From contig UYFQ01000001.1 of the NCBI GenBank assembly GCA_900617105.1, positions 3,782,001-3,846,000 of the forward strand: 64,000 nucleotides of DNA. The letters run 5' to 3'. The notes under the pieces were generated by a model, which was given only the letters and a program-made list of their open reading frames with translations, was not told the DNA's origin and ran no database searches. The stretch is from Hydrurus foetidus. Taxonomy: Eukaryota. Shown here one piece after another: positions 1 through 64,000 of the stretch. Numbering within the stretch: the first letter of the stretch is position 1; every line of letters begins with the position of its first letter. A program made the position numbers and the translations under genes.

Positions 1-21
1 GTGCAAGGGGCGAAGTTTCAT
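1..21 (-). CDS. groES: Co-chaperonin GroES, 5' end only (runs off the window)
   Basis: Reverse strand reads ATG AAA CTT CGC CCC TTG CAC = MKLRPLH, the GroES N-terminus; GGAGA SD upstream; CIRCE and sigma32 promoter upstream. Confidence 0.9.
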
Positions 22-112
22 GGTTTCTCCAGTTGTAAAAAGGGTTGTATCAATCAAAAAGCGCCAGCAACAGGGTGCTGAACTTAACGATCTGTCGGGC
101 TGGGGTGCAGTG

Positions 113-139
113 TTAGCACTCAAACCCGTAGAGTGCTAA
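113..139. promoter_or_regulatory. CIRCE element (HrcA operator)
   Basis: Exact TTAGCACTC-N9-GAGTGCTAA. Confidence 0.97.
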
Positions 140-140
140 T

Positions 141-168
141 AATAGGGGCAAACCATGTCAATTTCAAG
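141..168 (-). promoter_or_regulatory. sigma32 (RpoH) heat-shock promoter for groES
   Basis: Minus strand CTTGAAA-N13-CCCCTATT, immediately upstream of CIRCE. Confidence 0.85.
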
Positions 169-282
169 TCTGGGCACCGAAATCGGCCGCAATGATGCGG
201 AATCATGGCTTTTCCGAATACCCAAGCCATCGCGGGTAGATTAAAAACAGAGCTTGCCTTTTTTACACCCACAGGATTTTGA

Positions 283-1275
283 ATGCACTTCGACCCTAGC
301 CACAAGCTTTCTCGCCGCCAAGCGCTTACCGTCACCGCTAGCGCTGCCTTGCTGGCCGCCCCGTGGACGCGCGCGCAAAGCTTTCCAGAGCGCCAGCTCA
401 GCATCGTCGTGCCCGCGCCACCGGGCGGCACGGCAGACATTTCAGCCCGCGCTATTTCTGACCCGCTGGCCAAAGCACTCGGGCAGCCTGTAGCGGTCGA
501 CAACCGCGGCGGTGGCAATGGCGCAGTTGGCGCGCAGGCAGTGCTGGCAGCCCGGCCAGACGGGCACACGCTGCTGATGGCGTACTCGGGATTTCATTGC
601 ATGAGCCCGCATTTGGTCAAGCTGCCGTATGACCCGCTAAAAGACTTGCAGGCCATTGCCAATGTGTACTCAGCCCCGCAAGTGATGGTGGTGCGGTCTA
701 ACTTAGGCATTAAAACCGCGCAAGAATTGATTGCCTACGCCAAGAAGAACCCTGGCAAATTGAACTACGGCAGCTCGGGCAACGGCAGTGTGCAGCACAT
801 CGCTACAGAGCTGTTCAAGCAACTCTCGGGCACTTTTATGACGCATATTCCGTACCGCGGATCTGGCCCCACGATTTCTGATTTGCTGGCCAGCCAAATT
901 GACCTGACGGTAACGACCGCGCCCTCGCTGATGCCGCATATTCAAAGCGGCCGCTTCATACCGCTGGTGGTGGCCGGCCCGCGCCGCCTGGCCAGCTTGC
1001 CTAACGTGCCGACTGGCGCAGAAATTGGCTTGAAAGGCTATGAGGTGGATGCGTGGTTCGCGTTGTACACCCACGCGCAAGCGCCCAAAGCTGCGGTTGA
1101 CCGCGTTGCCAGCGAGGTGCAAAAAATCATGGCTGTGCCCGCCTTTAAAGAGCGCGCCAACAGCCTGGGCGCTGAAGCCAACTTTATGGGCCCGCGTGAC
1201 ATGATGGCCTACGCGCAGGCTGAATACGACAAGTGGGGCAAGGTCATCAAAACCGCCAATATCAAGGCGGATTGA
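283..1275 (+). CDS. Bug/TctC tripartite tricarboxylate transporter substrate-binding protein
   Basis: Tat-like SRRQAL signal; PPGGTAD, YGSSGNGS and HIPYRGSGP motifs. Confidence 0.93.
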   Translation: MHFDPSHKLSRRQALTVTASAALLAAPWTRAQSFPERQLSIVVPAPPGGTADISARAISDPLAKALGQPVAVDNRGGGNGAVGAQAVLAARPDGHTLLMAYSGFHCMSPHLVKLPYDPLKDLQAIANVYSAPQVMVVRSNLGIKTAQELIAYAKKNPGKLNYGSSGNGSVQHIATELFKQLSGTFMTHIPYRGSGPTISDLLASQIDLTVTTAPSLMPHIQSGRFIPLVVAGPRRLASLPNVPTGAEIGLKGYEVDAWFALYTHAQAPKAAVDRVASEVQKIMAVPAFKERANSLGAEANFMGPRDMMAYAQAEYDKWGKVIKTANIKAD

Positions 1276-1300
1276 TCAAAAAAGGCCTGAAACAGGAGTC

Positions 1301-1355
1301 TAAACAAGCTGTAGCCCAATTTATACGGGCGCGAGCAGCTATATAATAAATAGCA
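1301..1355 (+). repeat. Dispersed ~55-bp element, copy 1 (intergenic)
   Basis: taaacaagctgtagcccaatttatacgggcgcgagcagctatataataaatagca; aligns by eye with 10 other copies. Confidence 0.9.
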
Positions 1356-1452
1356 TACTGCCGTGCCTGCAAATGCGCCCATCGCCTACACGCTGCCCTC
1401 AACGCCCAGTCAATAATTCGGTTTTGTTTTTATTGACCTCAGGAGAAAACCC

Positions 1453-1854
1453 ATGATGCAGTACGCTGGCCTTTACCTGGCCGTGTTTTTAACGATGTTT
1501 GTTATTGATGCCGTCTGGCTTGGCGTCATTGCCAAGTCGACTTATGCCAACGCGATGGGCGGCCTGCTAAGCCCCAACCCGAACTTGTGGGCTGCTGCTG
1601 CTTTTTATTTGCTGTTTCCGGTAGGGCTGGTGATATTTGCCGTGTTGCCGCAGGCCGACAGCCCGGTGTGGAAGGCAGCTTTGATGGGCGCGCTGTTCGG
1701 TTTTTTTGCTTATTCAACCTATGACTTGACCAACTTGGCCGTTGTTAAAGACTGGCCGCTGGGCTTGACGTTCATTGACATGGCGTGGGGCACGCTGGTC
1801 AGCGGCATTGCGGCAACGGCGGGCAAGCTGGCGCTGAATTATTTGAATAAGTAA
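1453..1854 (+). CDS. DUF2177-family membrane protein
   Basis: IDAVWLG...Y and GFFAYSTYDLTNLA...W...DMAWG motifs; AGGAG SD. Confidence 0.85.
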   Translation: MMQYAGLYLAVFLTMFVIDAVWLGVIAKSTYANAMGGLLSPNPNLWAAAAFYLLFPVGLVIFAVLPQADSPVWKAALMGALFGFFAYSTYDLTNLAVVKDWPLGLTFIDMAWGTLVSGIAATAGKLALNYLNK

Positions 1855-1881
1855 GGCGCTGCGGTTAGCAACAACCCACGC

Positions 1882-1916
1882 AAAAAATCCGGCAGCCCCC
1901 AAAGGTGCTGCCGGAT
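1882..1916 (-). terminator. Intrinsic terminator between convergent genes
   Basis: ATCCGGCAGC...GCTGCCGGAT stem with T-tract on minus strand. Confidence 0.7.
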
Positions 1917-1941
1917 GATTGAATGTTGAGCCGCCTGCTGA

Positions 1942-1981
1942 TCAAGTCCTCAAGTCCTCAAGCCCTCAGGCGCCCAAGTCT
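1942..1981. repeat. Degenerate 8-bp tandem repeat, (TCAAGTCC) about 5 units
   Basis: tcaagtcc tcaagtcc tcaagccc tcaggcgc ccaagtct. Confidence 0.65.
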
Positions 1982-2003
1982 GCAGAGCCTTCACAACGCC
2001 GCG

Positions 2004-2285
2004 TCAGATCGGGCTGGGCTCAGCCAACTCTTCAGTGGCAAAGGTAATGCTCTCGGTTAGCCGTGGCTCATTGACGTCTGACGTATCGCTGGCAAACAGT
2101 GCCAGCAAATAGTCGACAACGCCCTGCGCGCTGCTTTCTGGGCCAGACGCTTGTGGGGGTGGCCCGCCAGGGTTGCCCACGCCACCGCCGCCGCCGCAAC
2201 CCGCTACCAGGGCTGAAGCAAGTGCTGTGGCAAGGGCTGTACGCAGGGCCGCGCTAACCAGCCATTTTGAATCGAGTTTAGACAT
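2004..2285 (-). CDS. Small putative lipoprotein co-oriented downstream of the DUF4331 gene
   Basis: Signal peptide with lipobox LVAG-C, then GGGGG; AGGAAA SD. Confidence 0.75.
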   Translation of the reverse strand: MSKLDSKWLVSAALRTALATALASALVAGCGGGGGVGNPGGPPPQASGPESSAQGVVDYLLALFASDTSDVNEPRLTESITFATEELAEPSPI

Positions 2286-2312
2286 GGTGTTTCCTTTAAG
2301 TTGTCATTGCGC

Positions 2313-3905
2313 TCAGTAGGTGGCAGAACCGGCGTTGGGGGTGTTCAGGTACGGAAAGCCGGGCAAAAACGGCACCGTGGCCTGGTCAACCGCATCATGA
2401 ATGTTGGCGGCGGTTGCGCCCAACGGCACACTCGATGGCCTGCAGGCAGACGTCAAGCCGGGCACGCCCGGCACGCTGTTGAGTTTGAGCGCATCGTTGT
2501 CGCCGTTAATGATGCACAAGCCGCCCACCGTGGCCACCAGCGCAATGTCGACTACGTCGTCTTTGGGGCGACGGCCATTTGGAAAGCCAGCGTTGTCAGT
2601 GCCGCCCGCCAACGCGTTGCCTGCCACGCCCAGCCGGTTTTGCGTTGCAAACGGCACTGCTGGCACGGCCAGATTCAATCGCAACATTTCAGACGCTTTG
2701 GGGTTGGCAGGCTTGTTCACACCGGTAATGCCGGTCAAAAAGGTCGTGACCAAGTCCGTGCGCGGCAAGTTTTTAGGTGCCACATCAGCGCCCAACACCA
2801 GGCTCAGCAAAGCTGGCAGCGTGGGGTTAGAAACGTAGGTTAAAAACTGGCCATCGTCTTTAGGCTGCGATGCATTGAACTTGTCTTTGTCTGGCAAGCC
2901 AATCACCAGTTCGTTGACCAGCGGGTTGCCCAGGCGCGACACCTGTGTCCACGCGCCACCGGCTTTTTCAACCTTGTCGTTGCCCGAGCCCGGCTTGCCG
3001 TTGATCAAACGGCCTTGGCGCACGCTGGCCGTGGTCCAGCCGCCAATCACGGTCTCTGACCCCGCAGACAAGCAGTCTTTGTGCACTTCAATCGCCATGG
3101 TGGTGACGTTTGATTTTTGAATGATGTGCTTGCCGCCCATGCCAGCCGCGTCTTTGTTGGCGGGGTCCAGCAAAAATGACGCGGGTGCGTTGACCAGGTC
3201 AAACACTGCGCCCAAGTTAACGGCAAAACCTTCCTGGCGTTGCCCGACAAACACCTTGCCCTGGTCTTTGCCTGCCGGGCAGCCCGGAATCGTCACCGTG
3301 TGAATATGTTTGGCCGCGTAGGCGGGGTAGTCGGCAATCGTTTTCGTGCCGATGTTGTCAACCGGTTTTTCAAACGTGGCACTGCCGCCTGTGGTTTTGA
3401 GCATGGCATCGCCGAGGGATTTGCGGCGCTCGCCGCGCACCACTTTCACGTCGTAGGTTTCGTTGACGTTTAAGTTCGCGTCATTCAGGTTGGCAACTGC
3501 ACCGGCCTGAATCAGCGGAATCGGCACGCTGGCCGAGCCAATGGTCAGGGGAATTGATTTCAGGTTGTTTTTAAATCGAAATTGGAAGGTAATGTCTTCC
3601 ACCGCGTCGCCGTTGTTGTCTACGTGTATCTCATACAACGCGTTCGGGTCCATTTGAAAGTAGTTGGGGCCGCCGTACGGTGACTGTAGGGGCTGGTAGT
3701 TGGCCAGCAGCGTGACGTAGTCTGAGCGCCCGCCCGAGCCGTTGGCGGCCACGCCTTCATAGCTGCGAAACATATAAAAGTCAGTACCGTCGACTTTGGG
3801 GCTGCCGGTAATAAAAGGCGCTTCGCGGTGGCTGGACGCCAGCGCGCTACCGGCGGCAACAACTAGCAGGCAAGCTTTTGCAAGCTGCTTTAGGGCAATG
3901 GTCAT
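2313..3905 (-). CDS. DUF4331-family secreted protein
   Basis: Signal peptide then ASSHREAP, QVSRLGNPLVNE and GFPNGRRPxDDVVD; start at MTIALK after AGGAG. Confidence 0.88.
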   Translation of the reverse strand: MTIALKQLAKACLLVVAAGSALASSHREAPFITGSPKVDGTDFYMFRSYEGVAANGSGGRSDYVTLLANYQPLQSPYGGPNYFQMDPNALYEIHVDNNGDAVEDITFQFRFKNNLKSIPLTIGSASVPIPLIQAGAVANLNDANLNVNETYDVKVVRGERRKSLGDAMLKTTGGSATFEKPVDNIGTKTIADYPAYAAKHIHTVTIPGCPAGKDQGKVFVGQRQEGFAVNLGAVFDLVNAPASFLLDPANKDAAGMGGKHIIQKSNVTTMAIEVHKDCLSAGSETVIGGWTTASVRQGRLINGKPGSGNDKVEKAGGAWTQVSRLGNPLVNELVIGLPDKDKFNASQPKDDGQFLTYVSNPTLPALLSLVLGADVAPKNLPRTDLVTTFLTGITGVNKPANPKASEMLRLNLAVPAVPFATQNRLGVAGNALAGGTDNAGFPNGRRPKDDVVDIALVATVGGLCIINGDNDALKLNSVPGVPGLTSACRPSSVPLGATAANIHDAVDQATVPFLPGFPYLNTPNAGSATY

Positions 3906-4176
3906 GTTGAACTCCTGGTTGGAATAAGGCAAATAAACGTACGGCTCTGGCCGCTACTGGTTTACGTGACTTTTTTCTGACTGGATTCAATCTAATTTTT
4001 AAAAACCGTTTTAAGCAGCGCTTTTTTAAAAGACGGGCAAAAGCCTGACGCGTCGGCAAGGCGTGGTCTGAGTTTTTGGCCGATGGGGCTCGCCGCTTTG
4101 CCGAGCTATCAACGAATCAGTGGTTGACTTCAGCTTATGCTGCCGCGGCATGCTGAAACCTTGCCAAATATCAATA

Positions 4177-4231
4177 GAATAGGGCTGCAGCCCAATAAAA
4201 TCAGGCGCAGTAAGCTATAAAAATAAGAGTA
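4177..4231 (+). repeat. Dispersed ~55-bp element, copy 2 (intergenic)
   Basis: gaatagggctgcagcccaataaaatcaggcgcagtaagctataaaaataagagta. Confidence 0.85.
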
Positions 4232-4347
4232 ATTTATAGCGCTGAAAGCGCTTGTCCTACGGCTAAACAAGGCCGTCTCCTACGCGCTCTTTGTGTTACC
4301 TTCAAATTTGGACATTTTTCCGGGTTTTCACTGCATTGTGAGACTTC

Positions 4348-7296
4348 ATGGCAGTTTGCCTAGCCCCTGAATCTGTAAATCCTGTGAATCCTGTGAATCA
4401 ACCAAGCAGCCCCGCGAACGGGAGTAACGAGGCGCCATTGATTCAGCGCCCCGACAAAGAGCTTTTAAAGCCATGGCGCGTTTGCATCATTGACGACAGC
4501 TTGGGCGACCGCGCCCACATCCGCCGAATTCTGTTGGGCGGATCAGAACGGCAGCTGACTTTTGTTGAGGCTGCCACCGCTGCAGGCGGAATCACCGCGG
4601 TACTTGGTGCAGTTCCGCCGCCTGACTGCATCGTGCTGAACTACAACTTGCCGGACATGCTGGCACCCGACGTTTTGGCCGCCGTGGTGGGGCGTGACGG
4701 TATGCCGATCTGCCCGGTAGTGGTGGTGACCAGTGGTGCCAACCGGGACGACGGCCGCCTGGCGCTGCGTGCGGGCGCACAAGACTACATTGCCAAAGAC
4801 TGGACCAACCCCAACAGCCTTTGCCGCGCCGTTGAAAACGCCAGTGAAAGCTGGGCCATGGCGCGTGAACTTCGCCAAAGCAAAGGGGCACTCAGGCTGG
4901 TCACCGACCGCGAAACCTTTCGCAGCGTGTTTGGCGACGCTACGCGTGGCGTGACTGACGAGCATGCGCTTATCCGCGTTGCCTCGCACATGCTGGGTGT
5001 GCATTTGCAAGTCAACCGCGTGATGTACGGCGAGGTCACAGCGGGCGGTGATGTGGTGGTGGGTCAGAGCTATGTCAATGGCGTGCAGCAGATTGAGGGC
5101 AGGCACCGCACGCAAGACTATGGCGAGAAACTACTGACCATTTTCCAGCGGGGTGAAAACCAGGTCGTGCCCGACATGCGAAGCGACAGCGGGTATGCAG
5201 AAAGCGAAAAAGCTGCTTACGCCCACATGAAAATTGTGGCTAATTTGGGCATTCCGATTTTGAAAAACGGGCAACTGGTTGCGGTGCTGGGGGTTCACCA
5301 GGTCACGCCGCGCCACTGGACGCCCGAAGACGTGGCCCTGGCGCGGGAAATAGCCGAGCGCACCTGGTCTGCGGTGGAGCATGTGCGGGCTGAAAGACGA
5401 CTTCATGCCAACGAGCTGCAACTCTCGCAGATACTGGAGATCATGCCGTCTTTCTCGGTTGTGCTGACGGGTTCATCACATGTTTTTCAGCGGGCGAATC
5501 AGGCTTACTTGAACCTGATTGAACGCGGCCCGGAGATCATCGGTAAAACCTTCGTGGAGGTACTGCCCGAGCTGGCTGATCAGGCTTTTCCGGCTTTACT
5601 GGATAAGGTTTACCGCACGGGTGAACCCTTTGAGACCAAGTCGATGTTGGCCAAGCTCCGATTGGGGCCAGACCGGATTTTGATCGATAGGTTTTTTGAT
5701 TTTTCGTATTTGCCATTGCGAGACATCAACGGCAAGGTGTCGGGTATTTTTATGCACGGCGTGGATCGTACAGATGAAGCCAGGGTAACGAAGGGGTTGG
5801 CCCGCCGTGAGCGTGAACTGCGCAGCGTGACCGAGAACACGCCCGATGTGCTCAGCCGGTTTGACCGCCAGTTGCGGCATGTGTTTGTCAACTCAGTCAT
5901 CGAGAAACTCACGGGTCGGCCCGTGGCAGATATTTTGGGTAAAACGCACCGTGAGCTGGGTGTGCCTAAAAAGCTGTCTGACCAATGGGAAAAGGCAATT
6001 CGCTATGTCTTTGACCACCAAAAGCAAACCGTGCTGGAATTTTCATCGCAAACGCAGCACGCCGGCCTGCGCCATTTTTCGTGCCGCCTGGTCCCTGAAT
6101 TCAACGACGAAGGGCACATCGAATCCGTGTTGGGCGTGACGCACGACGTCACCAACCGGCGCGCTTATGAGCAGCGGCTGCTGGAGCAAGATATCCGCAA
6201 AGACGAATTTTTAGCCACGCTGGCACATGAGCTGCGCAACCCGCTGGCGCCGATCCGCACCGGTTTGCAGTTGCTTAAATTTGCGCCACGCTCAGAAGAG
6301 GTAGTTGCCCGCACCCTGCCGGTGATGGAGCGCCAGCTGGGACAACTGGTGCGCCTGGTCGATGACTTGCTGGATGTGTCCCGCATCAGCAGCGGCAAAA
6401 TTGTGCTCAAGCGCGAGCGAATCTCATTTCAGGATATTGCTGCGGCCGCGCTGGAAGCGTCGCGGCCTGCGATTGACGCGGCTGGCCACACGCTGAGCAT
6501 TGACTGGCCAAGCGACGCAGTCTGGCTGGACGCAGACCCGACTCGCATAACTCAAATCTTCAGTAATTTGCTGACCAATTCGGCTAAGTATATGCAGGCC
6601 GGTGGGCACATCACGTTCTCAGCGCGCCAAGAAAATGACAACATCGTGGTTGCAGTGCACGACACGGGCATGGGCATACCTGCTGACATGCTGGCTTTGG
6701 TGTTTGACATGTTTACGCAAATCAACCGCACGCTTGACCGGGCTCAGGGCGGCTTGGGCATTGGCCTGTCGCTGGTTAAAACGCTGGTTGAAATGCACGG
6801 CGGCGCGGTCAGCGCGGCCAGTGGCGGTGTTGACAAGGGCAGTACCTTCACGGTGACGTTGCCGACGGCATTGCCCTTGGTAGTTGAGCCCGCAGCGCCC
6901 CAACGAACAGAGCCGCTGGCACCGCCCGCTAAACACCGAATTCTGGTGGTGGACGACAACATCGACGCCGCCGAGACCATGGTGATGCTGCTGGGCTTGT
7001 CTGGCCACCAGGCGCGCGCTGCCTTTGGTGGACAGGAGGCGCTGGACGCAGCTGTTGAGCTTTGCCCCGACGTGGTGTTTTTGGACATCGGCTTGCCCGG
7101 CATGAACGGCTACGAGGTTGCGCGGCGCTTGCTGGCAAGCCCGGCGACTGCTTCGGCCAAACTGATTGCACTCACCGGTTGGGGCACTGAAGAAGATATC
7201 CGTAAATCAAAAATGGCAGGCTTTCATGCGCACTTGATCAAACCAGTCGATCCGAACGCAGTTGACGAGATATTGGCCCGGTTTTTACCAGCTTGA
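4348..7296 (+). CDS. Hybrid sensor histidine kinase, REC-GAF-PAS-PAS-HisKA-HATPase-REC
   Basis: LAHELRNPLAP H-box, NLLTNSAKY, DTGMGI, GGLGIGL, C-terminal VFLDIGLPGMNG; exact start uncertain. Confidence 0.93.
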   Translation: MAVCLAPESVNPVNPVNQPSSPANGSNEAPLIQRPDKELLKPWRVCIIDDSLGDRAHIRRILLGGSERQLTFVEAATAAGGITAVLGAVPPPDCIVLNYNLPDMLAPDVLAAVVGRDGMPICPVVVVTSGANRDDGRLALRAGAQDYIAKDWTNPNSLCRAVENASESWAMARELRQSKGALRLVTDRETFRSVFGDATRGVTDEHALIRVASHMLGVHLQVNRVMYGEVTAGGDVVVGQSYVNGVQQIEGRHRTQDYGEKLLTIFQRGENQVVPDMRSDSGYAESEKAAYAHMKIVANLGIPILKNGQLVAVLGVHQVTPRHWTPEDVALAREIAERTWSAVEHVRAERRLHANELQLSQILEIMPSFSVVLTGSSHVFQRANQAYLNLIERGPEIIGKTFVEVLPELADQAFPALLDKVYRTGEPFETKSMLAKLRLGPDRILIDRFFDFSYLPLRDINGKVSGIFMHGVDRTDEARVTKGLARRERELRSVTENTPDVLSRFDRQLRHVFVNSVIEKLTGRPVADILGKTHRELGVPKKLSDQWEKAIRYVFDHQKQTVLEFSSQTQHAGLRHFSCRLVPEFNDEGHIESVLGVTHDVTNRRAYEQRLLEQDIRKDEFLATLAHELRNPLAPIRTGLQLLKFAPRSEEVVARTLPVMERQLGQLVRLVDDLLDVSRISSGKIVLKRERISFQDIAAAALEASRPAIDAAGHTLSIDWPSDAVWLDADPTRITQIFSNLLTNSAKYMQAGGHITFSARQENDNIVVAVHDTGMGIPADMLALVFDMFTQINRTLDRAQGGLGIGLSLVKTLVEMHGGAVSAASGGVDKGSTFTVTLPTALPLVVEPAAPQRTEPLAPPAKHRILVVDDNIDAAETMVMLLGLSGHQARAAFGGQEALDAAVELCPDVVFLDIGLPGMNGYEVARRLLASPATASAKLIALTGWGTEEDIRKSKMAGFHAHLIKPVDPNAVDEILARFLPA

Positions 7297-7388
7297 AGTA
7301 CAAGCGTGAAGCAGCGGCTTGTTTATTCTTGACGAATCCGCCGGCTTTCTGCCAAGCCCCACCTGAAGCCTGATCAACTTTTTTACCC

Positions 7389-8123
7389 ATGCCTACTCTT
7401 GCTCCTAGTCATCTGCCTTCTGCGCTTGATGCTGCGCACGCAACCGCATCATCAAGGCCAGAAGGCCTAAACGACCGGCTGGCCGAGGCCGCGCGTTACG
7501 CAGTGCTTCGCCGCTTGATGCCGGTGCTGCGCCACGACGTGGCAGGGGCCATGCAGCCGATTCGCATGCTGCTGATGGTGCTGGAGCGGCGCGTGCAACT
7601 CCCAGAGCCCGACTTGCAGGCCATCGCTAAAAATATTACGTCGCTCAACACCCTGACAAAAGAGGCCACCGCCGACTGCATGAATGCGCTTGAATGGATA
7701 GGCTCAAACCAGGACGCCCAGGTCAGCTTGCGCAGCAGCGTGGACGAAGCCATCAAGTTGCTGGCCATGGAGTTGTCAGCCAACGGGCTAGAACTGGTCA
7801 ACGGCATCACCGACGATTCGGCCACCGCGCCGCAAAGTTTTGTTCGCAGTGTGTTGATGGGCGCGCTGCTGGCGTTTTGTGATCAACGCACCGAGGGTAA
7901 AACGCTGCAAGTTACCTGCGTAGCGGCGGGCAACCAGCAAGCAAGCCAGCTGCAACTGCGCATGCTGGCAGGCGACGCAGGTACACCGCCAGCATCGCTA
8001 GACGTTGTGCGCAAATACCGCCTGATTGATTGGCTAGACGTTGAGGCCATGGCCAAGTCGTTCAGCGCAAACCTGGAACGTGGCGATGGCTGGTTGAAGG
8101 TGGATTTGCCGAAAGTCGAGTGA
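7389..8123 (+). CDS. Histidine-kinase-like protein with H-box but degenerate ATPase domain (possible phosphotransferase)
   Basis: LRHDVAGAMQP helix; no N/G1/G2 boxes visible. Confidence 0.6.
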   Translation: MPTLAPSHLPSALDAAHATASSRPEGLNDRLAEAARYAVLRRLMPVLRHDVAGAMQPIRMLLMVLERRVQLPEPDLQAIAKNITSLNTLTKEATADCMNALEWIGSNQDAQVSLRSSVDEAIKLLAMELSANGLELVNGITDDSATAPQSFVRSVLMGALLAFCDQRTEGKTLQVTCVAAGNQQASQLQLRMLAGDAGTPPASLDVVRKYRLIDWLDVEAMAKSFSANLERGDGWLKVDLPKVE

Positions 8124-8141
8124 CGGTGGCTCCCGTTTTTA

Positions 8142-8243
8142 CTCCCTCCCCTTCCGGGGGAGGGCAGGGGTGGGGGCAAGTGTAGAGACGGTGCTGGCAC
8201 TGGGCGCGCCCTCACCCCAACCCTCTCCCGAAAGGAGAGGGAG
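8142..8243. repeat. Inverted pair of BoxC/CIR-like GC-rich palindromic repeats between convergent genes
   Basis: ctccctccccttccgggggagggcaggggtggggg ... ccctcaccccaaccctctcccgaaaggagagggag. Confidence 0.8.
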
Positions 8244-8258
8244 CAAGGCCCTTAAACC

Positions 8259-9443
8259 TTACAGGCCGGCTGCTGCCTTTAGGGCAGCCGCTTTGTCGGT
8301 CTTTTCCCAAGTAAATTCTGGCTCATCACGACCAAAGTGACCGTATGCCGCCGTTTTCTCATAAATGGGGCGCAGCAAATCGAGCATTTGAATGATGCCT
8401 TTTGGGCGCAGGTCAAAATGCTCTTGCACCAACTCTGACAACTTGTCGTCGCTCATCACGCCGGTGCCTTCGGTGTAGACCGTGACGTTCATTGGCTTGG
8501 CCACGCCAATAGCGTAGGCAACTTGAATCTGGCATTGTTTGGCCAGGCCAGCAGCCACGATGTTTTTAGCAACGTAGCGTGCTGCGTAAGCCGCTGAACG
8601 GTCGACCTTGCTGGGGTCTTTGCCGCTGAAGGCGCCGCCGCCGTGCGGGCAAGCGCCGCCGTAGGTGTCAACAATAATCTTGCGGCCAGTCAAACCGCAA
8701 TCGCCTTGCGGGCCGCCAATCACGAAGCGCCCTGTGGGGTTGATCAGGTATTTGGTGTGCTCGGTCAGCATGTGCTTGGGCAGCACGGGCTTGATGATTT
8801 CCTCGATGATGGCTTCAATGAACGAAGCCTTCATTTTGTGCATCGTCTCGCTTTGGTCCGGGCTGTGCTGGGTAGACAGCACCACGGTGTCGATGCTGTG
8901 CGGCTTGCCGTCAACATAACGCATCGTCACCTGGCTTTTGGCGTCGGGCCGCAAAAACGGCAGGCGGCCGTCTTTGCGCAATTGTGCCTGGCGCTCTACC
9001 AGGCGGTGCGCGTAGTAAATCGGCGCGGGCATCAGCTCTGGCGTTTCATCGCAGGCGTAGCCAAACATCAAGCCCTGGTCGCCTGCGCCAGTGTTTAGAT
9101 GGTCGTCTGACGCATGATCAACGCCCTGAGCGATGTCGTTGCTCTGCTTGTCATAGCAAACCATGACCGCGCAGCCTTTGTAGTCGATGCCGTAGTCGGT
9201 GTTGTCGTAGCCAATGCGTTTGATGGTGTCACGCGCGACCTGAATGTAGTCAACATGCGCGTTGGTGGTGATCTCGCCTGCCAGCACCACCAGGCCGGTG
9301 TTGACCAATGTTTCGGCAGCCACGCGGCTCAGCGGGTCTTGTTTGAGGATCGCATCGAGGATGGCATCAGAGATCTGGTCGGCTACCTTATCGGGGTGGC
9401 CTTCAGAAACAGATTCAGAAGTAAAGAGGAAATCGTTCGCCAT
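8259..9443 (-). CDS. metK: S-adenosylmethionine synthetase
   Basis: [19 protein letters not shown] and GGGAFSGKD; start at MANDF after GGAG. Confidence 0.99.
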
Positions 9444-9500
9444 GTCAGTACACTCCATAAAGTTTGCTGGGCGCGTTGCCAGCGGAAGTGCTTTGGCGAA

Positions 9501-9556
9501 CGCTTTAGCAGTTTGGTTTAACGTCGCTCTGCAAGTTGTTCAAATAACTCAGCGAC
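9501..9556 (-). ncRNA. SAM-II-class riboswitch in the metK leader
   Basis: GUCGCU...AUUUG...UUGCAG AGCGAC GUUAAA...CUGCUAAAG: P1 plus pseudoknot pairing; TATAAT ends 6 nt upstream. Confidence 0.75.
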
Positions 9557-9603
9557 ATACAGATTATATGGCGCTGCATTGTGTGCGCTTGTTACCTATT
9601 TAA

Positions 9604-10488
9604 ATGCTCTGGATCTTTCGATTTTTCTCAATTTGGCCGATGGCAGCGTTGCACGCACTGGGCGGCGCATTAGGCTGGGCAGTTTGGCTTTTGAACCCCG
9701 GTTACCGGGCGCAATTTCGCTCCAACGTGCAGCAGGCAGGGCTCGATTTTTCGCTGGCCAAACCCGCTATTGCCGAGGCGGGACGCTTGGTAGCCGAGCT
9801 GCCCAAACTGTGGTTGCGGCCACACCAGCCGCCTGCTTTGCAAAACCCGCAATTGAACGTCAAGCTGCTGGGCGCAGGCTTGGCAACGCAGGCGTTTGAA
9901 AAAGGCAAAGGCGTGATTTTTTTTGGAGCGCATTGCGGTTGTTTTGAGCTGATGCCGCAGCTGCTGGCCGAAGTTTTCGGCCCCACGCATGGCGACATCA
10001 CCGCGATTTACCGGCCCGCACGCCAGCCGGGTCTGGCCGCGGTTGAATTGGCTAACCGACCGCGGCCTTTTTTGGCGGTGCTGCCGGGCTCGTTAAGCGC
10101 CATCAGGGCAATGCACAAAGCGTTAAAGGCCAATCGGGCAGTGGCGATGTTGACCGACCAAGTGCCGCCTGAAGGCCTGGGCGTGTGGTCGCCGTTTTTT
10201 GGCAAACCGGCCTACACCATGACGCTGGCGGCGCGACTGGCGCTGCAGAGCGGCGCCGCGCTGGTGCCCGTGTTGTGCGACCGGCTGGCCAGAGGTAGTG
10301 GCTACGTTGTCACTGTTTTGCCGCCGCTGGATTTGCTTGAAGGTGCAGCACTGGGCGCTGCAATCCCGAGTGTCGACGCAGTCGTTGCACGCATCAACCA
10401 GTCGGTTGAGGCAATGGTGCGGCGTAACCCCGGGCAATATTTGTGGGGCTACGGTCGCTACAAAAAACCGCGCTCAGGCGCTGCATGA
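9604..10488 (+). CDS. Lipid A biosynthesis acyltransferase (HtrB/LpxL family)
   Basis: H-x-G-x-F-E, LTDQVP, FFGKPA and PGQYLWGYxRYK. Confidence 0.9.
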   Translation: MLWIFRFFSIWPMAALHALGGALGWAVWLLNPGYRAQFRSNVQQAGLDFSLAKPAIAEAGRLVAELPKLWLRPHQPPALQNPQLNVKLLGAGLATQAFEKGKGVIFFGAHCGCFELMPQLLAEVFGPTHGDITAIYRPARQPGLAAVELANRPRPFLAVLPGSLSAIRAMHKALKANRAVAMLTDQVPPEGLGVWSPFFGKPAYTMTLAARLALQSGAALVPVLCDRLARGSGYVVTVLPPLDLLEGAALGAAIPSVDAVVARINQSVEAMVRRNPGQYLWGYGRYKKPRSGAA

Positions 10489-11381
10489 AGCGCTTGCAAC
10501 GAGGGGGCGCAGCTGCGCTGACGTTTGTAGGCATCGCCTTGATGCGCTTGCTGGCGTTTATGCCGCTGCGGGTAGTGCGCGGGCTCGGCGCCATGCTGGG
10601 CTGGGCGCTGTACCTTCTTGTCAGCTCCCGCCGCCGGGTGGTCACGATTAACTTGACGCTATGCTTTAAGGAGCTGTCCGCGCCCGAAATCAGGCGGCTA
10701 ACACAGCAAACCTTCGTGTATTTTGCACAGGCATGGCTAGACCGAAGCTGGGTGTGGCATGCGCCGCGCAGCTGGTTGCTCAGGCGCGTGACCATGACCG
10801 GCGCGGTCGGTGAAATCATCGGCAACGAGCCGACGGTGATGTTCACGCCGCATTTTGTGGGTATGGACGCTGCCTGGGCGGGCATGGTGCTGCGCCAGCC
10901 GCGCCAGTCAGTGACGATTTACACCGACCAATCAAACAAGCAGGTTGACAGCTGGATTTTAAAAGGCCGAAGCCGCTGGGGATTCATGCGTTTGCTGGGG
11001 CGGGCCAGCGGCGTCAAACCCGTGATTGCAGCGGTTCGCGCGGGCGAGCCGCTGTACCTGCTGCCCGACATGGACTTTGGCCCGGTCGACTCAATATTTG
11101 TTCCGTTTTACGGTGTGCCAACGGCCACCGTGCCGTCACTTTCGCGGTTCGCCAGATTGGGCCGAGCCAAGGTGGTGCCAGCCGTGGTGACCATGACCCG
11201 TTCGGGTTATGAGTTGCGCATTCATACCGCATGGCCCCATTTTCCGACCGACGATATAGCTGCCGACACGGCCTTGATGAATCGCCATTTGGAAAGCTAT
11301 ATCAACCAAAACCCGGCGCAGTACTACTGGGTACACAAACGGTTTAAAACCCGGCCACTGGGCGAGCCTGAAGTGTATTGA
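10485..11381 (+). CDS. Second lipid A acyltransferase (HtrB/LpxL family)
   Basis: PHFVGMD, LPDMDFG and PAQYYWVHKRFKTRP; ATGA overlap with previous gene. Confidence 0.9.
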   Translation: MKRLQRGGAAALTFVGIALMRLLAFMPLRVVRGLGAMLGWALYLLVSSRRRVVTINLTLCFKELSAPEIRRLTQQTFVYFAQAWLDRSWVWHAPRSWLLRRVTMTGAVGEIIGNEPTVMFTPHFVGMDAAWAGMVLRQPRQSVTIYTDQSNKQVDSWILKGRSRWGFMRLLGRASGVKPVIAAVRAGEPLYLLPDMDFGPVDSIFVPFYGVPTATVPSLSRFARLGRAKVVPAVVTMTRSGYELRIHTAWPHFPTDDIAADTALMNRHLESYINQNPAQYYWVHKRFKTRPLGEPEVY

Positions 11382-11393
11382 CAGTTACTGCGG

Positions 11394-12068
11394 CTAGGCC
11401 TCAATCGTCGCCAGCACCGCGCGCAGTTGCGCAGGTTTCACGCCATACATATCTGCAAACTCGGCCTCGGTTTTGCCGCTGGCTTGGTACGCTTTGACCA
11501 ATGCCTCGCGCCTGGCGGCTTCGAGTTTTAATTCGCTTAAAGCGGCGTCCAGCACGCCGTTGGCTTGCTCGTCTGCCACGCGCATACGCTCGGCGTAGTC
11601 TTCCAAACTTAGCCCTGACGTCTCAATGGCCTGCATCAAGCGCAGTTGCAGCTTGGGGTTCAAGTCATCGCGGCTGCGTGCCTGGCGGCGCTTGAACACT
11701 TCAACAATAGCGTGGTGAATGTGCTCGGGTGCGACTGCCTCAACCGCGTTGCCGTCCAGGTCGTGCCGCGGTAGGCCAGCGGCCACGCATTCGAGGTAGC
11801 GTGTAGAGCGCGCGTGCTGGCCCATGGCGATTTTCAGGTCGGCTTTGATAAAGTCGGTTGGGTGGCGTGCCAACAGCTCTTGGAAAACACCCAATTTGAG
11901 CGGCAAAAAGTGCGCACCAAACAGCTTGGGGTACAGCTCAAACAATTTTTCCAGTACGGGGCTGGGCACGCGGCGCTGATTTTTTTGCTGGGGCGTTTCC
12001 ACTGCTTTTTTCGGCGGCTGGTTGGCTGCGTTGTTTGGCTGAGGCGTTGTGTCTTGTGGGTCGGTCAT
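11394..12068 (-). CDS. ProQ/FinO-domain RNA-binding protein
   Basis: PLKLGV...STRYL...RHDLDG motifs. Confidence 0.85.
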   Translation of the reverse strand: MTDPQDTTPQPNNAANQPPKKAVETPQQKNQRRVPSPVLEKLFELYPKLFGAHFLPLKLGVFQELLARHPTDFIKADLKIAMGQHARSTRYLECVAAGLPRHDLDGNAVEAVAPEHIHHAIVEVFKRRQARSRDDLNPKLQLRLMQAIETSGLSLEDYAERMRVADEQANGVLDAALSELKLEAARREALVKAYQASGKTEAEFADMYGVKPAQLRAVLATIEA

Positions 12069-12079
12069 GGGGCGTTGGC

Positions 12080-13729
12080 TTAATTGATGGCTCGGGGCAT
12101 TATCGCGGTCATGCTGCGGGTCATGTCTCGAGCGACCGCTTCAGCGACTTCAATGCCGTCGACCCCGGCCGACAAAATGCCGCCCGCGTAACTGGCCCCT
12201 TCACCCGCGGGGTACAGGCCCTTAACGTTCAGGCTTTGAAAATTGTCGCCGCGAGTGATTTTGACCGGCGACGAGGTGCGGGTTTCAACGCCGGTCAACA
12301 CTGCGTCATGCATGTCAAAACCGCGAATTTTTTTGCCGAACACGGGCAGCGCCTCTCGCATGGCGGCAATCGCGTAGGCGGGCAGGGCGCTGTGCAAATC
12401 GCCCAGCAACACGCCGGGTTTGTAAGACGGCTCTACGCTGCCGAGTTGGGTCGACGATTTGCCTGCAATAAAGTCGCCGACCAACTGGCCGGGTGCCTGG
12501 TAGTTGCTGCCGCCCAGCGTGTAGGCATGCGATTCAAGCGCGCGTTGAAATGCAAACCCGGCCAATGGGCTGCCCGGGTAGTCAGCGGGCGTAATGCCCA
12601 CCACAATCCCTGCATTGGCATTGCGCTCATTGCGCGAATACTGGCTCATGCCGTTGGTAACCACGCGGCCTGGCTCAGACGTGGCCGCCACCACCGTGCC
12701 GCCTGGGCACATGCAAAAGCTGTAAACGCTGCGGCCATTGGTGGCGTGGTGCACCAGCTTGTAGTCTGCCGCGCCCAGCAGTGGGTGGCCCGCGTGCTGG
12801 CCCAGGCGCGAACGGTCAATCACGCCCTGCGGGTGCTCAATGCGAAAGCCGATTGAAAACGGCTTGGCCTCCATGAACACGCCGCGTTCGTGCAGCATGG
12901 CCACCGTGTCGCGCGAGCTGTGGCCTAGCGCCAGCACGACGTGGTCGGCGCGTATCTCGTGCTGAGTGTTGTCGTTGAGGTTTTGTACTGTCAAGCCGCG
13001 AATGTGGCCACCATCAATCAACACATCACTCACGCGTTGTTCAAACCGCACCTCACCGCCCAGCGCAATGATTTGCTCGCGCATGTGTTCCACCACCTTG
13101 ACCAGCTTGAAGGTGCCAATGTGCGGCTTGCTGACCAGCAAAATCTCTTCGGGTGCGCCTGCTTTCACAAACTCCATCATCACCTTGCGGCCCAGGTGGC
13201 GCGGGTCTTTGATCTGGCTCCACAGCTTGCCGTCTGAAAATGTGCCCGCCCCGCCTTCACCAAACTGCACGTTTGACTCAGGGTTCAATGTGCTTTTGCG
13301 CCACAAGCCCCAGGTGTCTTGCGTGCGCTCGCGTACTTTTTTGCCTCGCTCCAGCACGATGGGTTTGAACCCCATTTGCGCCAGCAGCAGTGCTGCAAAA
13401 ATACCGCAGGGGCCAAAGCCGACGACGACCGGGCGCAGTGCGGGCGCTTCGTTCAGCTGCACAACCGGGTGATAGTTTTGGTCAGGCGTTGGGCGGATGT
13501 GCGGATGCGCTTCAAACTGCTTGAGCAGCTTTTCTTCAAGCCTCGGAGCCACCTGCACATCACAGATGTAAACCAACAGCAGGTTTTTCATGCGCGCGTC
13601 GTAGCTGCGTTTGTAGATGGTGTGACTGACCAGATCGGCGTGCGCAATGCCTAGCGTTTGGGCAATCAGCGAGGGCAGCTCGTGTTCGTCGTGGTCAAGC
13701 GGCAGCTTGAGTTCAGTGATGCGGATCAT
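12080..13729 (-). CDS. FAD-dependent oxidoreductase (COG2509-type)
   Basis: GFGPCG, FGEGGAGTFSDGKL, FCMCPGG, GVETRTSSP and GEGASYAGGI. Confidence 0.9.
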   Translation of the reverse strand: MIRITELKLPLDHDEHELPSLIAQTLGIAHADLVSHTIYKRSYDARMKNLLLVYICDVQVAPRLEEKLLKQFEAHPHIRPTPDQNYHPVVQLNEAPALRPVVVGFGPCGIFAALLLAQMGFKPIVLERGKKVRERTQDTWGLWRKSTLNPESNVQFGEGGAGTFSDGKLWSQIKDPRHLGRKVMMEFVKAGAPEEILLVSKPHIGTFKLVKVVEHMREQIIALGGEVRFEQRVSDVLIDGGHIRGLTVQNLNDNTQHEIRADHVVLALGHSSRDTVAMLHERGVFMEAKPFSIGFRIEHPQGVIDRSRLGQHAGHPLLGAADYKLVHHATNGRSVYSFCMCPGGTVVAATSEPGRVVTNGMSQYSRNERNANAGIVVGITPADYPGSPLAGFAFQRALESHAYTLGGSNYQAPGQLVGDFIAGKSSTQLGSVEPSYKPGVLLGDLHSALPAYAIAAMREALPVFGKKIRGFDMHDAVLTGVETRTSSPVKITRGDNFQSLNVKGLYPAGEGASYAGGILSAGVDGIEVAEAVARDMTRSMTAIMPRAIN

Positions 13730-13789
13730 GTCAGCTTTCGTGGATCTGTTTTTCGGATCAGAACACCATTTTAAGACTAGATTTCAAGT

Positions 13790-13825
13790 TTGACGTCATT
13801 GCTGTCATTGACTACAATGAAAGCG
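13790..13825 (+). promoter_or_regulatory. sigma70 promoter of the TA operon with overlapping palindromic operator
   Basis: TTGACG-N17-TACAAT; palindrome TCATTG-ACTA-CAATGA at 13805-13820. Confidence 0.75.
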
Positions 13826-13845
13826 ATCACTTTTTGGAGCTCATC

Positions 13846-14106
13846 ATGTCCGTCCTCACCGTTCGAAACCTCGACCCTGATGTCAAAACCAAGCTGCGCG
13901 TGCGTGCTGCAGAGCAGGGCATTGCAATGGAGGAGGCGGTGCGCCGTATTTTGACCAAGGCCGCCAATGAGGCCATTGAGCCGCCGCTAACCAAAAACGA
14001 TTTGGGCAGCCGCATACAAGCACGATTTGCGGGGCTAGGCGAGATACCTATCGCACCGCGCAGCCCAATGCGTGCGTCGCCCTTTGAGCAAATTGACGTG
14101 GTTTGA
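13846..14106 (+). CDS. FitA-like ribbon-helix-helix antitoxin
   Basis: MSVLTVRNLDPDVKTKLRVRAA...MEEAVRRIL; GGAG SD; precedes a PIN toxin. Confidence 0.85.
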   Translation: MSVLTVRNLDPDVKTKLRVRAAEQGIAMEEAVRRILTKAANEAIEPPLTKNDLGSRIQARFAGLGEIPIAPRSPMRASPFEQIDVV

Positions 14107-14128
14107 TCGGTCTCAAAGTTAGTCCCCG

Positions 14129-14548
14129 ATGTACTTGATTGATACAAACGTCATCTCTGAACTGACCAAACCCGCGCCGAATCCTGCCGTTATTGACTGG
14201 TTTTCAAACACATCAGTACAAAGCGTTTACATAAGCGCTGTAACGCTGTGTGAAATGCAACGCGGATTGGCGCTGATGCCTGCGGGCAAGCGCAAGAACG
14301 CTCTAAAAATTGCGACTGATGCTGTGATTCAAGAAGATTTTGCCCAGCGGTGTTTGAGTCTGGATGCGCGGTGCGCTCCGGTGTATGGCTCTGTTGCAGC
14401 CAGTCAACAGCGACAAGGCCGCGCTTGCAGCGCCGAAGACGCGATGATTGCCGCAGTAGCATTGGCGAATCAACTGACCCTTGTCACACGCAATACAAAA
14501 GACTTCGATGGTATTTCGGGCTTGGTGTTATTGAACCCTTGGCTTTAA
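14129..14548 (+). CDS. vapC: VapC/FitB PIN-domain toxin
   Basis: YLIDTNVISE, DAMIAAVA and LVTRNTKDF. Confidence 0.92.
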   Translation: MYLIDTNVISELTKPAPNPAVIDWFSNTSVQSVYISAVTLCEMQRGLALMPAGKRKNALKIATDAVIQEDFAQRCLSLDARCAPVYGSVAASQQRQGRACSAEDAMIAAVALANQLTLVTRNTKDFDGISGLVLLNPWL

Positions 14549-14568
14549 AACCCGCCGATAATCAGGCT

Positions 14569-14951
14569 GTGAAGCACGCCAGACCGCCGCTGGTGCATAG
14601 CTGAAAAGCCGACGCGCAAGCATCGGGGGGAAACCCCGCACTGGAGGAACGTCCGGACTGCACAGGACAGCGTAGGAGGTAACACCTCTCCACCGTGAGG
14701 TGAGGATCAGAGCAACAGAGACGAGTCGGCTTGGGGCAACCGAAAGGAAGTTCTGAGCCGGGTGAAACGGGCAATCTCTACGCGCAGCAACACCAAATAG
14801 GCCAACATTGAAGCGGTTCGCTGAGTTGGCGGGTAGGTGGCACCGAGCCGGGTAGGCGACTCCCGGCCCAGATTAATGGCGGTCACACTGTGCTTTTTTG
14901 TTTCGGCAAGAAGGTTCAGCGCACAAAATCCGGCTTATCGGCGAGCTTCAC
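14569..14951 (+). ncRNA. rnpB: RNase P RNA (type A)
   Basis: GAGGAACGTCCGGACT, AGAGCAACAGAGA, GGTGAAACGG and ACAAAATCCGGCTTAT; 5' GTGAAGC pairs with 3' GCTTCAC. Confidence 0.96.
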
Positions 14952-14978
14952 ACTTTTAACTTTTTAAGCCACCCGCCT

Positions 14979-15167
14979 GTGCCCCAACCCGCTCGTTCCC
15001 GCGTCAAAGTCTGCGAAAACTGCCAGCTGGCAAGCAGTACGCTGTACCGCGTGGTGGCGGATTCGGCGGGTGCCTGGAAACTGCTTTGCCCCACCTGTCG
15101 GGCCACCGTTGAAACAATGCCCTCTTACCGCTATGGCGGAACGTGGAAGGCCGACAAGCGGCATTGA
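14979..15167 (+). CDS. Small putative zinc-binding protein, ~62 aa
   Basis: CENC...LYRV...CPTC...YRYGGTWK; GTG start inferred because the longer ORF overlaps rnpB. Confidence 0.6.
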   Translation: MPQPARSRVKVCENCQLASSTLYRVVADSAGAWKLLCPTCRATVETMPSYRYGGTWKADKRH

Positions 15168-15175
15168 GTCTGTTG

Positions 15176-16843
15176 TCAAGCGCTCTGAATCCGCTCCACA
15201 TGCGCCAGCAAAGACCGCTTGGCCACGGGCCAGATGCGCTCATCTACATCGTCATAAGCCAGCGGCACCCAGTCGTCCAGCGTGCCGTTTGGCATGGCTT
15301 GCATCACGGTCATGATTTTGGCTTCGCGTTTCAAGCGGTGCGCTTTGAGCTGGGCAATGGCTGTTTTGGCCTGGCCGATAACGTAGCCGTGAGCGGGCAG
15401 GATGAAGTCGATGTTGTGTTCATCGCAGGCCGCGCTCAATACATCGAGTGAATCCAGGTAGGCGTTCATGTTGCCGTCGGGCGGGTTGATCACCGTGGTG
15501 CTGCCGTTGAGTATGTGGTCGCCGCTGAACAGCAGGCCGTCTTCCAGCAGCACCAGGCAAAGGTGATTGGCGGCATGGCCGGGCGTGTAAATTACCTTCA
15601 AAGTATGGCTATTTTGGTCATTTTTACAAGTTAAATTGGCCTCTGGCCCAATTGATACGGGCGCGAGCAGCTCATTATTTAATAGCAATTTATCAGGCGT
15701 GAAGACGCTGTCTGCGCGGGAGGTGGCGGCTGATGGCAGGCCCGCGATATGGGGCGTTGGTTTGCCCGCTTCTGTGCAAAGCGCTTGCAGCGGCCTGGCA
15801 CCCGGCGAATGATCGGGGTGCGAATGGGTGCAGATGATCAGGCGAATATCGCCACCTGCCGCGTCATACAACCGCTGCAAGTGGTCAACATCAGCTGGGC
15901 CAGGGTCAATCACTGTAAAACCCGACGCTGCATCGCCCACCACGTAACTGTTCGTACCCGGCCCGGTCATCACGCCGGGGTTGGGCGCAGTCAGGCGCAT
16001 GACGTTTTTAAGCAGCTTGACGGGCGCATCAGTTTGCCAGTCAAGCGTATGCACAATTTGCCCGTCCGGACTTAGCAGCTCCAGCTCGCCATAGGGCGGC
16101 TCATGCTCCATGTAGCGGGCTTCTTTGCCGGCTAAAAAGCCCGCGCGTGGGCAAGATGTCCACAGTGGTTGTTCGCTCGCGCAGGCCTGTAAAACGGAAT
16201 CGACTGTGGCGTAGTGTTGCAACCGCTCCAGCGTGCGAATGGTCGGAAAAATGATGAAAAATTTGCCCGCTGCATGCCGCGCCAGCGCATCAGCAGGGCG
16301 TATCCATTCGGGCTCAAACTGCTCGGCTTCGTCAGCCACCGGCTCTTGGCCTTCTGGCATGCGGGCAACTAAAAAAGGCACGTCAAAACGGCGCGGCAAA
16401 TCGCGGTCAGTCACCCAATGGGCCAGCACAAACACGTCGGCGCCCGCCAGGGTTAAACCGCGGGCCCGGCACTGTGCAGCAAAGGGCGCTTTACGGTCGA
16501 GCGCAGCGATGTCGGCTGTATTCACATGACTGCCATCTGCATGCTTGGCCAGCAGCACGCCTAGTTCTTCAAAACTCTCGCGAATGGCGGCGATTGCCTG
16601 CGTCAGGTGTAAATCAGTTTGGCTTGCGCGGCGGGTTGATTGCCCATGCGCAGCAGCATCAAGCGCATCAATACCGCCGCCCGGAAAAACATAAGCGCCA
16701 GGGGCAAAACTGGCCGTCATGGATCGGCGCGTCATCAGCACTTCGATGCCTTGATGGGTGTCGCGCAGAAGCAAAACCGTCGCCGCATTTCGAAGCAATG
16801 CGGGTTCACGCTGAGGCGTTAAAAGCTGATTTTGTCTTACCAT
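15176..16843 (-). CDS. Nudix hydrolase-metallo-beta-lactamase fusion protein
   Basis: VFPGG...AAIRESFEELG (Nudix); THSHPDH, TPGH, SGDH and PAHG (MBL). Confidence 0.9.
   Translation of the reverse strand: MVRQNQLLTPQREPALLRNAATVLLLRDTHQGIEVLMTRRSMTASFAPGAYVFPGGGIDALDAAAHGQSTRRASQTDLHLTQAIAAIRESFEELGVLLAKHADGSHVNTADIAALDRKAPFAAQCRARGLTLAGADVFVLAHWVTDRDLPRRFDVPFLVARMPEGQEPVADEAEQFEPEWIRPADALARHAAGKFFIIFPTIRTLERLQHYATVDSVLQACASEQPLWTSCPRAGFLAGKEARYMEHEPPYGELELLSPDGQIVHTLDWQTDAPVKLLKNVMRLTAPNPGVMTGPGTNSYVVGDAASGFTVIDPGPADVDHLQRLYDAAGGDIRLIICTHSHPDHSPGARPLQALCTEAGKPTPHIAGLPSAATSRADSVFTPDKLLLNNELLAPVSIGPEANLTCKNDQNSHTLKVIYTPGHAANHLCLVLLEDGLLFSGDHILNGSTTVINPPDGNMNAYLDSLDVLSAACDEHNIDFILPAHGYVIGQAKTAIAQLKAHRLKREAKIMTVMQAMPNGTLDDWVPLAYDDVDERIWPVAKRSLLAHVERIQSA
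15632..15687 (+). repeat. Dispersed ~55-bp element, copy 3, inside the Nudix-MBL CDS
   Basis: taaattggcctctggcccaattgatacgggcgcgagcagctcattatttaatagca. Confidence 0.9.
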
Positions 16844-16869
16844 CAAAGCATTACAACACGGAGATTTCG

Positions 16870-17841
16870 ATGAACTCCAAGCGCAGTTTGGTTTTGGGTT
16901 TGCTGGCTAGTTTTGCTTGCGGGGCGATGGCTCAAACCACGCCTGCCTGGCCCGCACGCGGGCCCATCAAGCTGGTGGCAGTGTTCCCGCCGGGCGGCTC
17001 GGTTGACCAGGTGGCCCGCATTTTGGCGGTACCCCTACAAGCTGCGTTGGGCCAAACCGTGATTGTTGAAAACAAGGGCGGTGCGTCCGGCTCCATTGGG
17101 GCCGCGGCTGTTGCTGCCAGCCCGGCAGACGGCTACACGTTTGCAGTGGTGTTCGACACGCACGGCGTGAACCCGGCGCTGATTCTCAACCTGCCATTCG
17201 ACAGCAAAAAAGACCTAGCCCCCGTGGTTTTGGTCGGCACATCACCGATGGTGCTGGCAACTTTTTCGGGCAGTGACTACAAAACCTTTGCCGACGTGGT
17301 GGCAGCCGCCAAAGCCAAAAAACCCGTCAGTTACGGCAGCATTGGCTCCGGCAGCCTGGGCCATGTGGCGATGACGCTTCTCGGCAAGAATGGCGGCATT
17401 GAATGGGCGCACATTCCGTACAAAGGCGGCGGCCCGCTGATGAACGACGCCGTTGCAGGCCACGTGCCATTGTCAATTGGCTCGGTGTTTGTGACCAAGC
17501 CGCATATCGACAGCGGCCGCCTGCGCCCCTTGTTTGTGACCAGCACCAAGCGCAGCCCTGATTTGCCGAACGTGCCAACCGTAGCGGAAAGCGGCTACCC
17601 CGGTTTTGAAGCGCCCGCCTGGTGGGCCGTGCTAGCACCAGCCAAAACGCCGCCTGACATTTTGAAGCGCATGAACGAAGCGCTGAACAGCGCGTTGAAA
17701 AACCCGGAAATTTCTAAAAAGCTTGACGCCCAAGGCATTGACGTAGTCGGCGGCAGCGCAGAGGTTGCTAGAGTGTTCATGGACAAGCAAACGGACATTT
17801 GGGCCAAGGTGGTTAAAGACAACGGGATCAAGGCGGATTGA
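16870..17841 (+). CDS. Bug/TctC substrate-binding protein
   Basis: FPPGGSVD, YGSIGSGS and HIPYKGGGP; ATG after GGAG. Confidence 0.93.
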   Translation: MNSKRSLVLGLLASFACGAMAQTTPAWPARGPIKLVAVFPPGGSVDQVARILAVPLQAALGQTVIVENKGGASGSIGAAAVAASPADGYTFAVVFDTHGVNPALILNLPFDSKKDLAPVVLVGTSPMVLATFSGSDYKTFADVVAAAKAKKPVSYGSIGSGSLGHVAMTLLGKNGGIEWAHIPYKGGGPLMNDAVAGHVPLSIGSVFVTKPHIDSGRLRPLFVTSTKRSPDLPNVPTVAESGYPGFEAPAWWAVLAPAKTPPDILKRMNEALNSALKNPEISKKLDAQGIDVVGGSAEVARVFMDKQTDIWAKVVKDNGIKAD

Positions 17842-17860
17842 TCGCTCGATGGAGCCGCCG

Positions 17861-17888
17861 AAAAAAGGGGCCTGCAGGTCCCTTTTTT
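17861..17888. terminator. Bidirectional intrinsic terminator
   Basis: AAAAAAGGGGCC-TGCA-GGTCCCTTTTTT. Confidence 0.8.
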
Positions 17889-18137
17889 GTTTCAACGCGG
17901 GATTGGGGAGCACTCGTGGTGAGTGATTTTCTTGCTGTTGGATAAAGAGCGAGAGAATGCGGCTCTGTCAGGCTGCTACCGACGACAAAGCGGAATTTCA
18001 GGAGTTTAAGTCGACTGCCCTAAAGCCGAGATTGACTTGAAGTTGTAGTACCGTAGTTCGCCAGCGCACAAATTAGCTGCCTTAATTCTGCACCCGTCGG
18101 ATTTCACGGCTCGATTTGGGGGGATGTTGACCGCAAT

Positions 18138-18884
18138 TCAATCGAACTGAAGTCCGCCGTTGAGGTCAAGCACCTCCCCTGTAATAAAACCGCTCAATGG
18201 GTGCGCAAGAAAGAGCACACAATGCGCGAACTCTTCCAATTCGCAGAAGCGGCCAACTGGAATCATCCGGAGCAGTTCGACTTGACGTTCCGCACTCATT
18301 TGTTCAGTCACCATTTGTGTCTTGACAAACGCAGGAGCCAACGCGTTGCACGTCACGCCAAACGCTGCGTATTCACGGGCAAAGCTGAATGTCAGAGAAA
18401 TAACGCCACCCTTGCTGGCGGCATAGGCTGGCAGAGGCGACATTCCGCCAGTCTTGGCGCCAAAAGACGCGACATTGACAATGCGACCGAAGCCGCGGGT
18501 TTTCATCCCACCCACGACACGTTGCGTCACAAAAAAGACGCCATCCAGATTGATGCGCATGGTTTTGTGCCATAACTCAGGGGTCGTCTCCTCGCAATTG
18601 GCGTAGCTCAAGAACCCGGCATTGTTGACGCACACATCAATACGTCCAAATTCGGCCTCAATGGCCGTGCATGCGGTATCGATCTGTACCCGGTCGCTCA
18701 CGTCCATGATGAAGCAAGCCAAACGATCACCATAAGCCGCCATCTGCTGAGCGACCTGTGCTGTTTGCAAGTCGGTCGCCGCAACTCGATAGCCAGCTTC
18801 GAGAAGTGCCTGCACGGTGGCCAGCCCCATGCCTGAGTTGGCACCCGTTACGAGGGCGACCTGGTCTTTAATTTGGGGTTTCAT
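18138..18884 (-). CDS. SDR-family oxidoreductase (FabG-like)
   Basis: TGANSGMG, NNAG and YAASK. Confidence 0.92.
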   Translation of the reverse strand: MKPQIKDQVALVTGANSGMGLATVQALLEAGYRVAATDLQTAQVAQQMAAYGDRLACFIMDVSDRVQIDTACTAIEAEFGRIDVCVNNAGFLSYANCEETTPELWHKTMRINLDGVFFVTQRVVGGMKTRGFGRIVNVASFGAKTGGMSPLPAYAASKGGVISLTFSFAREYAAFGVTCNALAPAFVKTQMVTEQMSAERQVELLRMIPVGRFCELEEFAHCVLFLAHPLSGFITGEVLDLNGGLQFD

Positions 18885-18905
18885 TGTTTTTGTCTGGTGT
18901 AACTT

Positions 18906-19763
18906 TTATGCTGCTTCGACACAGCGTTGTAATTGTTGTCCCAGCCCTTCAATGCCAACGCGCATGATTTGGCCAGCTCTTAAAAAGACTGGTGGCCGCA
19001 GACCCAGACCAACGCCAGGCGGCGTGCCCGTGGATATCATGTCGCCCGATTGAAGGCTCATGAATTGGCTCAAATAATGCACCAGGAAACGTATATTGAA
19101 GATCATCGTGGACGTGCTGCCGTCTTGATACCGCTTGCCGTCAACCTCCAGCCATAGGCTCAGTGACTGTGCGTCGGGTACCTCGTCCGATGTGACAAGC
19201 CAGGGGCCAATCGGACCGAAGGTGTCACAACCCTTGCCTTTGTCCCAAGTCCCACCGCGTTCATTTTGATACGCACGCTCAGAGATATCGTTGATCACAC
19301 AATAGCCGGCAACATGTTCCATCGCATCCGCTTCTGCGATGTAACGGCCTCCCTGTCCAATGACGACACCTAACTCAACCTCCCAATCGGTTTTCAATGA
19401 GCCGCGGGGAATTTCAACATCATCGTCAGGGCCGTTGATCGCACTGGTCCATTTGTTGAAGACAATAGGCTCCGCTGGTATGGCTTGTCCCGTCTCTGCC
19501 GCATGGTCGGCATAGTTCAGACCAATGCAGACAAATTTTCCGATATTGCCGATGCACGCCCCGAGACGCAAATCTACTTGTGGAGTCCCGTGGACCAGAG
19601 GCAGGCTCGCAATGTCGATCCGGCGCAGTTTCTCCAGTCCTGCAGGGATTAGCACGTCACCGGAAATATCGGAAACATGGGCGGAGAGGTCGCGAACTTG
19701 CCCATTGTTGTCCAGCAAACCGGGTTTTTCCCGGCCTTTAGATCCATAGCGCAGTAATTTCAT
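18906..19763 (-). CDS. Fumarylacetoacetate-hydrolase-family protein
   Basis: CIGLNYADH, DWEVEL, NDISER, GKGCDTFGP and TGTPPGVG. Confidence 0.93.
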   Translation of the reverse strand: MKLLRYGSKGREKPGLLDNNGQVRDLSAHVSDISGDVLIPAGLEKLRRIDIASLPLVHGTPQVDLRLGACIGNIGKFVCIGLNYADHAAETGQAIPAEPIVFNKWTSAINGPDDDVEIPRGSLKTDWEVELGVVIGQGGRYIAEADAMEHVAGYCVINDISERAYQNERGGTWDKGKGCDTFGPIGPWLVTSDEVPDAQSLSLWLEVDGKRYQDGSTSTMIFNIRFLVHYLSQFMSLQSGDMISTGTPPGVGLGLRPPVFLRAGQIMRVGIEGLGQQLQRCVEAA

Positions 19764-19778
19764 GGGGAGTCTTTTCGA

Positions 19779-20558
19779 TTAGATGGTGATACCACCGTCC
19801 ACGCATATTGCTTGGCCGGTGATAAAACGTGATTCGTCGGAGGCAAGATAAACCACGAGTGGGGCGATTTCCTCGGCGCTTGCCAGTCGGCCCATGGGTT
19901 GACGTTCAATAAAAGCTTTTTCTGCCTGGACAGGGTCTTCGGTGGCTGCGATACGGCCACGCAGGGACGGTGTGTCGACGGTGCCAGGGCAGATGGCATT
20001 GCAGCGCAGGCCGTGGGTGATGAAGTCTGCGGCAATGGATTTGGTAAGCCCGATGACGGCCGCTTTGGTAGCGCCATAGGCGCAGCGGTTCGGGAAGCCT
20101 TTGATGGATGAAGCCGCAGACGCCATGTTGATGATTGATGCCGAGTGCGTCCTGGACCGCTCGAGCATGGCCGGCAGAAATACGCGGATCATGTGAAACA
20201 TGGAAGTGACATTGAGCGCGAAGGCGCGATCCCAATCGTGCGGATCGACGGTCAAAATGCTGCCGTTATGCACGACACCCGCACAGTTGAACAGCGCATC
20301 CAATGGTTTCGTGCGAAGAGCCAATTCGCGTATGGCGTCGGTGTTGCACACATCCAGATGCTCGCAGCGGATTTGGTCCGCCAGACCTTGTTCACGGGCC
20401 AGCGCTTCCAGGTCCTTGAGCGCGTCGTGGTTGATATCGGTAGCAATGACCTGGGCACCAGCACGTGCGCAGGCCAGTGCAGTGGCGCGACCAATGCCTT
20501 GGGCCGCAGCGGAAATGAGGACGGCTTTGCCCTGCAGGCGTAAAAGTGAAGAAGTCAA
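19779..20558 (-). CDS. SDR-family dehydrogenase (BDH2 / 2-keto-3-deoxy-sugar-acid dehydrogenase-like)
   Basis: SAAAQGIG, LFNCAG, YGATKAAVIGLTK and ICPGTVDTPSL; TTG start uncertain. Confidence 0.88.
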   Translation of the reverse strand: MTSSLLRLQGKAVLISAAAQGIGRATALACARAGAQVIATDINHDALKDLEALAREQGLADQIRCEHLDVCNTDAIRELALRTKPLDALFNCAGVVHNGSILTVDPHDWDRAFALNVTSMFHMIRVFLPAMLERSRTHSASIINMASAASSIKGFPNRCAYGATKAAVIGLTKSIAADFITHGLRCNAICPGTVDTPSLRGRIAATEDPVQAEKAFIERQPMGRLASAEEIAPLVVYLASDESRFITGQAICVDGGITI

Positions 20559-20611
20559 AACCAGCTCCCCGGATCAGTTCGTTAAAGATTGGATGGGTTC
20601 GCAATCCAGGA

Positions 20612-21826
20612 CTAAGCGCTTGCAGTGACGGTACTAGCGCTTTTTTGCGCCTCGATCCAATCGAATGTCCGCATCACGCCGCGCAATTCTGCCAAGCCCT
20701 TTAGCCGCCCGATACAGGAGTAACCGGGGTTGATACGGTTTTTGTTCAGGTCATCCAGCAGCAGGTGCCCATGGTCTGGGCGCATCGGTATGTCTGCATC
20801 TGTTTGGCCAGCATCGCGGCGACGCTGCTCTTCAACCAGCAATGCGCGCACCACGGCAATGAGATCGGTGTCACCGCCCAGGTGGTCTGCCTCATAAAAG
20901 GAGCCGTCTGCCTCGTGCGTCACGTTGCGCAGATGGGTAAAGTAAATGCGCGCTGCAAATTCTTCTGCCATGGCCGGCAAATTGTTGTCTGGGCGCGAGC
21001 CGTATGAACCACAACACAGTGTTAAACCGTTCGCTGGACTCGGAATGGCCGCCAACAGGCGCCGCGCATCATCTGCAGTCGAGATGATGCGTGGCAATCC
21101 GAACAGAGAAAAGGGTGGGTCGTCCGGGTGAATGGCAAGCTGCATGCCAAATTCTTCTGCAACCGGCACGACTTCCCGCAGAAAATCAAACAGGTTTTCG
21201 CGCAGTTGGTCTGCACCCATATCGGCGAACTCGCTCAACGCAACACGCATCTCGGCACGGGTGAACCACGCCTCACGCGCGGGCAACCCGCCGATGATGT
21301 TGTTTTCCAGCCGGACGAGCCGGTCTCCGACCAATACCGGGAGCCGCTCCCGGGCTGCGGCCAAAGCGGCTTCGGAGTAATTTTCAGCCGCGCCAGGTCG
21401 TTCGAGGATGTAAACATCGTAGGCAACGAATTCAGGAAAGTCGAAGCGCAAGGCCTGGCCTTGGTGCGGGAGTTGCCAATGCAGGTCGGTGCGCGTCCAG
21501 TCGACGACGGGCATGAAGTTGTAGCAGACGGTCTTGATGCCTGCGCGCCCCAAATTTGCAAGGCTGTCTTTCCATGCGGAGATGTATTTCCGGTACGGTC
21601 CACTGCGAAGCTTGACAGAGTTGTGCATCGGGATGGACTCGCAAACATTCCATTGCAGTCCCGCCGCACTGATCTTGTCGCGGTGGTCCTCAATGTCTTT
21701 GAGATCCCAGCGGCGGCCATCATACATATCGTGCAGAGCGCTAACGATGGCTTGAGCACCGGCTTGCCTTGCGTCCAGCAGGCTAACCGGGTCTGTGTCG
21801 CCAAACCATCTCCAAGATTCGATCAT
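20612..21826 (-). CDS. uxuA: Mannonate dehydratase
   Basis: WRWFG, CYNFMPVVDWTRT, IHPDDPP, RPDHGH and PGYSCIGRLKGLAE. Confidence 0.95.
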   Translation of the reverse strand: MIESWRWFGDTDPVSLLDARQAGAQAIVSALHDMYDGRRWDLKDIEDHRDKISAAGLQWNVCESIPMHNSVKLRSGPYRKYISAWKDSLANLGRAGIKTVCYNFMPVVDWTRTDLHWQLPHQGQALRFDFPEFVAYDVYILERPGAAENYSEAALAAARERLPVLVGDRLVRLENNIIGGLPAREAWFTRAEMRVALSEFADMGADQLRENLFDFLREVVPVAEEFGMQLAIHPDDPPFSLFGLPRIISTADDARRLLAAIPSPANGLTLCCGSYGSRPDNNLPAMAEEFAARIYFTHLRNVTHEADGSFYEADHLGGDTDLIAVVRALLVEEQRRRDAGQTDADIPMRPDHGHLLLDDLNKNRINPGYSCIGRLKGLAELRGVMRTFDWIEAQKSASTVTASA

Positions 21827-21870
21827 TTACATACTCCTTAGTAATTTTTTTGAGCCCGATTAGTCAGGTC

Positions 21871-22692
21871 TCAACCGTTCCAGCCAAGATGGCCGAGAAA
21901 ATCGCGTGTGCGGGCAACCGTGGGGTGGTCAAAAATCTGTGCCGGTGGGCCTTCTTCCATGATGGCGCCGTTTTCGAACACCACCACCCAGTTGGCCACC
22001 CGCTGGGCGAAACTCATTTCGTGCGTGACCACGATCATGGTCATGCCTTCCTGCGCCAGCTTTTTCATGACGTTGAGAACTTCGCCCACGGTTTCGGGGT
22101 CCAGCGCCGAAGTCGGCTCGTCAAACAGCATGACCTCCGGCTCCATTGCGAGGGCGCGGGCAATTGCTACGCGTTGCTGCTGGCCGCCTGAAAGATACGC
22201 CGGAAAGCTTTCGGCCTTGGACACCAGGCCGACCTTGTCGAGCAGCGCCAGCGCGCGGGTCCGGGCCTCCTTGACGCTCATACCCAAGACCGTAATTGGC
22301 CCCATGGCGACATTGTCTAGTGCGGTCTTGTGCGGGAACAGCTCGAAGCTCTGGAACACCATGCCCATGCGCTGGCGTACCTTGCGGATGTCTGTCTCGC
22401 GCGTGGGCAGCGGCACGCCGTCGAGCAGCACGCGGCCGCCGTTGAGTGTCTCCAGCACATTGGTGCAGCGCAGCAGCGTGGACTTGCCCGAACCCGACGG
22501 GCCGATCAGGCACATCACCTCGCCTTTGTTGACCTGCAGCGAGACATTGTTGAGCGCGACAAAGTCGCCGTAGAGCTTGCGCACGTTTTCATACAACAGC
22601 ACCGGGGGCTGGTCAGCGCCCTTGCGCGGCAACAGCGCGCCCGTATTTGCAGCAGCACTCGTGGCAGTACCTGCTTCGATCAATGGGTTCAT
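21871..22692 (-). CDS. Polar amino acid ABC transporter ATP-binding protein (GlnQ/HisP type)
   Basis: [23 protein letters not shown] and [11 protein letters not shown]. Confidence 0.95.
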
Positions 22693-23348
22693 TCCTTGAC
22701 TCCGTATTTCTTGTGGATCCAGTCCACCAGTTTGGCCTGCGGGTAGCCCATCAGCCAGTACAGCGCGGCCATGGCTGTCAGCATTTCCAGCACGCGAAAG
22801 GTCTGTGCGCGAATCTGCATCGAGGTATAGGCCAGCTCGCTCACGGCTATTACCGACACCAGCGAAGTGTCCTTGAAGAGTGAAATCCAGGTGCTGGCCA
22901 GCACCGGCAAAATGCGCCGTGCTGCCTGCGGAATGACCACCTTGAACATGGCCTGCCTGCGCGACATGCCCATGGCCAGTGCGGCTTCCATCTGGCCCTT
23001 GCGTATTGAGTTGATGCCGGCGCGAAAAGTCTCGGCGTTGTAAGCCGAGATATTGAGAACCAGCGCCACCAGCGCGGTGGTGAGAGCCGAGAACTGCACA
23101 TCAAAGGCCATCGGCATCACATAAAACGCCCAGTAAATCACCAGGATCAGCGGCAGGTTGCGGAAGAACTCCACAAAGGCCAGCGAAGCGGAGCTGATCG
23201 CCTTGTTGGAAGACAAGCGCATCAGCGCTAGAACGATACCGCCGGGCACCGCCAGCAGCATGGTCGCCACCGTCAGCCCGATGGTCATTGCCGCGCCTTC
23301 AAGCAGGGCCTGCCGATGCGTCCAGATGACGTTCCAGTCGAAGTTCAT
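22689..23348 (-). CDS. Polar amino acid ABC transporter permease
   Basis: [20 protein letters not shown] and KDTSL. Confidence 0.93.
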
Positions 23349-24010
23349 GAGCGCCCCAGGTGGGCAAGTCGTTGATAGAGGCGGTCGACCACGCGTGTCA
23401 CCGGGAACAGCACCACGAAATAAAGCACCATGACCGCTGTGAATACTTCAACCGGCCGGTAGCTTTGTCCGGCCACGGTTTCCGCACGGTGCATCAGCTC
23501 GGGCACCGCGATCACGGTGGCTATCGCCGTGTCCTTGATGGCCATGGTGAGCACCGAGCCAAAGGCTGGCAGCATGCGGATGGTGGCCTGCGGCAGGATG
23601 ATCTTGCGCAGGATTTGCGCACGCGACATGCCCAGCGCCAACCCGGCACGGGTCTGGCCCGGACGAATGGACTCGATGCCGGCGCGGATGATCTCGGACG
23701 CATAGGCGGCAATGTGCAGCGTCAGCCCCACCAGTGCGGCCCAGAAGGGCGGAAAAGTGACGCCAGCCAGGATGGGAAAGGCAAAGTAAATCCACACCAG
23801 CACCACCAAAATTGGAATGGCGCGCATGGTATCGACATAAAAGATCAGCAAGGTACTGAGCCAGTGCGGACCATACAGCCGCAGCAAAGCAATGACCAGC
23901 CCAAGCAGGATGCTGGTCACCGCGCTGATGACGCTGAGCAGCACAGTCACGCCTAGCCCGCCGGCAAAAAAGCGCCAGTTAGCAATGATCGGTGAAAAAT
24001 CCACGTCCAT
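23345..24010 (-). CDS. Polar amino acid ABC transporter permease
   Basis: MRAIP, AYASEIIR and KDTAI. Confidence 0.93.
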   Translation of the reverse strand: MDVDFSPIIANWRFFAGGLGVTVLLSVISAVTSILLGLVIALLRLYGPHWLSTLLIFYVDTMRAIPILVVLVWIYFAFPILAGVTFPPFWAALVGLTLHIAAYASEIIRAGIESIRPGQTRAGLALGMSRAQILRKIILPQATIRMLPAFGSVLTMAIKDTAIATVIAVPELMHRAETVAGQSYRPVEVFTAVMVLYFVVLFPVTRVVDRLYQRLAHLGRS

Positions 24011-24061
24011 GGGGCATCCGTCAAATGTTGGGGAAAGCGGCCGTTGTTGCTAACCGCACAC

Positions 24062-24121
24062 CTCGCCTGCGCCAGAACGCCTTGTGCCTGTTCTGGCAGG
24101 CACGGGGCGTGCGCAGGTGAG
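24062..24121 (-). other. Long intercistronic stem-loop between the SBP and permease genes
   Basis: ctcgcctgcgc...cgccttgtgcctg/caggcacggggcg...gcgcaggtgag nested pairing, no T-tract; typical position for an mRNA-stabilising hairpin. Confidence 0.55.
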
Positions 24122-24134
24122 CAGTGGCTGTTGC

Positions 24135-24983
24135 TTACTTGAGCGTCAGCGTCATTCGCAATTCTTCGGCTGCCAATGCGGGCTGCATGCGTTTTTCTAC
24201 TTCACGCAGCCAGTCGAGGTAGATCTGCTCGTTCTTGTTGACGCCCATACCGGCCTTGACCTGAAAGATCTTGCTGTCCTGGCAATCGTTTTCTTTCGGG
24301 AAAACGGCCAGGCCCTTGACCTTCTTGTTGATGTTGGGCCACAGCACGCGGTTCAGCGGTGCAACGTCAGAGCGGCCAGCAAGCACTTCCTCAATCGGCG
24401 CGACCGAGCCGGAATTGCTCACGCCGCGCAGCTTGGCTTTGGGGAACTGCTCGCGCACAAACGGTTCCTCGCCGCCGCCCGAGAAGTAAGCCATAGTGAT
24501 CTCGGCCTTGTTGAAATCCTCCAGCGTTTTGGCTGTAGTGAACTTTGGGTTGTCAGCGCGGCCAAACATGCACACGCCAGTGCTGGAGAAGGTCACGAAG
24601 TCAATGATTTTGGCGCGCTCGGCATTCTGGCCCAGCGGGCCGATCATGATGTCCATCTGGTTGGCAATCAGCGCAGGTATCTTGGTTTCATGGCTGACGG
24701 GAACCGGCACCATCTGCACGCCCAGCAGCTTGGCGAATTCCTTGCCCAAAAGCCATGACGGCCCAGCCCAAGTCTCGCCTTCGCCGGTGGTGTTTTGCGC
24801 CAGCCAAGGCGGGTTGTTGACCACGCCGACGCGCAACGTGCCGGCCTTGCGGATGGCATCAATACGCGGGCTGGCACCGGCGGGCGGCGGGGTTTGTGCC
24901 CATGTGCTGCCGATGCTGGCAGTCATGACGGCTGCCAGGGCAAACGCCTTGGCGCAGCGGTTGAGTGAAATTGAAGTGCTCAT
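24135..24983 (-). CDS. ABC substrate-binding protein, family 3 (amino-acid type)
   Basis: Signal peptide, GTLRVGV and ERAKIIDF. Confidence 0.88.
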   Translation of the reverse strand: MSTSISLNRCAKAFALAAVMTASIGSTWAQTPPPAGASPRIDAIRKAGTLRVGVVNNPPWLAQNTTGEGETWAGPSWLLGKEFAKLLGVQMVPVPVSHETKIPALIANQMDIMIGPLGQNAERAKIIDFVTFSSTGVCMFGRADNPKFTTAKTLEDFNKAEITMAYFSGGGEEPFVREQFPKAKLRGVSNSGSVAPIEEVLAGRSDVAPLNRVLWPNINKKVKGLAVFPKENDCQDSKIFQVKAGMGVNKNEQIYLDWLREVEKRMQPALAAEELRMTLTLK

Positions 24984-25058
24984 GATGTGTCTCGTCTTTC
25001 TTGGTTGTCTCGTTGGGGCTCTGAATCGATTTGAATAGGCGGTAAAAATCCGCTGGGC

Positions 25059-25922
25059 TCAGTTCATGGTTTTGATGATGCGTGTCTCCTCTGTGTCCAG
25101 CTTGACCGCCATGGCTTTTCCCACTTGGCGCAGCCAGTCCAGGTAAACCTGCTGGTTCTTGTCGACTGCCAGGCCCACAGGCGACGCTTTCTCCAGGCTG
25201 TTCTGGCAGTTGTTGTCCCGTGGGAACACCGTCAGTCCTTTAACCTTTTGGTTGAGGCCAACCCAGGGAATCCGGTTAATCGGTGCGACGTCGGCACGTT
25301 TGGCCATGATTTCTTCAACCGGTGCGGGGGCGCCCGAACTGCCCACTGCACGGAGTTTTGCTTTGGGAAAACGCTCTTTCACCCAGTTTTCTTCTGCCCC
25401 GCCAGTGAAGTAAGCGATGGTGATGTCGGGGCTGTTCAAATCGTCCACTGACTTGAGCTTGGCCAGCTTCTCATTGCCCGAGCGTCCGAACATGCAGACA
25501 CTGGTCGTCGAATAGATCACAAAGTCCACCACCTTGAGCCGCTCGGGCGTCTCGGCCAGCGCGCTGATGGTCATGTCAACCTGGTTGGCGGCCAGCACCG
25601 GCACCTTTGTTTCGTGCGACACCGACACGGGCGTTAGTTTGACGTTCAGCAGGCGCGCATATTCCGTGGCCAGAAGCCAGACCGGGCCACCCCAAGACGG
25701 CCCGTTTCCGGTGGTGTTTTCGACCAGCCAGGGGGCGTTTTGCAGCACGCCGACACGCAGTTCACCAGATTTCTTGACGGCGTCAACGCGTGGGCTGGTA
25801 CCGGGTGGCGGAGGTGTCTGCGCCAGTAGCGCACTGCTGGAAACCCCGAACAACAGGCCGACCAGCCAGGGGCTGAGTTGTCGGGAAAGGCTGGACTGCA
25901 TGGGCATGTTTGTCTCTTTCAA
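25059..25922 (-). CDS. Second family-3 ABC substrate-binding protein (paralogue)
   Basis: GELRVGV and TPERLKVVDF; shares VSHETK and CMFGR with the neighbour; start may be 25907 or later. Confidence 0.88.
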   Translation of the reverse strand: MKETNMPMQSSLSRQLSPWLVGLLFGVSSSALLAQTPPPPGTSPRVDAVKKSGELRVGVLQNAPWLVENTTGNGPSWGGPVWLLATEYARLLNVKLTPVSVSHETKVPVLAANQVDMTISALAETPERLKVVDFVIYSTTSVCMFGRSGNEKLAKLKSVDDLNSPDITIAYFTGGAEENWVKERFPKAKLRAVGSSGAPAPVEEIMAKRADVAPINRIPWVGLNQKVKGLTVFPRDNNCQNSLEKASPVGLAVDKNQQVYLDWLRQVGKAMAVKLDTEETRIIKTMN

Positions 25923-26010
25923 TGTTGTTGGGGTGAACCGTACGGGGTGGCGGGCGGCGAATGATGACTTGCTCTCATGCGAACATGACAGGCAATGTTT
26001 AAAACTATAT

Positions 26011-26192
26011 TTGGTTTACCAAAAAATGAAATTATGGTTTACCACTATTTCATTTGGTTTGTCCAATTTGCATAATTATTGGTCAGGTGATCCGATTGCG
26101 ATCTGTATTAGCAGGTGTTTAAGCAATTTTTAAAGGCTCTCAACGGCGTTCTGAGTCTGGCGATCATTTGTTCGGCTTAAGTGGTTAGACCA
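26011..26192. promoter_or_regulatory. Cluster of FadR/UxuR-type operators in the divergent promoter region
   Basis: TTGGTTTACCAA 26011, TGGTTTACCA 26035, TTGGTTTGTCCAA 26054, TGGTTAGACCA 26182. Confidence 0.75.
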
Positions 26193-26293
26193 AAATTGCA
26201 TTTTTAACAGTAACGACCAGAATTGAAGACGCATGAAACCAGCAAAAACTTTCTAAGATCAAACGCAGCAATTCAACCCCCGGTGCCACTCAT

Positions 26294-27058
26294 ATGCCTT
26301 CCTTAGCCATGCCTCTCAATACTGACCACGACACCGTGACTGCATCGCCCCCTGCCCGGCTCATGGCGGACGAGGGTGTTGCGGGGGCGGAACGGTCGTA
26401 CCAACGCCTGGCAGAGCAGATCGTGGCCATGGTGGCATCGGGGGAGTTCAAGGTTGGCGACCGCCTGCCTTCGGAGCGCAATCTGGCCGAACGGTTTGAG
26501 GTCAGCCGCACGTCTCTGCGCGAGGCCGTGATTGCGCTGGAGGTGCAAGGCCTGGTGGAAGTGCGTCTGGGCTCAGGCATTTATGTGTGCAGTGCGCCGC
26601 AGCCCAAGCCGTCATATATGCCGATGAACGAGCCCGGGCCTTTTGAGCTGCTGCGCGCGCGCTGGCTGCTGGAGGGCGAGCTGGCCGCGCAAGCCGCCAT
26701 CAACCGCAGTGATACTGACATCGACCGCATCTACGCCGCGATGGCTGCCATGAAAGACAACTTCAATGAAATGCGGGCCAATGAAGAAGCCGATCGCATG
26801 TTCCACCTGCACATTGCGCAGGCGGCTGGCAACGGGGTGTTGACCCATGTGGTGAGTACCCTGTGGAAGCAGCTTCGCGGGCCGATTTGGACGCGGCTTG
26901 AAGATCACTTTGTTACCACTGAGCTGCGTCAGGCCTCGCTGAACGAGCACCACCAGATATTCACCGCCATCGTGAGCCGGGACGCCGAAGGCGCGCGCCA
27001 ATCCATGCGTGCCCACATTGAGCGAGTCAAGAGCGAGTTTATGAAAGCCTGGTCGTGA
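26294..27058 (+). CDS. GntR/FadR-family regulator (UxuR/ExuR-like)
   Basis: GDRLPSERNLAERFEVSRTSLREA wHTH and FCD domain (DRMFH...N...H); start uncertain. Confidence 0.92.
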   Translation: MPSLAMPLNTDHDTVTASPPARLMADEGVAGAERSYQRLAEQIVAMVASGEFKVGDRLPSERNLAERFEVSRTSLREAVIALEVQGLVEVRLGSGIYVCSAPQPKPSYMPMNEPGPFELLRARWLLEGELAAQAAINRSDTDIDRIYAAMAAMKDNFNEMRANEEADRMFHLHIAQAAGNGVLTHVVSTLWKQLRGPIWTRLEDHFVTTELRQASLNEHHQIFTAIVSRDAEGARQSMRAHIERVKSEFMKAWS

Positions 27059-27122
27059 GCTATACGCCGCGCATCCGGTCAATACCATTGCAGCATAGAA
27101 CCATTACAAGAAACGAAACCGC

Positions 27123-28601
27123 ATGGAAACCGAGTCCTCTGCCTTGCGCTCGCTGTCGCGTCACAGTTTGCCCACCATACGCCCTGACATAGCCATGCTG
27201 GGCTATGACCGCTCGGCGCTGGTTTGCGGCATCGTGCACTTGGGGCTGGGCGCATTTCACAGGGCGCATCAGGCTTTGTATACCGAGCGCCTGTTGGCAG
27301 CCGGGGACAGGCGCTGGGGCATTCTGGGTGTCAGCCTGCGCGACCCCCGTGTGGTCAACAGCCTGGCGGCGCAGGACTATTTGTATTCGGTGACCGAGAA
27401 GCACGGCCATGCCGCGCAAACCCAGGTGGTGGGCTCCTTATGCGGCGCTCTGTTTGCACCCAAGGCACTGAATCAGGTGCTGGCAGCCATTGCCAACCCG
27501 CAGACCAGCGTGGTGTCCAGCACAGTCACCGAAAAGGGCTACAGCCAGAACCCGGCCACCGCTGACCTTGATCTGAGTGACCCGGGTATTCAACATGATC
27601 TGCAATACCCCGACGCACCGATGACCACGCTTGGCATCTTGGCGGCTGGCATTCGCCGCCGCCCGGCCCATGCGCCGCTGACGCTGCTGTGCTGCGACAA
27701 CATGGCCGGTAATGGGGATGTACTTCGCAAACTGCTGGTGCAGTATGCCGGGCATCTGGATGCGGGTCTGGCCCGCAGGCTCGAGTTGGACATCGGCATG
27801 CCCAACAGCATGGTCGACAGGATTGTTCCAGCGGCAACGCCTGCGTCATTGGACATGGCCTCGGCGGCCCTGGGTTTGCGGGACGAGGCTGCCGTGGTTT
27901 GCGAACCCTTCATCCAGTGGGTGATTGAAAACCGCTTCAGCGGACCACGCCCTAACTGGGAAGATGTGGGCGTCACGCTAACCAGCGATGTCCGCCCCTA
28001 CCAGGAAATGAAACTGCGTTTACTCAACGGCACCCACTCGGCCATCGCCTATGCCGGCCAGCTATGCGACCTGCCCACGGTGTCCGATGTTATGGCGGAT
28101 CGCGAGGTTGGCGGCTTTGTACGCCGCCTGATGCTCGAAGACCTGCGCTTTTCGATGAACTGCCCGCCCAACTTCGACCTGGACAGCTACTGCCAAGACC
28201 TGCTGCGGCGTTTTGAAAACCCGACACTTGCCCACAAGACAGAGCAGATTGCCCTAGATGGTTCGCAAAAAATCCCGGTGCGTTGGCTGCCTGCATTGCG
28301 TGAAAGCCTCGCGCTCGGCAAAGAGTTACCGCTACTGGAACGTGCGCTGGCCGTCTGGTTGTTTTACCTGGAACGCCAAACCAGTGAGACCGGAAAAACT
28401 CTGATGTTCAAGGATGCAGGCTGCCAAGAACTGGTGACCCAGTTGCGCTTGGCCGCCAGCAGCCGCGACTTGGTGCATGCCGCACTGGCGCAGCACAGCA
28501 TTTTTAGCAAAGCCGACTGGCCCCAGGCTTTTGTAGATCGGCTGACTGAGCACATCAACACCTTGCGCAGCGCCGGGACTTACGCCCTGTTGAGCGCATA
28601 G
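27123..28601 (+). CDS. Mannitol-dehydrogenase-family oxidoreductase (UxuB-like)
   Basis: HLGLGAFHRAHQA, TVTEKGY, CDN, MVDRIVP, KLRLLNGTH and DGSQKIP. Confidence 0.9.
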   Translation: METESSALRSLSRHSLPTIRPDIAMLGYDRSALVCGIVHLGLGAFHRAHQALYTERLLAAGDRRWGILGVSLRDPRVVNSLAAQDYLYSVTEKHGHAAQTQVVGSLCGALFAPKALNQVLAAIANPQTSVVSSTVTEKGYSQNPATADLDLSDPGIQHDLQYPDAPMTTLGILAAGIRRRPAHAPLTLLCCDNMAGNGDVLRKLLVQYAGHLDAGLARRLELDIGMPNSMVDRIVPAATPASLDMASAALGLRDEAAVVCEPFIQWVIENRFSGPRPNWEDVGVTLTSDVRPYQEMKLRLLNGTHSAIAYAGQLCDLPTVSDVMADREVGGFVRRLMLEDLRFSMNCPPNFDLDSYCQDLLRRFENPTLAHKTEQIALDGSQKIPVRWLPALRESLALGKELPLLERALAVWLFYLERQTSETGKTLMFKDAGCQELVTQLRLAASSRDLVHAALAQHSIFSKADWPQAFVDRLTEHINTLRSAGTYALLSA

Positions 28602-28646
28602 CACTTTTCACCTCTCGTGCCTCCATACACAACCTTAGTGACAAAC

Positions 28647-29100
28647 TGAATCGCCCTGTAGTTGAACAGACCTCCAGAAGTTAGAAGGTCGTGATCCAAC
28701 CAGTCAGGCGTTGTTTTTCAGCCTGTATGGCACCGGCTGCGCCCTCGCAATTTGAGCTTGATGCGCTCGTAGTTGTAATAGTAGATGTAATTGTGAACGC
28801 CAGCCTTGAGCTCCTCAAGGCTGTCAAGCGTTGCAAAATGGAAGTACTCGGCCACGAGGGTGCCGAAAAAGCTCTCGATCACCGCGTTGTCAAAGCTGTT
28901 GCCCGTGCGGCTCGTGCTTTGCCTGCCTCCGCGCCGCGCAAGTATCGCTCTGTAGGGCTGCATCTTGCACTGCCAGCCCTGATCGGAGTTCTCGATCAGT
29001 TCTGCGTTGCACTGGGACCGAGAAAGCGCTGCCCGAAGCGTGCCAAAGACGATTTTGAAGACCGAGCACTAGGCCATACGTTGAGCAAAGATCTCACCTG
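28647..29100 (-). mobile_element. Degenerate IS3-family remnant (3' part of OrfB plus putative terminal repeat)
   Basis: Reads ...RMA*...NSDQGWQ...SRTGNSFDNAVIESFFGTL...YYNYERIKLKL with an in-frame stop; end begins TGAATCGCCC. Confidence 0.8.
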
Positions 29101-29325
29101 TGTGGAGTTCCACACAACTGCGCTGTGCACGCTTAGTCAGCCAGTATCGGCAGGCTGCTTCCAAGCTACACGGCAGGCAAAACCTAGGTTCCCGCTAGCT
29201 GCCGTTCACGAGAGTCAGCAGATGGCCCAGAGCAGTCACAAATGGCACGTAATTTCCCCAGTAGCTCCAGCAAATTGACCGCTTTAGGGTTCCACGTTTT
29301 GAGACATTCCTAGCTTCCTCTTTTA

Positions 29326-29652
29326 CTAAGCCTCCGGCGTCACCCCCCGCGCCACCAAAAACCGCGCCACCATGTTGTAGGTTGCAATCGCTGCCGTCAA
29401 CTCAACAATTTTCGTGGCGTCGAAGTGTTGTTTGAGCTGCGCGAATACCTCGTCGGCCACCTTCACGTCCAGTGTCATTTGCGCTGCGTATTGAACCACT
29501 ATGCTTTCAATAGCTGCTAGCGCCTTATTTTGTTGGGCCACAGCCGTGTTTGCCTTGTAAATGAGGCAAACTTGCTGCAATGCATCTAGCTCAGTCTGTG
29601 TGCCGCCTGCTTTTAAAAAATCTGGCGCGTGGTGGTGGTGTTCGTACGCCGC
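29326..29652 (-). pseudogene. 5'-truncated duplicate of the CMD-family gene 3' end
   Basis: Manual alignment with 31192-31513: about 33 mismatches in 322 nt, no gaps; no 5' half. Confidence 0.9.
29497..29552 (-). repeat. Dispersed ~55-bp element, copy 4, in the CMD fragment
   Basis: caaacacggctgtggcccaacaaaataaggcgctagcagctattgaaagcatagtg on minus strand. Confidence 0.85.
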
Positions 29653-29899
29653 GTCGATTGGCGGGGATTCTTTCTGATTACTGCAACATGTTTCAAAACA
29701 AGTGAAGCTTTAAGAATACGCTTCATAACATCCTGTACCGCCTGCGAGCTTGGCGACGAGGGCACTTATGTACCGGGTAGTCGGGCAGAGACTGCAAAAG
29801 GGGTTGATCAACTGGCCGATAGACATCAAGTCAGGGCCGTTAACAACATCTGAATGCAAGCGAAGTGATATTTCTAGCAGTTTTGATGTGTATTTAACC

Positions 29900-29932
29900 A
29901 TGTTATTCTTCCAAAGCATGGAATAATAACAT
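29900..29932. promoter_or_regulatory. 14-bp inverted repeat directly upstream of the ATPase start
   Basis: ATGTTATTCTTCCA-AAGCA-TGGAATAATAACAT, one mismatch. Confidence 0.6.
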
Positions 29933-29934
29933 TG

Positions 29935-31164
29935 ATGGGCTTTCACGAAATCAACCGCCAAGCACTGCCCGAACTAAGTCATCTGATGCAGGAATTTCCT
30001 GCCGTAGCGATTTTGGGGCCGCGCCAGGTGGGTAAAACTACGTTTGCACATCAGGTCGCTTTGGCCAGGCAAGTGGCCAATTCTGGTGCTTTAAAGCCGC
30101 TTTATCTTGATCTTGAGTTGCCCACTGACCTGGTGCAACTGGCTGACCCTGTGGCTTTTTTTGCGGCAAATGCAGATCGCCTGATCATTCTGGATGAGAT
30201 TCAGCGCATGCCGGGTTTGTTTGCTGTGCTGCGTGGGGTCATTGATCAGCGCCGTCGATCGGGTGCGCGGTCGGCGCAGTTTTTGCTGTTGGGGTCGGCG
30301 AGTATCGAGCTGCTGGCGCAGTCGTCAGAAACGCTGGCGGGGCGTCTTGCTTATATTGACCTGGCGCCATTTGTTGTCACGGAGCTGAATACACAGCAAG
30401 CTGCTGCACCAGGTGCGTTGTGGTTGCGCGGTGGGTTCCCTGACGCTTACCTGGCCAGAAGCGATGCGGCCAGTATGCGGTGGCGCTCGCAATTTATCAC
30501 CACGTATCTGGAGCGTGACATACCGCTGCTTGGACCCCGAATTCCTGCTCAAACACTGCGTCGGCTGTGGACCATGTTGGCGTACGAGCAAGCACAGATG
30601 TTGAATGCGGCACGTTTGGCTGCGTCAATGGGCGTGAGTGGTCAAACCATTGCGCGCTACGTTGACCTGCTATGTGACCTGTTGTTGTTGCGCCGGTTGC
30701 AACCCTGGGCGCGGCAGTCAGGCAAGCGGCTCGTCAAGACCCCAAAAATTTATGTGCGCGACAGTGGTCTGGTGCATGCCTTGCTTGGTTTGACGACTGC
30801 AGCCGATCTGTTGTCTCACCCCGTAGTGGGCGGCAGCTGGGAAGGCTGGGTGATTGAAAACCTGCTGGCCTGCGCACCTGCCAATGCGCGTGCCAGTTTT
30901 TATCGCACGGTCGCGGGTGCCGAGATTGATTTGCTTTTGGAGCTGCCGGGGAACCAGTTGTGGGCGGTCGAGATAAAACGCTCCAGCGCGCCAACTGTAA
31001 GCAAGGGATTTCACTTGGGCTGCGCTGATGTTAACGTGACCCGTGCAATAGTTGTCAGCAGTGCAAACGCCGTGTTTCCGATGGCGGGCGGAGTTGAGCA
31101 TGTCCCGCTGCTGGCCTTGATGCAGGAGCTGCTGGCATTAAAGCAGTTGCAGCTTCAAAGCTAA
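29935..31164 (+). CDS. AAA+ ATPase with DUF4143 and C-terminal PD-(D/E)XK-like motif (COG1373 type)
   Basis: GPRQVGKTT, LDEIQ, LLGS, ETLAGR, RGGFP, PKIYVRDSG and EIDL...AVEIK. Confidence 0.88.
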   Translation: MGFHEINRQALPELSHLMQEFPAVAILGPRQVGKTTFAHQVALARQVANSGALKPLYLDLELPTDLVQLADPVAFFAANADRLIILDEIQRMPGLFAVLRGVIDQRRRSGARSAQFLLLGSASIELLAQSSETLAGRLAYIDLAPFVVTELNTQQAAAPGALWLRGGFPDAYLARSDAASMRWRSQFITTYLERDIPLLGPRIPAQTLRRLWTMLAYEQAQMLNAARLAASMGVSGQTIARYVDLLCDLLLLRRLQPWARQSGKRLVKTPKIYVRDSGLVHALLGLTTAADLLSHPVVGGSWEGWVIENLLACAPANARASFYRTVAGAEIDLLLELPGNQLWAVEIKRSSAPTVSKGFHLGCADVNVTRAIVVSSANAVFPMAGGVEHVPLLALMQELLALKQLQLQS

Positions 31165-31174
31165 GTGCCCCGAC

Positions 31175-31741
31175 TCAGATTCCAGGTCGTGCTTCCGGCG
31201 ACACCCCCAACGCCACCAAAAACCGCGCCACCATGTTGTACGTGGCAATCGCCGCCGTCAGCTCCACAATTTGCGTGGTGTCAAAGTGTTGTTTGAGCTG
31301 CGCGAACACCTCGTCACTGACTTTAACGTCCAGCGTCATTTGCGCTGCGTATTGAACCACTATGCTTTCAATAGCTGCTAGCGCCTTATTTGATTGGGCC
31401 ACAGTCGTATTTGACTTGTAAATGAGGCAAACTTGCTGCAATGCATCCAGCTCGGCCTGTGTGCCGCCTGCTTTTAAAAAATCTGGCGCATGGTGGTGGT
31501 ATTCATAGGCGGCTCCGGTCAGTAGCGCCACAGTGCAGATGCCGAGTTCGCGCAGTTTCCAGCTGGTCGGCAGGTCGGTGCGCACGGCTTTTAAATACAC
31601 GTTCCAGCCGCGCGCCAGTGGTTCGCTCCACAGTAGCGCTTTGTCGAGGTTGATGAACTCGCCGCCCCGGCGTTTCAAAATGGCTTGTACCAAGTCATCG
31701 GGTTGAGGTTTAAGTGCAGGGGTCCAGTCAGGGATGCGCAT
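31175..31741 (-). CDS. Carboxymuconolactone decarboxylase/AhpD-family protein
   Basis: LRELGICTVA...YEYHHH and IVELTAAIATYNMVARFL. Confidence 0.85.
   Translation of the reverse strand: MRIPDWTPALKPQPDDLVQAILKRRGGEFINLDKALLWSEPLARGWNVYLKAVRTDLPTSWKLRELGICTVALLTGAAYEYHHHAPDFLKAGGTQAELDALQQVCLIYKSNTTVAQSNKALAAIESIVVQYAAQMTLDVKVSDEVFAQLKQHFDTTQIVELTAAIATYNMVARFLVALGVSPEARPGI
31358..31413 (-). repeat. Dispersed ~55-bp element, copy 5, inside the CMD CDS
   Basis: caaatacgactgtggcccaatcaaataaggcgctagcagctattgaaagcatagtg. Confidence 0.85.
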
Positions 31742-31788
31742 GCAGTGCTCACTTTCAAAAAAACATAGGGTAGCGCGATAATCTGGCC

Positions 31789-32703
31789 ATGATGCAACTG
31801 AAGCGGGTCAAATTCACCAAAATGCAGGGCGCGGGCAATGACTTTGTTGTGCTGGACGAGACGCGCGGCTTGCTGGGCTTGAATGCTGCGCAGTACCGGT
31901 TTTTAGCCGACCGGCATTTTGGCGTGGGGGCCGATCAGATTTTGTCGGTTCGGCCCGCGCCTTCGCCTGCGGTGGACTTTGAGTACGTGATTCACAACGC
32001 CGATGGCGGTGAGGTAGAACACTGCGGCAACGGTGCGCGCTGCTTTGTACGATTTGCGCGTGAGCGCGGTTTGACCGACAAGGCGACTCTGAAAGTACAA
32101 ACCATGAACCGCGTGCTCACGCTCGCGATGCAAAGCGACGGCCGGGTCACGGTTGACATGGGCGCGCCGGTGTTTGACTTGGCCCGCATTCCGTTTGATG
32201 CGACTGGATTGACGCCTGAAAACGCCAATTCATGGCAAAAATGGCCGTTAAATATGGCTGCAGCCCAATTAATACAGGCGCAAGCAGCTCCTGTATTGGT
32301 AGCAGTTAGTGTGGCCGTCCTGTCCATGGGCAACCCGCATGCGGTGCAGGTAGTAAGCGACGTGGACGCAGCGCCGGTGCTGCAGTTGGGCCCGCTGATC
32401 GAAAGCCACGCGCGCTTTGCCAAACGGGTTAACGCCGGGTTCATGCAAATCGTCAGCCGCAGTGACATCAAACTTAGGGTGTACGAGCGCGGCGCGGGTG
32501 AGACGCTGGCCTGCGGCACGGGCGCGTGCGCGGCGGTGGTGGCGGGCATTCGCCTGGGCCTGCTCGATGGGAAAGTCAACGTGCAAACACATGGCGGGCC
32601 GCTCACTATTGAATGGTCTGGCGCGCTGGACGCGCCTGTGATGATGACCGGGCCAGCCACGACGGTTTTTGAGTCTGAAATCGACATCCCCGATACGGTC
32701 TGA
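31789..32703 (+). CDS. dapF: Diaminopimelate epimerase
   Basis: [24 protein letters not shown] and [16 protein letters not shown]. Confidence 0.98.
32249..32304 (+). repeat. Dispersed ~55-bp element, copy 6, inside dapF
   Basis: taaatatggctgcagcccaattaatacaggcgcaagcagctcctgtattggtagca. Confidence 0.9.
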
Positions 32704-32733
32704 ACCCTGTTTAAAAAATACGACAATCTACCC

Positions 32734-33417
32734 ATGAACCCAATCGACCAACCCATCACTGAAGACGACATTGCCAACTTTCTGGCAAACACGCCAGACT
32801 TTTTTGAGCGCCATGCCGAGCTGCTGGCCACGGTGCAATTGTCTAGCGGCCACGGCAGCCGCGCGGTGAGCTTGCAAGAGCGGCAAGCCGGCCTGTTGCG
32901 CGACAAAATCAAGGGGCTTGAGGGAAAAATTGTCGACATGATTCGCCACGGCAATGAAAACGTGGCCATTGCCGACAAACTGCAAACCTGCACCCACAAC
33001 CTGCTGCTGACCGCCCACGCACCCGACCTGCCTGAAACCATTGTGCGCGAGCTCAAAGTGCAGTTTGACATTCCGCAGGCGGCGATCAAGGTGTGGCGCA
33101 TCAACGGTATTTTTACGGGCGAGCCTTTTTGCGAAGGCGTCAGCGCCGACACGCAGGCGTTTGCGTCGTCTCTTGGCGCGCCTTACTGCGGCGTGAATTC
33201 TGGGTTTGATGCCGCGGCGTGGTTGCCTGAGCCCGCGCAAGCCATGTCGGTGGCGCTTATTCCGTTGCGGGTGGACGGCGCTGTTGACGCCTTTGGCTTG
33301 CTGGTGCTGGCCTCGCCCGATGCCGAGCGGTTTAACAGCGCCATGGGCACTGAATTTTTGGCGCAAATCGGCGACCTGGCTGGTGCCGCGCTGACCCGCT
33401 TGCTGCCTGTCGATTGA
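32734..33417 (+). CDS. DUF484 (YigA-like) protein
   Basis: PDFFERH, AVSLQERQ and RF..MGT.FL; position between dapF and xerC. Confidence 0.9.
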   Translation: MNPIDQPITEDDIANFLANTPDFFERHAELLATVQLSSGHGSRAVSLQERQAGLLRDKIKGLEGKIVDMIRHGNENVAIADKLQTCTHNLLLTAHAPDLPETIVRELKVQFDIPQAAIKVWRINGIFTGEPFCEGVSADTQAFASSLGAPYCGVNSGFDAAAWLPEPAQAMSVALIPLRVDGAVDAFGLLVLASPDAERFNSAMGTEFLAQIGDLAGAALTRLLPVD

Positions 33418-33498
33418 GTCTGGTTTGACCAGCAGCCGGTCAAGCGCCCAACAAACTCACGGCATTTAGGCAGCCCTTAAAAAGTCTGTTCACGGGCA

Positions 33499-34470
33499 AT
33501 GTCAAACGCACTGGTCCAAGCCGCAATCGCACCTGATCTTGACCCGCTGGCGCAGCGCTACCTTGAGCACGTGCGCGTCGAAAAGCGGCTGGCGCTGCGC
33601 ACCACCGAGCTGTATTGCGCAGACCTGGTCAAGCTGCAAGCCCAGGCCGCGCTGGCCGGGGTAGGGCTGGCAGACGTTCAAAACACGCACATTCGGCGCT
33701 GGGTGGCCCAAATGCATGGCGCGGGCCGCAGCGCACGCGGCATCGCCTTGATTTTGTCGGGCTGGCGCGGCTTTTATGTTTGGCTGGGCCGCGAGGGCAG
33801 GGTGGCCAGTAACCCGGTGCAGGGCGTGCGCGCCCCAAAGGCTGCCAAGCCACTACCCAAAGCGCTGGGCGTTGATGAAGCGGTGCAACTGGCAGACTTT
33901 CGCGCCAGCAGCGAGCAAAGCAGCCCAACGCTCGATGCGCGTGACCACTGTATGGTTGAATTGCTTTACGGCTGCGGCCTGCGCATTGGCGAGCTGGTGG
34001 GCCTGGACGTGCAGGCCAGCCGCACAGCGCGCGGCTGGATTGACGCCGAAGCTGCCGAAGCCAATGTGCTGGGCAAAGGCGAAAAACGCCGCAGCGTGCC
34101 CGTTGGCAGCAAAGCCCTGGCCGCACTGGCCGAGTGGTTGAACTTTCGCAGCGAGTGGGCCAGGAACGACGCTGCGCTGTTCGTCAACGCCCAAGGCAAG
34201 CGCTTGAGCCCGCAGCATATTCGAGTCAGGCTCAAGCAGCGTTCGCTGCAGGCGGGGCTGGCCACGCCGGTGCACCCGCACATGCTGCGGCACTCGTTTG
34301 CTAGCCATGTGCTGCAGTCCAGCGGGGACTTGCGCGCGGTGCAAGAGCTGCTGGGCCATGCCAACATCACCACCACACAGGTCTACACGCGGCTTGATTT
34401 TCAGCACCTGGCAACGGTGTATGACGCCGCGCATCCGCGCGCCAAACGTACACCGCCTGCGCGCAAGTGA
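33499..34470 (+). CDS. xerC: Tyrosine recombinase XerC
   Basis: LYGCGLR, GKGEK, HPHMLRHSFA and LLGH...TTQVYT; dapF-DUF484-xerC synteny. Confidence 0.93.
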   Translation: MSNALVQAAIAPDLDPLAQRYLEHVRVEKRLALRTTELYCADLVKLQAQAALAGVGLADVQNTHIRRWVAQMHGAGRSARGIALILSGWRGFYVWLGREGRVASNPVQGVRAPKAAKPLPKALGVDEAVQLADFRASSEQSSPTLDARDHCMVELLYGCGLRIGELVGLDVQASRTARGWIDAEAAEANVLGKGEKRRSVPVGSKALAALAEWLNFRSEWARNDAALFVNAQGKRLSPQHIRVRLKQRSLQAGLATPVHPHMLRHSFASHVLQSSGDLRAVQELLGHANITTTQVYTRLDFQHLATVYDAAHPRAKRTPPARK

Positions 34471-34501
34471 AAAGTCGGCCTGTTGAACCGTCAGCGGGCA
34501 G

Positions 34502-36289
34502 CTAGTGCTGTTGCGAGGGCCTGTGTGCGCGGCGCCTCGGCGGTGGAGCCACTTCACCCAGCATGTACACGGCCTTCTTGCTTGATGCTGGAGCGGTTGC
34601 CAGCAAATTCTCTAGCTGCTCCAGCACGGGTTGGGGGTTGCCGCCCGCCATAGGCACCAGTGCGTAAGCCACGCGCACCTGACTCACGCAGTCCACGTGC
34701 AGGCCGGGGTAGGGCATCAGGCAGCGCGCCACAATGCGGGGAGCCAGGGTGGCGGCTTCTTCGGCGTTAAACGGGCCTTCGACCAAAATGCCAAAACGCA
34801 GCTCAGACAGGCGGGCAGCGCTGTCAATTTCTCGCGTGGTGGAAAGTAAGCGCGAAGCCACGCGCAGAGGCAGCGCGTTGGCCATTTTTTTGCCAAAATC
34901 ACGCAAAATTTGCTCGCTGTTCATGACCTCAATCACCAAAACGGCACTTTGGTGTTTAAGCCGCGCAGACCGCGCCTGCATGCGCGCCAATCGCGTCGTA
35001 AACACCTGTTCAGTGATCAGCCCGGTAGCAGGGTCAATCTGGTCAACCCCGGCAATACGGCGGGCGTTTTCGCGGCGCTGCTGGCTGCGGGAAAACAACG
35101 CTGCCAACATGGCCAGTTGCTGTATGGCCAGGCTGGCCAGCCAGCTTTGTTCAGTGAAAAAGCTCAGCGGAATCCACTGCACATAGCGCAGCGCTGCCAG
35201 CCCTATTGACAGAAAAAACGGTATAAAACTGATCAGTATCCACACGCCAAAACGGTCACCATGTCGCCATGCCCAGGCATTGATGCCAATCATCAGTACC
35301 ACCGCCAGCAGCAGGTAGGGCAAAGTCAGTGAAATACGCAGTGCGGTGTCCGTCAGGAGCAGCGCGGCGCACAAAACCAGCCCCGCAGCGGCTGCGGCAC
35401 ACACCCCCAGATCAACGTTGCGCGAACGCTGCCCCAGATACACAATCTTGGCATTAAGCAGTAAAAAAGAGATGATCGCCAACATGCCCAGCACCACCAA
35501 GCTACGGTCAGCCCAATCTGGGTTGTTGGGCCACAAATACAGGCCGCCAAAGCCTGAAATGGCCGCTTGGGTCAAGCCCACCAGCGCAGCGCAAGCTGCA
35601 GCAAACAAATAGGCGCTGTCTTTCAGCCAAACCAGCCCTGTGAGTCCCACCAGCGTGCCCAGCAAAGAAATGCCGAAGTAGGCGCCCATAAAAATCGACA
35701 AACCTTGCTCGCCCCGCAGCAGTTTGTCCGTCGCGATCAGGCGCACCGGCGCGCTGAACCCTTGAGCATTCTCCAGTCGCAATAAATAGGTGGTGGTTTG
35801 CCCCGCAGTCGTTTCAATGGCCATTACAGGGTGTCGCTGCGGCATGCTCCACGCACTGTTGGCAATACTGTCCCCCGCTTGCTGCACCTGATTGCTCCCG
35901 TCGGTGTTCAGTCTGAAAAGGGAGGCGCGGTCAAGCGCTGCATAAGGAATTTCTAACAACCAATGGCTGGCGTCAGCCGATTCCAGTACGCTAAAACGCA
36001 GCCAAAGTGCCTGGCCGGGTTGCAGCGGGTAAATACCTCGTTCTGGGCCTTTTTGCCAGTTTGCCCGGGTGTCGGCCGCAATTTCTGCTGGCGTCAACTT
36101 GGCTGTGTTGTCTATCCGGTACTCGCTTTCAGCAACCAGGTCTACAGTCGCGCTGGTTTTTGAAAGTGCTATTGGCGCGGCCGCTTGCGCAGGGGCCACA
36201 GCGCCAAGTGCTAGAGCTGCCCAAACAGCGAAGGGTAGTAAAAGCGCTAGTGCACGCTGAGCGAAATGAAAAAATGGCAAAGAAGTCAT
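34502..36289 (-). CDS. 7TMR-DISM sensor with degenerate GGDEF domain
   Basis: Periplasmic DISMED2-like region, seven hydrophobic segments, DPATGL; ARLSELRF in place of ARxGGDEF. Confidence 0.8.
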   Translation of the reverse strand: MTSLPFFHFAQRALALLLPFAVWAALALGAVAPAQAAAPIALSKTSATVDLVAESEYRIDNTAKLTPAEIAADTRANWQKGPERGIYPLQPGQALWLRFSVLESADASHWLLEIPYAALDRASLFRLNTDGSNQVQQAGDSIANSAWSMPQRHPVMAIETTAGQTTTYLLRLENAQGFSAPVRLIATDKLLRGEQGLSIFMGAYFGISLLGTLVGLTGLVWLKDSAYLFAAACAALVGLTQAAISGFGGLYLWPNNPDWADRSLVVLGMLAIISFLLLNAKIVYLGQRSRNVDLGVCAAAAAGLVLCAALLLTDTALRISLTLPYLLLAVVLMIGINAWAWRHGDRFGVWILISFIPFFLSIGLAALRYVQWIPLSFFTEQSWLASLAIQQLAMLAALFSRSQQRRENARRIAGVDQIDPATGLITEQVFTTRLARMQARSARLKHQSAVLVIEVMNSEQILRDFGKKMANALPLRVASRLLSTTREIDSAARLSELRFGILVEGPFNAEEAATLAPRIVARCLMPYPGLHVDCVSQVRVAYALVPMAGGNPQPVLEQLENLLATAPASSKKAVYMLGEVAPPPRRRAHRPSQQH

Positions 36290-36418
36290 TTGGTGGATTT
36301 ACGAATTCTAGTTTTAATTGTGACGGCACCAAAAGAGTGCCTTGGTTTCAATTCGTGTGGAAATGCACAGTTCCGCAGACTTTGGTTTGTTCGGCGGACT
36401 TGCCGCGACAATCTGGGC

Positions 36419-37606
36419 ATGAAATCACTGCACTTAAAACCCGGAAAAGAAAAATCCCTGCTGCGGCGCCATCCCTGGGTGTTTGATGGCGCTATTGCCA
36501 CGGGCAGTGCCGATGCGGGCGAGACGGTGCGGGTTGAAAGCGCCGACGGCCAGTTTTTAGGCTGGGCGGCGTACAGCCCGCAATCAAAAATTCGCGCGCG
36601 AGTGTGGAGTTTTGATGAGGCGCAGCGCATTGACGCTTCTTTTTTCATAGCTGCTTGCGCCCGTTCTATATCGTCTAGAAGCCTGTTTGATATACAAAGT
36701 AACGGCTTGCGGCTGATTCATGGTGAGTCTGACGGCCTGCCAGGCCTGGTGGTCGACCGCTATGCAGACACGCTGGTGGCGCAATTTTCCAGCTGCGGCT
36801 CAGAGCGCTTTAAAAGCGTGATTGTGGATGCGCTGCTCAAGCAAACCGGCTTGACCAAGCTCTACGAGAGATCAGACGCCAGCGTTCGCGCGCTTGAAGG
36901 CTTGCCCGAGGCAACCGGTTGGCTGGCCGGGTCTGGATCAACAGAAATCGTTTTAACTGAGCATGACTGGAAGCTCAGCCTTGACGTTGCCGAAGGGCAC
37001 AAAACCGGGTTTTATCTAGACCAGCGCGACAGCCGCTACAAGTTCAGCCAGTACACCCGCCGCATGGGGTTCAAGCGGGTGCTCAATTGCTACAGCTACA
37101 CGGGCGGTTTTACGGTGGCAGCGTTGGCCGGCGGGGCGGCGCATGTCACGTCGATTGACTCGTCTGGCCCGGCAATTGAGCGTGCAAAAGCCAACGTAGC
37201 CCTGAACGGCTTTGACGCGGCGCGCACCACCATGATCGACGCCGACGTGAACGCCTGCCTTCGCCAGTACCTGAAAGACGGCGTAACGTTCGATGCCATC
37301 GTGCTCGACCCGCCCAAATTCGCCCCGACTGCGGCGCACGCCGAGCGCGCGGCCCGAGCCTACAAAGACATTAACCGCCTGGCTTTGATGTTGCTCGAAC
37401 CTGGCGGCGCGCTTTTTACCTATTCATGTTCAGGTGGCATCAGCGCTGATTTGTTTCACAAAATCGTGGCCGGCGCGGGCATGGACGCAGGCGTTGACGC
37501 TTACATTACCGAACGCTTGGGAGGCGCACCGGACCACCCAATGACCGTGACATTTCCTGAAGGCGAATACCTGAAGGGGATGGTGTTGGTCAAAAAGCCA
37601 GCCTGA
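36419..37606 (+). CDS. rlmI: RlmI-like class I SAM-dependent 23S rRNA m5C methyltransferase
   Basis: RRHPWVF, GESDGLPG, GHKTGFYLDQR, LDPPKF, SCS and EGEYLKG. Confidence 0.88.
   Translation: MKSLHLKPGKEKSLLRRHPWVFDGAIATGSADAGETVRVESADGQFLGWAAYSPQSKIRARVWSFDEAQRIDASFFIAACARSISSRSLFDIQSNGLRLIHGESDGLPGLVVDRYADTLVAQFSSCGSERFKSVIVDALLKQTGLTKLYERSDASVRALEGLPEATGWLAGSGSTEIVLTEHDWKLSLDVAEGHKTGFYLDQRDSRYKFSQYTRRMGFKRVLNCYSYTGGFTVAALAGGAAHVTSIDSSGPAIERAKANVALNGFDAARTTMIDADVNACLRQYLKDGVTFDAIVLDPPKFAPTAAHAERAARAYKDINRLALMLLEPGGALFTYSCSGGISADLFHKIVAGAGMDAGVDAYITERLGGAPDHPMTVTFPEGEYLKGMVLVKKPA
36634..36689 (-). repeat. Dispersed ~55-bp element, copy 7, inside the rlmI-like CDS
   Basis: caaacaggcttctagacgatatagaacgggcgcaagcagctatgaaaaaagaagcg on minus strand. 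Confidence 0.8.
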
Positions 37607-37632
37607 AGCTAAAAAACGGCGTTTTTATGCAT

Positions 37633-37688
37633 TAAATAGACTTCTAGCCCAATAAATACAGGCGCAAAGAGCTATGAATATGATAGTG
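37633..37688 (+). repeat. Dispersed ~55-bp element, copy 8 (intergenic)
   Basis: taaatagacttctagcccaataaatacaggcgcaaagagctatgaatatgatagtg. Confidence 0.88.
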
Positions 37689-37808
37689 ATTATTCCTTGG
37701 CAAAGTACGTTGTTTAATGAGATGCGGCTCGCTTTGCCCTTGTCTTACGACGCTTTCGCCCCATATCGGCGCTAACCGATAAACTAGATTTACCTTCTCA
37801 GGATTTTT

Positions 37809-38867
37809 ATGAGCTTGATTCCCGTCACCATCCTTACCGGCTTTTTGGGTTCCGGCAAAACAACGCTTTTAAAGCGCATTTTGACTGAGGCGCACGGCCA
37901 AAAAATTGCCGTGATTGAAAACGAGTTTGGCGAAGAAAACATCGACAACGAAATTTTGGTCAATGACACGCAAGAAAACATCATTCAGATGAACAACGGC
38001 TGCGTTTGCTGCTCCATTCGCGAAGACTTACGCGAAACACTGCAAGTATTGGCCGAAAAAAAGCGCAAAGGCGAGCTGGTTTTTGACCGCGTAGTGATCG
38101 AAACCACCGGCCTGGCCGACCCTGGCCCGGTCGCGCAAACGTTTTTCATGGACGAAGAAATTGCCGAGCAATACCTGCTGGACTCCATCTTGACGCTGGT
38201 CGATGCCAAGCACGCCGAAACCCAGCTGAACGATCGCCAGGAAGCGCGCCGCCAGATTGGTTTTGCAGACCAGATTTTCATCAGTAAAACCGATTTGGTG
38301 GCTGAAGCGGAAGTCAAAGCGCTGATGCACCGCCTGACCCACATGAACCCGCGCGCCCCCCAAAAGGCGGTGCATTTTGGCGAAGTGGCCATTGCCGATG
38401 TGTTTGACCTGCGCGGCTTTAACTTAAACGCCAAGCTGGACATTGACCCCGATTTTCTCACGGCTGACGACCATGCCGGGCACGACCATTCAGGCCACAA
38501 CCATGCCGAGGGTGAGCATTGCGACCACCCGTCCCACGCTACAGAAAAAGGTCACCACCACGCGCATGACGATGACGTGAAAAGCTTTGTATTTCGCTCA
38601 GACAAGGCCTTTAGCCCAGCCAAGCTGGAAGACTTTTTGGGCGCGATTGTCAACATCTACGGCCCGCGCATGCTGCGCTACAAGGGCGTGCTGAACATGG
38701 AAGGCACCGAGCGCAAGGTGATTTTTCAAGGCGTGCATCAATTGATGGGCAGCGACTTAGGCCCAGCTTGGGCAGTGAGCGAAGCTAAAACCAGCAAGAT
38801 GGTGTTTATTGGCATTGACCTGCCCAAAGATATTTTTATGCAAGGACTTGAGCAGTGCCTGGTTTGA
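37809..38867 (+). CDS. COG0523 (CobW/YjiA) G3E GTPase metallochaperone
   Basis: GFLGSGKTT, NEFG, GCVCC, ETTGLA, SKTD and His-rich insert. Confidence 0.93.
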   Translation: MSLIPVTILTGFLGSGKTTLLKRILTEAHGQKIAVIENEFGEENIDNEILVNDTQENIIQMNNGCVCCSIREDLRETLQVLAEKKRKGELVFDRVVIETTGLADPGPVAQTFFMDEEIAEQYLLDSILTLVDAKHAETQLNDRQEARRQIGFADQIFISKTDLVAEAEVKALMHRLTHMNPRAPQKAVHFGEVAIADVFDLRGFNLNAKLDIDPDFLTADDHAGHDHSGHNHAEGEHCDHPSHATEKGHHHAHDDDVKSFVFRSDKAFSPAKLEDFLGAIVNIYGPRMLRYKGVLNMEGTERKVIFQGVHQLMGSDLGPAWAVSEAKTSKMVFIGIDLPKDIFMQGLEQCLV

Positions 38868-39109
38868 GTTAGGCTATTGCCATGTTTTGTAAAACGTGTA
38901 AATTGCGGTAGCGAAGTTTGAACCAAGCAACGTCAATGCAGGTGAGCAATAGTGCATAAAAAAGTCGTTAAAAATGCATTGATAAGCCATTCTGAGGCGC
39001 GCAAAAGGCGCGAACATGAGCAGCCGCTACAATCGCGCGCCGACCGAACTACTCAGCCGACGCCTACGCCCGGGCTTATCAAGGGGCGGCTTCCCAGAGG
39101 AGACCTTCA

Positions 39110-40330
39110 GTGAAAGCGCAGATCAAGAAATCTAAAACAGCAGCCAAGTCAGCGGTGAAAGCGCCCAAGGCGTTGAAGTTGCCAGTCAAGGCCGCGGCAA
39201 AAGCCCTGAAGAAGCCAGCAGCGCCGGCAAAACCAGCTGGCAAGCCAGCCCCTAAATTGGCAGTCAAGCCCGTTGTAAAAGCGAAGGCAATGGCCCCACC
39301 CGTGAAATCAAAACCGAAAGCCGCAGTGGTCGCCAAAAAAGCAGTTAAACCCGCCGCCAAACCGGTAGCGGCGAAAAAAGTAACGGTTGCCAAGCCGGTT
39401 CTGAAAAAAATGACCAAAACTGCGGCAGCGAAATCTGCCACTAACCTAGCGCCCACCGCGGCCAAAAAAGCAGTGATTAAGCCAGTAGCAAAAGCAGTTT
39501 CAGTCGCCAAGCCCTTGCAAAAGGTAAAAGCAGCTGCGACGGCACCCGTTAAGTCGCCTGCAAAAACCGCCCCAAAATCGGACCTGAAAGCGTCGGCAAA
39601 AACCACTGCTAAAACTCCAGTTGTGGCGGCTTCTAAAGTTGCCCAAAAACCGGTTGCTGTTGCGCCGGTGGCTGCGTTGGCCAGCGCGACGCCTTTATCT
39701 AACGGCTTGCCGCCACCGCCGCCCCTTAAACCTGGGCGCAGAAGCTCCTCTCGCGCTTTTGCGCACATGCCTCCACCCGCACCTATGGTGCCTACTCACG
39801 CGCCAGACGCAGCCAAAGCCAGTTACTCCACAATGATCGAACGCGTTATTGCACCGCCGCCCCATGTGGCCGCCAAAAAAGACCCCAAGCTAGCCAACAA
39901 CTGGAAAACCAAAGCCGCAGAGGCTTTGTCTGATGATGAAGTCAAGGCCATGCCCGACGCCGAATACATGAATGAAAAGCAATTGGCGTTTTTCAGAGCC
40001 AAACTCAGCATTCTCAAACAAGAAATCCACAACAGCGCAGGAGCCACCACCGAGCATTTGCGCGAAGATACAGTGGTGGTGCCCGACCCCGCAGACCGCG
40101 CCACGATTGAAGAAGAACACGCGCTGGAGTTGCGTACCCGTGACCGTGAGCGAAAACTGCTCAAGAAAATCGAACAGTCGATTGGCCGAATTGACTCGGG
40201 CGACTATGGCTACTGCGATGAAACTGGCGAACCTATCGGCGTGGGGCGTTTAATTGCCCGGCCAACGGCGAGCTTGTCTCTTGAGGCGCAGCAGCGGCGT
40301 GAGCTGAAGCAAAAAATGTTCGGCGATTAA
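39110..40330 (+). CDS. dksA: DksA with a long Lys/Ala/Pro-rich N-terminal extension
   Basis: YMN..QL, DPADRA..EEE..LELRTRDRERKL and YGYC; GAGGAG SD before GTG. Confidence 0.92.
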   Translation: MKAQIKKSKTAAKSAVKAPKALKLPVKAAAKALKKPAAPAKPAGKPAPKLAVKPVVKAKAMAPPVKSKPKAAVVAKKAVKPAAKPVAAKKVTVAKPVLKKMTKTAAAKSATNLAPTAAKKAVIKPVAKAVSVAKPLQKVKAAATAPVKSPAKTAPKSDLKASAKTTAKTPVVAASKVAQKPVAVAPVAALASATPLSNGLPPPPPLKPGRRSSSRAFAHMPPPAPMVPTHAPDAAKASYSTMIERVIAPPPHVAAKKDPKLANNWKTKAAEALSDDEVKAMPDAEYMNEKQLAFFRAKLSILKQEIHNSAGATTEHLREDTVVVPDPADRATIEEEHALELRTRDRERKLLKKIEQSIGRIDSGDYGYCDETGEPIGVGRLIARPTASLSLEAQQRRELKQKMFGD

Positions 40331-40368
40331 CAGCAACCCCTTTTTTCAACGACCAAACTCAGAGCGTC

Positions 40369-42258
40369 ATGGCCAAAGAAGACACAGCGCAAGGCATATT
40401 GTCCAAAATGGTCAAGTTCGTGCGCAACCCCGCCACGAGCTGGTCTGAGCTTGACAGCAAAGAATCTGACCGCGATGAGGCCGTGAGCAAGCAGTTGCTC
40501 AAGGAAATGATTGAGCGAAAGCGCAGAAACGATTTCGTACGCAAGCGCGAGTTCGACATGCTTCGCAAAATGCGCAAGCGCGAAACCCTGCAAGGCGACG
40601 ACCCGGGTGCCAGGCCCTCGTTTTTTCAAAGCAGTATGGCGTCCAAGCCGGATGACCGTGCGCAAACGATCAAAAAGATCGATGAGATTGAAGCGCAAAT
40701 GTCCATGCAGTGGTGGAAAACCAAGCATGGCGCATCTCCCGATGGATCGATTGAATCGGCAGATATGTCATCGAGTGGCCGTGCCACGCCACCACCAGCG
40801 CCGCTACCGCGCCGGCCGCCGCCGCAGCGGCTGGACAATTCGCTGCCCGCCAGCTACAGCCCGACTGAGCCAATAGGCCTGCAACGCATCGAGGATACGG
40901 CGAGACCAGTGGGGCCGAACCTGCAGTTTAAAAGCATCCCGCCGGTACTTTCCAGCGTGGTCAATGCTCCAACGCCTGTTGCTGCGACGCCATCTGCTAC
41001 AGCGCGCCCAGTGGCGCAAGAACCTCTTACCGCCAGGCCAGTTGCGTCACCTGCCAGCTCACCGCCTGCGCGGCCGCGAGCACCCGTCGTGGCCAAGCCC
41101 CGATCTTCTGGTTTTACGCACACCAACATCATGGCGCTGGATGTCTCGGAGATTGCGCACGACGCCGAGCTGGAAGAAGCGGCTATTCGGTTTGCCAACG
41201 GAGACAGCGCCGGTGCCGAGGCGGGCTTGCTTGAAATGTTGGACCCGGGCGGCCTGCGCGTGGGGCAGTCTGAAACTTGGATGATGTTGTTTGATTTGTA
41301 CCGCGCATCTGGCGAGCAAGACAAGTTTGAGTTGGCGGCGCTGCAGTTCGTGCAGCGCTTTGATCGCTCTGCGCCGCAGTGGTTTTCGCTTCCCGAAATG
41401 GTCAGGTCACTGTCCGTTCCATCAACTGCGCAGCGACTGCAAGGCCCGGCCGCGGACTGGGTTTGCCCTTCGGTTTTGGGCTTGCAAACGGTGGCCACAC
41501 TCAAAGCCGCAATGACGCGCGCTCCCATGCCTTGGCGACTGGACTGGAGCAAGCTCAAAACGATTGATCTGGTGGCTGTTGAGTCGCTGACCAGTGTTTT
41601 TAAAGGGTGGGCTCAACAGCCGGTGCAGCTTCGTTTTATTGCGGAGCCGCAGCTGCAAAAAGTGCTTGCCTCGGCAACGCCGTCAGGTGATAGTGATACG
41701 CCGCAAGAGTGGTGGCAACTGCGCATGGAAGTGCAGCGAGTCACTCATCGGCCCGATGAGTTTGAGCTGACCGCACTTGATTTTTGCGTCACCTTCGAGC
41801 TGTCGCCCCCGTCCTGGGAGACGGGTAAATGTGAATACAAATCCGTGGACTCTGAAGGCCAGGCAACGTCGAGCCACACCATCATTGGTGATGTGTTCAG
41901 AGATTCCATTTCGTCGATATTCAATGCCGCAGATGGCGACAGCTCGATAGATGTCCAAGGGTCACAGTTCGGCGGTAATGTGGCAACGGTGGAGTTGTCG
42001 GGTCAGATAGAAGGCGATGTGATAACGGCACTGGAGCAGCTCGAAGCCAAGCTGATGGGCGCTGACATCATGATCATTTCTTGCGCTAAGTTGATACGTG
42101 TAGATTTTTCGGCCGCTGGTACGTTGCTCAATTGGGTATCTGCCAGGCAAAGCGAAAACCGCGCTGTGCAGTTTTCAGACGTTAACCGCTTGATTGCTGC
42201 ATTCTTCAATGTGATCGGCATTACTGAACATGCCCGCGTAGTGGCCCGAAAAGACTGA
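40369..42258 (+). CDS. Conserved protein with a C-terminal STAS-like domain
   Basis: RKRRNDFVRKREFD N-terminus, Pro-rich linker, LIRVDFSAAGTLLNW. Confidence 0.75.
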   Translation: MAKEDTAQGILSKMVKFVRNPATSWSELDSKESDRDEAVSKQLLKEMIERKRRNDFVRKREFDMLRKMRKRETLQGDDPGARPSFFQSSMASKPDDRAQTIKKIDEIEAQMSMQWWKTKHGASPDGSIESADMSSSGRATPPPAPLPRRPPPQRLDNSLPASYSPTEPIGLQRIEDTARPVGPNLQFKSIPPVLSSVVNAPTPVAATPSATARPVAQEPLTARPVASPASSPPARPRAPVVAKPRSSGFTHTNIMALDVSEIAHDAELEEAAIRFANGDSAGAEAGLLEMLDPGGLRVGQSETWMMLFDLYRASGEQDKFELAALQFVQRFDRSAPQWFSLPEMVRSLSVPSTAQRLQGPAADWVCPSVLGLQTVATLKAAMTRAPMPWRLDWSKLKTIDLVAVESLTSVFKGWAQQPVQLRFIAEPQLQKVLASATPSGDSDTPQEWWQLRMEVQRVTHRPDEFELTALDFCVTFELSPPSWETGKCEYKSVDSEGQATSSHTIIGDVFRDSISSIFNAADGDSSIDVQGSQFGGNVATVELSGQIEGDVITALEQLEAKLMGADIMIISCAKLIRVDFSAAGTLLNWVSARQSENRAVQFSDVNRLIAAFFNVIGITEHARVVARKD

Positions 42259-42504
42259 CGCACCTACTTGACAGGCGTCTTGACGGCCCCCACGGCACGG
42301 GGCTGGCTGCAGGCTCCGGCTTTATTCTGATCAGGCACCCGCAAGCAAAGCAAGGTGTGCACTGGCACGCTGTCTTTTGGCACGTTTTAGCAAACCTGCG
42401 GGACTGGCGATATTTGCTGGCTTTCTGTGACCACGCAAATTCCTCAGCTTTCCAATTTTTCAACATTAAGTCAAACGTCAACGCAACACTTTCAGTGCCA
42501 GCGC

Positions 42505-42570
42505 TAAGTGCTTAATTTAGAACACTTTTTTCGCTTATGACTTTTTGAATTGTGCTCTAAGTGCTTGATT
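42505..42570. promoter_or_regulatory. Two IHF-like sites upstream of mraZ
   Basis: TAAGTGCTTAATT 42505 and TAAGTGCTTGATT 42558; the latter matches YAANNNNTTGATW. Confidence 0.55.
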
Positions 42571-42622
42571 TCATTGAAAAAATTTGTTTCAAAGCGCTTG
42601 CAAGCCAGAACAATCCTGATAC

Positions 42623-42657
42623 AGTGGGAGGAAGTGCAATTTAGTGGTAAAAAGTGC
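42623..42657 (+). promoter_or_regulatory. MraZ-binding direct repeats (dcw box)
   Basis: AGTG(G/C) at 42623, 42633, 42643 and 42653, 10-bp period; overlaps TTGCAA-N16-TACAGT. Confidence 0.8.
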
Positions 42658-42675
42658 TTTTAAGGATTTTTTGCA

Positions 42676-43104
42676 GTGTTTCAAGGTGCGTCATTTGTTG
42701 CTCTCGACACCAAGGGTCGGCTTTCAGTGCCGACCCGGCACCGTGACGTCCTGAGCGCGACGTCTGCCAGCCAACTCACTTTCACCAAGCACCCACACGG
42801 CTGCCTCATGCTGTTTCCCCGCAGTGAATGGGAAAAATTCAGAGACCGTATTGCATCCTTGCCTATGCAGGCGCAGTGGTGGAAACGTATTTTCCTGGGT
42901 AACGCCATGGACGTTGACATGGACGCCACAGGCCGGGTGCTGGTGTCACCCGAACTTCGCGCAGCGGCAGGCATTAGTAGAGATGTGGTGCTGCTAGGTA
43001 TGGGTGGCTACTTTGAGTTGTGGGACGCAGCCACTTACGCTGCTCAGGAGGCTGAGCACATCAAGGCGGAAATGCCCGATGTTTTTAAAGATTTTTCCTT
43101 TTAA
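42676..43104 (+). CDS. mraZ: Transcriptional regulator MraZ
   Basis: [10 protein letters not shown] and DATGRVLV duplicated motif. Confidence 0.96.
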
Positions 43105-43113
43105 GACCGCTCG

Positions 43114-44031
43114 GTGACTGACGCATGGGCACACCGCACCGTCTTGTTAAACGAAGCTGTGGCAGCGCTTCGTATCATGCCGGACGAACACTACATAGAC
43201 GCAACGTTCGGGCGCGGTGGGCATTCGCGGCTCATCTTGTCGCAGCTCTCAACTGCCGGCCGCTTGACGGCGTTCGACAAGGATCCAGAGGCGAAAGCCG
43301 ATGCGCAAACGATTACCGACACCCGGTTTACGATTCGCCAGGAAGGGTTCAACCACATTGCGTCTATGGCGCCGGGCAGTGCCGCTGGCTTGTTGATGGA
43401 TTTGGGCATCAGCTCCCCGCAAATCGACAATCCAGCGCGTGGGTTTTCATTTCGGGGCGACGGCCCGCTGGATATGCGGATGGATACCACCCGAGGGCAA
43501 AGCGTAGCCGATTGGCTAGCCGATGCGTCGGTAGAGCACATGACCGAGGTGATTCGTGACTTCGGGGAAGAGCGGTTTGCTGGGCAGATTGCAAAGGCGA
43601 TTGATCGTGTCCGCCAGGTCCGCGGCCGGATCGAGCGAACTGCCGAGCTGGCCGAGATCGTGGCGAGCGCAGTCAAAACCCGCGAGCCGGGTAAGGATCC
43701 TGCAACGCGCACGTTTCAGGCTTTTCGGATTTTCATCAACGCCGAGCTTGAAGAGCTCAGCCAGGCGCTTACCGCGTCGCTCACAGTCCTAAAGCCCGGA
43801 GGCCGCTTGGTGGTGATCAGTTTTCATTCACTCGAAGACCGCATAGTCAAGCAATTTATTGCGGAGCACTCACGCGAGGTGTTTGACCGCCGCGCGCCGT
43901 TTGCGGCGCCCAAAGCAATGCAGCTGACGTCACTGGGACGAGTCAAACCCAGCGAATCTGAAATTACTGGCAACCCACGCTCGCGCAGCGCGGTTATGCG
44001 CATCGCCGAGCGGACTGAGGTGAGCGCGTGA
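43114..44031 (+). CDS. rsmH: 16S rRNA m4C1402 methyltransferase
   Basis: [24 protein letters not shown] and ISFHSLEDR. Confidence 0.97.
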
Positions 44032-44393
44032 CCCGCCTTAACCTCGTGCTGTTGCTCGCCGTAATGGCCAGCGCGTTTTATTTGGTGCGAACCCAGTACG
44101 AGTCTCGTCGGTTGTATGCAGAGCTGGAAAAGGTAAACGCACAGTACGCCAAACTCGAAGCTGAAAACGAACGGCTGCAGGTTGAAAAGCGTGGTCAGGC
44201 GACGCCGCTGCGGGTGGAAAAGCTGGCGAAAGACAAACTGCAGATGCGCACCGTGACCCCCGCCATCACGCAATACATAGCTACGGTCGGTGTGGATGTG
44301 GGCACGACCAGTGCCGCAATGCCAGCGCCACCCGAGGTGACTTCTTCTGCGCGCAAGGCTTCTTCTGTGAGCGGTGCGGGAGCCAGGCCATGA
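44028..44393 (+). CDS. ftsL: Cell division protein FtsL
   Basis: TM plus coiled coil, RVEKLA..L.M; synteny. Confidence 0.9.
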
Positions 44394-46132
44394 CCAAAAG
44401 CGTGCTCTATTCGTCAAGCCCTCTACTCGCCAGTAAAACGCCCGTGTGGCGCAGTAAATTTGTTGTTGCGGCAATTGCGCTGGCGTTCGCCGGGCTGGCA
44501 GGTCGTGCGGCGTATGTTCAGGTCTTTGGAAATTCTTTTTTCCAAAAGCAAGGCGAGGTGCGATTCGCACGCACGCTGGAGTTGCCCGCGAACCGGGGGC
44601 GGATTCTCGATCGCAATGGATTGATTCTTGCCTCGAGCGTTCCCGCACCAAGCATTTGGGCTATTCCTGAAGACGTGGATGCGACCAAGCAGCAACTGCA
44701 AGCACTGGCCAAGCTGCTCGACATGCCGCTGGCGGAAGTCAAGAAAAAGCTGGCCGACGAAGACAAGACGTTTGTTTGGCTCAAGCGCCAGGTCGACGAT
44801 GCCGTTGCCCAGCAGATTGCAGCGCTGACCATCAAAGGAATTTATCAGCGCAAAGAATACAAGCGTCAGTACCCTGAAGGCGAAATTATTGCGCATGTCG
44901 TCGGGTTTACCGACATTGAAGATCAAGGCATTGCAGGCATTGAGGTGGCCTACAACAAAGAGCTGGAGGGACGCCCCGGATCGCGCCGCGTCATCAAGGA
45001 CCGGCTCGGGCGCGTGGTCGAGGACACGCGTGAGCAAGTGCCACCAGTCGATGGGCATGATTTGCAGTTGTCCATCGACAGCAAGATGCAATTTGTAGCC
45101 TATCAAAAGTTACGCGATGCCGTGCTGGTTAACAAAGCAGTCGCGGGCAGTGTGGTGATGCTGGACACAGTCACCGGCGAAGTGCTGGCAATGGCGAACT
45201 ACCCAAGCTATGTGCCAGACAAGCGGCAAAACGTGACGAACAGCCAGCTGCGAAATATCGCGCTGACAGATACCTTTGAGCCAGGTTCAGTGATGAAGGC
45301 TTTTACGGTGGGCATTGCGCTGGAGTCGGGTCGGGTCAAGCCAGAGACGCCCATTCAGACCGCGCCCGGACGCATACAAATCACCGGTTCAACCATCTCT
45401 GATGCGCATCCGAATGGCGTGTTGTCAGTGCAGCAAGTGATTCAGAAGTCAAGCAACGTGGGCACCGTCAAAATGGCGATGCAAATGCAGCCCAAGGAAA
45501 TGTGGGACACGTTTTCGCAGGCGGGATTTGGGCAAAAGCCGCAGATTACTTTTCCGGGTGTTGTCTCAGGCCGCTTGAGGCCTTACAAAACCTGGCGCCC
45601 CATCGAGCAAGCCACCATGTCGTACGGCTATGGCCTGTCGGCGTCGCTTTTTCAAATGGCTCGGGCTTACACCGTGTTCGCCCACGATGGACAAATCATT
45701 TCAACATCGTTGCTTAAAAGCGAAGAGCCCGCCGTTGGCGTGCAGGTTTTTTCACCTAAAACCGCAATGGAAGTTCGCAAAATGCTGCAAATGGCCGCGG
45801 GCCCCGGCGGCACTGGGCAAAAAGCGCAAACCCTGGGCTATTCAGTGGGCGGAAAATCAGGCACTGCATTTAAACAAGTCGGTAAAAGTTACGGTACCGA
45901 CAAGGATCGCAAGTACCGCGGCTGGTTCGTCGGTATGGCGCCCATTGATAAGCCCAGCGTCATCGTCGCTGTCATGATTGATGAGCCGCGGGCCGGCAAG
46001 TTCTATGGCGGTGAAGTTGCTGCGCCGGTCTTCAGTGAACTTGTGCAGCAAGCGTTGCGCATTAAAGGCGTGCAGCCAGATATGTCTGTAAAACCGCAAA
46101 TCGTGACGCAGGTTGTCGAGGAGTCATTTTGA
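44390..46132 (+). CDS. ftsI: Penicillin-binding protein 3
   Basis: RGRILDRNG, EPGSVMK, SSN and KSGT. Confidence 0.96.
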   Translation: MTKSVLYSSSPLLASKTPVWRSKFVVAAIALAFAGLAGRAAYVQVFGNSFFQKQGEVRFARTLELPANRGRILDRNGLILASSVPAPSIWAIPEDVDATKQQLQALAKLLDMPLAEVKKKLADEDKTFVWLKRQVDDAVAQQIAALTIKGIYQRKEYKRQYPEGEIIAHVVGFTDIEDQGIAGIEVAYNKELEGRPGSRRVIKDRLGRVVEDTREQVPPVDGHDLQLSIDSKMQFVAYQKLRDAVLVNKAVAGSVVMLDTVTGEVLAMANYPSYVPDKRQNVTNSQLRNIALTDTFEPGSVMKAFTVGIALESGRVKPETPIQTAPGRIQITGSTISDAHPNGVLSVQQVIQKSSNVGTVKMAMQMQPKEMWDTFSQAGFGQKPQITFPGVVSGRLRPYKTWRPIEQATMSYGYGLSASLFQMARAYTVFAHDGQIISTSLLKSEEPAVGVQVFSPKTAMEVRKMLQMAAGPGGTGQKAQTLGYSVGGKSGTAFKQVGKSYGTDKDRKYRGWFVGMAPIDKPSVIVAVMIDEPRAGKFYGGEVAAPVFSELVQQALRIKGVQPDMSVKPQIVTQVVEESF

Positions 46133-47616
46133 CGACGCATCTTGACTCTCCGGTTGCGGCAGCGCAGTGGCTGCGGCAGCACGTGGCTGGCAGCTTGACA
46201 GTGGACAGCAGGCAGATTCGGCCGGGTGACGGGTTCATCGCGTGGCCGGGTGCGTCTGTCGATGCGCGACAGTTTGTTGCTGGCGCTCTCGGCGCGGGAG
46301 CGAGTGCTTGCTTGGCCGAAGCGCAACACGCATCACAGTACGAATTCAGCGATGAACGAGTCGCTTTGTATTCCGGATTAAAAACCGCAGCTGCACCAAT
46401 TGCTGCTGCGTACTACGACGATCCCAGCCGGCAACTGCAAACCGTTGCTATTACTGGCACCAACGGCAAAACGTCAACGGCGTGGTGGTTGGCGCATGCG
46501 CTGGAGCGGTTAGGGCGCAAGTGCGGTGTGGTTGGCACGCTCGGTGTTGGCGCGCCATCCGCCATGGTGTTTAACGGTTTGACGACACCCGATCCGGTGC
46601 TGCTTCAGCGTGAGCTCAGGCGTTTCGTCGACGAGGGCTTTGCAGCGTGCGCAATCGAGGCGTCATCTATTGGTATTGCTGAACACCGGCTGGATTGCGT
46701 GCAGATAAGCGTCGCAGTTTTTACTAACTTTACGCAAGATCATCTCGACTATCACCCGTCAATGGCGCACTATTGGGCCGCAAAAGAGTCCCTGTTTGAA
46801 TGGCCCGGTCTGGAATCGGCTGTGATTAACATCGACGACGAAAAAGGATGTGAACTTTGCGCACGATTAGAGCGCTCTGGCATTCAAGTGTGGTCGGTGT
46901 CTTGCATCAAGTCGGCTCGAATTCAAGCTTGCGATATTAATCAACATGCGGATTTCATGACGGTTGATTTTGTTGAAGGCCAAGAGCGGTGTTCGATTCG
47001 GCTCTCGACGGTTGGTCTTTTTAATGTCTCCAATATTCTTTGCGTTGTGGGTTCGTTGCGGGCCCTTGGCGTGCCGTTTAAAGAGGCGGTACATGCTTGT
47101 GCTGACCTACCGCCTGTTCCAGGCCGCTTGAATACTGTTGTGTCGGCTAGTGGACCGTTAGTGGTCATTGACTACGCACATACCCCTGACGCCCTTGAGA
47201 AAGTGCTAACCGCATTAAAACCAGTGGCTCAAAAAAGGGCCGGGCAGTTGTGGTGTGTGTTTGGTTGCGGCGGCGATAGGGACGCGGGCAAGCGGCCACT
47301 GATGGGGGCGGCTGTGCAAAAGTACGCTGACCAGATTGTTGTCACCAGTGACAATCCGCGCAGCGAAAGTGCTGATGCGATCATTAAACAAATTACAACG
47401 GTGCTGACAGGAGTCAAGCCGTTTCACGTTCAGTCTGATCGTGCCAAAGCTATCGCAGAGTCAGTACAGCTCGCCAGTTCAAATGATGTCATTTTGATTG
47501 CCGGAAAAGGGCATGAGGATTATCAGGAGATCGAGGGGGTCAAGCTACCTTTTTCGGACCAAAGCCATGCACAAGCTGCGCTAAGTTTGCGCGCTGCATT
47601 AAAGGCGGTCGCATGA
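46129..47616 (+). CDS. murE: UDP-MurNAc-tripeptide (mDAP) ligase
   Basis: TGTNGKT, DYAHTPD, GCGGDRD, DNPR and AGKGHE. Confidence 0.96.
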   Translation: MTTHLDSPVAAAQWLRQHVAGSLTVDSRQIRPGDGFIAWPGASVDARQFVAGALGAGASACLAEAQHASQYEFSDERVALYSGLKTAAAPIAAAYYDDPSRQLQTVAITGTNGKTSTAWWLAHALERLGRKCGVVGTLGVGAPSAMVFNGLTTPDPVLLQRELRRFVDEGFAACAIEASSIGIAEHRLDCVQISVAVFTNFTQDHLDYHPSMAHYWAAKESLFEWPGLESAVINIDDEKGCELCARLERSGIQVWSVSCIKSARIQACDINQHADFMTVDFVEGQERCSIRLSTVGLFNVSNILCVVGSLRALGVPFKEAVHACADLPPVPGRLNTVVSASGPLVVIDYAHTPDALEKVLTALKPVAQKRAGQLWCVFGCGGDRDAGKRPLMGAAVQKYADQIVVTSDNPRSESADAIIKQITTVLTGVKPFHVQSDRAKAIAESVQLASSNDVILIAGKGHEDYQEIEGVKLPFSDQSHAQAALSLRAALKAVA

Positions 47617-49028
47617 TGAATCTCGAGCAAGTGTTCAAGTTTGTCAAAGTGGCAAAAAGAATCGGCAGCGGCGCGATAGAGATCAGGCGGGTGCATACCG
47701 ACACGCGTTCGCTAGCAGCCGGCGATTTGTTTGTCGCGCTGAAAGGTGACACATTTGATGGTAATAACTACTTATCTGTGGCCAAGGCTCAAGGAGCAGT
47801 TGCAGCTATCGCTCAGGCGGGTTTGATGCAGGCTCAGTTGCCCGGCCTTGAGGTAGCTGACTCCAAGCTTGCACTTGGTGAGTTGGCAGCAGGTTGGCGT
47901 GCGCAGTTCGAATTGCCGTTGATTGCCGTTACCGGAAGCAACGGCAAAACCACGGTGACGCAAATGATTGCCTCGATTTTGCGGGCCTTCAAGCCAGGTT
48001 GCGCGTTTGCAACCGAAGGGAACTTTAACAACGACATTGGCGTGCCGCTGACCCTGTTGCGATTAACTCATGAGCATCAGATTGGAGTCGTTGAGTTGGG
48101 CATGAACCATCCCGGTGAAATCGCCTATCTTGCCGGCCTGGCTCAGCCAAGCGTTGCGCTGGTCAACAACGCGCAGCGAGAACACTTGGAGTTCATGGGT
48201 ACCGTCGCTGCGGTGGCGGCGGAGAACGGAAGCGTGCTGACCGCCTTGGCTGCGACCGGTGTTGCCGTGTTTCCAGCAGATGATGCCCATGCGCCTGTAT
48301 GGCGTGAATTGGCAGGTGCCCGTCGGGTCATGACATTCGCACTGGATTCGCCGGCCGATGTAACCGCGAGCGCGCACTGGGCAGCTAATGGCTGGCACGT
48401 GTCAGCAGATACGCCAGCAGGCAAAGTCGAGTTCGATCTACAAATCGCAGGACGGCACAACGTAAAAAATGCTCTGGCCGCTACCGCTTGCGCTTTGGCG
48501 GCGGGCGTACCACTGGAGAGTATTGCGAGTGGACTTTCTGCCTTCAAGCCAGTTAAAGGGCGTTCACGTGCTGCAAAAGTGAGCCTGCTTGACCACGCGT
48601 TGACGCTGATTGACGACACGTACAACTCCAATCCAGACTCCATGAACGCAGCCGTAGATGTGCTTGCTGATCTTGCCGGCCCACGTTTGCTGGTGATGGG
48701 AGACATGGGTGAGGTTGGAGCTCACGGCCAGCGATTTCACACCGAAGCCGGACTGTATGCAAAAAAGAAAGGTGTCGACTACCTTTTTACTTTAGGCGAG
48801 CTGTCGGCTTTGGCCACCGAGAAGTTTGGCGGCGGCGGCAAGCATTTTTCTGACATTAACCAATTAATTGCGGCTGTTATTCAGCGATTACCAGACGTCA
48901 GCTGCGTATTGATCAAGGGCTCGCGCTTCATGCAAATGGAGCGTGTTGTTGCGGCCATAACTCAACACGAAACAGACACCGCTGCAAAGAGCGAAGCAAA
49001 ACAACAGGACAACCACCATGCTGCTTAA
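47613..49028 (+). CDS. murF: UDP-MurNAc-pentapeptide ligase
   Basis: [22 protein letters not shown] and KGSR. Confidence 0.96.
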
Positions 49029-50196
49029 TTTAGCCCAGTGGCTGCAATCGCTCTCCCCAGAATTCGGCTCGTTTCGAGTTTTTCAGTACTTGACTTTTCG
49101 CGCAGTGATGGCGGCGCTAACGGCCTTGCTGATTGGTTTGGTGGCGGGCCCGTTTGTTATACGCCGACTGATTGCGTTGAAGATTGGTCAGCCTATCCGC
49201 ACCTACGCGATGCAAACCCACATGGCCAAGTCTGGTACGCCAACGATGGGTGGCGTGCTGATTTTGCTGTCAATCGCTATTGCCACTTTGCTGTGGGCCG
49301 ATTTATCAAACCGCTTCGTCTGGATTGTGCTGATCGTGACGCTTGGTTTTGGCGCTATTGGTTGGGCAGACGACTGGCGCAAAGTCGTTCACAAGGATCC
49401 CGAAGGTATGCGATCGCGTGAAAAATACCTGTGGCAATCAGCCATCGGTCTGACTGCGGCGCTCTACTTGGTTTTTAGTATTTCGGAAAGCTCGAACACA
49501 CGCGTGTTGGGACTTTTTATAAGTTGGGTGCAATCAGGTTTTGATGTGAACTTGCCACCGAAAGCCGGGTTGCTTGTGCCATTTGTCAAAGAAGTCAGCT
49601 ACCCGTTGGGCGTATTCGGTTTCGTTATATTGACCTATCTGGTGATAGTTGGTTCCAGCAACGCGGTGAACCTAACCGATGGACTTGACGGACTTGCCAT
49701 CATGCCCGTGGTGATGGTTGGCTCGGCTTTGGGAATCTTTGCTTACGTGACCGGAAGCGCAGTTTTTTCAAAGTACCTTTTCTTCCCGCATATTCCCGGT
49801 TCTGGTGAGTTGTTGATTTTTTGTGCGGCTATGGCCGGCAGCGGCTTGGCGTTTTTGTGGTTCAACACGCACCCTGCGCAAGTGTTCATGGGCGATGTCG
49901 GCGCACTTGCACTGGGTGCGGCATTAGGCACCATTGCCGTCATTGTTCGACAGGAAATTGTGCTGGCGATCATGGGCGGCATTTTTGTGGTCGAGGCGTT
50001 GTCCGTGATGCTTCAGGTGGTGTACTTCAAATACACCAGAAAACGTTTCGGTACGGGGCGTCGAATTTTAAAAATGGCCCCGCTGCATCACCATTTTGAA
50101 AAGAGTGGCTGGCAAGAAACTCAGGTCGTCGTGCGCTTCTGGATCATCACCATGCTTTTGTGCCTGGTGGGTCTGTCAACTCTCAAGCTCAGATGA
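49018..50196 (+). CDS. mraY: Phospho-MurNAc-pentapeptide transferase
   Basis: [23 protein letters not shown] and APLHHHFE. Confidence 0.97.
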
Positions 50197-51695
50197 AAAA
50201 CCTGCTGAGTAAAAATGTGCTGGTGCTCGGTTTAGGCCATTCCGGGCTTGCGCTCGCGCGCTGGTGCGCCCGGTCAGGAGCCAGCGTAACTGTCGCTGAC
50301 TCACGCGCTTTGCCGCCACAGCTCGCTGCTCTTCGGGCTGAATTGCCCCAAGTAGTTTTTGCCAATGCTGCGCTTGATCGTGCGCTGTTTGAGTCGACCG
50401 AATTCGACATGGTCCTCAAGAGCCCAGGCCTTAGTCCAGCCAGCCTTTCGTCTCTTGTTGGTGCGGCTGCCGCCAGAGGAACCGCACTTGGAAACGAGCT
50501 CAGCCTTTTTTCGCAGGTACTGTTGGAGCTGAAAGCCGAGCGCGGCTACGCCCCTGAAGTTATCGGCATCACCGGGACTAACGGAAAAACAACGGTGACT
50601 GCTCTCACCACGCAACTTATCGAACGTGCCGGAAAAACTGTCGCAATGGCGGGCAACATTGGCCCTACCTTGCTGGACACCCTGGCTAGCCACCTTGACG
50701 CATCGTCGCTGCCAGACGCCTGGGTGTTGGAGCTTTCCAGTTTTCAACTTGATGGTGTCGATACGTTCGAGCCAACGGTAGCGACCTTGCTTAATATCTC
50801 CCAAGATCACTTGGATTGGCATGAAACGCATGCCGCTTACGTCGCCGCAAAGGCAAACGTGTTTGGGAGGTCAGGCGTTATGTTGCTCAACCGCGATGAC
50901 CCGCAGGTTATGGGTGCCAAGCCAGTCGACGTCAAAGCAAAGCCGCAAAGAAAATACGTAACCTTCGGTATCGACGCACCGCAGCGTCCAGGTGACTACG
51001 GCATCGACACCTCGAGCGGTATGTCTTGGCTGGTGCGTGCTGCGGAGCTCGACGAATCCATCAAGCTCAAGCGCGGAAACAAAGGCGAAGCGGCTGAGCT
51101 ATTTATTCAGCGGCTGATGCCGATCGAGGCACTGCGCATTTCTGGTTTGCACAATGCTGCTAACGCCCTGGCAGCGCTGGCCTTGGCTACCGAAGCCGGT
51201 TGCGCAATGGCGCCCCTGTTACATGGTCTTCGCGACTATCGAGGCGAGCCGCATCGCGTGCAATCGGTGGGCATCATTGATGACATCGAATACTTTGACG
51301 ACAGCAAGGGAACCAATGTCGGCGCCACCGTTGCCGCTGTTACCGGCCTTGGCGTGAATCGTAAGCTGGTGCTCATTTTGGGCGGTATCGGCAAGGGTCA
51401 AGATTTTTCTCCGTTGATCGAACCTGCCGCGCGCTACGCGCGGGCCGTCATATTTCTCGGGCGAGACGCGCCGCTTATTCGACTCGCACTTGCCGAGTTG
51501 TCAATCGTGATGGTGGATGCGGTTTCCATGGAACACGCGGTTAGCCTTGCGGCTGAGCATGCCTTGCCGGGTGATGCAGTATTGATGTCGCCAGCTTGTG
51601 CCAGCTTTGATATGTTTGAGAACTACGAGCAACGGGCTCACGCATTTTGTGAAGCGGTGCGGGCACTGGCAGCAGACAGTGGGGTTGCCCTGTGA
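50193..51695 (+). CDS. murD: UDP-MurNAc-L-Ala:D-Glu ligase
   Basis: [27 protein letters not shown] and [12 protein letters not shown] overlap with mraY. Confidence 0.96.
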
Positions 51696-52966
51696 TGTTG
51701 TCTCGCGCGCTCTCTTTTTTCAGCGGCCCCCGGCGTGGCGCGGCAGGCATTGGTGATGATGCCGCTGGCGTGGTTTTGCCTGTCCGATTGGGCGTGCAAC
51801 GAACGGGTCGTACTCGGGCTGCTTCTGTCAATGTGGTTGGTTTTGATCAGGCGCTGCTTTGGGTCGCGGTGGCGTTGTTGATGTTTGGCTTGGTCATGGT
51901 TTATTCGGCATCTGTTGCCATGCCTGACAACCCTAAATTTGCTCGCTACGCCCATACCCACTTTCTTTTCCGGCACGTGATCTCGCTGGTGGTGGCAATA
52001 CTGGCGGCCTACCTGGCTTTTCAGATACCTGTTGCCACTTGGGAAAAATTTGCTCCTTGGCTGTTTGTCGTGTCACTGCTCCTGCTGGTGTTGGTGCTGG
52101 TGCCGTTTATTGGCAAAGGCGTCAACGGCGCCCGTCGCTGGATTACTTTGGGGTTCATGAACTTCCAGCCCTCTGAGCTTGCAAAGTTCGCGGTGCTGCT
52201 TTACGCCGCCGATTACATGGTGCGCAAGATGGAAGTCAAAGAACGATTTTTCCGTGCAGTAATGCCAATGGCTATTGCAATTGGCGTAGTAGGCCTGCTG
52301 TTGCTGGCGGAGCCCGATATGGGCGCTTTCATGGTGATTTCAGTTATCGCGATGGGGATTCTCTTTTTAGGCGGTGTCAATGCTCGAATGTTCTTCGTTA
52401 TTGCGCTGGTAGTCGTAGTGGCGTTTGGGCTGATGGTGATGTTGAGCGACTGGCGGCGTGAGCGAATCTTTGCCTACCTTGATCCTTGGAGTGAAAAGTA
52501 TTCGATGGGCAAGGGGTATCAGCTGTCCCACTCCCTGATTGCCTTTGGCCGAGGTGAAATTTTTGGTGTGGGACTTGGCGGCAGCGTGGAAAAACTGCAT
52601 TGGTTGCCGGAGGCGCACACGGACTTTTTAATGGCGGTGATAGGCGAAGAGTTTGGCTTGGTGGGCGTGTTGGTGGTCATTGGATTGTTCCTGTGGATGG
52701 TCAGACGCATCATGCACATTGGCCGCCAGTCGATCGCATTGGACAGGCTGTTTGCAGGTTTGACGGCACAAGGCATTGCCATCTGGATTGGTTTTCAGAC
52801 ATTCATCAATATTGGCGTCAATCTCGGTGCATTACCTACCAAAGGGCTGACCCTGCCCTTGATGAGCTACGGTGGTTCGGCGATCTTGATGAATTTAATT
52901 TCATTAGCAGTGGTGCTGCGGATTGACTATGAAAATCGACTGCTGATGCGGGGGGCGCGGGCGTGA
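51692..52966 (+). CDS. ftsW: SEDS peptidoglycan polymerase FtsW
   Basis: [20 protein letters not shown] and SYGGS. Confidence 0.96.
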
Positions 52967-54039
52967 ACACTCCCTGTGCATTAATCATGGCGGGTGGCAC
53001 TGGCGGCCATATTTTCCCTGGGTTAGCTGTGGCTGAAGCCTTGCGCGACAAGGGGTGGCGCGTGCACTGGCTAGGCGCAAAAGGAAGCCCTGGCCAGCCG
53101 AGCATGGAAAGCCAGCTTGTTCCGCTGCGGGGTTTTGCTTTTGAATCGATTGAGTTTTCGGGTGTCCGCGGAAAAGGGCCACTGACGCTGGCCTTGTTAC
53201 CGCTGCGTCTGCTCAAAGCGTTTTGGCAAAGCATTCAAGTGCTTAGGCGCGTTAAGCCTTCGGTAGTGGTCGGTTTAGGTGGCTACATCGCGTTTCCAGC
53301 TGGCATGATGAGTGTTCTGCTCGGCAAGCCCCTGGTTTTGCATGAACAAAATTCAGTTGCTGGAATGGTCAATCGGGTACTTGCTACCGTGGCTGACAAG
53401 GTGTTTTTGGCATTTCCAGGTGCACTTAAAAACGGCGAGTGGATTGGTAACCCCATGCGCCAAGGTTTTACTACGCAGCCGTCACCTGACGAACGATTCC
53501 TTGGCCGAACAGGGTCTTTGCGAGTTTTGGTGGTGGGCGGAAGTCTGGGCGCGAGAGGCTTGAACAGTGTGGTTCCGCAAGCGCTGGCTTTGATTCCCGA
53601 AGCGCAGCGTCCAATCGTTACTCACCAAAGTGGCGCTAAACAAATTGATGAACTGCGTGCCAATTACCTTTCCGCAGGTGTCAACGCCTCGCTGACTCCC
53701 TTCATTGACGATACCGCGACTGCTTTTGCTCAGGCTGATCTGGTGATTTGTCGCGCCGGGGCAAGCACCGTAACGGAGATCGCCGCTGTGGGAGCCGCCG
53801 CTTTGTTTGTACCGTTCCCGGCAGCAGTGGACGACCACCAAACTACCAACGCTAAATTCTTGGTCGACCAAGGCGGCGGTTGGCTTATTCAACAGAAAAA
53901 TTTGACCGCTGAGTTACTTGCAGATATGCTACAAAAAACAGAGCGATCAGCGCTTTTAAAACAGGCGGTGCAGGCTAAAAAGATGCAGAAAATTGATGCC
54001 ACAGCACGAATCGTCGAAGTATGTGAGGCGTTTGCATGA
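52963..54039 (+). CDS. murG: Lipid II GlcNAc transferase
   Basis: GGTGGH, HEQN, GGSLGA, RAGAST and DHQ..NA. Confidence 0.97.
53927..53982 (-). repeat. Dispersed element, degenerate copy 9, inside the murG 3' end
   Basis: ctttttagcctgcaccgcctgttttaaaagcgctgatcgctctgttttttgtagca; aligns without gaps but is the most diverged copy. Confidence 0.5.
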
Positions 54040-55469
54040 AGCACGCAGTTAATCACATTCACTTCATCGGCATCGGTGGCTCAGGCATGTCAGGCATTGC
54101 CGAAGTGCTGCACAACCTTGGTTATGTGATTTCTGGATCAGATTTGTCAGACAGCGCACCTTTGCGTCGACTTGCTGCCTTGGGCGTAAAAACCTTTGTC
54201 GGTCACGCTGCTGAAAACCTCGCTTCGGTTGATGCGGTGGTGACGTCCACCGCACTTCAAGCCGATAACCCAGAAGTCGTGGCCGCGCGGGAAAAGCGTA
54301 TACCAGTGGTTCCACGCGCAATGATGCTTGCCGAGCTAATGCGGCTCAAGCGCGGCATTGCGATTGCTGGCACACACGGCAAAACCACCACCACCAGCCT
54401 GGTCGCCAGCATTTTGGCGGAAGGCGGGCTAGATCCCACTTACGTGATTGGCGGCCGTTTGAACAGTGCTGGCGCTAACGCAAAGCTGGGCGCGGGTGAC
54501 TACATCGTGGTGGAAGCCGATGAATCTGATGCATCGTTTTTAAACCTGCTGCCCGTGATGGCAGTGGTCACCAATATTGATGCTGACCACATGGAGACCT
54601 ATGGGCACGACTTTGAAAACTTGAAAAAGGCGTTCGTAGAGTTTTTGCATCGCATGCCGTTTTACGGCACAGCCATTTTGTGCACAGACGACGCCGCAAT
54701 ACGCGAAATTCTGCCGCTGGTGACTTGTCCTGTCACGAGTTACGGCTTTGGCGAAAGCGCAGAAGTTCGGGCGGTTAACGTTCGCCACGTCGGAGGGCAA
54801 ATGCACTTTATTGCCCAGCGCCGAAATGGCGTTGTGTTGCCAGACCTCGACGTAGTGCTTAACCTGGCTGGTGAGCACAACGTGCTCAATGCACTGTCAG
54901 CCATCGCAGTCGCCGTTGAACTGAACGTGCCTGATGCGGCGGTGCAAAAAGCGCTGGCAGAGTTCAAGGGAGTAGGGCGCCGTTTTCAAAGCTATGGCGA
55001 GCTGCCAGCACTTGGCGGTGGAAAGTTCACGTTGATTGAGGATTATGGTCACCACCCAGTAGAAATGGCCGCAACGCTGGCAGCAGCGCGCGGCGCATTT
55101 CCCGGCAGTCGCCTGGTGCTGGCATTTCAGCCGCACCGCTACAGCCGCACCCGCGATTGTTTTGAGGATTTTGTCAAAGTAATTGGGCAAGCCGATGCGG
55201 TGCTGATCTCAGAAGTCTATGCAGCTGGCGAGCAGCCGATTGTTGCTGCGGACGGTCGCGCGCTGGCCCGAGCAGTGCGTGTTGCAGGCAAGATTGAGCC
55301 CCTTTTTGTTGATGCGATTGAGGCCATGCCGCAAGCCATCATTGACAGCAGTCGCGCGGGTGATGTGGTGGTTTGTATGGGTGCAGGGTCTATCGGCGCC
55401 GTGCCGCAAAAAGTAGCAGATTTGCTATTAATAAAAGAGCGCCTTGCGCCCGTAAAGGTTGGGCTATGA
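54036..55469 (+). CDS. murC: UDP-MurNAc:L-Ala ligase
   Basis: [27 protein letters not shown] and FQPHRYSR. Confidence 0.97.
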
Positions 55470-55478
55470 GCCAATTTA
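55423..55478 (-). repeat. Dispersed element, copy 10, spanning the murC stop and ddl start
   Basis: taaattggctcatagcccaacctttacgggcgcaaggcgctcttttattaatagca on minus strand. Confidence 0.85.
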
Positions 55479-56443
55479 ATGGTAACTTTGGCAAGGTAGC
55501 CGTGCTGATGGGCGGGAAGTCGGCAGAGCGAGAAGTCTCGTTGATGTCCGGTACCGGCGTATTGCAGGCGCTACGTGCCAGTGGTGTTGATGCGCACGCC
55601 TTTGACCCCTCAGAACGTGAAATGAGTGAACTCAAGGCGGAAGGCTATGCGCGTTGCTTCATTGCATTGCACGGCAGGTTTGGCGAGGACGGAACGGTTC
55701 AAGGAGCGCTTGAGCTTATGGGGATTGCCTACACCGGATCGGGCGTCATGGCATCTAGCATCGCTATTGACAAAGCCATGACCAAACGCGTTTTGATGTC
55801 GGCTGGTTTGCCGATGCCAAAGCATGTCATGCTCACCCGCGGTGCTTACACCTCAGCCGACACATCTGCAGCGATTCAAACGCTGGGCTTACCGCTTATT
55901 GTCAAACCGTCGCGTGAAGGTTCATCCCTCGGCTTGAGCCAAGTACAGACCGCAAACGACATGCTTGCTGCAGTGGACCGCGCTGCTGCCATGGACGCAG
56001 ATGTCTTGTGCGAGCAATTTATTGACGGAGATGAGGTCACTTGCCCGGTATTGGGTGCAGGCGATTCCGCCCGCGCCTTGCCGGTTATTCGTATCGTTGC
56101 TGCCGAGGGCAACTACGACTATCACAACAAATACTTTACTGACACCACTCAATATGTCGTGCCTTGCGGCTTGCCAGCAGGAGAAGAGCAAGCAATACAG
56201 AAAATGGTGGTCGATGCTTTCCGGTCTTTGGGTTGCCGCGGCTGGGCTCGGGCCGATGTCATGATTGACAAGCGAACCCGCAAACCCTATTTGCTGGAGA
56301 TCAACACCTCCCCAGGCATGACCAGTCATTCGCTGGTGCCAATGTCCGCTCGTGCGGCCGGCATGTCTTACGAGGCGCTTTGCCTTGAAATTCTAAAGTC
56401 AGCGTCGCTTGATTACCCAAGCAGTAGGGGGGTGGGCGCATGA
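55466..56443 (+). CDS. ddl: D-Ala-D-Ala ligase
   Basis: [30 protein letters not shown] and EINTSPG; ATGA overlap with murC. Confidence 0.96.
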
Positions 56444-57243
56444 CGCGTGCTTTGCCCTTGTCGGCGCCCCTTCCGGCAGATGTCAAGTTGATGAACTTGG
56501 CTACCCTGCTGCTTGGCGTGTCGTTGTGCGCACTGGCGTTGACAGCGGTTGTGTCTTGGTTAATGCGCCAGTCCTTGTTTAACCTGGGCGCCATCACCGT
56601 ACAAGGCGACATGGCGCATAACAACGCAGTGACCCTGCGGGCAAATGTTGCGCCGCGACTGACGGGCAATTTTTTCACGGTGGATTTAAATCGCTCACGA
56701 TCTGTGTTTGAGTCGGCGCCTTGGGTTCGCCAAGCCGTTGTGCAGCGTCAGTTTCCGAATCGTTTGAAGGTGGTATTGCAAGAACACCGTGCAGAAGCGC
56801 TATGGGGACCCGAAGGCGACGCTCGGCTATTGAACAACTTCGGCGAAATTTTTGAAGCTAATCAAGATGAGGTCGATGCAGTGGACTTGCCGCAGCTGAA
56901 TGGTCCGCTGGGTCAAGCGCCTCTGGTGCTCCAGGCTTATCGGCAGTTGTCTCCCCATTTTGAAAAACTTGACGTTGCCATTGAGCGGCTTGAACTCACT
57001 GGGCAAGGAAGTTGGCGCGCCAAGCTGGACAGCGGTGCAGAGCTGGAGTTGGGCCAGGGATCTTTAGTTGACATTGATGTGCGCACCCAGCGCTTTGTTA
57101 CCACTTTGACCCAGGTGTCGAGTCGATACGGCAAAGACCTTGAATCGGCCGACCTTCGCTACAGCAACGGTTATGCCGTGAAGCTGCGCGGGGTTACCAC
57201 GCTTAACCCTGGCGACAAAGAAGACAAAAAAGTAAAAAGGTAA
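56440..57243 (+). CDS. ftsQ: Cell division protein FtsQ
   Basis: TM, POTRA (PWVR.A.V.RQFP) and DLRYSNG. Confidence 0.93.
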
Positions 57244-57247
57244 AGCT

Positions 57248-58477
57248 ATGGCCAAAGAATACAAAGATCTGGTGGTGGGGTTAGACATTGGAACCAGCAA
57301 AGTCATGGTGGTGGTTGCCGAGGTGATGCCGGGCGGAGAGCTCAAGCTGGCAGGCTTGGGTATTGCCGCCAGCAACGGCTTGAAGCGTGGTGTGGTCGTC
57401 AATATCGATGCGACTGTTCAGAGCATTCAGCAGGCGCTTAAAGAAGCCGAATTGATGGCGGACTGCAAAATTTCGCGTGTCTATACCGGCATCACTGGCA
57501 GTCATATTCGGGGCATCAATTCAAGTGGCATGGTCGCCGTGAAAGACAAAGAAGTAACGCAAGCCGACGTGGCTCGCGTGATCGAAACCGCCAAGGCAGT
57601 CAACATCTCGACCGACCAACGCTTGCTGCTGGTTGAGCCGCAAGAGTTCGTGATCGACGGCCAGGATGTGCGCGAACCCATCGGCATGAGTGGCATCCGT
57701 CTGGAGGCGAAAGTGCACATCGTCACTGGTGCGCAAAGTGCGGCCGAAAATATTATCAAGTGCGTTCGGCGCTGCGGCCTGGAAGTTGATCAGTTGATGT
57801 TGAACCCGCTGGCGTCAAGCCTGGCGGTGCTAACCCAAGACGAGCAAGAGCTTGGGGTAGCGCTGGTAGACATCGGCGCCGGTACAACTGATGTGGCAAT
57901 TTTTACTGGCGGCGCTATTCGCCATACCGCCGTGATTCCGATTGCCGGAGACTTGATCACCAGTGACATCGCCATGGCTTTGCGCACACCGACCAAAGAT
58001 GCAGAAGATATAAAAGTTGAAAGCGGTTTTGCCAAACAGTTACTGGCAGACCCTGACACGCAGGTTGAGGTTCCGGGCTTGGGAGACCGAGCGCCCCGGA
58101 TGCTCAGTAAGCAAGCGCTGGCTGGCGTGATTGAGCCGCGTATTGAAGAAATTTATCAGTTGGTGCAGCAAGTCATTCGCGAGTCTGGCTATGAAGAAGT
58201 GTTGTCGTCAGGCATCGTGATTACCGGTGGCAGTGCGGTTATGCCCGGCATGGTGGAGCTTGGTGAAGACATTTTTCTCAAACCCGTCAGGCGCGGAATT
58301 CCTCGTTATTCAAACTCTTTGCACGACATGGTGGCGCAGGCGCGTGCGGCAACAGTCATGGGCTTGCTCGAGGAAGCACGCCTGGCGCGCATGCGTGGCT
58401 ACAAGGTGTCGCAAAAAGCGGGCAGCGTACACAACGCTTTTGGACGAGTCAAAGACTGGTTCGTCGGCAACTTTTGA
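57248..58477 (+). CDS. ftsA: Cell division protein FtsA
   Basis: GLDIGTSK, DIGAGTT and ITGG. Confidence 0.97.
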   Translation: MAKEYKDLVVGLDIGTSKVMVVVAEVMPGGELKLAGLGIAASNGLKRGVVVNIDATVQSIQQALKEAELMADCKISRVYTGITGSHIRGINSSGMVAVKDKEVTQADVARVIETAKAVNISTDQRLLLVEPQEFVIDGQDVREPIGMSGIRLEAKVHIVTGAQSAAENIIKCVRRCGLEVDQLMLNPLASSLAVLTQDEQELGVALVDIGAGTTDVAIFTGGAIRHTAVIPIAGDLITSDIAMALRTPTKDAEDIKVESGFAKQLLADPDTQVEVPGLGDRAPRMLSKQALAGVIEPRIEEIYQLVQQVIRESGYEEVLSSGIVITGGSAVMPGMVELGEDIFLKPVRRGIPRYSNSLHDMVAQARAATVMGLLEEARLARMRGYKVSQKAGSVHNAFGRVKDWFVGNF

Positions 58478-58488
58478 CGCGTATTGAT

Positions 58489-58588
58489 ATGAAGCACTAC
58501 CCATGAAACATTACCCACTTTTTGTTCCCACCGCACCGCCACACACCCGGTCAGGAGGCGCTGATCCGCCCTCATGAACACCTACCCA
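58489..58588 (+). repeat. Three copies of ATGAA-N3-YTACCCA in the ftsA-ftsZ spacer
   Basis: atgaagcactaccca 58489, atgaaacattaccca 58503, atgaacacctaccca 58574. Confidence 0.7.
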
Positions 58589-58654
58589 ACTCTCAATGTA
58601 AAACAAAAACGTATTTTTTAGGCAACTGCAAATTAACTGAACAGGAGGCTCCCC

Positions 58655-59890
58655 ATGAGCATCGAAATGATTGAAGTCGAAGAGTTCAACCAAGGCACAC
58701 AAATCAAGGTGATTGGTGTCGGCGGCGGCGGCGGCAATGCTGTCGGCCACATGATTGCCTGTGGCGTGCAAGGCGTGGAGTTCATCTGCGCCAACACCGA
58801 CGCGCAGGCACTGACGCGCGGTAGCGCACACAAAACCATTCAGCTGGGCGGCAGTGGGCTGGGCGCGGGTAGCAAGCCAGACAAAGGCCGCGACGCGGCT
58901 GAAATGGCGGTTGACGATATTCGCGCGGCCATTGATGGCGCGCACATGCTGTTTATCACCGCCGGTATGGGCGGCGGTACTGGCACAGGTGCCGCACCAG
59001 TCATTGCCCGTATCGCCAAGGAAATGGGCATTTTGACCGTGGGTGTGGTCACCAAACCATTTGAGTTTGAAGGCGGCCGGCGCATGACCAATGCGGACCT
59101 GGGGCTGGCCGAGCTGGAAGCGAATGTCGATTCATTGATCGTTGTGCTCAATGAAAAGCTGCTTGAAGTCCTGGGCGAAGAAGTAACCCAAGATGAAGCT
59201 TTTGCGCACGCTAACGACGTGCTCAAAAACGCGGTGGGTGGTATTGCCGAGATCATCAATGAATACGGCAACGTCAACGTCGACTTTGAAGACGTACGCA
59301 CCGTGATGGGCGAGCCGGGCAAAGCCATGATGGGTACCGCAGTAGCCAGCGGTCCTGACCGCGCCCGCATAGCAGCCGAGCAAGCTGTGGCTTGCCCGCT
59401 GCTTGAAGGTATCGATCTGTCGGGTGCCAAAGGCGTTCTGGTGTTGGTCACTGCCGCTAAAGGCTCGCTCAAGTTGAGCGAGTCCAAGCTGGCCATGAAC
59501 ACCATTCGTGCCTATGCATCTCCTGATGCGCATGTCATCTATGGCGCTGCTTATGACGACAAGTTGGGCGAAGACATTCGCGTGACCGTTGTGGCGACAG
59601 GCCTCAGCCGGCAAGGAGTTCGCCGCCACGCGCCGCCGCTGCAGGTATTGCGCACGGGCACTGACAATGTGCCATTCAATGTGCCCACGCTCAATGCAGT
59701 CGCTGGTATGGGCATGTCGGGTCAACCGTCAATGGGTTCTGGTTCCGGCCAGCCCGACTACGGCAATATGTCGGTGCCAAGCGTGTGGCGTACCAACCGC
59801 ACGCAAGCAGCTGCCAAAGTGGACGCGCTGGCCTCTGGCGGTATGGATGACTTTGAAATCCCGGCATTTCTCAGAAAACAGGCAGACTGA
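58655..59890 (+). CDS. ftsZ: Cell division protein FtsZ
   Basis: GGGTGTG, NVDFED and C-terminal IPAFLRKQAD. Confidence 0.99.
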   Translation: MSIEMIEVEEFNQGTQIKVIGVGGGGGNAVGHMIACGVQGVEFICANTDAQALTRGSAHKTIQLGGSGLGAGSKPDKGRDAAEMAVDDIRAAIDGAHMLFITAGMGGGTGTGAAPVIARIAKEMGILTVGVVTKPFEFEGGRRMTNADLGLAELEANVDSLIVVLNEKLLEVLGEEVTQDEAFAHANDVLKNAVGGIAEIINEYGNVNVDFEDVRTVMGEPGKAMMGTAVASGPDRARIAAEQAVACPLLEGIDLSGAKGVLVLVTAAKGSLKLSESKLAMNTIRAYASPDAHVIYGAAYDDKLGEDIRVTVVATGLSRQGVRRHAPPLQVLRTGTDNVPFNVPTLNAVAGMGMSGQPSMGSGSGQPDYGNMSVPSVWRTNRTQAAAKVDALASGGMDDFEIPAFLRKQAD

Positions 59891-59966
59891 CTGTAAGACT
59901 GCGCCCTTTGCCACAGGCAGAGGGCGTGGAAAACCTTGGGCATTCGGGAAAACTTAAAATACAGGC

Positions 59967-60890
59967 ATGCTTGCCCAGCGAACTCTTAAAACACTTACCA
60001 AAGCGGTAGGTGTCGGCCTGCACAGCGGCCAGCGCGTCGAGCTCACGCTTAGGCCCGCTGCGGCGGACACGGGCATCGTGTTTCGGCGGGTTGACCTGCC
60101 GCAACCGGTTGATATTGCAGTGTCTGCCATCGCCGTCACTGACACTAGACTGGCCTCTACCGTTTCAAACGGCAGCGCCAAAGTACTCACAGTTGAACAC
60201 CTGATGTCTGCCTGTGCGGGTCTCGGCATTGACAATATGTATGTCGACATCACGGCCGAGGAAGTTCCCATCCTGGATGGGTCGGCATCGTCATTTGTTT
60301 TTTTGTTGCAATCTGCAGGCATTCAATTGCAAAACGCTCCTAAGCGTTTCATCAGGGTTTTGAAAACCGTAGAAGTACGTGAAGGCGAAGGCCCCACCAC
60401 CAAGTGGGCACGTTTTACGCCCTACGAAGGCTACAAGCTTGGTTTTGAAATTGAGTTTGACCATCCTGCGGTAGATTCAACTGGCCAATGCGTTGAATTT
60501 GACATGAGCACGGGCTCTTACACCAGAGACATCGCCAGAGCCCGCACGTTTGGTTTCACCAAAGACGTCGAAATGATGCGCGCTAATGGCTTGGCGATGG
60601 GGGGCGGCTTGGACAACGCCATCGTGATGGACGACTACAAAGTGCTCAATACCGAGGGTCTTCGGTACAACGACGAGTTCGTGAAGCACAAAATTCTGGA
60701 CGCCATGGGCGACTTGCACTTGTTGGGTAAACCACTGCTGGCGGCATACAGCGCGTTTCGCTCTGGGCACGCGCTTAACAACAAGCTGCTGCGCGAGCTT
60801 TTGTCCCGCCCCGACGCCTATGAAGTTGTCACCTTTGACGATGAAAAGCGTGCGCCACGCGGCTTTGCCACGCTGGCGCGTGCCTGGTAG
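59967..60890 (+). CDS. lpxC: UDP-3-O-acyl-GlcNAc deacetylase
   Basis: [19 protein letters not shown] and HKILD. Confidence 0.98.
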
Positions 60891-60904
60891 GCAAGGGGTA
60901 CGGC

Positions 60905-61081
60905 ATGCTTGTTTTTCGCTGGTTGGTTTTACTGATGTTGCTTGGCGCCGTGGTGTCGTTTATGTTTTATGCGGGCACCGGGCAAGAGCGATTCAAACGC
61001 TACGGTTTGGTTCTTTTGAAATGGACGTTGATTGCGGGCCTGGGCTTTTTCGGTGTGCTGATTTTGGAGCGCGTCGCCTAA
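60905..61081 (+). CDS. Small two-TM membrane protein, 58 aa (absent from the ORF track)
   Basis: MLVFRWLVLLMLLGAVVSFMFYAGTGQERFKRYGLVLLKWTLIAGLGFFGVLILERVA; AAGGGG SD; fills the lpxC-ruvC gap. Confidence 0.75.
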   Translation: MLVFRWLVLLMLLGAVVSFMFYAGTGQERFKRYGLVLLKWTLIAGLGFFGVLILERVA

Positions 61082-61098
61082 CGCTCAACGCGCTGATG

Positions 61099-61647
61099 TC
61101 AGTAACTTCGGCCGGCTTTGTAGGCAGCGCTCGACTTGGGCTTGAGTGAGGTCGCTGCATCCAAAATTGCGTTTGAGCGCCCGGCATGGGCATGCGTGAT
61201 GGCCAATCCTAACGCATCGGCCGCGTCTTTTCCCGGCAACGCGGGTAGCTTGAGCAGGCGCATCACCATTTGCTGCACTTCAGCCTTGCCTGCTTTGCCG
61301 TAGCCTGCTATGGCTTTTTTTAATTGCAGCGCGGTGTACTCGGCCACTGGTAAATCACATGAAACCAGCGCCGTCACGCATGCCCCCCGCGCCTGGCCGA
61401 GCAGCAGTGTTGCCTGCGGATTGACGTTGACAAAAACAATTTCGACGCTTGAGGCGTCTGGCTGGTAGCGCTCCACAACTTCGCGCACGCCATCAAACAG
61501 CACCTTCAGGCGTGCCGGTAAATCGCCGCGGTCGAGGTGTGTGGTTTTAATCGTGCCACTGGCTACATAGCGCAGGTGCTGTCCGTCAACGTCGACCACA
61601 CCGAAGCCGGCAATTTGCAGTCCAGGGTCGATTCCTAAGATGCGCAT
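61099..61647 (-). CDS. ruvC: Holliday junction resolvase
   Basis: [18 protein letters not shown] and DAADAL. Confidence 0.96.
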
Positions 61648-61648
61648 A

Positions 61649-61704
61649 CGCTATGAAATAAGGAGCTGCTCGCGCCTTTATCAATTGGGCTAGAGGCTGA
61701 TTTA
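61649..61704 (-). repeat. Dispersed element, copy 11, filling the spacer upstream of ruvC
   Basis: taaatcagcctctagcccaattgataaaggcgcgagcagctccttatttcatagcg. Confidence 0.9.
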
Positions 61705-61713
61705 ATCACTAAA

Positions 61714-62694
61714 TTAGATACCAAAGTACCACCGAACAGAGTGAAAGAACACAGGCGCCGCAAAGCACAGCGCGTCTACCCGGTCAAGCAGGCCGCTGGC
61801 GCCTGTGACTGATTTTCCTTCGGCGCCCCAGTTGGTGATGCCTCGGTCGCGTTTAAGCGCCTTCATCACCAAATGGCCCATCGAGCCCGCTACGCACGCA
61901 ATCATCGCCATCGCCACGGCCTGCGCCGGCTTGAAGGGCGTTAGCCCGGCCATCAGCCCGCCGACCAGACTTGCCACCACCACGGCAATTGACCAACTGG
62001 TCCAATTAAAACTCTTGCTGATGTCTGGCGCACTGGGCGCTTTGTTCAGGCGCTTGCTCACCAAGTGCTGCACGATCATGCAGGTTTGAACGACAAATAC
62101 TAAAAAGAACACCAAAAACGCATTTTTGCCTTGGTAGTTTGGAAACTTCAGTAGCAAAAGCGCCGGCACGTGACTGATGCCGTAAATACACACCATGATG
62201 CCCCACTGCAATTTGGCGTTGCGCTCCAAAAAATGCCGCGTATCACCCGCCAGCGCACCCACCACCGGGATTGCTAAAAAGACATAAACCGGAATAAACA
62301 CAGTGACCAAGTCAAAGTGCCGCGTAATGACCAGCGCAAACTGCACCGGCAGAACAATAAAAAAGGCAATCACCAAGCTGTGATGATCACCTTGCCGAGT
62401 AGGTGAAAGCGTGATGAATTCGCGCAGTGCAAAAAAAGCAACCAAACTAAACAGCACGGTTGCCACGGTTTCGCCGGCTGCCCAGCCAAGCCAGAACACG
62501 GTTGACATCAGCCAAGAGGTGCGCAGCAGACCGTTAAAGTCTTGCAGCTTTTGACGATTTTCCTCGTCATCAGCGCTTTCTTTCATAGACATCACAAAAG
62601 CGTAAACGCTTACGGAAAGCAACAGCCCAAACACGATGATGAACAACAACCCAACCTGCTGTGACGGCGTCAGGTTACGCAGAAAACTGGTCAT
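61714..62694 (-). CDS. Phosphatidate cytidylyltransferase-family membrane protein (divergent motifs)
   Basis: ALREF, KRDRGI..WG and GLLDRVDAL.FAAP.FFH. Confidence 0.8.
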   Translation of the reverse strand: MTSFLRNLTPSQQVGLLFIIVFGLLLSVSVYAFVMSMKESADDEENRQKLQDFNGLLRTSWLMSTVFWLGWAAGETVATVLFSLVAFFALREFITLSPTRQGDHHSLVIAFFIVLPVQFALVITRHFDLVTVFIPVYVFLAIPVVGALAGDTRHFLERNAKLQWGIMVCIYGISHVPALLLLKFPNYQGKNAFLVFFLVFVVQTCMIVQHLVSKRLNKAPSAPDISKSFNWTSWSIAVVVASLVGGLMAGLTPFKPAQAVAMAMIACVAGSMGHLVMKALKRDRGITNWGAEGKSVTGASGLLDRVDALCFAAPVFFHSVRWYFGI

Positions 62695-63305
62695 CAGGCG
62701 TCCCTCAAGCCAAGCACCGCCAGCCTTGCGCGCGTTAAAAATTCACTGCGCTCTTCGGCCGAACCCAAAGCGATCGGTGCGCCAAAAGTCACTGAGCACA
62801 AAATCGGCACGGGCACGATTTCGCCTTTCGGCATCACGCGCTGCACATTGTTGATCCATGCGGGTACCAAGACAACGTGCGGAAACTTTTGCGCCAGGTT
62901 GTACAAGCCAGACTTGAATTTTTGCGGCTCCTCCTGGTTACCGCGGGTACCTTCTGGAAACAGAATGATTGAGTCGCCGTTTTCAAGCGCCTTCATCAGT
63001 GGATCCAAAGGGTCCTGATCACCGGTTTTAGCGCGGTCGACGTAAATGGCATTGAAAACCGCTGTCGTTATCCATTGTTTGAAAGGTGTTTTAGTCCAGT
63101 AGTCTTTAGCGGCAATGGGCCGCGTGATGCGGCGCAGCTCCTTAGGCAGCGCCGCCCACATCAAAACCAGATCAGCATGGCTTTGGTGATTGGCAAAATA
63201 AATGCGCTGCTCAGCTTTTGGCGGACAGCCTTGCCAGCGGGCTTGCGCGCCGGTCAGCACGCGAATCAGCCCTAAGAGAAAAAAGCTCATTAACTTAGCC
63301 CGCAT
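62694..63305 (-). CDS. Lysophospholipid (PlsC-type) acyltransferase
   Basis: NHQSHAD and FPEGTR. Confidence 0.92.
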   Translation of the reverse strand: MRAKLMSFFLLGLIRVLTGAQARWQGCPPKAEQRIYFANHQSHADLVLMWAALPKELRRITRPIAAKDYWTKTPFKQWITTAVFNAIYVDRAKTGDQDPLDPLMKALENGDSIILFPEGTRGNQEEPQKFKSGLYNLAQKFPHVVLVPAWINNVQRVMPKGEIVPVPILCSVTFGAPIALGSAEERSEFLTRARLAVLGLRDA

Positions 63306-63386
63306 AGCTGCCTTTTAATGGCAATTTAGCCAGTCGCGCCGCGAGTTGTCGATTGCGCCAGCTCCGACGAATTTGCGTTGGGGTCT

Positions 63387-64000
63387 TCAAGGGATGTCGA
63401 CCCCAGCCATTCGCGCCGCAATGGTGCTGGCCCGTGATGACAAATAGCCCGAGTTCGGCCTTGTTTCGAAGTACTTGGGGCGCGGCAACATCACTGCCAG
63501 TCGTGCAGCTTCAAACGCGCTGAGCTGGGCTGCGGACTTGCGGTAGTAATACTGCGCGGCGGCTTCAGCGCCAAAAACGCCTTCGCCCCATTCAACGCTG
63601 TTCAAGTAAATTTCCAAAATACGCTGCTTATCCAGCAGGCGCTCAAGCAGCAGCGTCAGCACCAACTCTTGGCCTTTGCGCAACAGCGTTCGTTCGCCCG
63701 ATAAAAAAAGGTTTTTGGCCAGTTGCTGGGTAATGGTAGAGCCGCCGATTATTTTGGGTGGTTTGGCAGCTGGTTTGCTGCCTGCTGGTTTGGCAGATAA
63801 CCTGGCCGTGGACGGCTGCAAACGCTGCCCTGCCTGCGCTCTGGCGGCAGCTTTCGCATCAGCTTTGCTGTTTTTATCCCACGCCTTTTCTAGCGCTTCA
63901 ATATCAACGCCTTCATGCTCTACAAAGCTTGCGTCTTCTGATGCAATGACGGCTTTTTTCAGGTTGTCAGAAATATCGTCATAGGGCACCCACTGCTGGC
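63387..64000 (-). CDS. mtgA: Monofunctional peptidoglycan transglycosylase, 3' part (start outside window)
   Basis: [33 protein letters not shown] and ILEIYLN. Confidence 0.93.

Follow-up and report, generated by a model that had tools for sequence, protein, structure and literature searches.

The window, which is the whole stretch of 64,000 nucleotides that was analysed, is Polaromonas-like and carries dispersed copies of a motif of 57 ungapped columns within and between genes such as dapF, rlmI, murG, murC, ddl and ruvC. All 11 copies of the two-dyad element reported in the initial annotation were found, at most 1 base away from the coordinates given there, and were aligned without gaps. 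They scored 32–66 bits with a seed matrix, in comparison with 19 bits as the highest value from 50 local window shuffles, and 19–69 bits with a refined matrix built on 313 copies; no match above 18 bits was obtained in 1.3 Mb of shuffled sequence, and none above 0 bits in three shuffles of 800 kb. Seven of the 11 lie in coding DNA, as had been proposed (an MBL-fold gene, a truncated CMD duplicate, a CMD gene, dapF, rlmI, murG, and the murC 3′ end with the ddl start). The copies at 29496 and 31357 are both contained in a 323-bp duplication (29330–29652 and 31191–31513, 90% identical), so that 10 copies rather than 11 are independent. An additional weak 12th copy, missing from the original list, was located in lpxL. 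The features are collated below.

1300–1356, plus strand: intergenic copy 3′ of a TctC-family gene; 68.8 bits
4176–4232, plus strand: intergenic copy 5′ of a hybrid histidine kinase gene; 57.4 bits
10656–10712, minus strand: weak 12th copy over an lpxL-type acyltransferase coding sequence; 29.2 bits; segment gap-free against PDB 5knk
15552–15631, plus strand: illustrative location of the phased A/T tail, ~65–85 bp before column 1 on the 5′ side; a property established for the copy set as a whole
15632–15688, plus strand: copy within a NUDIX/MBL-fold gene, antisense, in a variable-length loop; 67.4 bits
29496–29552, minus strand: copy in the truncated CMD-family gene duplicate; not independent of 31357
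31357–31413, minus strand: copy within the CMD-family gene, sense; 51.6 bits
32249–32305, plus strand: copy within dapF; 67.5 bits
36633–36689, minus strand: copy within rlmI, antisense; 54.4 bits
37633–37689, plus strand: intergenic copy in the spacer between rlmI and a CobW-family GTPase gene; 64.5 bits
53926–53982, minus strand: weak copy over the C-terminal helices of murG, antisense; 19.1 bits
55422–55478, minus strand: copy across the murC 3′ end and the ddl start; 53.7 bits
61648–61704, minus strand: copy filling the spacer 5′ of the ruvC start codon; 65.8 bits

Architecture and dialects of the motif

The motif holds ~57 bits. Its right block is fixed and two-fold symmetric (GCTMY-N2-WWW-N2-RTAG), and the most conserved bases, T41 (100%) and A53 (98%), form a T-N11-A arrangement with A/T centre and A/T flanks. 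The near-constant spacer length described at the outset was borne out, the left half being found at the exact offset in 265 of the 266 copies in which it was detectable; a further 46 copies without a left half stand outside this count. Two dyads are present as described, although the left one, centred on column 24, is imperfect in this lineage; its centre lies 23 bp from that of the symmetric right block. On the 5′ side only, the motif is preceded by an A/T tail of ~65–85 bp phased with a period of 10.5 bp. The amplitude of AA/TT/AT at this period, determined from 449 copies, was 0.143 for columns −44 to −3, 0.059 for −65 to −24 and 0.021 for −86 to −45 (null maximum 0.0145), and no sharp or defined 5′ end was seen among the copies.

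Stem covariation, for which a check had been proposed, was not detected: with each genome taken by itself, complementarity between dyad pairs corresponded to chance expectation, and it is avoided at the centre of the right dyad. The covariation that is present concerns neighbouring bases (AA versus TT), and changes in the A/T columns are more often A↔T (1609) than transitions (1153); this excess and the neighbour covariation are read as selection on shape. The mean pairwise identity of copies is 0.60; in 3000 draws, no pair exceeded 0.9. The score distribution is bimodal (96 sites above 18 bits versus 11 at 0–18 bits).

The central block is specific to the lineage: GGCGC in the window, GCAC in genome G086, TGCGT in G026, CGCGGG in G082 and TGCTC in G051; G128 has yet another centre. 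At the orthologous dapF and murG positions, each genome shows its own dialect. Among 29 orthologous pairs, columns 39–41 and 52–54 differ in none and columns 20–29 in 41–72%; in G082 the central block is nearly uniform and the flanks are variable.

Distribution and gain of sites

Within Comamonadaceae, 129–1014 matches per genome were counted in 35 of 80 genomes (motif-rich) and at most 10 in 32 of 80 (motif-poor), whereas 196 genomes from 57 other families gave at most 14 matches each. Abundance is confined to Comamonadaceae, with apparent repeated losses, and copies are spaced at one per 4–10 kb. The replichore bias for which a scan had been suggested was not observed, the 58 strict copies (32 plus, 26 minus) being intermixed round a complete chromosome. 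A replichore-oriented signal of the KOPS/Chi type was rejected, as no strand switch was seen at the origin or terminus among these 58 copies.

Of the copies, 58% are intergenic, and the density in coding DNA is 12-fold lower. Convergent spacers are enriched (21/54, versus 25/213 tandem and 10/81 divergent), and many copies are close to gene ends; both trends are likewise found in the available part of PMC5217627. Copies in tandem spacers are 11 sense and 14 antisense, and coding copies occur on both strands but use only three of the six reading frames. In 800 kb of one genome, a coverage that leaves the rRNA operons outside, the two widest copy-free intervals coincide with low-GC polysaccharide clusters, and in one 400-kb region the spacing of copies is more even than Poisson. 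Viral loci hold 4.1 extra copies per 100 kb, in comparison with 15.4 for chromosomal loci. The inverted-pair terminator arrangement was not encountered (0 of 188 adjacent distances below 100 bp).

The sites in murG, dapF, lpxL and rlmI lie over ancient protein sequence, and the overlay is gap-free in murG (with E. coli MurG as reference), rlmI and lpxL. The murG site scores above 0 in 14 of 16 motif-rich genomes and in none of 7 motif-poor ones. The dapF site is an ancient orthologous site: 13 of 14 motif-rich genomes score above 16 bits there and all 15 motif-poor genomes between −37 and −61, and the DapF loop is 8 residues longer in the window than in most relatives. For the MBL-fold homologue, the best score is 22–31 bits in 5/5 motif-rich and below −30 in 9/9 motif-poor genomes; the CMD-gene site is also found in G082 (39 bits) and is absent from the motif-poor G145 and G106, and the murC/ddl site recurs in G094, G093, G062 and G057 (24–40 bits). 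Coding copies retain protein-critical residues.

In rlmI, the score is 54.4 bits in the window, versus −42 in G152 and −31 in G128, two motif-rich congeners; 27 of 31 differing bases are changed toward the motif with no change in length, and 11 of 20 RlmI residues are altered at the site versus 63 of 376 elsewhere. As judged from these alignments, the rlmI site is newly written in this lineage. Two congeners of 84% identity share 29 of 33 orthologous sites, and no clean empty site was seen in any of the 33. Sites arise and persist in place by base substitution, at an amino-acid cost in genes. The suggestion of an RPE-like inserted selfish element was not supported, since coding copies overlay homologous protein sequence and the new site arose by substitutions.

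Candidate readers and the reading of the motif

A gene family tracking the motif had been named as something to look for; none did so among the families profiled (pilins, comEC/comEA, LysR, Lrp and RAYT-like), and the reader was not found. Although their right block is the same, motif-rich G152 and G097 share no more than 26–41% identity in their minor-pilin operons, one PilW subtype occurs in 14/35 motif-rich and 0/32 motif-poor genomes, and a GRxR-like FimT end is present in both classes without tracking. comEC, found in 78 of 80 genomes, and comEA are alike in both classes; in motif-rich G007, comEC is split into three pieces. Seven LysR-family proteins are common to two small motif-rich genomes, and none of the four that were profiled tracks the motif: three went undetected in G020, the genome with the most matches, and are all present in 15 of 25 motif-poor genomes, and the fourth occurs in 69/80 genomes of both classes. 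Five motif-rich genomes have a single Lrp paralogue in common, and it occurs in 4/5 motif-poor genomes too.

The earlier proposal of an extended protein-binding site fits these data, in that the motif behaves as predicted for a double-stranded DNA site recognised by a protein; the chromosome-organising role named beside it may also apply. Given hundreds of copies, gain by base changes in place and lineage dialects, it is likely a protein-read self-DNA signal. Gain, retention and dialects match the behaviour of DNA uptake sequences (DUS/USS), and so an uptake-type signal under molecular drive, an option that the initial annotation did not list, is the best fit to dialects and in-place gain. The motif is tentatively put forward, at somewhat less than an even chance, as a putative third family of DNA uptake sequences that had escaped recognition. 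With the same caution, just short of an even balance, it may represent an independently evolved system, the third of its kind, by which self DNA is recognised in horizontal transfer; its signal would be ~5 times longer than DUS/USS.

In such a system, the fixed dyad and the wrapped tail would be read by a conserved component, presumably a DNA-bending or -wrapping protein with a contact of ~120–140 bp, and the variable centre would switch the dialect even between congeners. Fragments with better sites would undergo more uptake and recombination, so that better alleles could spread without benefit at each site; a change of reader would cause the central block to be rewritten genome-wide, and loss of uptake bias would let sites decay. 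Such drive would be strong enough for an in-place rewrite of about a dozen amino acids in a conserved enzyme. USS are described as evolving by point mutation, as depleted in newly acquired DNA and constrained genes, as built from a GC core with rigid AT tracts, and as driven without fitness benefit (available part of PMC7811141). Natural transformation is known for Acidovorax temperans, A. facilis and Verminephrobacter eiseniae, and for V. eiseniae there is evidence of sequence-selective uptake, with no uptake motif named in the available part of that source (PMC4212676). Against the uptake reading count the failure of any receptor profiled to track the motif, the far greater length and sparseness of the motif relative to DUS/USS, the two-fold symmetry of the right block, more readily explained by a homodimer than by a pilin, the lack of inverted-pair terminators and the scarcity of weak sites in the bimodal scores. 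V. eiseniae, which has the best data on uptake specificity, also counts against it, as no pair of this motif is given for it in the available part of Tong, Schliekelman and Mrazek (2017, PMC5217627).

The main rival is that the copies bind an oligomeric protein which wraps DNA inside the cell, and that selection maintains every site; a LysR- or Lrp-like regulator associated with the nucleoid, or a topoisomerase (gyrase, for example), would be the binder. The T41/A53 block obeys the T-N11-A rule of LysR operators and has a second dyad 23 bp away, the one-sided tail would extend the footprint to 120–140 bp, and convergent spacers are enriched; but the profiled LysR (4/7) and Lrp paralogues do not track the motif, and the dialect change between congeners, the apparent repeated losses and the 11-residue rewrite of RlmI are hard to obtain under per-site selection, so that this explanation is considered rather unlikely, if still a serious one. 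A drive signal for another transfer route (a terminase packaging site of a gene transfer agent, a chromosomal transfer origin, or a target of template-directed overwriting of the central block) is rated as improbable. Any route favouring motif-bearing alleles would give the same in-place gain and dialects, the near-uniform central block of G082 amid variable flanks speaks for this explanation, and a wrapped one-sided footprint fits ring-shaped packaging proteins; viral loci, however, are the poorer in extra copies, and the protein-critical residues kept in coding copies argue against wholesale overwriting.

The initial annotation held a classical REP/MITE to be the poorer fit, and this was upheld by the lack of stem covariation, indels, empty sites and a tracking transposase. 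A domesticated non-autonomous mobile or gene-conversion-spread repeat (REP/REPIN, RPE or MITE type) would account for hundreds of dispersed, largely intergenic copies, for site-bearing loops that are 7–13 residues longer in some lineages (dapF in 4/14 motif-rich genomes; the MBL gene), and for a single-copy RAYT-like HUH gene in 70/80 genomes. That gene, however, is shared by both classes, went undetected in three motif-rich genomes (G093, G126 and G089), and lacks flanking motif clusters at 10 motif-rich loci; together with the diffuse 5′ end, the low identity of copies, the 0/33 empty sites and the in-place gain in rlmI, this leaves the mobile-repeat reading largely refuted and its probability small. 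Least probable is a structured RNA, terminator or promoter element: two dyads and the many copies near gene ends would suit it, but dyad complementarity is at chance level, sense and antisense copies are balanced in tandem spacers, coding copies occupy both strands, and the tail is phased to the DNA helix. An Rfam search of the window gave no match at any copy, the only hits being RNase P and a sub-threshold DnaX match, both away from the copies.

Significance and comparison with known systems

If the uptake reading is true, a third system of sequence-specific uptake would be added in a large freshwater, soil and plant-associated family, molecular drive would become testable in a new setting with cultured, transformable members, and the motif might serve as a tag to improve transformation of Comamonadaceae. 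Natural test material is provided by matched cases that have or lack the motif, by pairs of different dialect in a single genus, and by the lineage-specific rlmI site. If the reader is intracellular, the motif would mark a sequence-specific chromosome-wrapping system that reshapes proteins, of which no published description was found. Either reading explains why unusual A/T-rich peptides occur in proteins of Comamonadaceae, and also the motif pairs left unexplained in 2017 by Tong et al.

LysR-type operators (T-N11-A) and the wrapped sites of Lrp/AsnC proteins combine a geometry like that of the right block with a second site about two turns away and phased bending. The motif shares the T-N11-A geometry, the A/T centre and the second dyad at about two turns, but differs in having hundreds of sites off promoters and inside genes and no tracking paralogue among those profiled. 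REP/REPIN–RAYT systems and Rickettsia palindromic elements (RPE) are hairpins that spread by insertion, for which empty sites exist and to which a transposase is linked; like them, the motif is dispersed, mostly intergenic and in some copies in frame in genes, but it is overlaid, unpaired and unlinked to the RAYT-like gene. The Betaproteobacterial repeat element (BRE) likewise occurs in Comamonadaceae and sometimes within genes, but is 75–91 bp long, 69% G+C and tandem, has at most 29 copies per genome and is also found in Bordetella; the one BRE sequence displayed in the available part of PMC3110155 is unrelated to the motif.

The remark that the element was not recognised as a named family holds for the whole element, of which no description was found, and fails for fragments of it, which are published. 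In the available part of PMC5217627, spaced pairs are reported as separate "potential novel motifs", and pieces of the motif are ATAGCT(N22)CAAAAG in Polaromonas naphthalenivorans, GCTTAT(N5)AAGCG in Acidovorax ebreus (15 of 17 occurrences overlap a matrix match), and some of the 140 pairs given for Rhodoferax ferrireducens, for which the spacings TCTAG-N22-AGCTA and TCTAG-N36-TAGCA (among 32 of the 140 rows) fit the motif columns. The whole element, tail, dialects, distribution and mechanism are not given in that part.

In the available literature, sequence-specific uptake is described for two families only, and dialects and frame bias are likewise given for just two in the available part of a 2025 survey (bioRxiv 10.1101/2025.10.24.684340). 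The uptake signal sequence (USS) belongs to Pasteurellaceae and the DNA uptake sequence (DUS) to Neisseriaceae. The DUS/USS cores known from the available literature span 9–12 bp at ~1500–2200 copies, as compared with ~57 bp plus a tail of 65–85 bp at one per 4–10 kb for the motif, which, unlike them, is dyad-symmetric, patchy within its family, devoid of inverted-pair terminators and, as far as searched, of a ComP/ComN-like receptor. Like the motif, DUS/USS are described in that literature as abundant, family-restricted, of point-mutation origin at homologous positions, divided into dialects, biased in reading frame, and depleted in foreign and constrained coding DNA, with the USS likewise joining a GC core to one-sided rigid A/T tracts.

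Copies in the window and anatomy of the motif

All 11 copies reported in the initial annotation were recovered in a gap-free alignment, 7 of them within coding sequence as it had claimed; two fall in a duplicated segment of 323 bp, and lpxL carries a further, weak copy, the 12th. G-C-G-C, G-C-T and A-G are invariant across the 12-copy alignment. The proposed family held against shuffled sequence, from which nothing comparable was obtained; no copy matched a known ncRNA in Rfam, and the motif is without replichore bias. The following features of the window were also recorded:

29330-29652 and 31191-31513: duplicated 3' part of a CMD-family gene (323 bp, 90%)
29932-31164: AAA_14/DUF4143 ATPase gene, flanked by the CMD duplicates
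14129-14953: VapC-like gene, immediately upstream of the RNase P RNA gene; ordinary

The arrangement of the CMD duplicates around the ATPase gene suggests an old insertion with duplication.

The motif contains about 57 bits of information over 57 columns, with a mean pairwise identity of 0.60 (313 copies). Columns 38-56 form the right block, a symmetric site in which conservation peaks at T41 and A53; another dyad, which is imperfect, has its centre at column 24. The spacing is fixed, with an offset of 0 in 265/266 and 262/263 testable copies. Complementarity of dyad pairs within G152, calculated with the left dyad centred on column 24, was at chance level. One pair was positive in its congener G128 (z 4.3), as were a few in pooled sets, the outcome expected where lineage-specific versions of the motif (dialects) are mixed. 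The covariation observed links adjacent bases (AA or TT); in A/T columns changes between A and T exceeded transitions. A/T phasing of 10.5 bp extends about 65-85 bp past the 5' end and is absent past the 3' end. We infer that the shape and sequence of double-stranded DNA are recognised over about 120-140 bp. At some sites a single right block is shared by left arms flanking it, and others are tail-to-tail pairs, 103-166 bp apart; sites of these kinds are:

G026:C1:14217-14305
G026:C22:5440-5528
G152:C1:1312813-1313035

Distribution, placement and dialects

The comparison set consisted of G001 and relatives. Exact matches in named genomes were found mainly in Polaromonas, and also in Rhodoferax, Simplicispira, Giesbergeria and one Variovorax bin; the family is therefore Comamonadaceae. 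Bimodal counts were obtained with a strict pattern across 151 genomes (about one per genus), of which the 79 with the MurG closest to that of the window were combined with G152 into a set of 80. With a looser pattern, 129-1014 matches were counted in 35 of the 80 genomes (motif-rich), 17-102 in 13 and no more than 10 in 32 (motif-poor); a reversed-pattern control gave at most 30 in any of them, and the right block alone gave at most 14 among 196 genomes from 57 other families of the order. Motif-rich and motif-poor genomes are intermixed on a rough tree, whose backbone is weak and for which many data are missing; this suggests repeated loss. Neighbours on this tree that contrast in the motif are G025/G097, G145/G006, G058/G020, G005/G082 and G085/G108. 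A blastn search of plasmids and phages with a single 81-base copy gave no match, a weak test given the degeneracy of the motif. The gene comEC is present as three frame pieces in motif-rich G007 (G007:C1:1836740-1837544) and no comEC was detected in G057, a genome that is 100% complete and has 28 motif matches and a residual site at murC; this may reflect decay following loss of competence.

In 800 kb of G152, 96 copies were located, 33 in coding sequence, 56 between genes and 7 across a gene end; the coding copies use three of the six reading frames, and convergent spacers are enriched in copies. Copy spacing was under-dispersed in one region (0.57, p about 0.02) and not in the other. The two longest stretches free of copies, of 55 and 28 kb, correspond to surface-polysaccharide clusters of low GC. 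At loci chosen for carrying one site, further copies per 100 kb numbered 4.1 in viral vs 15.4 in chromosomal loci.

The centre of the motif differs among the window, G086, G026, G082, G051 and G128, and the right block is common to all. Orthologous dapF and murG sites follow the dialect of their own genome, with residue changes. The 29 site pairs compared between G128 and G152 agree without exception at columns 39-41 and 52-54; at columns 20-29, 41-72% of them disagree. A chromosomal integron-like array adjoining a tyrosine recombinase gene was observed in G086, at these loci:

L127, L128 and L129 (G086:C18, C26 and C31)

The repeated cassette leader of the array bears a motif copy beside the cassette boundary repeat; some leader copies are in the host GCAC dialect and more are in the GCGC dialect, which would fit cassettes tagged for transfer.

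Overlay on existing genes

The MurG alignment runs gap-free through the site against 30 relatives and E. coli MurG, and a score above 0 is reached at the homologous position in 14/16 motif-rich and 0/7 motif-poor genomes, kin among them not being independent. At the dapF site, scores exceed 16 in 13/14 motif-rich genomes and range from -37 to -61 in 15/15 motif-poor ones; its loop comprises 48 residues in ten of the 14 motif-rich genomes and 56-61 in the other four, compared with 42-50 in motif-poor genomes. The lpxL segment is gap-free against a solved LpxM structure, and the site in the MBL gene is present in the homologous gene of 5/5 motif-rich and 0/9 motif-poor genomes.

The rlmI site is new. 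The corresponding helix in motif-rich G152 and G128 is nearer to that of E. coli RlmI and of equal length; 31 of the 57 bases of the window site differ from G152, 27 of them toward the motif, and 11/20 residues are changed at the site vs 63/376 elsewhere in the protein (p=0.0002). The dapF loop of the window was noted separately:

32237-32330: dapF loop, exceeding that of most relatives by 8 residues; same in G051 and G082, by 13 in G020

In the window the added bases resemble short duplications of local sequence flanking the site and releasing it from conserved residues (W-x-K-W-P-L and those of the strand).

For the congener comparison (84% identity), G128 contributed 45 sites from 400 kb, of which 33 could be anchored in G152. 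Twenty-nine were kept; by eye, one of the remaining four was 1 bp shorter, one was inverted and two were replaced by another repeat; no clean empty site was found among the 33. A distinct GC-rich palindromic repeat replaces or inverts the motif at three loci in intergenic stretches of this pair. Four sediment metagenomes compared with window positions 30800-38800 gave no joint skipping just one copy among the matches listed, a result that was not used as evidence.

Candidate readers and comparison with known systems

Candidates for the reader, a putative protein recognising the motif, were judged by whether they track it. Neither the presence of comEC nor ComEC residues (16+9 genomes) did so, nor did comEA, pilin counts, pilin operons, PilW type, the FimT C-terminus, Lrp/AsnC paralogues (5+5 genomes), any of four LysR proteins or a RAYT-like gene. 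One PilW subtype occurs only in motif-rich genomes (14/35, four of them profile seeds), which may be a clade effect; G025, the motif-poor member of that clade, has a diverged PilW. The RAYT-like Y1 HUH gene (about 235 aa) is single-copy and well conserved in 70/80 Comamonadaceae genomes, with a similar neighbourhood at most of 20 loci; it looks domesticated and bears no relation to the motif. Minor pilin operons (fimT-pilV-pilW-pilX-pilY1-pilE) of very different types replace one another at identical chromosomal positions, including among members of a single genus.

L455-L474 (e.g. G001:C17:1473-2186): RAYT-like gene loci
L325, L328, L333, L338, L342, L345, L358: swapped minor pilin operons

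With a chance that we put a little short of even, the motif would be an uptake sequence maintained by molecular drive; natural transformability is on record for family members (PMC4212676, in the text available). Its length, symmetry and low density relative to the uptake sequences of Neisseriaceae (DUS) and Pasteurellaceae (USS) speak against this. Also against it, no pilin is conserved, and the accessible part of the table of Tong et al. 2017 (PMC5217627) has no V. eiseniae pair that matches. An intracellular wrapping protein reading the motif is a less probable explanation: it suits the geometry of the sites, but the ease with which dialects change and the motif is lost fits it poorly, and none of the candidates tested held up. 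A different route of transfer, or overwriting from a template, appears improbable; a mobile repeat is more improbable still, and an RNA element is scarcely credible.

The suspected novelty stands for the whole element, of which the full-text literature searched (subscription journals and theses lying outside it) holds no account, and not for its pieces: unexplained motif pairs of P. naphthalenivorans, A. ebreus and R. ferrireducens in the accessible part of Tong et al. 2017 are fragments of it. BRE is a different repeat and was rejected as its identity; VeiPR1 of V. eiseniae is called unique to that species in the available text of PMC3975124. Since its behaviour is uptake-sequence-like but the short-core test failed, the motif would be set apart from membership of DUS/USS. 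The traits that mark uptake sequences subject to molecular drive, as given in the accessible portions of PMC7811141 and bioRxiv 2025.10.24.684340, are seen in the motif: it is gained in place at the expense of amino acids, its dialects match the genome that carries it, it is scarce in foreign DNA and biased in reading frame, and its GC core has A/T tracts on one side.

Follow-up and report, generated by a model that had tools for sequence, protein, structure and literature searches.

The peptides shared by unrelated proteins in the window (the whole 64,000-nucleotide stretch analysed here) appear to be by-products of a genome-wide DNA motif that keeps a fixed register and overlies pre-existing codons, with little or no added length. 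Judging from orthologue comparisons, the probability that the motif was built in place, and not inserted, is about 90%. It is a single dispersed motif of ~57 bases, present in 12 copies on both strands of the window, 7 of them within intact genes (Table 1). These copies score 16.5-92.7 bits with a matrix derived from G001 DNA, in which some window sites have orthologues, while a 466 kb Markov-3 control gave zero matches at 12 bits or more. An earlier note on this DNA had proposed that one element dictates similar peptides in unrelated proteins, and the four peptides lie where it placed them: LLLNNELLAPVSIG at aa 387-400 of the Nudix-MBL protein, NTTVAQSNKALAA at aa 111-123 of the CMD-family protein, a 13-residue peptide at aa 155-167 of DapF and a 14-residue peptide at the C-terminus of MurC. 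The MurC copy (55422-55478) falls outside the span 15632..32304 to which that note assigned the element, and further coding copies that it lacked occur in LpxL, RlmI and, weakly, MurG. Its remark that all frames stay open holds for the host ORFs but not for the motif itself, whose six frames are open in 2-59% of 111 copies from G001; three frames account for 26 of the 29 in-gene copies in that genome.

Table 1 Motif copies in the window and host genes of three of them (bits, G001 matrix unless stated)
Feature	Position	Strand	Score or Pfam family
Motif copy, intergenic, directly 3' of tctC-family gene	1300..1356	+	87.1 bits
Motif copy, intergenic, between divergent genes	4176..4232	+	62.0 bits
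Motif copy, antisense in lipid A acyltransferase gene (LpxL; PF03279)	10656..10712	-	32.1 bits
Nudix + metallo-beta-lactamase + winged-helix protein, host gene	15176..16846	-	PF00293, PF00753, PF17778
Motif copy, antisense to Nudix-MBL (aa 387-405)	15632..15688	+	92.7 bits
Motif copy in truncated duplicate (29330-29653) of the 3' part of the CMD gene	29496..29552	-	
CMD-family protein, host gene	31175..31741	-	PF02627
Motif copy, sense in CMD-family gene (aa 110-129)	31357..31413	-	58.4 bits
dapF, diaminopimelate epimerase, host gene	31789..32703	+	PF01678
Motif copy, sense in dapF (aa 154-173)	32249..32305	+	83.7 bits
Motif copy, antisense in RlmI-like methyltransferase gene	36633..36689	-	45.4 bits
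Motif copy, intergenic, between RlmI-like and cobW-family genes	37633..37689	+	80.3 bits
Motif copy, weak and old, antisense in murG 3' end	53926..53982	-	16.5 bits (35 with family matrix)
Motif copy spanning murC 3' end, stop codon and likely ddl start	55422..55478	-	55.0 bits
Motif copy, intergenic, end abutting ruvC start codon	61648..61704	-	81.9 bits

An ungapped profile of 52 copies, aligned by their right arm alone, shows that internal spacing is fixed and that the right edge is sharp. A/T tracts form an arm on one side, with a periodogram peak at 10.5-11 bases. The motif contains a 17-base dyad, GCTMY-N7-RTAGC, flanked by a GC-rich block; the left side fades with the helical period, and the phased signal extends over about 100 bases (the arm of the copy at 15632..15688, for example, reaches to about 15590). 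Information content is 56-70 bits per motif, a figure inflated by the selection of hits. Mutual information across 111 and 87 copies is only local, reflecting A-tract or T-tract interchange with no long-range linkage, and three dyads showed no Watson-Crick excess in the same sets, where invariant columns are uninformative. The motif is likely to be a site at which a protein binds or wraps double-stranded DNA. Nearest-neighbour identity among copies is slightly above that of block shuffles (0.692 versus 0.681; 0.634 versus 0.621), suggesting that some copying between sites is possible.

Segment lengths and graded motif scores were compared in orthologues of four genes, with 30-31 rows each. The RlmI segment has 42 aa in 31/31 orthologues, including all 15 that score below 10 bits, and aligns to 3c0k insert-free. 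In the CMD family, motif-less orthologues have 38-39 aa versus 42 aa, scores are graded from -54 to +67 and the 3 extra residues sit left of the motif core. The Nudix-MBL segment falls into classes of 30, 32, 34 and 41 aa, with the motif found in the 30-, 34- and 41-aa classes and the 34-aa class made up of 8 motif-positive and 5 motif-negative orthologues. The gains in DapF and Nudix-MBL lie next to or within a motif already present in shorter orthologues, with graded intermediates; a complete dapF motif, for example, is found in 12 orthologues with 8 aa fewer. The murC-ddl distance is unchanged between orthologues with and without a clear motif, and nearly all orthologues shown have a MurG tail of 71-73 aa. 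When motif-less orthologues are compared (8 pairs), amino-acid identity is 20-55% within the motif but 83-85% outside it. The orthologue alignment that the earlier note had suggested as a check thus returned the outcome it named as contrary to insertion, namely equal-length, similar peptides in motif-less orthologues: these are alignable in RlmI, MBL and the MurC tail, and in CMD bar 3 aa. Of its suggestion that DapF and MBL carry extra sequence, the part that survives is that both are longer than most relatives, whereas in-frame insertion of an element does not. Predicted structures of two of the proteins differ with respect to surface loops. The DapF motif spans a strand end, a hairpin and the next strand, the extra residues forming a low-confidence hairpin between the two strands, whereas the RlmI motif encodes the full helix 73-87 (overall pLDDT 61, but 85-90 over residues 61-80). 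The DapF structures used for comparison are, as we take it from their PDB codes, of Haemophilus or Acinetobacter type; against these alone there are 18-19 gap residues, which is misleading because ~10 of them are already present in motif-less family members.

It is therefore very improbable that the motif is a mobile palindrome akin to the Rickettsia palindromic elements (RPEs), inserted in frame into loops. Such an element would account for dispersal in both orientations across unrelated genes with few frames preferred, for the longer DapF and Nudix-MBL of the window's clade and for the longer DapF loops that arose independently in other motif-rich genera (50-56 versus 43 aa), and RPEs and intragenic REPs do resemble the motif in giving a repeat-derived peptide, in frame, that is common to unrelated proteins. 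However, RPEs are insertions of about 150 bases according to the accessible part of PMC10969869, whereas length differences here are 0 in RlmI, +3 in CMD, +7 to +11 in Nudix-MBL and +8 to +10 in DapF (the last two relative to most relatives) against 19 codons for the motif, and no orthologue differs by element length. The motif recodes structured helices and strands, as in RlmI, where a helix is encoded with no change in length, and has neither a covarying hairpin nor a fixed left end, terminal repeats or target duplication that could be found. Near-identical copy families are likewise lacking, no pair of strong copies exceeding 79% identity, and Rfam holds no match to the motif (RNase P was the sole match in that search). 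In contigs of four sequencing runs, no joint removing just the motif was seen among the 15 of 93 joints listed, too small a share to be informative, and plasmid blastn with one 101-base copy, which is insensitive for a degenerate motif, gave no match. BRE, a GC-rich repeat of 75-91 bases (PMC3110155), was also considered and is set apart by its description.

Genome-wide figures are drawn from 466 kb of G001, in 36 contigs selected for holding matches, which biases density, and from one 400-kb stretch of G110, a member of another genus. Density is one copy per 4-5 kb in many Comamonadaceae. Across 323 kb of G110 there are 79 loci at a mean distance of 4.1 kb (CV 0.58), an evenness that none of 5000 draws attained under either of two null models, and 38 plus and 49 minus matches were counted at 2.1-2.5 Mb. 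The next 77 kb of G110, an integrative element with RepA, relaxase, coupling-protein and ArsB genes, is free of the motif, as is the sugar-acid cluster of the window (15.7-29.5 kb), whose flanking genes are only 1-4 kb apart in four close relatives. Absence from recently acquired DNA rests on these two cases, and 16 kb of core DNA in the window (37.7-53.9 kb) likewise lack the motif. Only 26-28% of copies lie wholly in genes (29/111; 24/87). Scores are bimodal genome-wide, with a scarcity of intermediate sites that is not obviously expected from point-mutation drive. At least 80 core matches occur in 48 of 151 family genomes (at most 27 with a reversed control) and at most 20 in each of 196 genomes from 60 other families; the motif is confined to part of the Comamonadaceae. 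The unpublished genome G182 entered search tallies only and supports none of the claims made here. Position 29 illustrates genome-specific variants: at non-test sites it is G in 102/104 (G001) and T in 14/21 (G155) and 5/5 (G167), while at coding sites it is G in 4/4 (window), 3/3 (G181) and 4/4 (G177) and T in 4/4 (G155) and 4/4 (G167). Coding copies follow these variants, as seen in few sites, with a weakly supported tree and an RlmI position at which the outgroups vary.

The candidate we favour as the putative reader of the wrapped double-stranded DNA, at a little short of even odds, is the DNA-uptake machinery of natural transformation. A putative protein would read the dyad together with the adjoining GC-rich block and the A/T tracts, and fragments with better sites would be taken up and recombined more often, so that improving substitutions and small in-frame indels would fix wherever the protein tolerates them. 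Such a drive would level off once each fragment has roughly one good site, and all sites would follow if the reader's preference shifted. The motif resembles the known uptake sequences DUS and USS in its hundreds of copies on both strands, strong genome-wide over-representation, coding overlay with frame bias, absence from acquired DNA and lineage variants; uptake sequences show a frame bias and are missing from genes without homologues (PMC2817400, PMC2397512). USS is, in addition, a core with helically phased T-tracts on one side (PMC3458573), an arrangement that the motif's core and one-sided phased A/T tracts recall. In contrast, the motif is far sparser than DUS or USS (one per 4-5 kb), is mostly intergenic, occurs singly and not as terminator pairs, shows small in-frame indels and is larger, with ~57 conserved bases and an arm to about 100 against 12 bases in DUS and a 9-base core plus two tracts in USS. 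Transformability, with indications of selective uptake, is described for Acidovorax temperans, A. facilis and Verminephrobacter (PMC4212676), and the motif is present in A. temperans and in a MAG of A. facilis; a recombination barrier could instead explain why transformation in Acidovorax is species-specific. None of the candidate readers ComEC, ComP-like pilin, GyrA, HU/IHF and TnpA-Y1 separates motif-rich from motif-poor genomes. For example, ComEC was found in 144/151 genomes, as a single match in 46/48 rich genomes and also in most poor ones (it was not found in motif-rich G064 and lies in three pieces in motif-rich G007), and a ComP_DUS-family pilin in 5/5 rich and 5/5 poor genomes.

Two other readers were weighed against the uptake machinery. 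The rather unlikely case of a chromosome-architecture site would have a putative cytoplasmic protein (gyrase, a nucleoid protein or a LysR-like tetramer) wrap ~100 bases, with selection keeping one site every few kb. The 10.5-11 period matches wrapped DNA, the core has the T-N11-A geometry of a LysR box, and seven G110 loci are inverted pairs that together form a symmetric site of about 110 bases, their arms overlapping with an offset of 9-10 bases. The motif is also enriched between convergent genes, both in G001 (25/35 spacers versus 38/168 co-oriented and 8/49 divergent; P about 1e-8) and in G110 (14/35 versus 35/170; P 0.03), although convergent spacers are also the least constrained DNA. 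Strong gyrase sites (Mu SGS, BIME-2) share periodic bendability over ~100 bases, one dominant arm and abundance at 3' ends, and the available text of PMC6379681 describes E. coli gyrase sites analysed in 130-base windows and a Mu strong site that relies on one flexible arm. However, base specificity is much higher in the motif, no column of the GyrA C-terminal domain splits 5 rich from 5 poor genomes, and the 4.8 kb downstream of 10 rRNA operons in five genomes (same-genome controls only for G110) hold 5 sites in total, 7/10 being empty and none lying within 1.6 kb. The pattern matches 71 stretches of phage contigs, mostly singly, and no Mu-like central site was found in the 7 of these contigs with ORFs listed. 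HU/IHF copy number is 2-4 versus 3-4, and near-absence of the motif from many close genera sits badly with an essential role.

Quite unlikely is a domesticated HUH (Y1) transposase that would nick the right end of the motif and copy the arm from site to site by putative one-sided gene conversion, although the sharp right edge, fading left edge, concerted variants and multi-base codon changes agree with conversion. Upstream of gltB there is a single-copy TnpA-Y1 gene (230-240 aa), whose length, NHFH and YIDLNP motifs and GGGGWSAS-type repeats agree with subclass 2.1/TIRYT (PMC6006769, PMC3733652). In 17/26 rich versus 1/20 poor genomes (Fisher P 4e-5 on a pattern count in which kin are not independent and mis-anchored G140 is scored as a miss), the first (3') repeat of this gene is directly next to the 13 leftmost bases of the motif core, an adjoining copy that recalls REP/RAYT and TIRYT systems. 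However, the gene occurs in 140/151 genomes, rich or poor, no residue or clade of it tracks the motif, and the site flanking it is missing the motif's conserved right end and has degenerated in G001 itself; conservation is just as high at other old sites (dapF, murG), so the adjacency may be chance. The hairpin covariation needed by HUH enzymes is absent, as is long-range column linkage, and the motif differs from REPs in lacking a 5' GTAG foot, clusters and near-identical copies. The protein itself scores under the NCBIfam RAYT cut-off (69.7-72.3 versus 80 bits).

If uptake machinery is indeed the reader, the motif may tentatively be regarded as a third, independently evolved putative uptake (self-recognition) signal, in the Comamonadaceae, several-fold longer than DUS or USS, read as ~100 bases of wrapped DNA, recurring every few kb in genome-specific dialects, recoding helices and strands of essential enzymes and lengthening loops by about one to three helical turns of DNA. 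In its accessible part, PMC7811141 describes sequence-specific uptake signals for two families, the Pasteurellaceae and Neisseriaceae. A third system would allow the molecular-drive idea to be tested directly, in bacteria that abound in fresh water, soil and wastewater and for which transformable strains already exist (PMC4212676), whereas reading by a cytoplasmic protein would make the motif a new, evenly spaced chromosome landmark. On either reading, a DNA-level signal rewrites ~20 residues in DapF, MurC, MurG, RlmI and others, and Comamonadaceae protein alignments therefore contain convergent segments unrelated to protein function. Searches of the open-access literature for an account of the whole motif, or for uptake sequences in the Comamonadaceae, yielded only two fragments, in the available portion of Tong et al. 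2017 (PMC5217627). That portion gives two short spaced pairs as separate unknown motifs and notes convergent spacers, but not the full anatomy, protein effect, phasing or spacing. The Polaromonas pair, ATAGCT-N22-CAAAAG, corresponds when reverse-complemented to motif positions 10-15 and 38-43 (G167 and G181 copies), and the Acidovorax pair, GCTTAT-N5-AAGCG, lies in the central part of an A. temperans copy.

Repeat searching, together with a profile built from seven copies, revealed one dispersed element, and a scoring matrix trained on 111 copies from G001, the nearest genome compared, detected 12 window copies (16.5-92.7 bits); a Markov-3 control yielded nothing that scored 12 bits or above. 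Seven of the 12 lie within intact genes (LpxL-type acyltransferase, Nudix-MBL, CMD, DapF, RlmI-like, MurG and MurC), the MurC copy also taking in the likely start of ddl; the truncated CMD duplicate contains one more, and the remaining four are intergenic. With up to two mismatches allowed, the 27-base central pattern matched 321 times in G001 and not at all in a reversed control or in four other genomes. Among the matches listed (80 of 120), the named motif-bearing records were from Polaromonas, Rhodoferax, Acidovorax, Giesbergeria and Variovorax, which makes a Comamonadaceae origin of the window very likely.

An earlier note had attributed the shared peptides to in-frame insertion of a palindromic element into protein loops, in the manner of Rickettsia palindromic elements (RPEs). 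The four peptides it quoted are exact, but the lengths of the corresponding segments argue against insertion. For each gene, 29-30 orthologues, all from the genus (best-scoring matches), were aligned and each was scored with the family matrix. All 31 RlmI-like sequences have a segment of 42 aa, although their motif scores run from -47 to +67 bits. CMD segments measure 38-39 aa in 21 motif-less orthologues and 39 aa (two) or 42 aa (five) in motif-positive ones, the three additional residues sitting left of the motif core. The 34-aa class of Nudix-MBL comprises eight motif-positive and five motif-negative orthologues, a further eight sequences, including that of the window, have 41 aa, and the right half of the motif overlays a native DRxLxDGExL-like stretch in register. 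Motif-positive DapF orthologues have 34 aa (12), 38 aa (four) or 42 aa (four) versus 32-34 aa in negatives; the eight extra residues of the window copy derive from a pair of 12-base indels, which lie in the left part and immediately past the right end, and the distance between anchors is 51 aa in the window versus 43 aa in most close genera. The WPL turn is already present in distant motif-less members of the DapF family, which have 35-44 aa between anchors (71 in one). Similarly, the murC-ddl distance is equal in orthologues with a clear motif and in those without. Segments of comparable length are therefore present in motif-less orthologues, and RPE-like insertion does not hold. Membership of the RPE family also fails, RPEs being described as insertions of ~150 bases (PMC10969869).

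Recoding of the proteins is nevertheless real, since identity to motif-less orthologues is 20-55% inside the motif versus 83-85% outside. The motif segment is modelled as strand-hairpin-strand in DapF (pLDDT 87.9 overall, ~54-77 in the loop) and as helix 73-87 in the RlmI-like protein. The feature is real and striking, with a mechanism other than that first proposed: from sequence comparison, the motif is best described as a DNA signal built in place, putatively read by a protein, that recodes the proteins it overlies.

Further length changes were also observed. The DapF loop has been independently lengthened by 7-13 aa with motif-like sequence in other motif-rich genera, and RlmI-like matches in six genomes are each split near residue 170 by a gap of ~20-130 bases, suggesting possible insertions at one recurring site. 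In four relatives the murC-ddl spacer is 60-75 bases longer through a GC-rich stretch, which is a true insertion and possibly a BRE. The BRE itself is a different, GC-rich repeat, set apart from the motif by its description (PMC3110155).

Anchoring on the right arm alone recovered 52 ungapped copies (0-3 expected). Conservation stops sharply near position 59 on the right and fades gradually on the left through A/T tracts at ~47, 24, 4, -8, -19 and -28, and the periodogram has its maximum at 10.5-11 bases. At the core lies a 17-base dyad, GCTMY-N7-RTAGC, whose spacer is A/T-rich and variable. Columns depend on one another locally, each tract being either A-rich or T-rich, and neither long-range linkage nor compensatory pairing was found between motif columns. 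Nearest-neighbour identity of copies barely exceeds that of block shuffles (best pair at most 79%). We infer that this anatomy points to double-stranded DNA recognised by its shape, and not to an element spread by copying or to an RNA. Two short motif pairs listed by Tong et al. 2017 can be mapped to the motif, the available text giving neither anatomy nor function (PMC5217627).

Within the Comamonadaceae, at least 80 core matches occur in 48 of 151 genomes, many palindromic sites being counted twice, and matches are nearly absent from many close genera; none of 196 genomes from other families of the order exceeded 20. Position 29 differs among genomes and coding copies match the state of their own genome, as judged from few sites and a weakly supported tree, and with the RlmI position mixed in outgroups. 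In G110, a complete genome from another genus, 79 loci span 323 kb (mean spacing 4.1 kb, maximum gap 10.2 kb, CV 0.58), a regularity reached by none of 5000 draws under a uniform null or under one restricted to intergenic DNA. In the adjoining 77 kb, whose genes and lower GC mark an integrative element, there is no copy. Seven G110 loci are inverted motif pairs with arms overlapping at a 9-10-base offset. By a simple gene finder written for the analysis, copies lie wholly in genes in 29 of 111 cases (G001) and 24 of 87 (G110); in both genomes most in-gene copies use three of the six frames, and there is a preference for convergent spacers.

The closest working model is an uptake signal, and uptake is the best single guess for the putative reader. 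In known uptake signal sequences (USS), helically phased T-tracts flank a core on one side (PMC3458573), and uptake sequences, which reshape proteomes with a bias of frame, do not occur in genes that lack homologues (PMC2817400). DNA uptake sequences (DUS) are spaced at the length of conversion fragments and are lacking from acquired genes (PMC2397512). Natural transformation is established in Acidovorax temperans, A. facilis and Verminephrobacter eiseniae, excess foreign DNA lowering that of V. eiseniae at most ~10-fold, and the available text of the same source names no signal sequence (PMC4212676). However, the motif greatly exceeds known uptake signals in length and is far sparser, the distribution of ComEC and ComP-family pilins does not track it, and one 16-kb stretch of core genes in the window (cobW family, dksA, much of the cell-wall cluster) has no copy above 10 bits.

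The main rival to uptake is a site of chromosome architecture; indirect gyrase-specific checks were negative (cf. PMC6379681). A third lead pairs the motif with a Y1 transposase gene that fits subclass 2.1/TIRYT (PMC6006769, PMC3733652, PMC5581495). A truncated motif abuts the 3' repeat of this gene in 17 of 26 motif-rich versus one of 20 motif-poor genomes, although 140 of the 151 genomes carry the gene and none of its residues co-varies with the motif. Downstream of the gene lie two direct repeats at a distance of 48-50 bases from each other.

Locations of the motif-related and neighbouring features
Feature	Location	Description
Lengthened DapF loop	L214, L217, L218, L021, L023	dapF of G028, G056, G021, G151, G076
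Lengthened murC-ddl spacer	L123, L124, L138, L144	four relatives
Split RlmI-like matches	G166, G175, G190, G191, G199, G233	six genomes
Inverted pairs	G110 C1, 2.10-2.42 Mb, seven loci (L340-L356)	symmetric about A/T tract at positions 2-5
Y1 HUH transposase-like gene	L569:1462-2340 (G001); orthologues L622-L651	single-copy, precedes gltB in most of the family
Motif-free core genes	window 37700-53900
Sugar-acid cluster	window 17900-28600
Truncated CMD duplicate	window 29330-29653
ORF adjoining CMD duplicate	window 28691-29278	no Pfam match
RNase P RNA and PIN-domain gene, jointly	window 14571-14953 and 14129-14548

Other features of the window were also recorded. The truncated duplicate covers the 3' part of the CMD gene at ~90% identity and retains the motif copy of that gene. 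A cluster for sugar-acid uptake and catabolism (UxuA, mannitol-type dehydrogenase, ABC transporter, GntR) carries no copies, and in four close relatives just 1-4 kb separate its flanking genes. An early loop of the RNase P RNA (class A) carries 31 inserted bases, and the PIN-domain gene that precedes this RNA, with a short upstream ORF, is likely a toxin-antitoxin pair.

Follow-up and report, generated by a model that had tools for sequence, protein, structure and literature searches.

The window (the whole stretch of DNA analyzed, 64,000 nucleotides) contains the dcw cluster of a Polaromonas. At its murC-ddl junction lies one copy of a motif of about 57 bp found across the Comamonadaceae. This copy codes for MurC residues 463-477, the murC stop, the ddl ATG, and Ddl residues 1-5. 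Our analyses suggest that it is probably a double-stranded site for a putative dimeric host protein, maintained and retuned by selection or drive on a tolerant tail and leader of the two enzymes. The features of the junction are as follows, all on the plus strand.

54036..55469, plus strand: murC (NCBIfam); solved structures match its fold up to residue 461-465, and the motif covers the variable tail, residues 463-477
55466..56443, plus strand: ddl (NCBIfam); residues 1-5 lie under the motif, ahead of the conserved part (from residue 7-10)
55423..55479, plus strand: junction copy of the ~57-bp motif, with a weak tail to about 55493 (about 14 more bases)
55424..55440, plus strand: core dyad GCTAY-N7-RNAGC, the family-wide conserved part, coding MurC 464-468
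55448..55464, plus strand: second dyad with a 7-base spacer, varying by lineage
55455..55458, plus strand: AAGG, the predicted ddl Shine-Dalgarno word, in the second-dyad spacer and off the motif consensus
55466..55469, plus strand: ATGA, the murC stop and inferred ddl start, a host feature found without the motif too

A motif copy at the murC-ddl junction

The Ddl of the window is identical in sequence to one Polaromonas Ddl, and the junction is 98% identical to that of the closest comparison genome (G001). murC ends with ...[17 protein letters not shown], ddl begins with [13 protein letters not shown], and the two genes overlap by ATGA at 55466-55469. We infer that ddl starts at 55466; the next in-frame start, at residue 13, would remove the strand that aligns from residue 7-10 in solved Ddl structures. 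Because solved MurC structures align up to residue 461-465 and solved Ddl structures from residue 7-10, the motif is confined to a MurC tail and a Ddl leader, and the tolerance of these two segments would explain why a copy is hosted at the junction.

About a dozen motif copies lie within the window. A profile built from six other window copies recovered the focal copy at 55424-55479 with an E value of 3.1e-7, and an ungapped scan scored it at 48.9 bits, compared to -46 +/- 11 for the background. In a scan with a matrix of 67 other copies, drawn from the window and from 228 kb of G001 on contigs chosen for having matches, the focal copy scored 53.6 bits, which is mid-range for the repeat family; this matrix gave no match above 15 bits in three shuffles. 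These values bear out the preliminary description of this DNA, in which one element copy encodes the MurC C terminus, the stop, and the ddl start. The position given there was right, but the span of 55423-55478 was one base short. Also as described there, ATGA stands where other copies differ, most of them reading ACAG (30 copies) or AGAG (26 copies), with ATGA in only 1 of 196 copies and GTGA in one.

Architecture and genomic distribution of the motif

In the motif unit, a GC-rich linker joins the conserved 17-bp dyad GCTAY-N7-RNAGC to a second dyad, which has a 7-base spacer and is centered 24 bp beyond the core dyad, and AT-rich tracts fade near 70 bp. The core may have a LysR-like T-N11-A spacing. 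The core pattern matched 344+332 times in G001 compared to 14+15 times for a reversed control. By core matches per Mb, 161 Polaromonas genomes separated into 114 motif-rich genomes (at least 50 per Mb), 46 motif-poor genomes (at most 22 per Mb, including the unpublished G042, which enters this tally only), and one between. Across the bacterial family, about 63 of 201 genomes contained more than 120 core matches by hand count. On the complete chromosome of G156, 35 oriented copies ringed the chromosome, 17 on the leading and 18 on the lagging strand, and these 35 copies of one genome did not reveal strand polarity or ori/ter confinement of the KOPS, Chi, matS, or parS type.

We rejected a reading of the motif as a hairpin or RNA element due to a lack of arm covariation and of an Rfam match. 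In 197 copies from 14 genomes, 16 of the 17 arm pairs were at shuffle level and one was at p 0.025 (189 vs 187). The motif had no Rfam match at gathering score; the window gave only an RNase P RNA (Rfam RF00010, 14571-14953).

We also considered that the motif may descend from an old MITE- or REP-like insertion in an early comamonad, which made a longer MurC tail and whose copies were later homogenized by gene conversion. Against this possibility, the 197 copies lacked a flanking 3-5-base target duplication at a constant offset, and their ends fade out rather than being sharp. Likewise, the spacers are unrelated among copies, and we did not find a burst of near-identical copies among 72 from G001 and the window, where unrelated copies differ at at least 13 of 70 bases. 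The single near-identical exception among these 72 was one 300-nt segmental duplicate. In the window, 29330-29629 and 31191-31490 form a 300-nt direct duplication, 90% identical, with a motif copy in each half and one gene flanked.

Some occurrences lie outside ordinary chromosomal settings. A motif copy was present in 12 viral contigs, several within open reading frames, and in viral contig L388 (2471-2560) the motif starts a gene just past an ATGA that this gene shares with its upstream neighbor, parallel to murC-ddl. A blastn search of plasmids and phages, insensitive as it used a single 73-base query, gave no match. G277, a genome otherwise motif-poor, contains three clustered cores (C12:212591-213010), two of them 31 bp apart, which may represent an operator or DNA of recent acquisition.

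The murC-ddl overlap occurs independently of the motif

In the preliminary description, the element was thought to be domesticated into the translational coupling of murC and ddl and thus to be either unremovable or selected for. As a coupling device, the motif might, for example, form a hairpin tying ddl initiation to murC translation. We obtained junction sequences for 125 of the 161 Polaromonas genomes (87 rich and 38 poor; two others ran off contig edges) and counted overlaps strictly, as ATGA or GTGA at -4 only; a looser ATG/GTG/TTG count would add nine doubtful TTGA. All 44 genomes with the core at the junction have some -4 overlap, 43 of them ATGA or GTGA, as a coupling device would lead one to expect. 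However, the same strict overlap was found in 34 of the 43 rich genomes without the core and in 25 of the 38 poor genomes, and it was unchanged in 4.8 of five independent pairs differing in the core. An ATGA junction also occurs in Caldimonas, in Thiomonas, and at four of ten loci of other families. Thus, coupling exists without the motif, and the proposed domestication is not supported. Relatives lacking the motif also have the overlap, so it is likely that the motif is a protein-read signal on a tolerant spot and not a part of the coupling. Relatives without the element, to which the preliminary description had looked for a comparison of termini, have the same coupling architecture but different terminal residues.

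Nor is the element unremovable. Different junction spacing without a core was observed in 17 of the 87 rich genomes, so the segment has been deleted in motif-rich lineages and the junction copy is removable. Core-less, respaced junctions occurred even at more than 200 cores per Mb (G102, G078, G145, G156, and G140), and G119 and G135, which share a clade with these genomes (FastTree support 0.90), keep the junction core. With 43 of 87 rich genomes lacking the junction core, the site is optional.

The window copy departs from the consensus of its own genome at 15 of 56 positions. The motif consensus read in the murC frame contains two stops, no ATGA, and no Shine-Dalgarno word. Two of the departures remove the in-frame stops, four make AAGG, three make TGA, and six are unexplained; as nine of 15 are gene signals, the motif yields at translation signals. 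A Shine-Dalgarno-like word is present in the second-dyad spacer of 30 of 44 junction copies compared to 15 of 196 other copies. Two further observations favor a coupling device: this word lies in the second-dyad loop, with hairpin folding of the dyad in G087 and G143, and the clade of the window has the most complete copies (44-54 bits). However, the predicted opening energy of the ddl start was no higher with the motif (9.0 kcal/mol in the window, 11.5 +/- 2.9 with the core, and 14.0 +/- 4.3 in poor genomes), arguing against occlusion of the ribosome-binding site by the motif. Considering also the absence of arm covariation and of gene signals in the consensus, we regard a coupling device as very improbable.

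Two other arrangements were observed at junctions. Those of L044, L048, and L054 contain two core dyads in an intergenic gap, with the murC stop within the first. A GC-rich repeat of ~80 nt, distinct from the motif, is in frame in the Ddl N terminus at the junctions of L006, L107, L258, L260, and L052, and the same repeat is upstream of ruvC in L408.

The motif is maintained at the DNA level

The junction core was present in 44 of 87 rich genomes and in none of 38 poor genomes, including nine poor genomes of equal spacing. The junction leucine codon under the core was CTA in 41 of 72 rich and 0 of 7 poor cases, compared to a background in the murC body of 36 CTA in 3,074 leucine codons (1.2%). 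The core occupies the same junction register in L049, L047, L050, and L093 (Comamonas and two other lineages), and in L049 and L047 the murC stop is inside the core. We examined further copies within genes of the window, listed here.

53928..53983, plus strand: murG copy (LQKTER), without length change relative to orthologs without the motif
36635..36690, plus strand: copy in an RlmI-like methyltransferase, replacing equal length in 5 of 5 relatives
32248..32303, minus strand: copy within a loop of dapF; relatives have a loop shorter by 4-8 residues

The murG copy, 1.5 kb upstream of the junction copy, has a core in 75 of 87 rich and 0 of 36 poor genomes, nearly invariant as DNA in the 75 rich Polaromonas genomes bearing it. 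The leucine codon under this core was CTA in 69 of 86 cases, and murG is equal in length to its Caldimonas and Thiomonas orthologs (0 residues added).

LQKxE-like peptides at both the MurC and MurG sites might suggest that selection acts on the protein sequence of the MurC tail, or that the likeness arose by chance. This explanation is largely refuted by the codon counts, with synonymous positions held at 57-80% CTA against 1.2%. It further conflicts with the persistence of the core when a stop lies inside it, with the location of the tail beyond the solved MurC fold, and with an E value of 3e-7, so that we give it almost no credence. These findings support selection on the junction motif as DNA. 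The suggestion that the element is selected for therefore holds in one sense, that of a genome-wide DNA motif with biased codons and a fit to the dialect of its genome (see below), but not for coupling.

The lengths of host genes bear in both directions on an ancient insertion. The murG and RlmI copies replace equal length, against an insertion. In its favor, junctions bearing the motif exceed the shortest junction forms by up to 27-36 nt (at most about 9-12 codons) and share their spacing with Diaphorobacter and L050, copy-bearing intergenic gaps exceed those of some motif-poor relatives in length, and the dapF loop is extended. Gain of the motif in place is thus a common but not the sole mode, and due to the longer MurC tail and dapF loop we retain an ancient insertion as an alternative, although an unlikely one. 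The dapF loop has eight more residues than four relatives and four more than G087, with an apparent short duplication (VAVS/VAVL). A lipid A acyltransferase gene (window 10658-10713) contains the left half of a copy only.

On the Polaromonas tree, the rich or poor state switches only four times. In three supported rich/poor pairs, the murG core changed in the matching direction in 2.9 of 3 (p 0.25), as did the junction core in 0.7 of 3 and never in the opposite direction; with three supported pairs only, significance is out of reach for either link. One clade (G016, G019, G059, G065, G111, and G173) at 83-96 core matches per Mb has no core at murG or at the junction.

The junction copy follows the motif dialect of its genome

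The sequence 3' of the core differs among genomes, and we built such dialects from 4-70 copies per genome. Across 13 genomes, the junction copy fit the dialect of its own genome (best in 7 of 13, p 1e-4), as did the murG copy (p 5e-5), although these p values overstate the significance because kin have both features in common. The core alone carried no dialect signal in these 13 genomes. The dialect statistic was 7.0, compared to maxima of 4.0 in 359 orthologous murC windows and 4.7 in 500 composition shuffles, and the match gave p 0.0002-0.0014 in two 7-genome subsets thinned of close kin. Genomes with a tighter dialect had a better junction match (rho 0.76). Such tracking is also expected from the gene conversion that an ancient insertion would involve.

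Within the clade of the window (W, G001, G162, G087, G143, and L114; support 1.00), junction copies scored 44-54 bits and neighbors scored 10 bits or less. The high scores of this clade may reflect either sharpening or retention; G041, elsewhere on the tree, has a junction copy of 43 bits.

Candidates for a putative protein reader of the motif

In family-level searches, none of seven candidate readers separated rich from poor genomes. ComEC was present in 74 of 75 genomes, rich and poor alike, as was a ComP_DUS/PilE-like pilin at the level of the family rather than of pilin subtypes (74 of 75). RdgC was found in 11 of 15 poor and 14 of 18 rich genomes, ComM in 14 of 15 poor and 16 of 18 rich genomes (30 of 33), and RecC in 0 of 33 genomes. 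A ComEA search gave none over the cut-off, and its matches were mostly long, unrelated HhH proteins.

A Y1/RAYT candidate was likewise rejected, being present in 75 of 75 genomes. This RAYT-like Y1 gene is single-copy in all 75 Polaromonas genomes (e.g., L363 1512-1838; L363-L382) and lies upstream of a large conserved gene, presumably gltB. It is flanked by its own AT-rich repeat, different from the motif, and among the matches listed, the motif was within 200 bp of it in 2 of 10 rich genomes. The gene looks domesticated. The presence of this sole universal Y1 transposase in poor genomes as well, next to another repeat, also counts against an ancient insertion.

In comEC, the Competence domain is split or spread over more DNA near model position 140-158 in several motif-rich genomes (G034, G040, G083, G084, G131, and G150); the alteration is possibly a motif-bearing loop. 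The comEC of G054 appears frameshifted.

A model for the junction copy and its implications

In our model of a double-stranded site, which would behave much as DNA uptake sequences or HIP1 do, a dimeric reader would bind the 17-bp core and touch the weaker adjacent repeats. Either selection on binding or biased uptake with recombination would move sites base by base toward the current preference, and this pull would act only where protein and translation constraints permit. At the junction, the motif would be overridden by three host needs, for an open murC frame, for the Shine-Dalgarno word of ddl, and for ATGA. Once a lineage lost the system, decay or deletion of the site would follow. An uptake-type drive and a chromosome-binding protein appear about equally probable as the force behind such a site. 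Several points count against this model: the candidate readers did not track the motif, the rich or poor state switches only four times on the tree, the junction site is optional, the junction and the dapF loop are longer with the motif, the dialects come from 4-70 copies per genome, and 57-70 bp is long for build-up by point change alone.

More tentatively, and with less confidence than we place in the junction site itself, the motif may represent a genome-marking system in many Comamonadaceae. One putative protein would read a multi-dyad signal of 57-70 bp at several hundred sites, rewriting codons and termini of essential cell-wall enzymes, with retuning per lineage and loss in several clades. 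If so, the motif would add a third, palindromic type to the known self-DNA uptake tags or serve as a new chromosome-organizing site, and the murC-ddl junction would record a tug of war between the motif and translation signals. The failure of the domesticated-coupling claim lowers the weight of the junction site in itself. The junction nonetheless offers a clean natural experiment, in which a DNA-level force fixes rare codons in murC and murG, tracks dialect, and appears to give way nowhere but at stops, the Shine-Dalgarno word, and the start. Among 161 Polaromonas, the 114 rich and 46 poor genomes form matched clades in which the reader could be sought. Should this reader prove to be an uptake receptor, it would account for the selective transformation reported in the family and aid genetic work there.

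Comparison with known systems

Pieces of the motif are already in print. In passages of their 2017 report, Tong et al. described spaced word pairs in Polaromonas naphthalenivorans CJ2 and Acidovorax ebreus, such as ATAGCT(N)22CAAAAG (PMC5217627). This pair and supplement pairs from GCTAT/ATAGC fit pieces of our motif, and about 24% of the CJ2 pairs are in genes, with 6% overlapping gene ends. Unlike the present motif, those passages give the pairs as unlinked novel words with no function assigned and do not cover the full unit, its family range, or an orthologous-site or codon analysis. A repeat named VeiPR1 is mentioned in part of another report, where no sequence is given (PMC3975124). In the literature searched, with subscription papers and the Pinel thesis outside its scope, neither the whole unit nor its murC-ddl copy was found described.

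Among mobile repeats, Rickettsia palindromic elements and MITE-ORF fusions resemble the motif in being translated in frame in housekeeping genes, as excerpts of a survey describe (PMC10969869). In the same excerpts the Rickettsia elements are insertions of ~150 bp that add a peptide; in contrast, the murG and RlmI copies add 0 residues without a target duplication. REP/REPIN sequences with RAYT are likewise abundant short dyad repeats, often near gene ends. The motif differs from these in lacking hairpin covariation, and its distribution is not that of the RAYT-like gene, which occurs in all 75 genomes next to a repeat of its own. Unlike a MITE, the motif had no target-site duplication or recent near-identical copies in 197 copies.

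Cyanobacterial HIP1 (PMC5861425, PMC4390886) is similarly palindromic, hyper-abundant, and lineage-dependent, with a function that was long open. It is an exact 8-mer with a link to methylases, whereas the motif is spaced, multi-part, and degenerate.

The uptake sequences of Neisseriaceae (DUS) and Pasteurellaceae (USS) differ from the motif in form, as they are asymmetric words of 9-12 bp, whereas the motif has a 17-bp dyad as its core, set in 57-70 bp. Nor does the distribution of competence genes match that of the motif, and any role of the motif in uptake is putative. Nevertheless, these systems are alike in several respects. According to portions of PMC2397512 and PMC2817400, DUS and USS occur in hundreds of copies on both strands, in permissive parts of core genes, where they shape the encoded residues. 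Motif copies are likewise dispersed without strand polarity and are in place in the MurC tail, murG, and RlmI, with the dapF copy adding residues. Motif hosts, both rich and poor, also have competence genes (ComEC, PilE/ComP-like, and ComM, at the frequencies given above). Within the family, Verminephrobacter eiseniae and Acidovorax temperans are competent, and evidence for selective uptake in V. eiseniae is given in part of PMC4212676.
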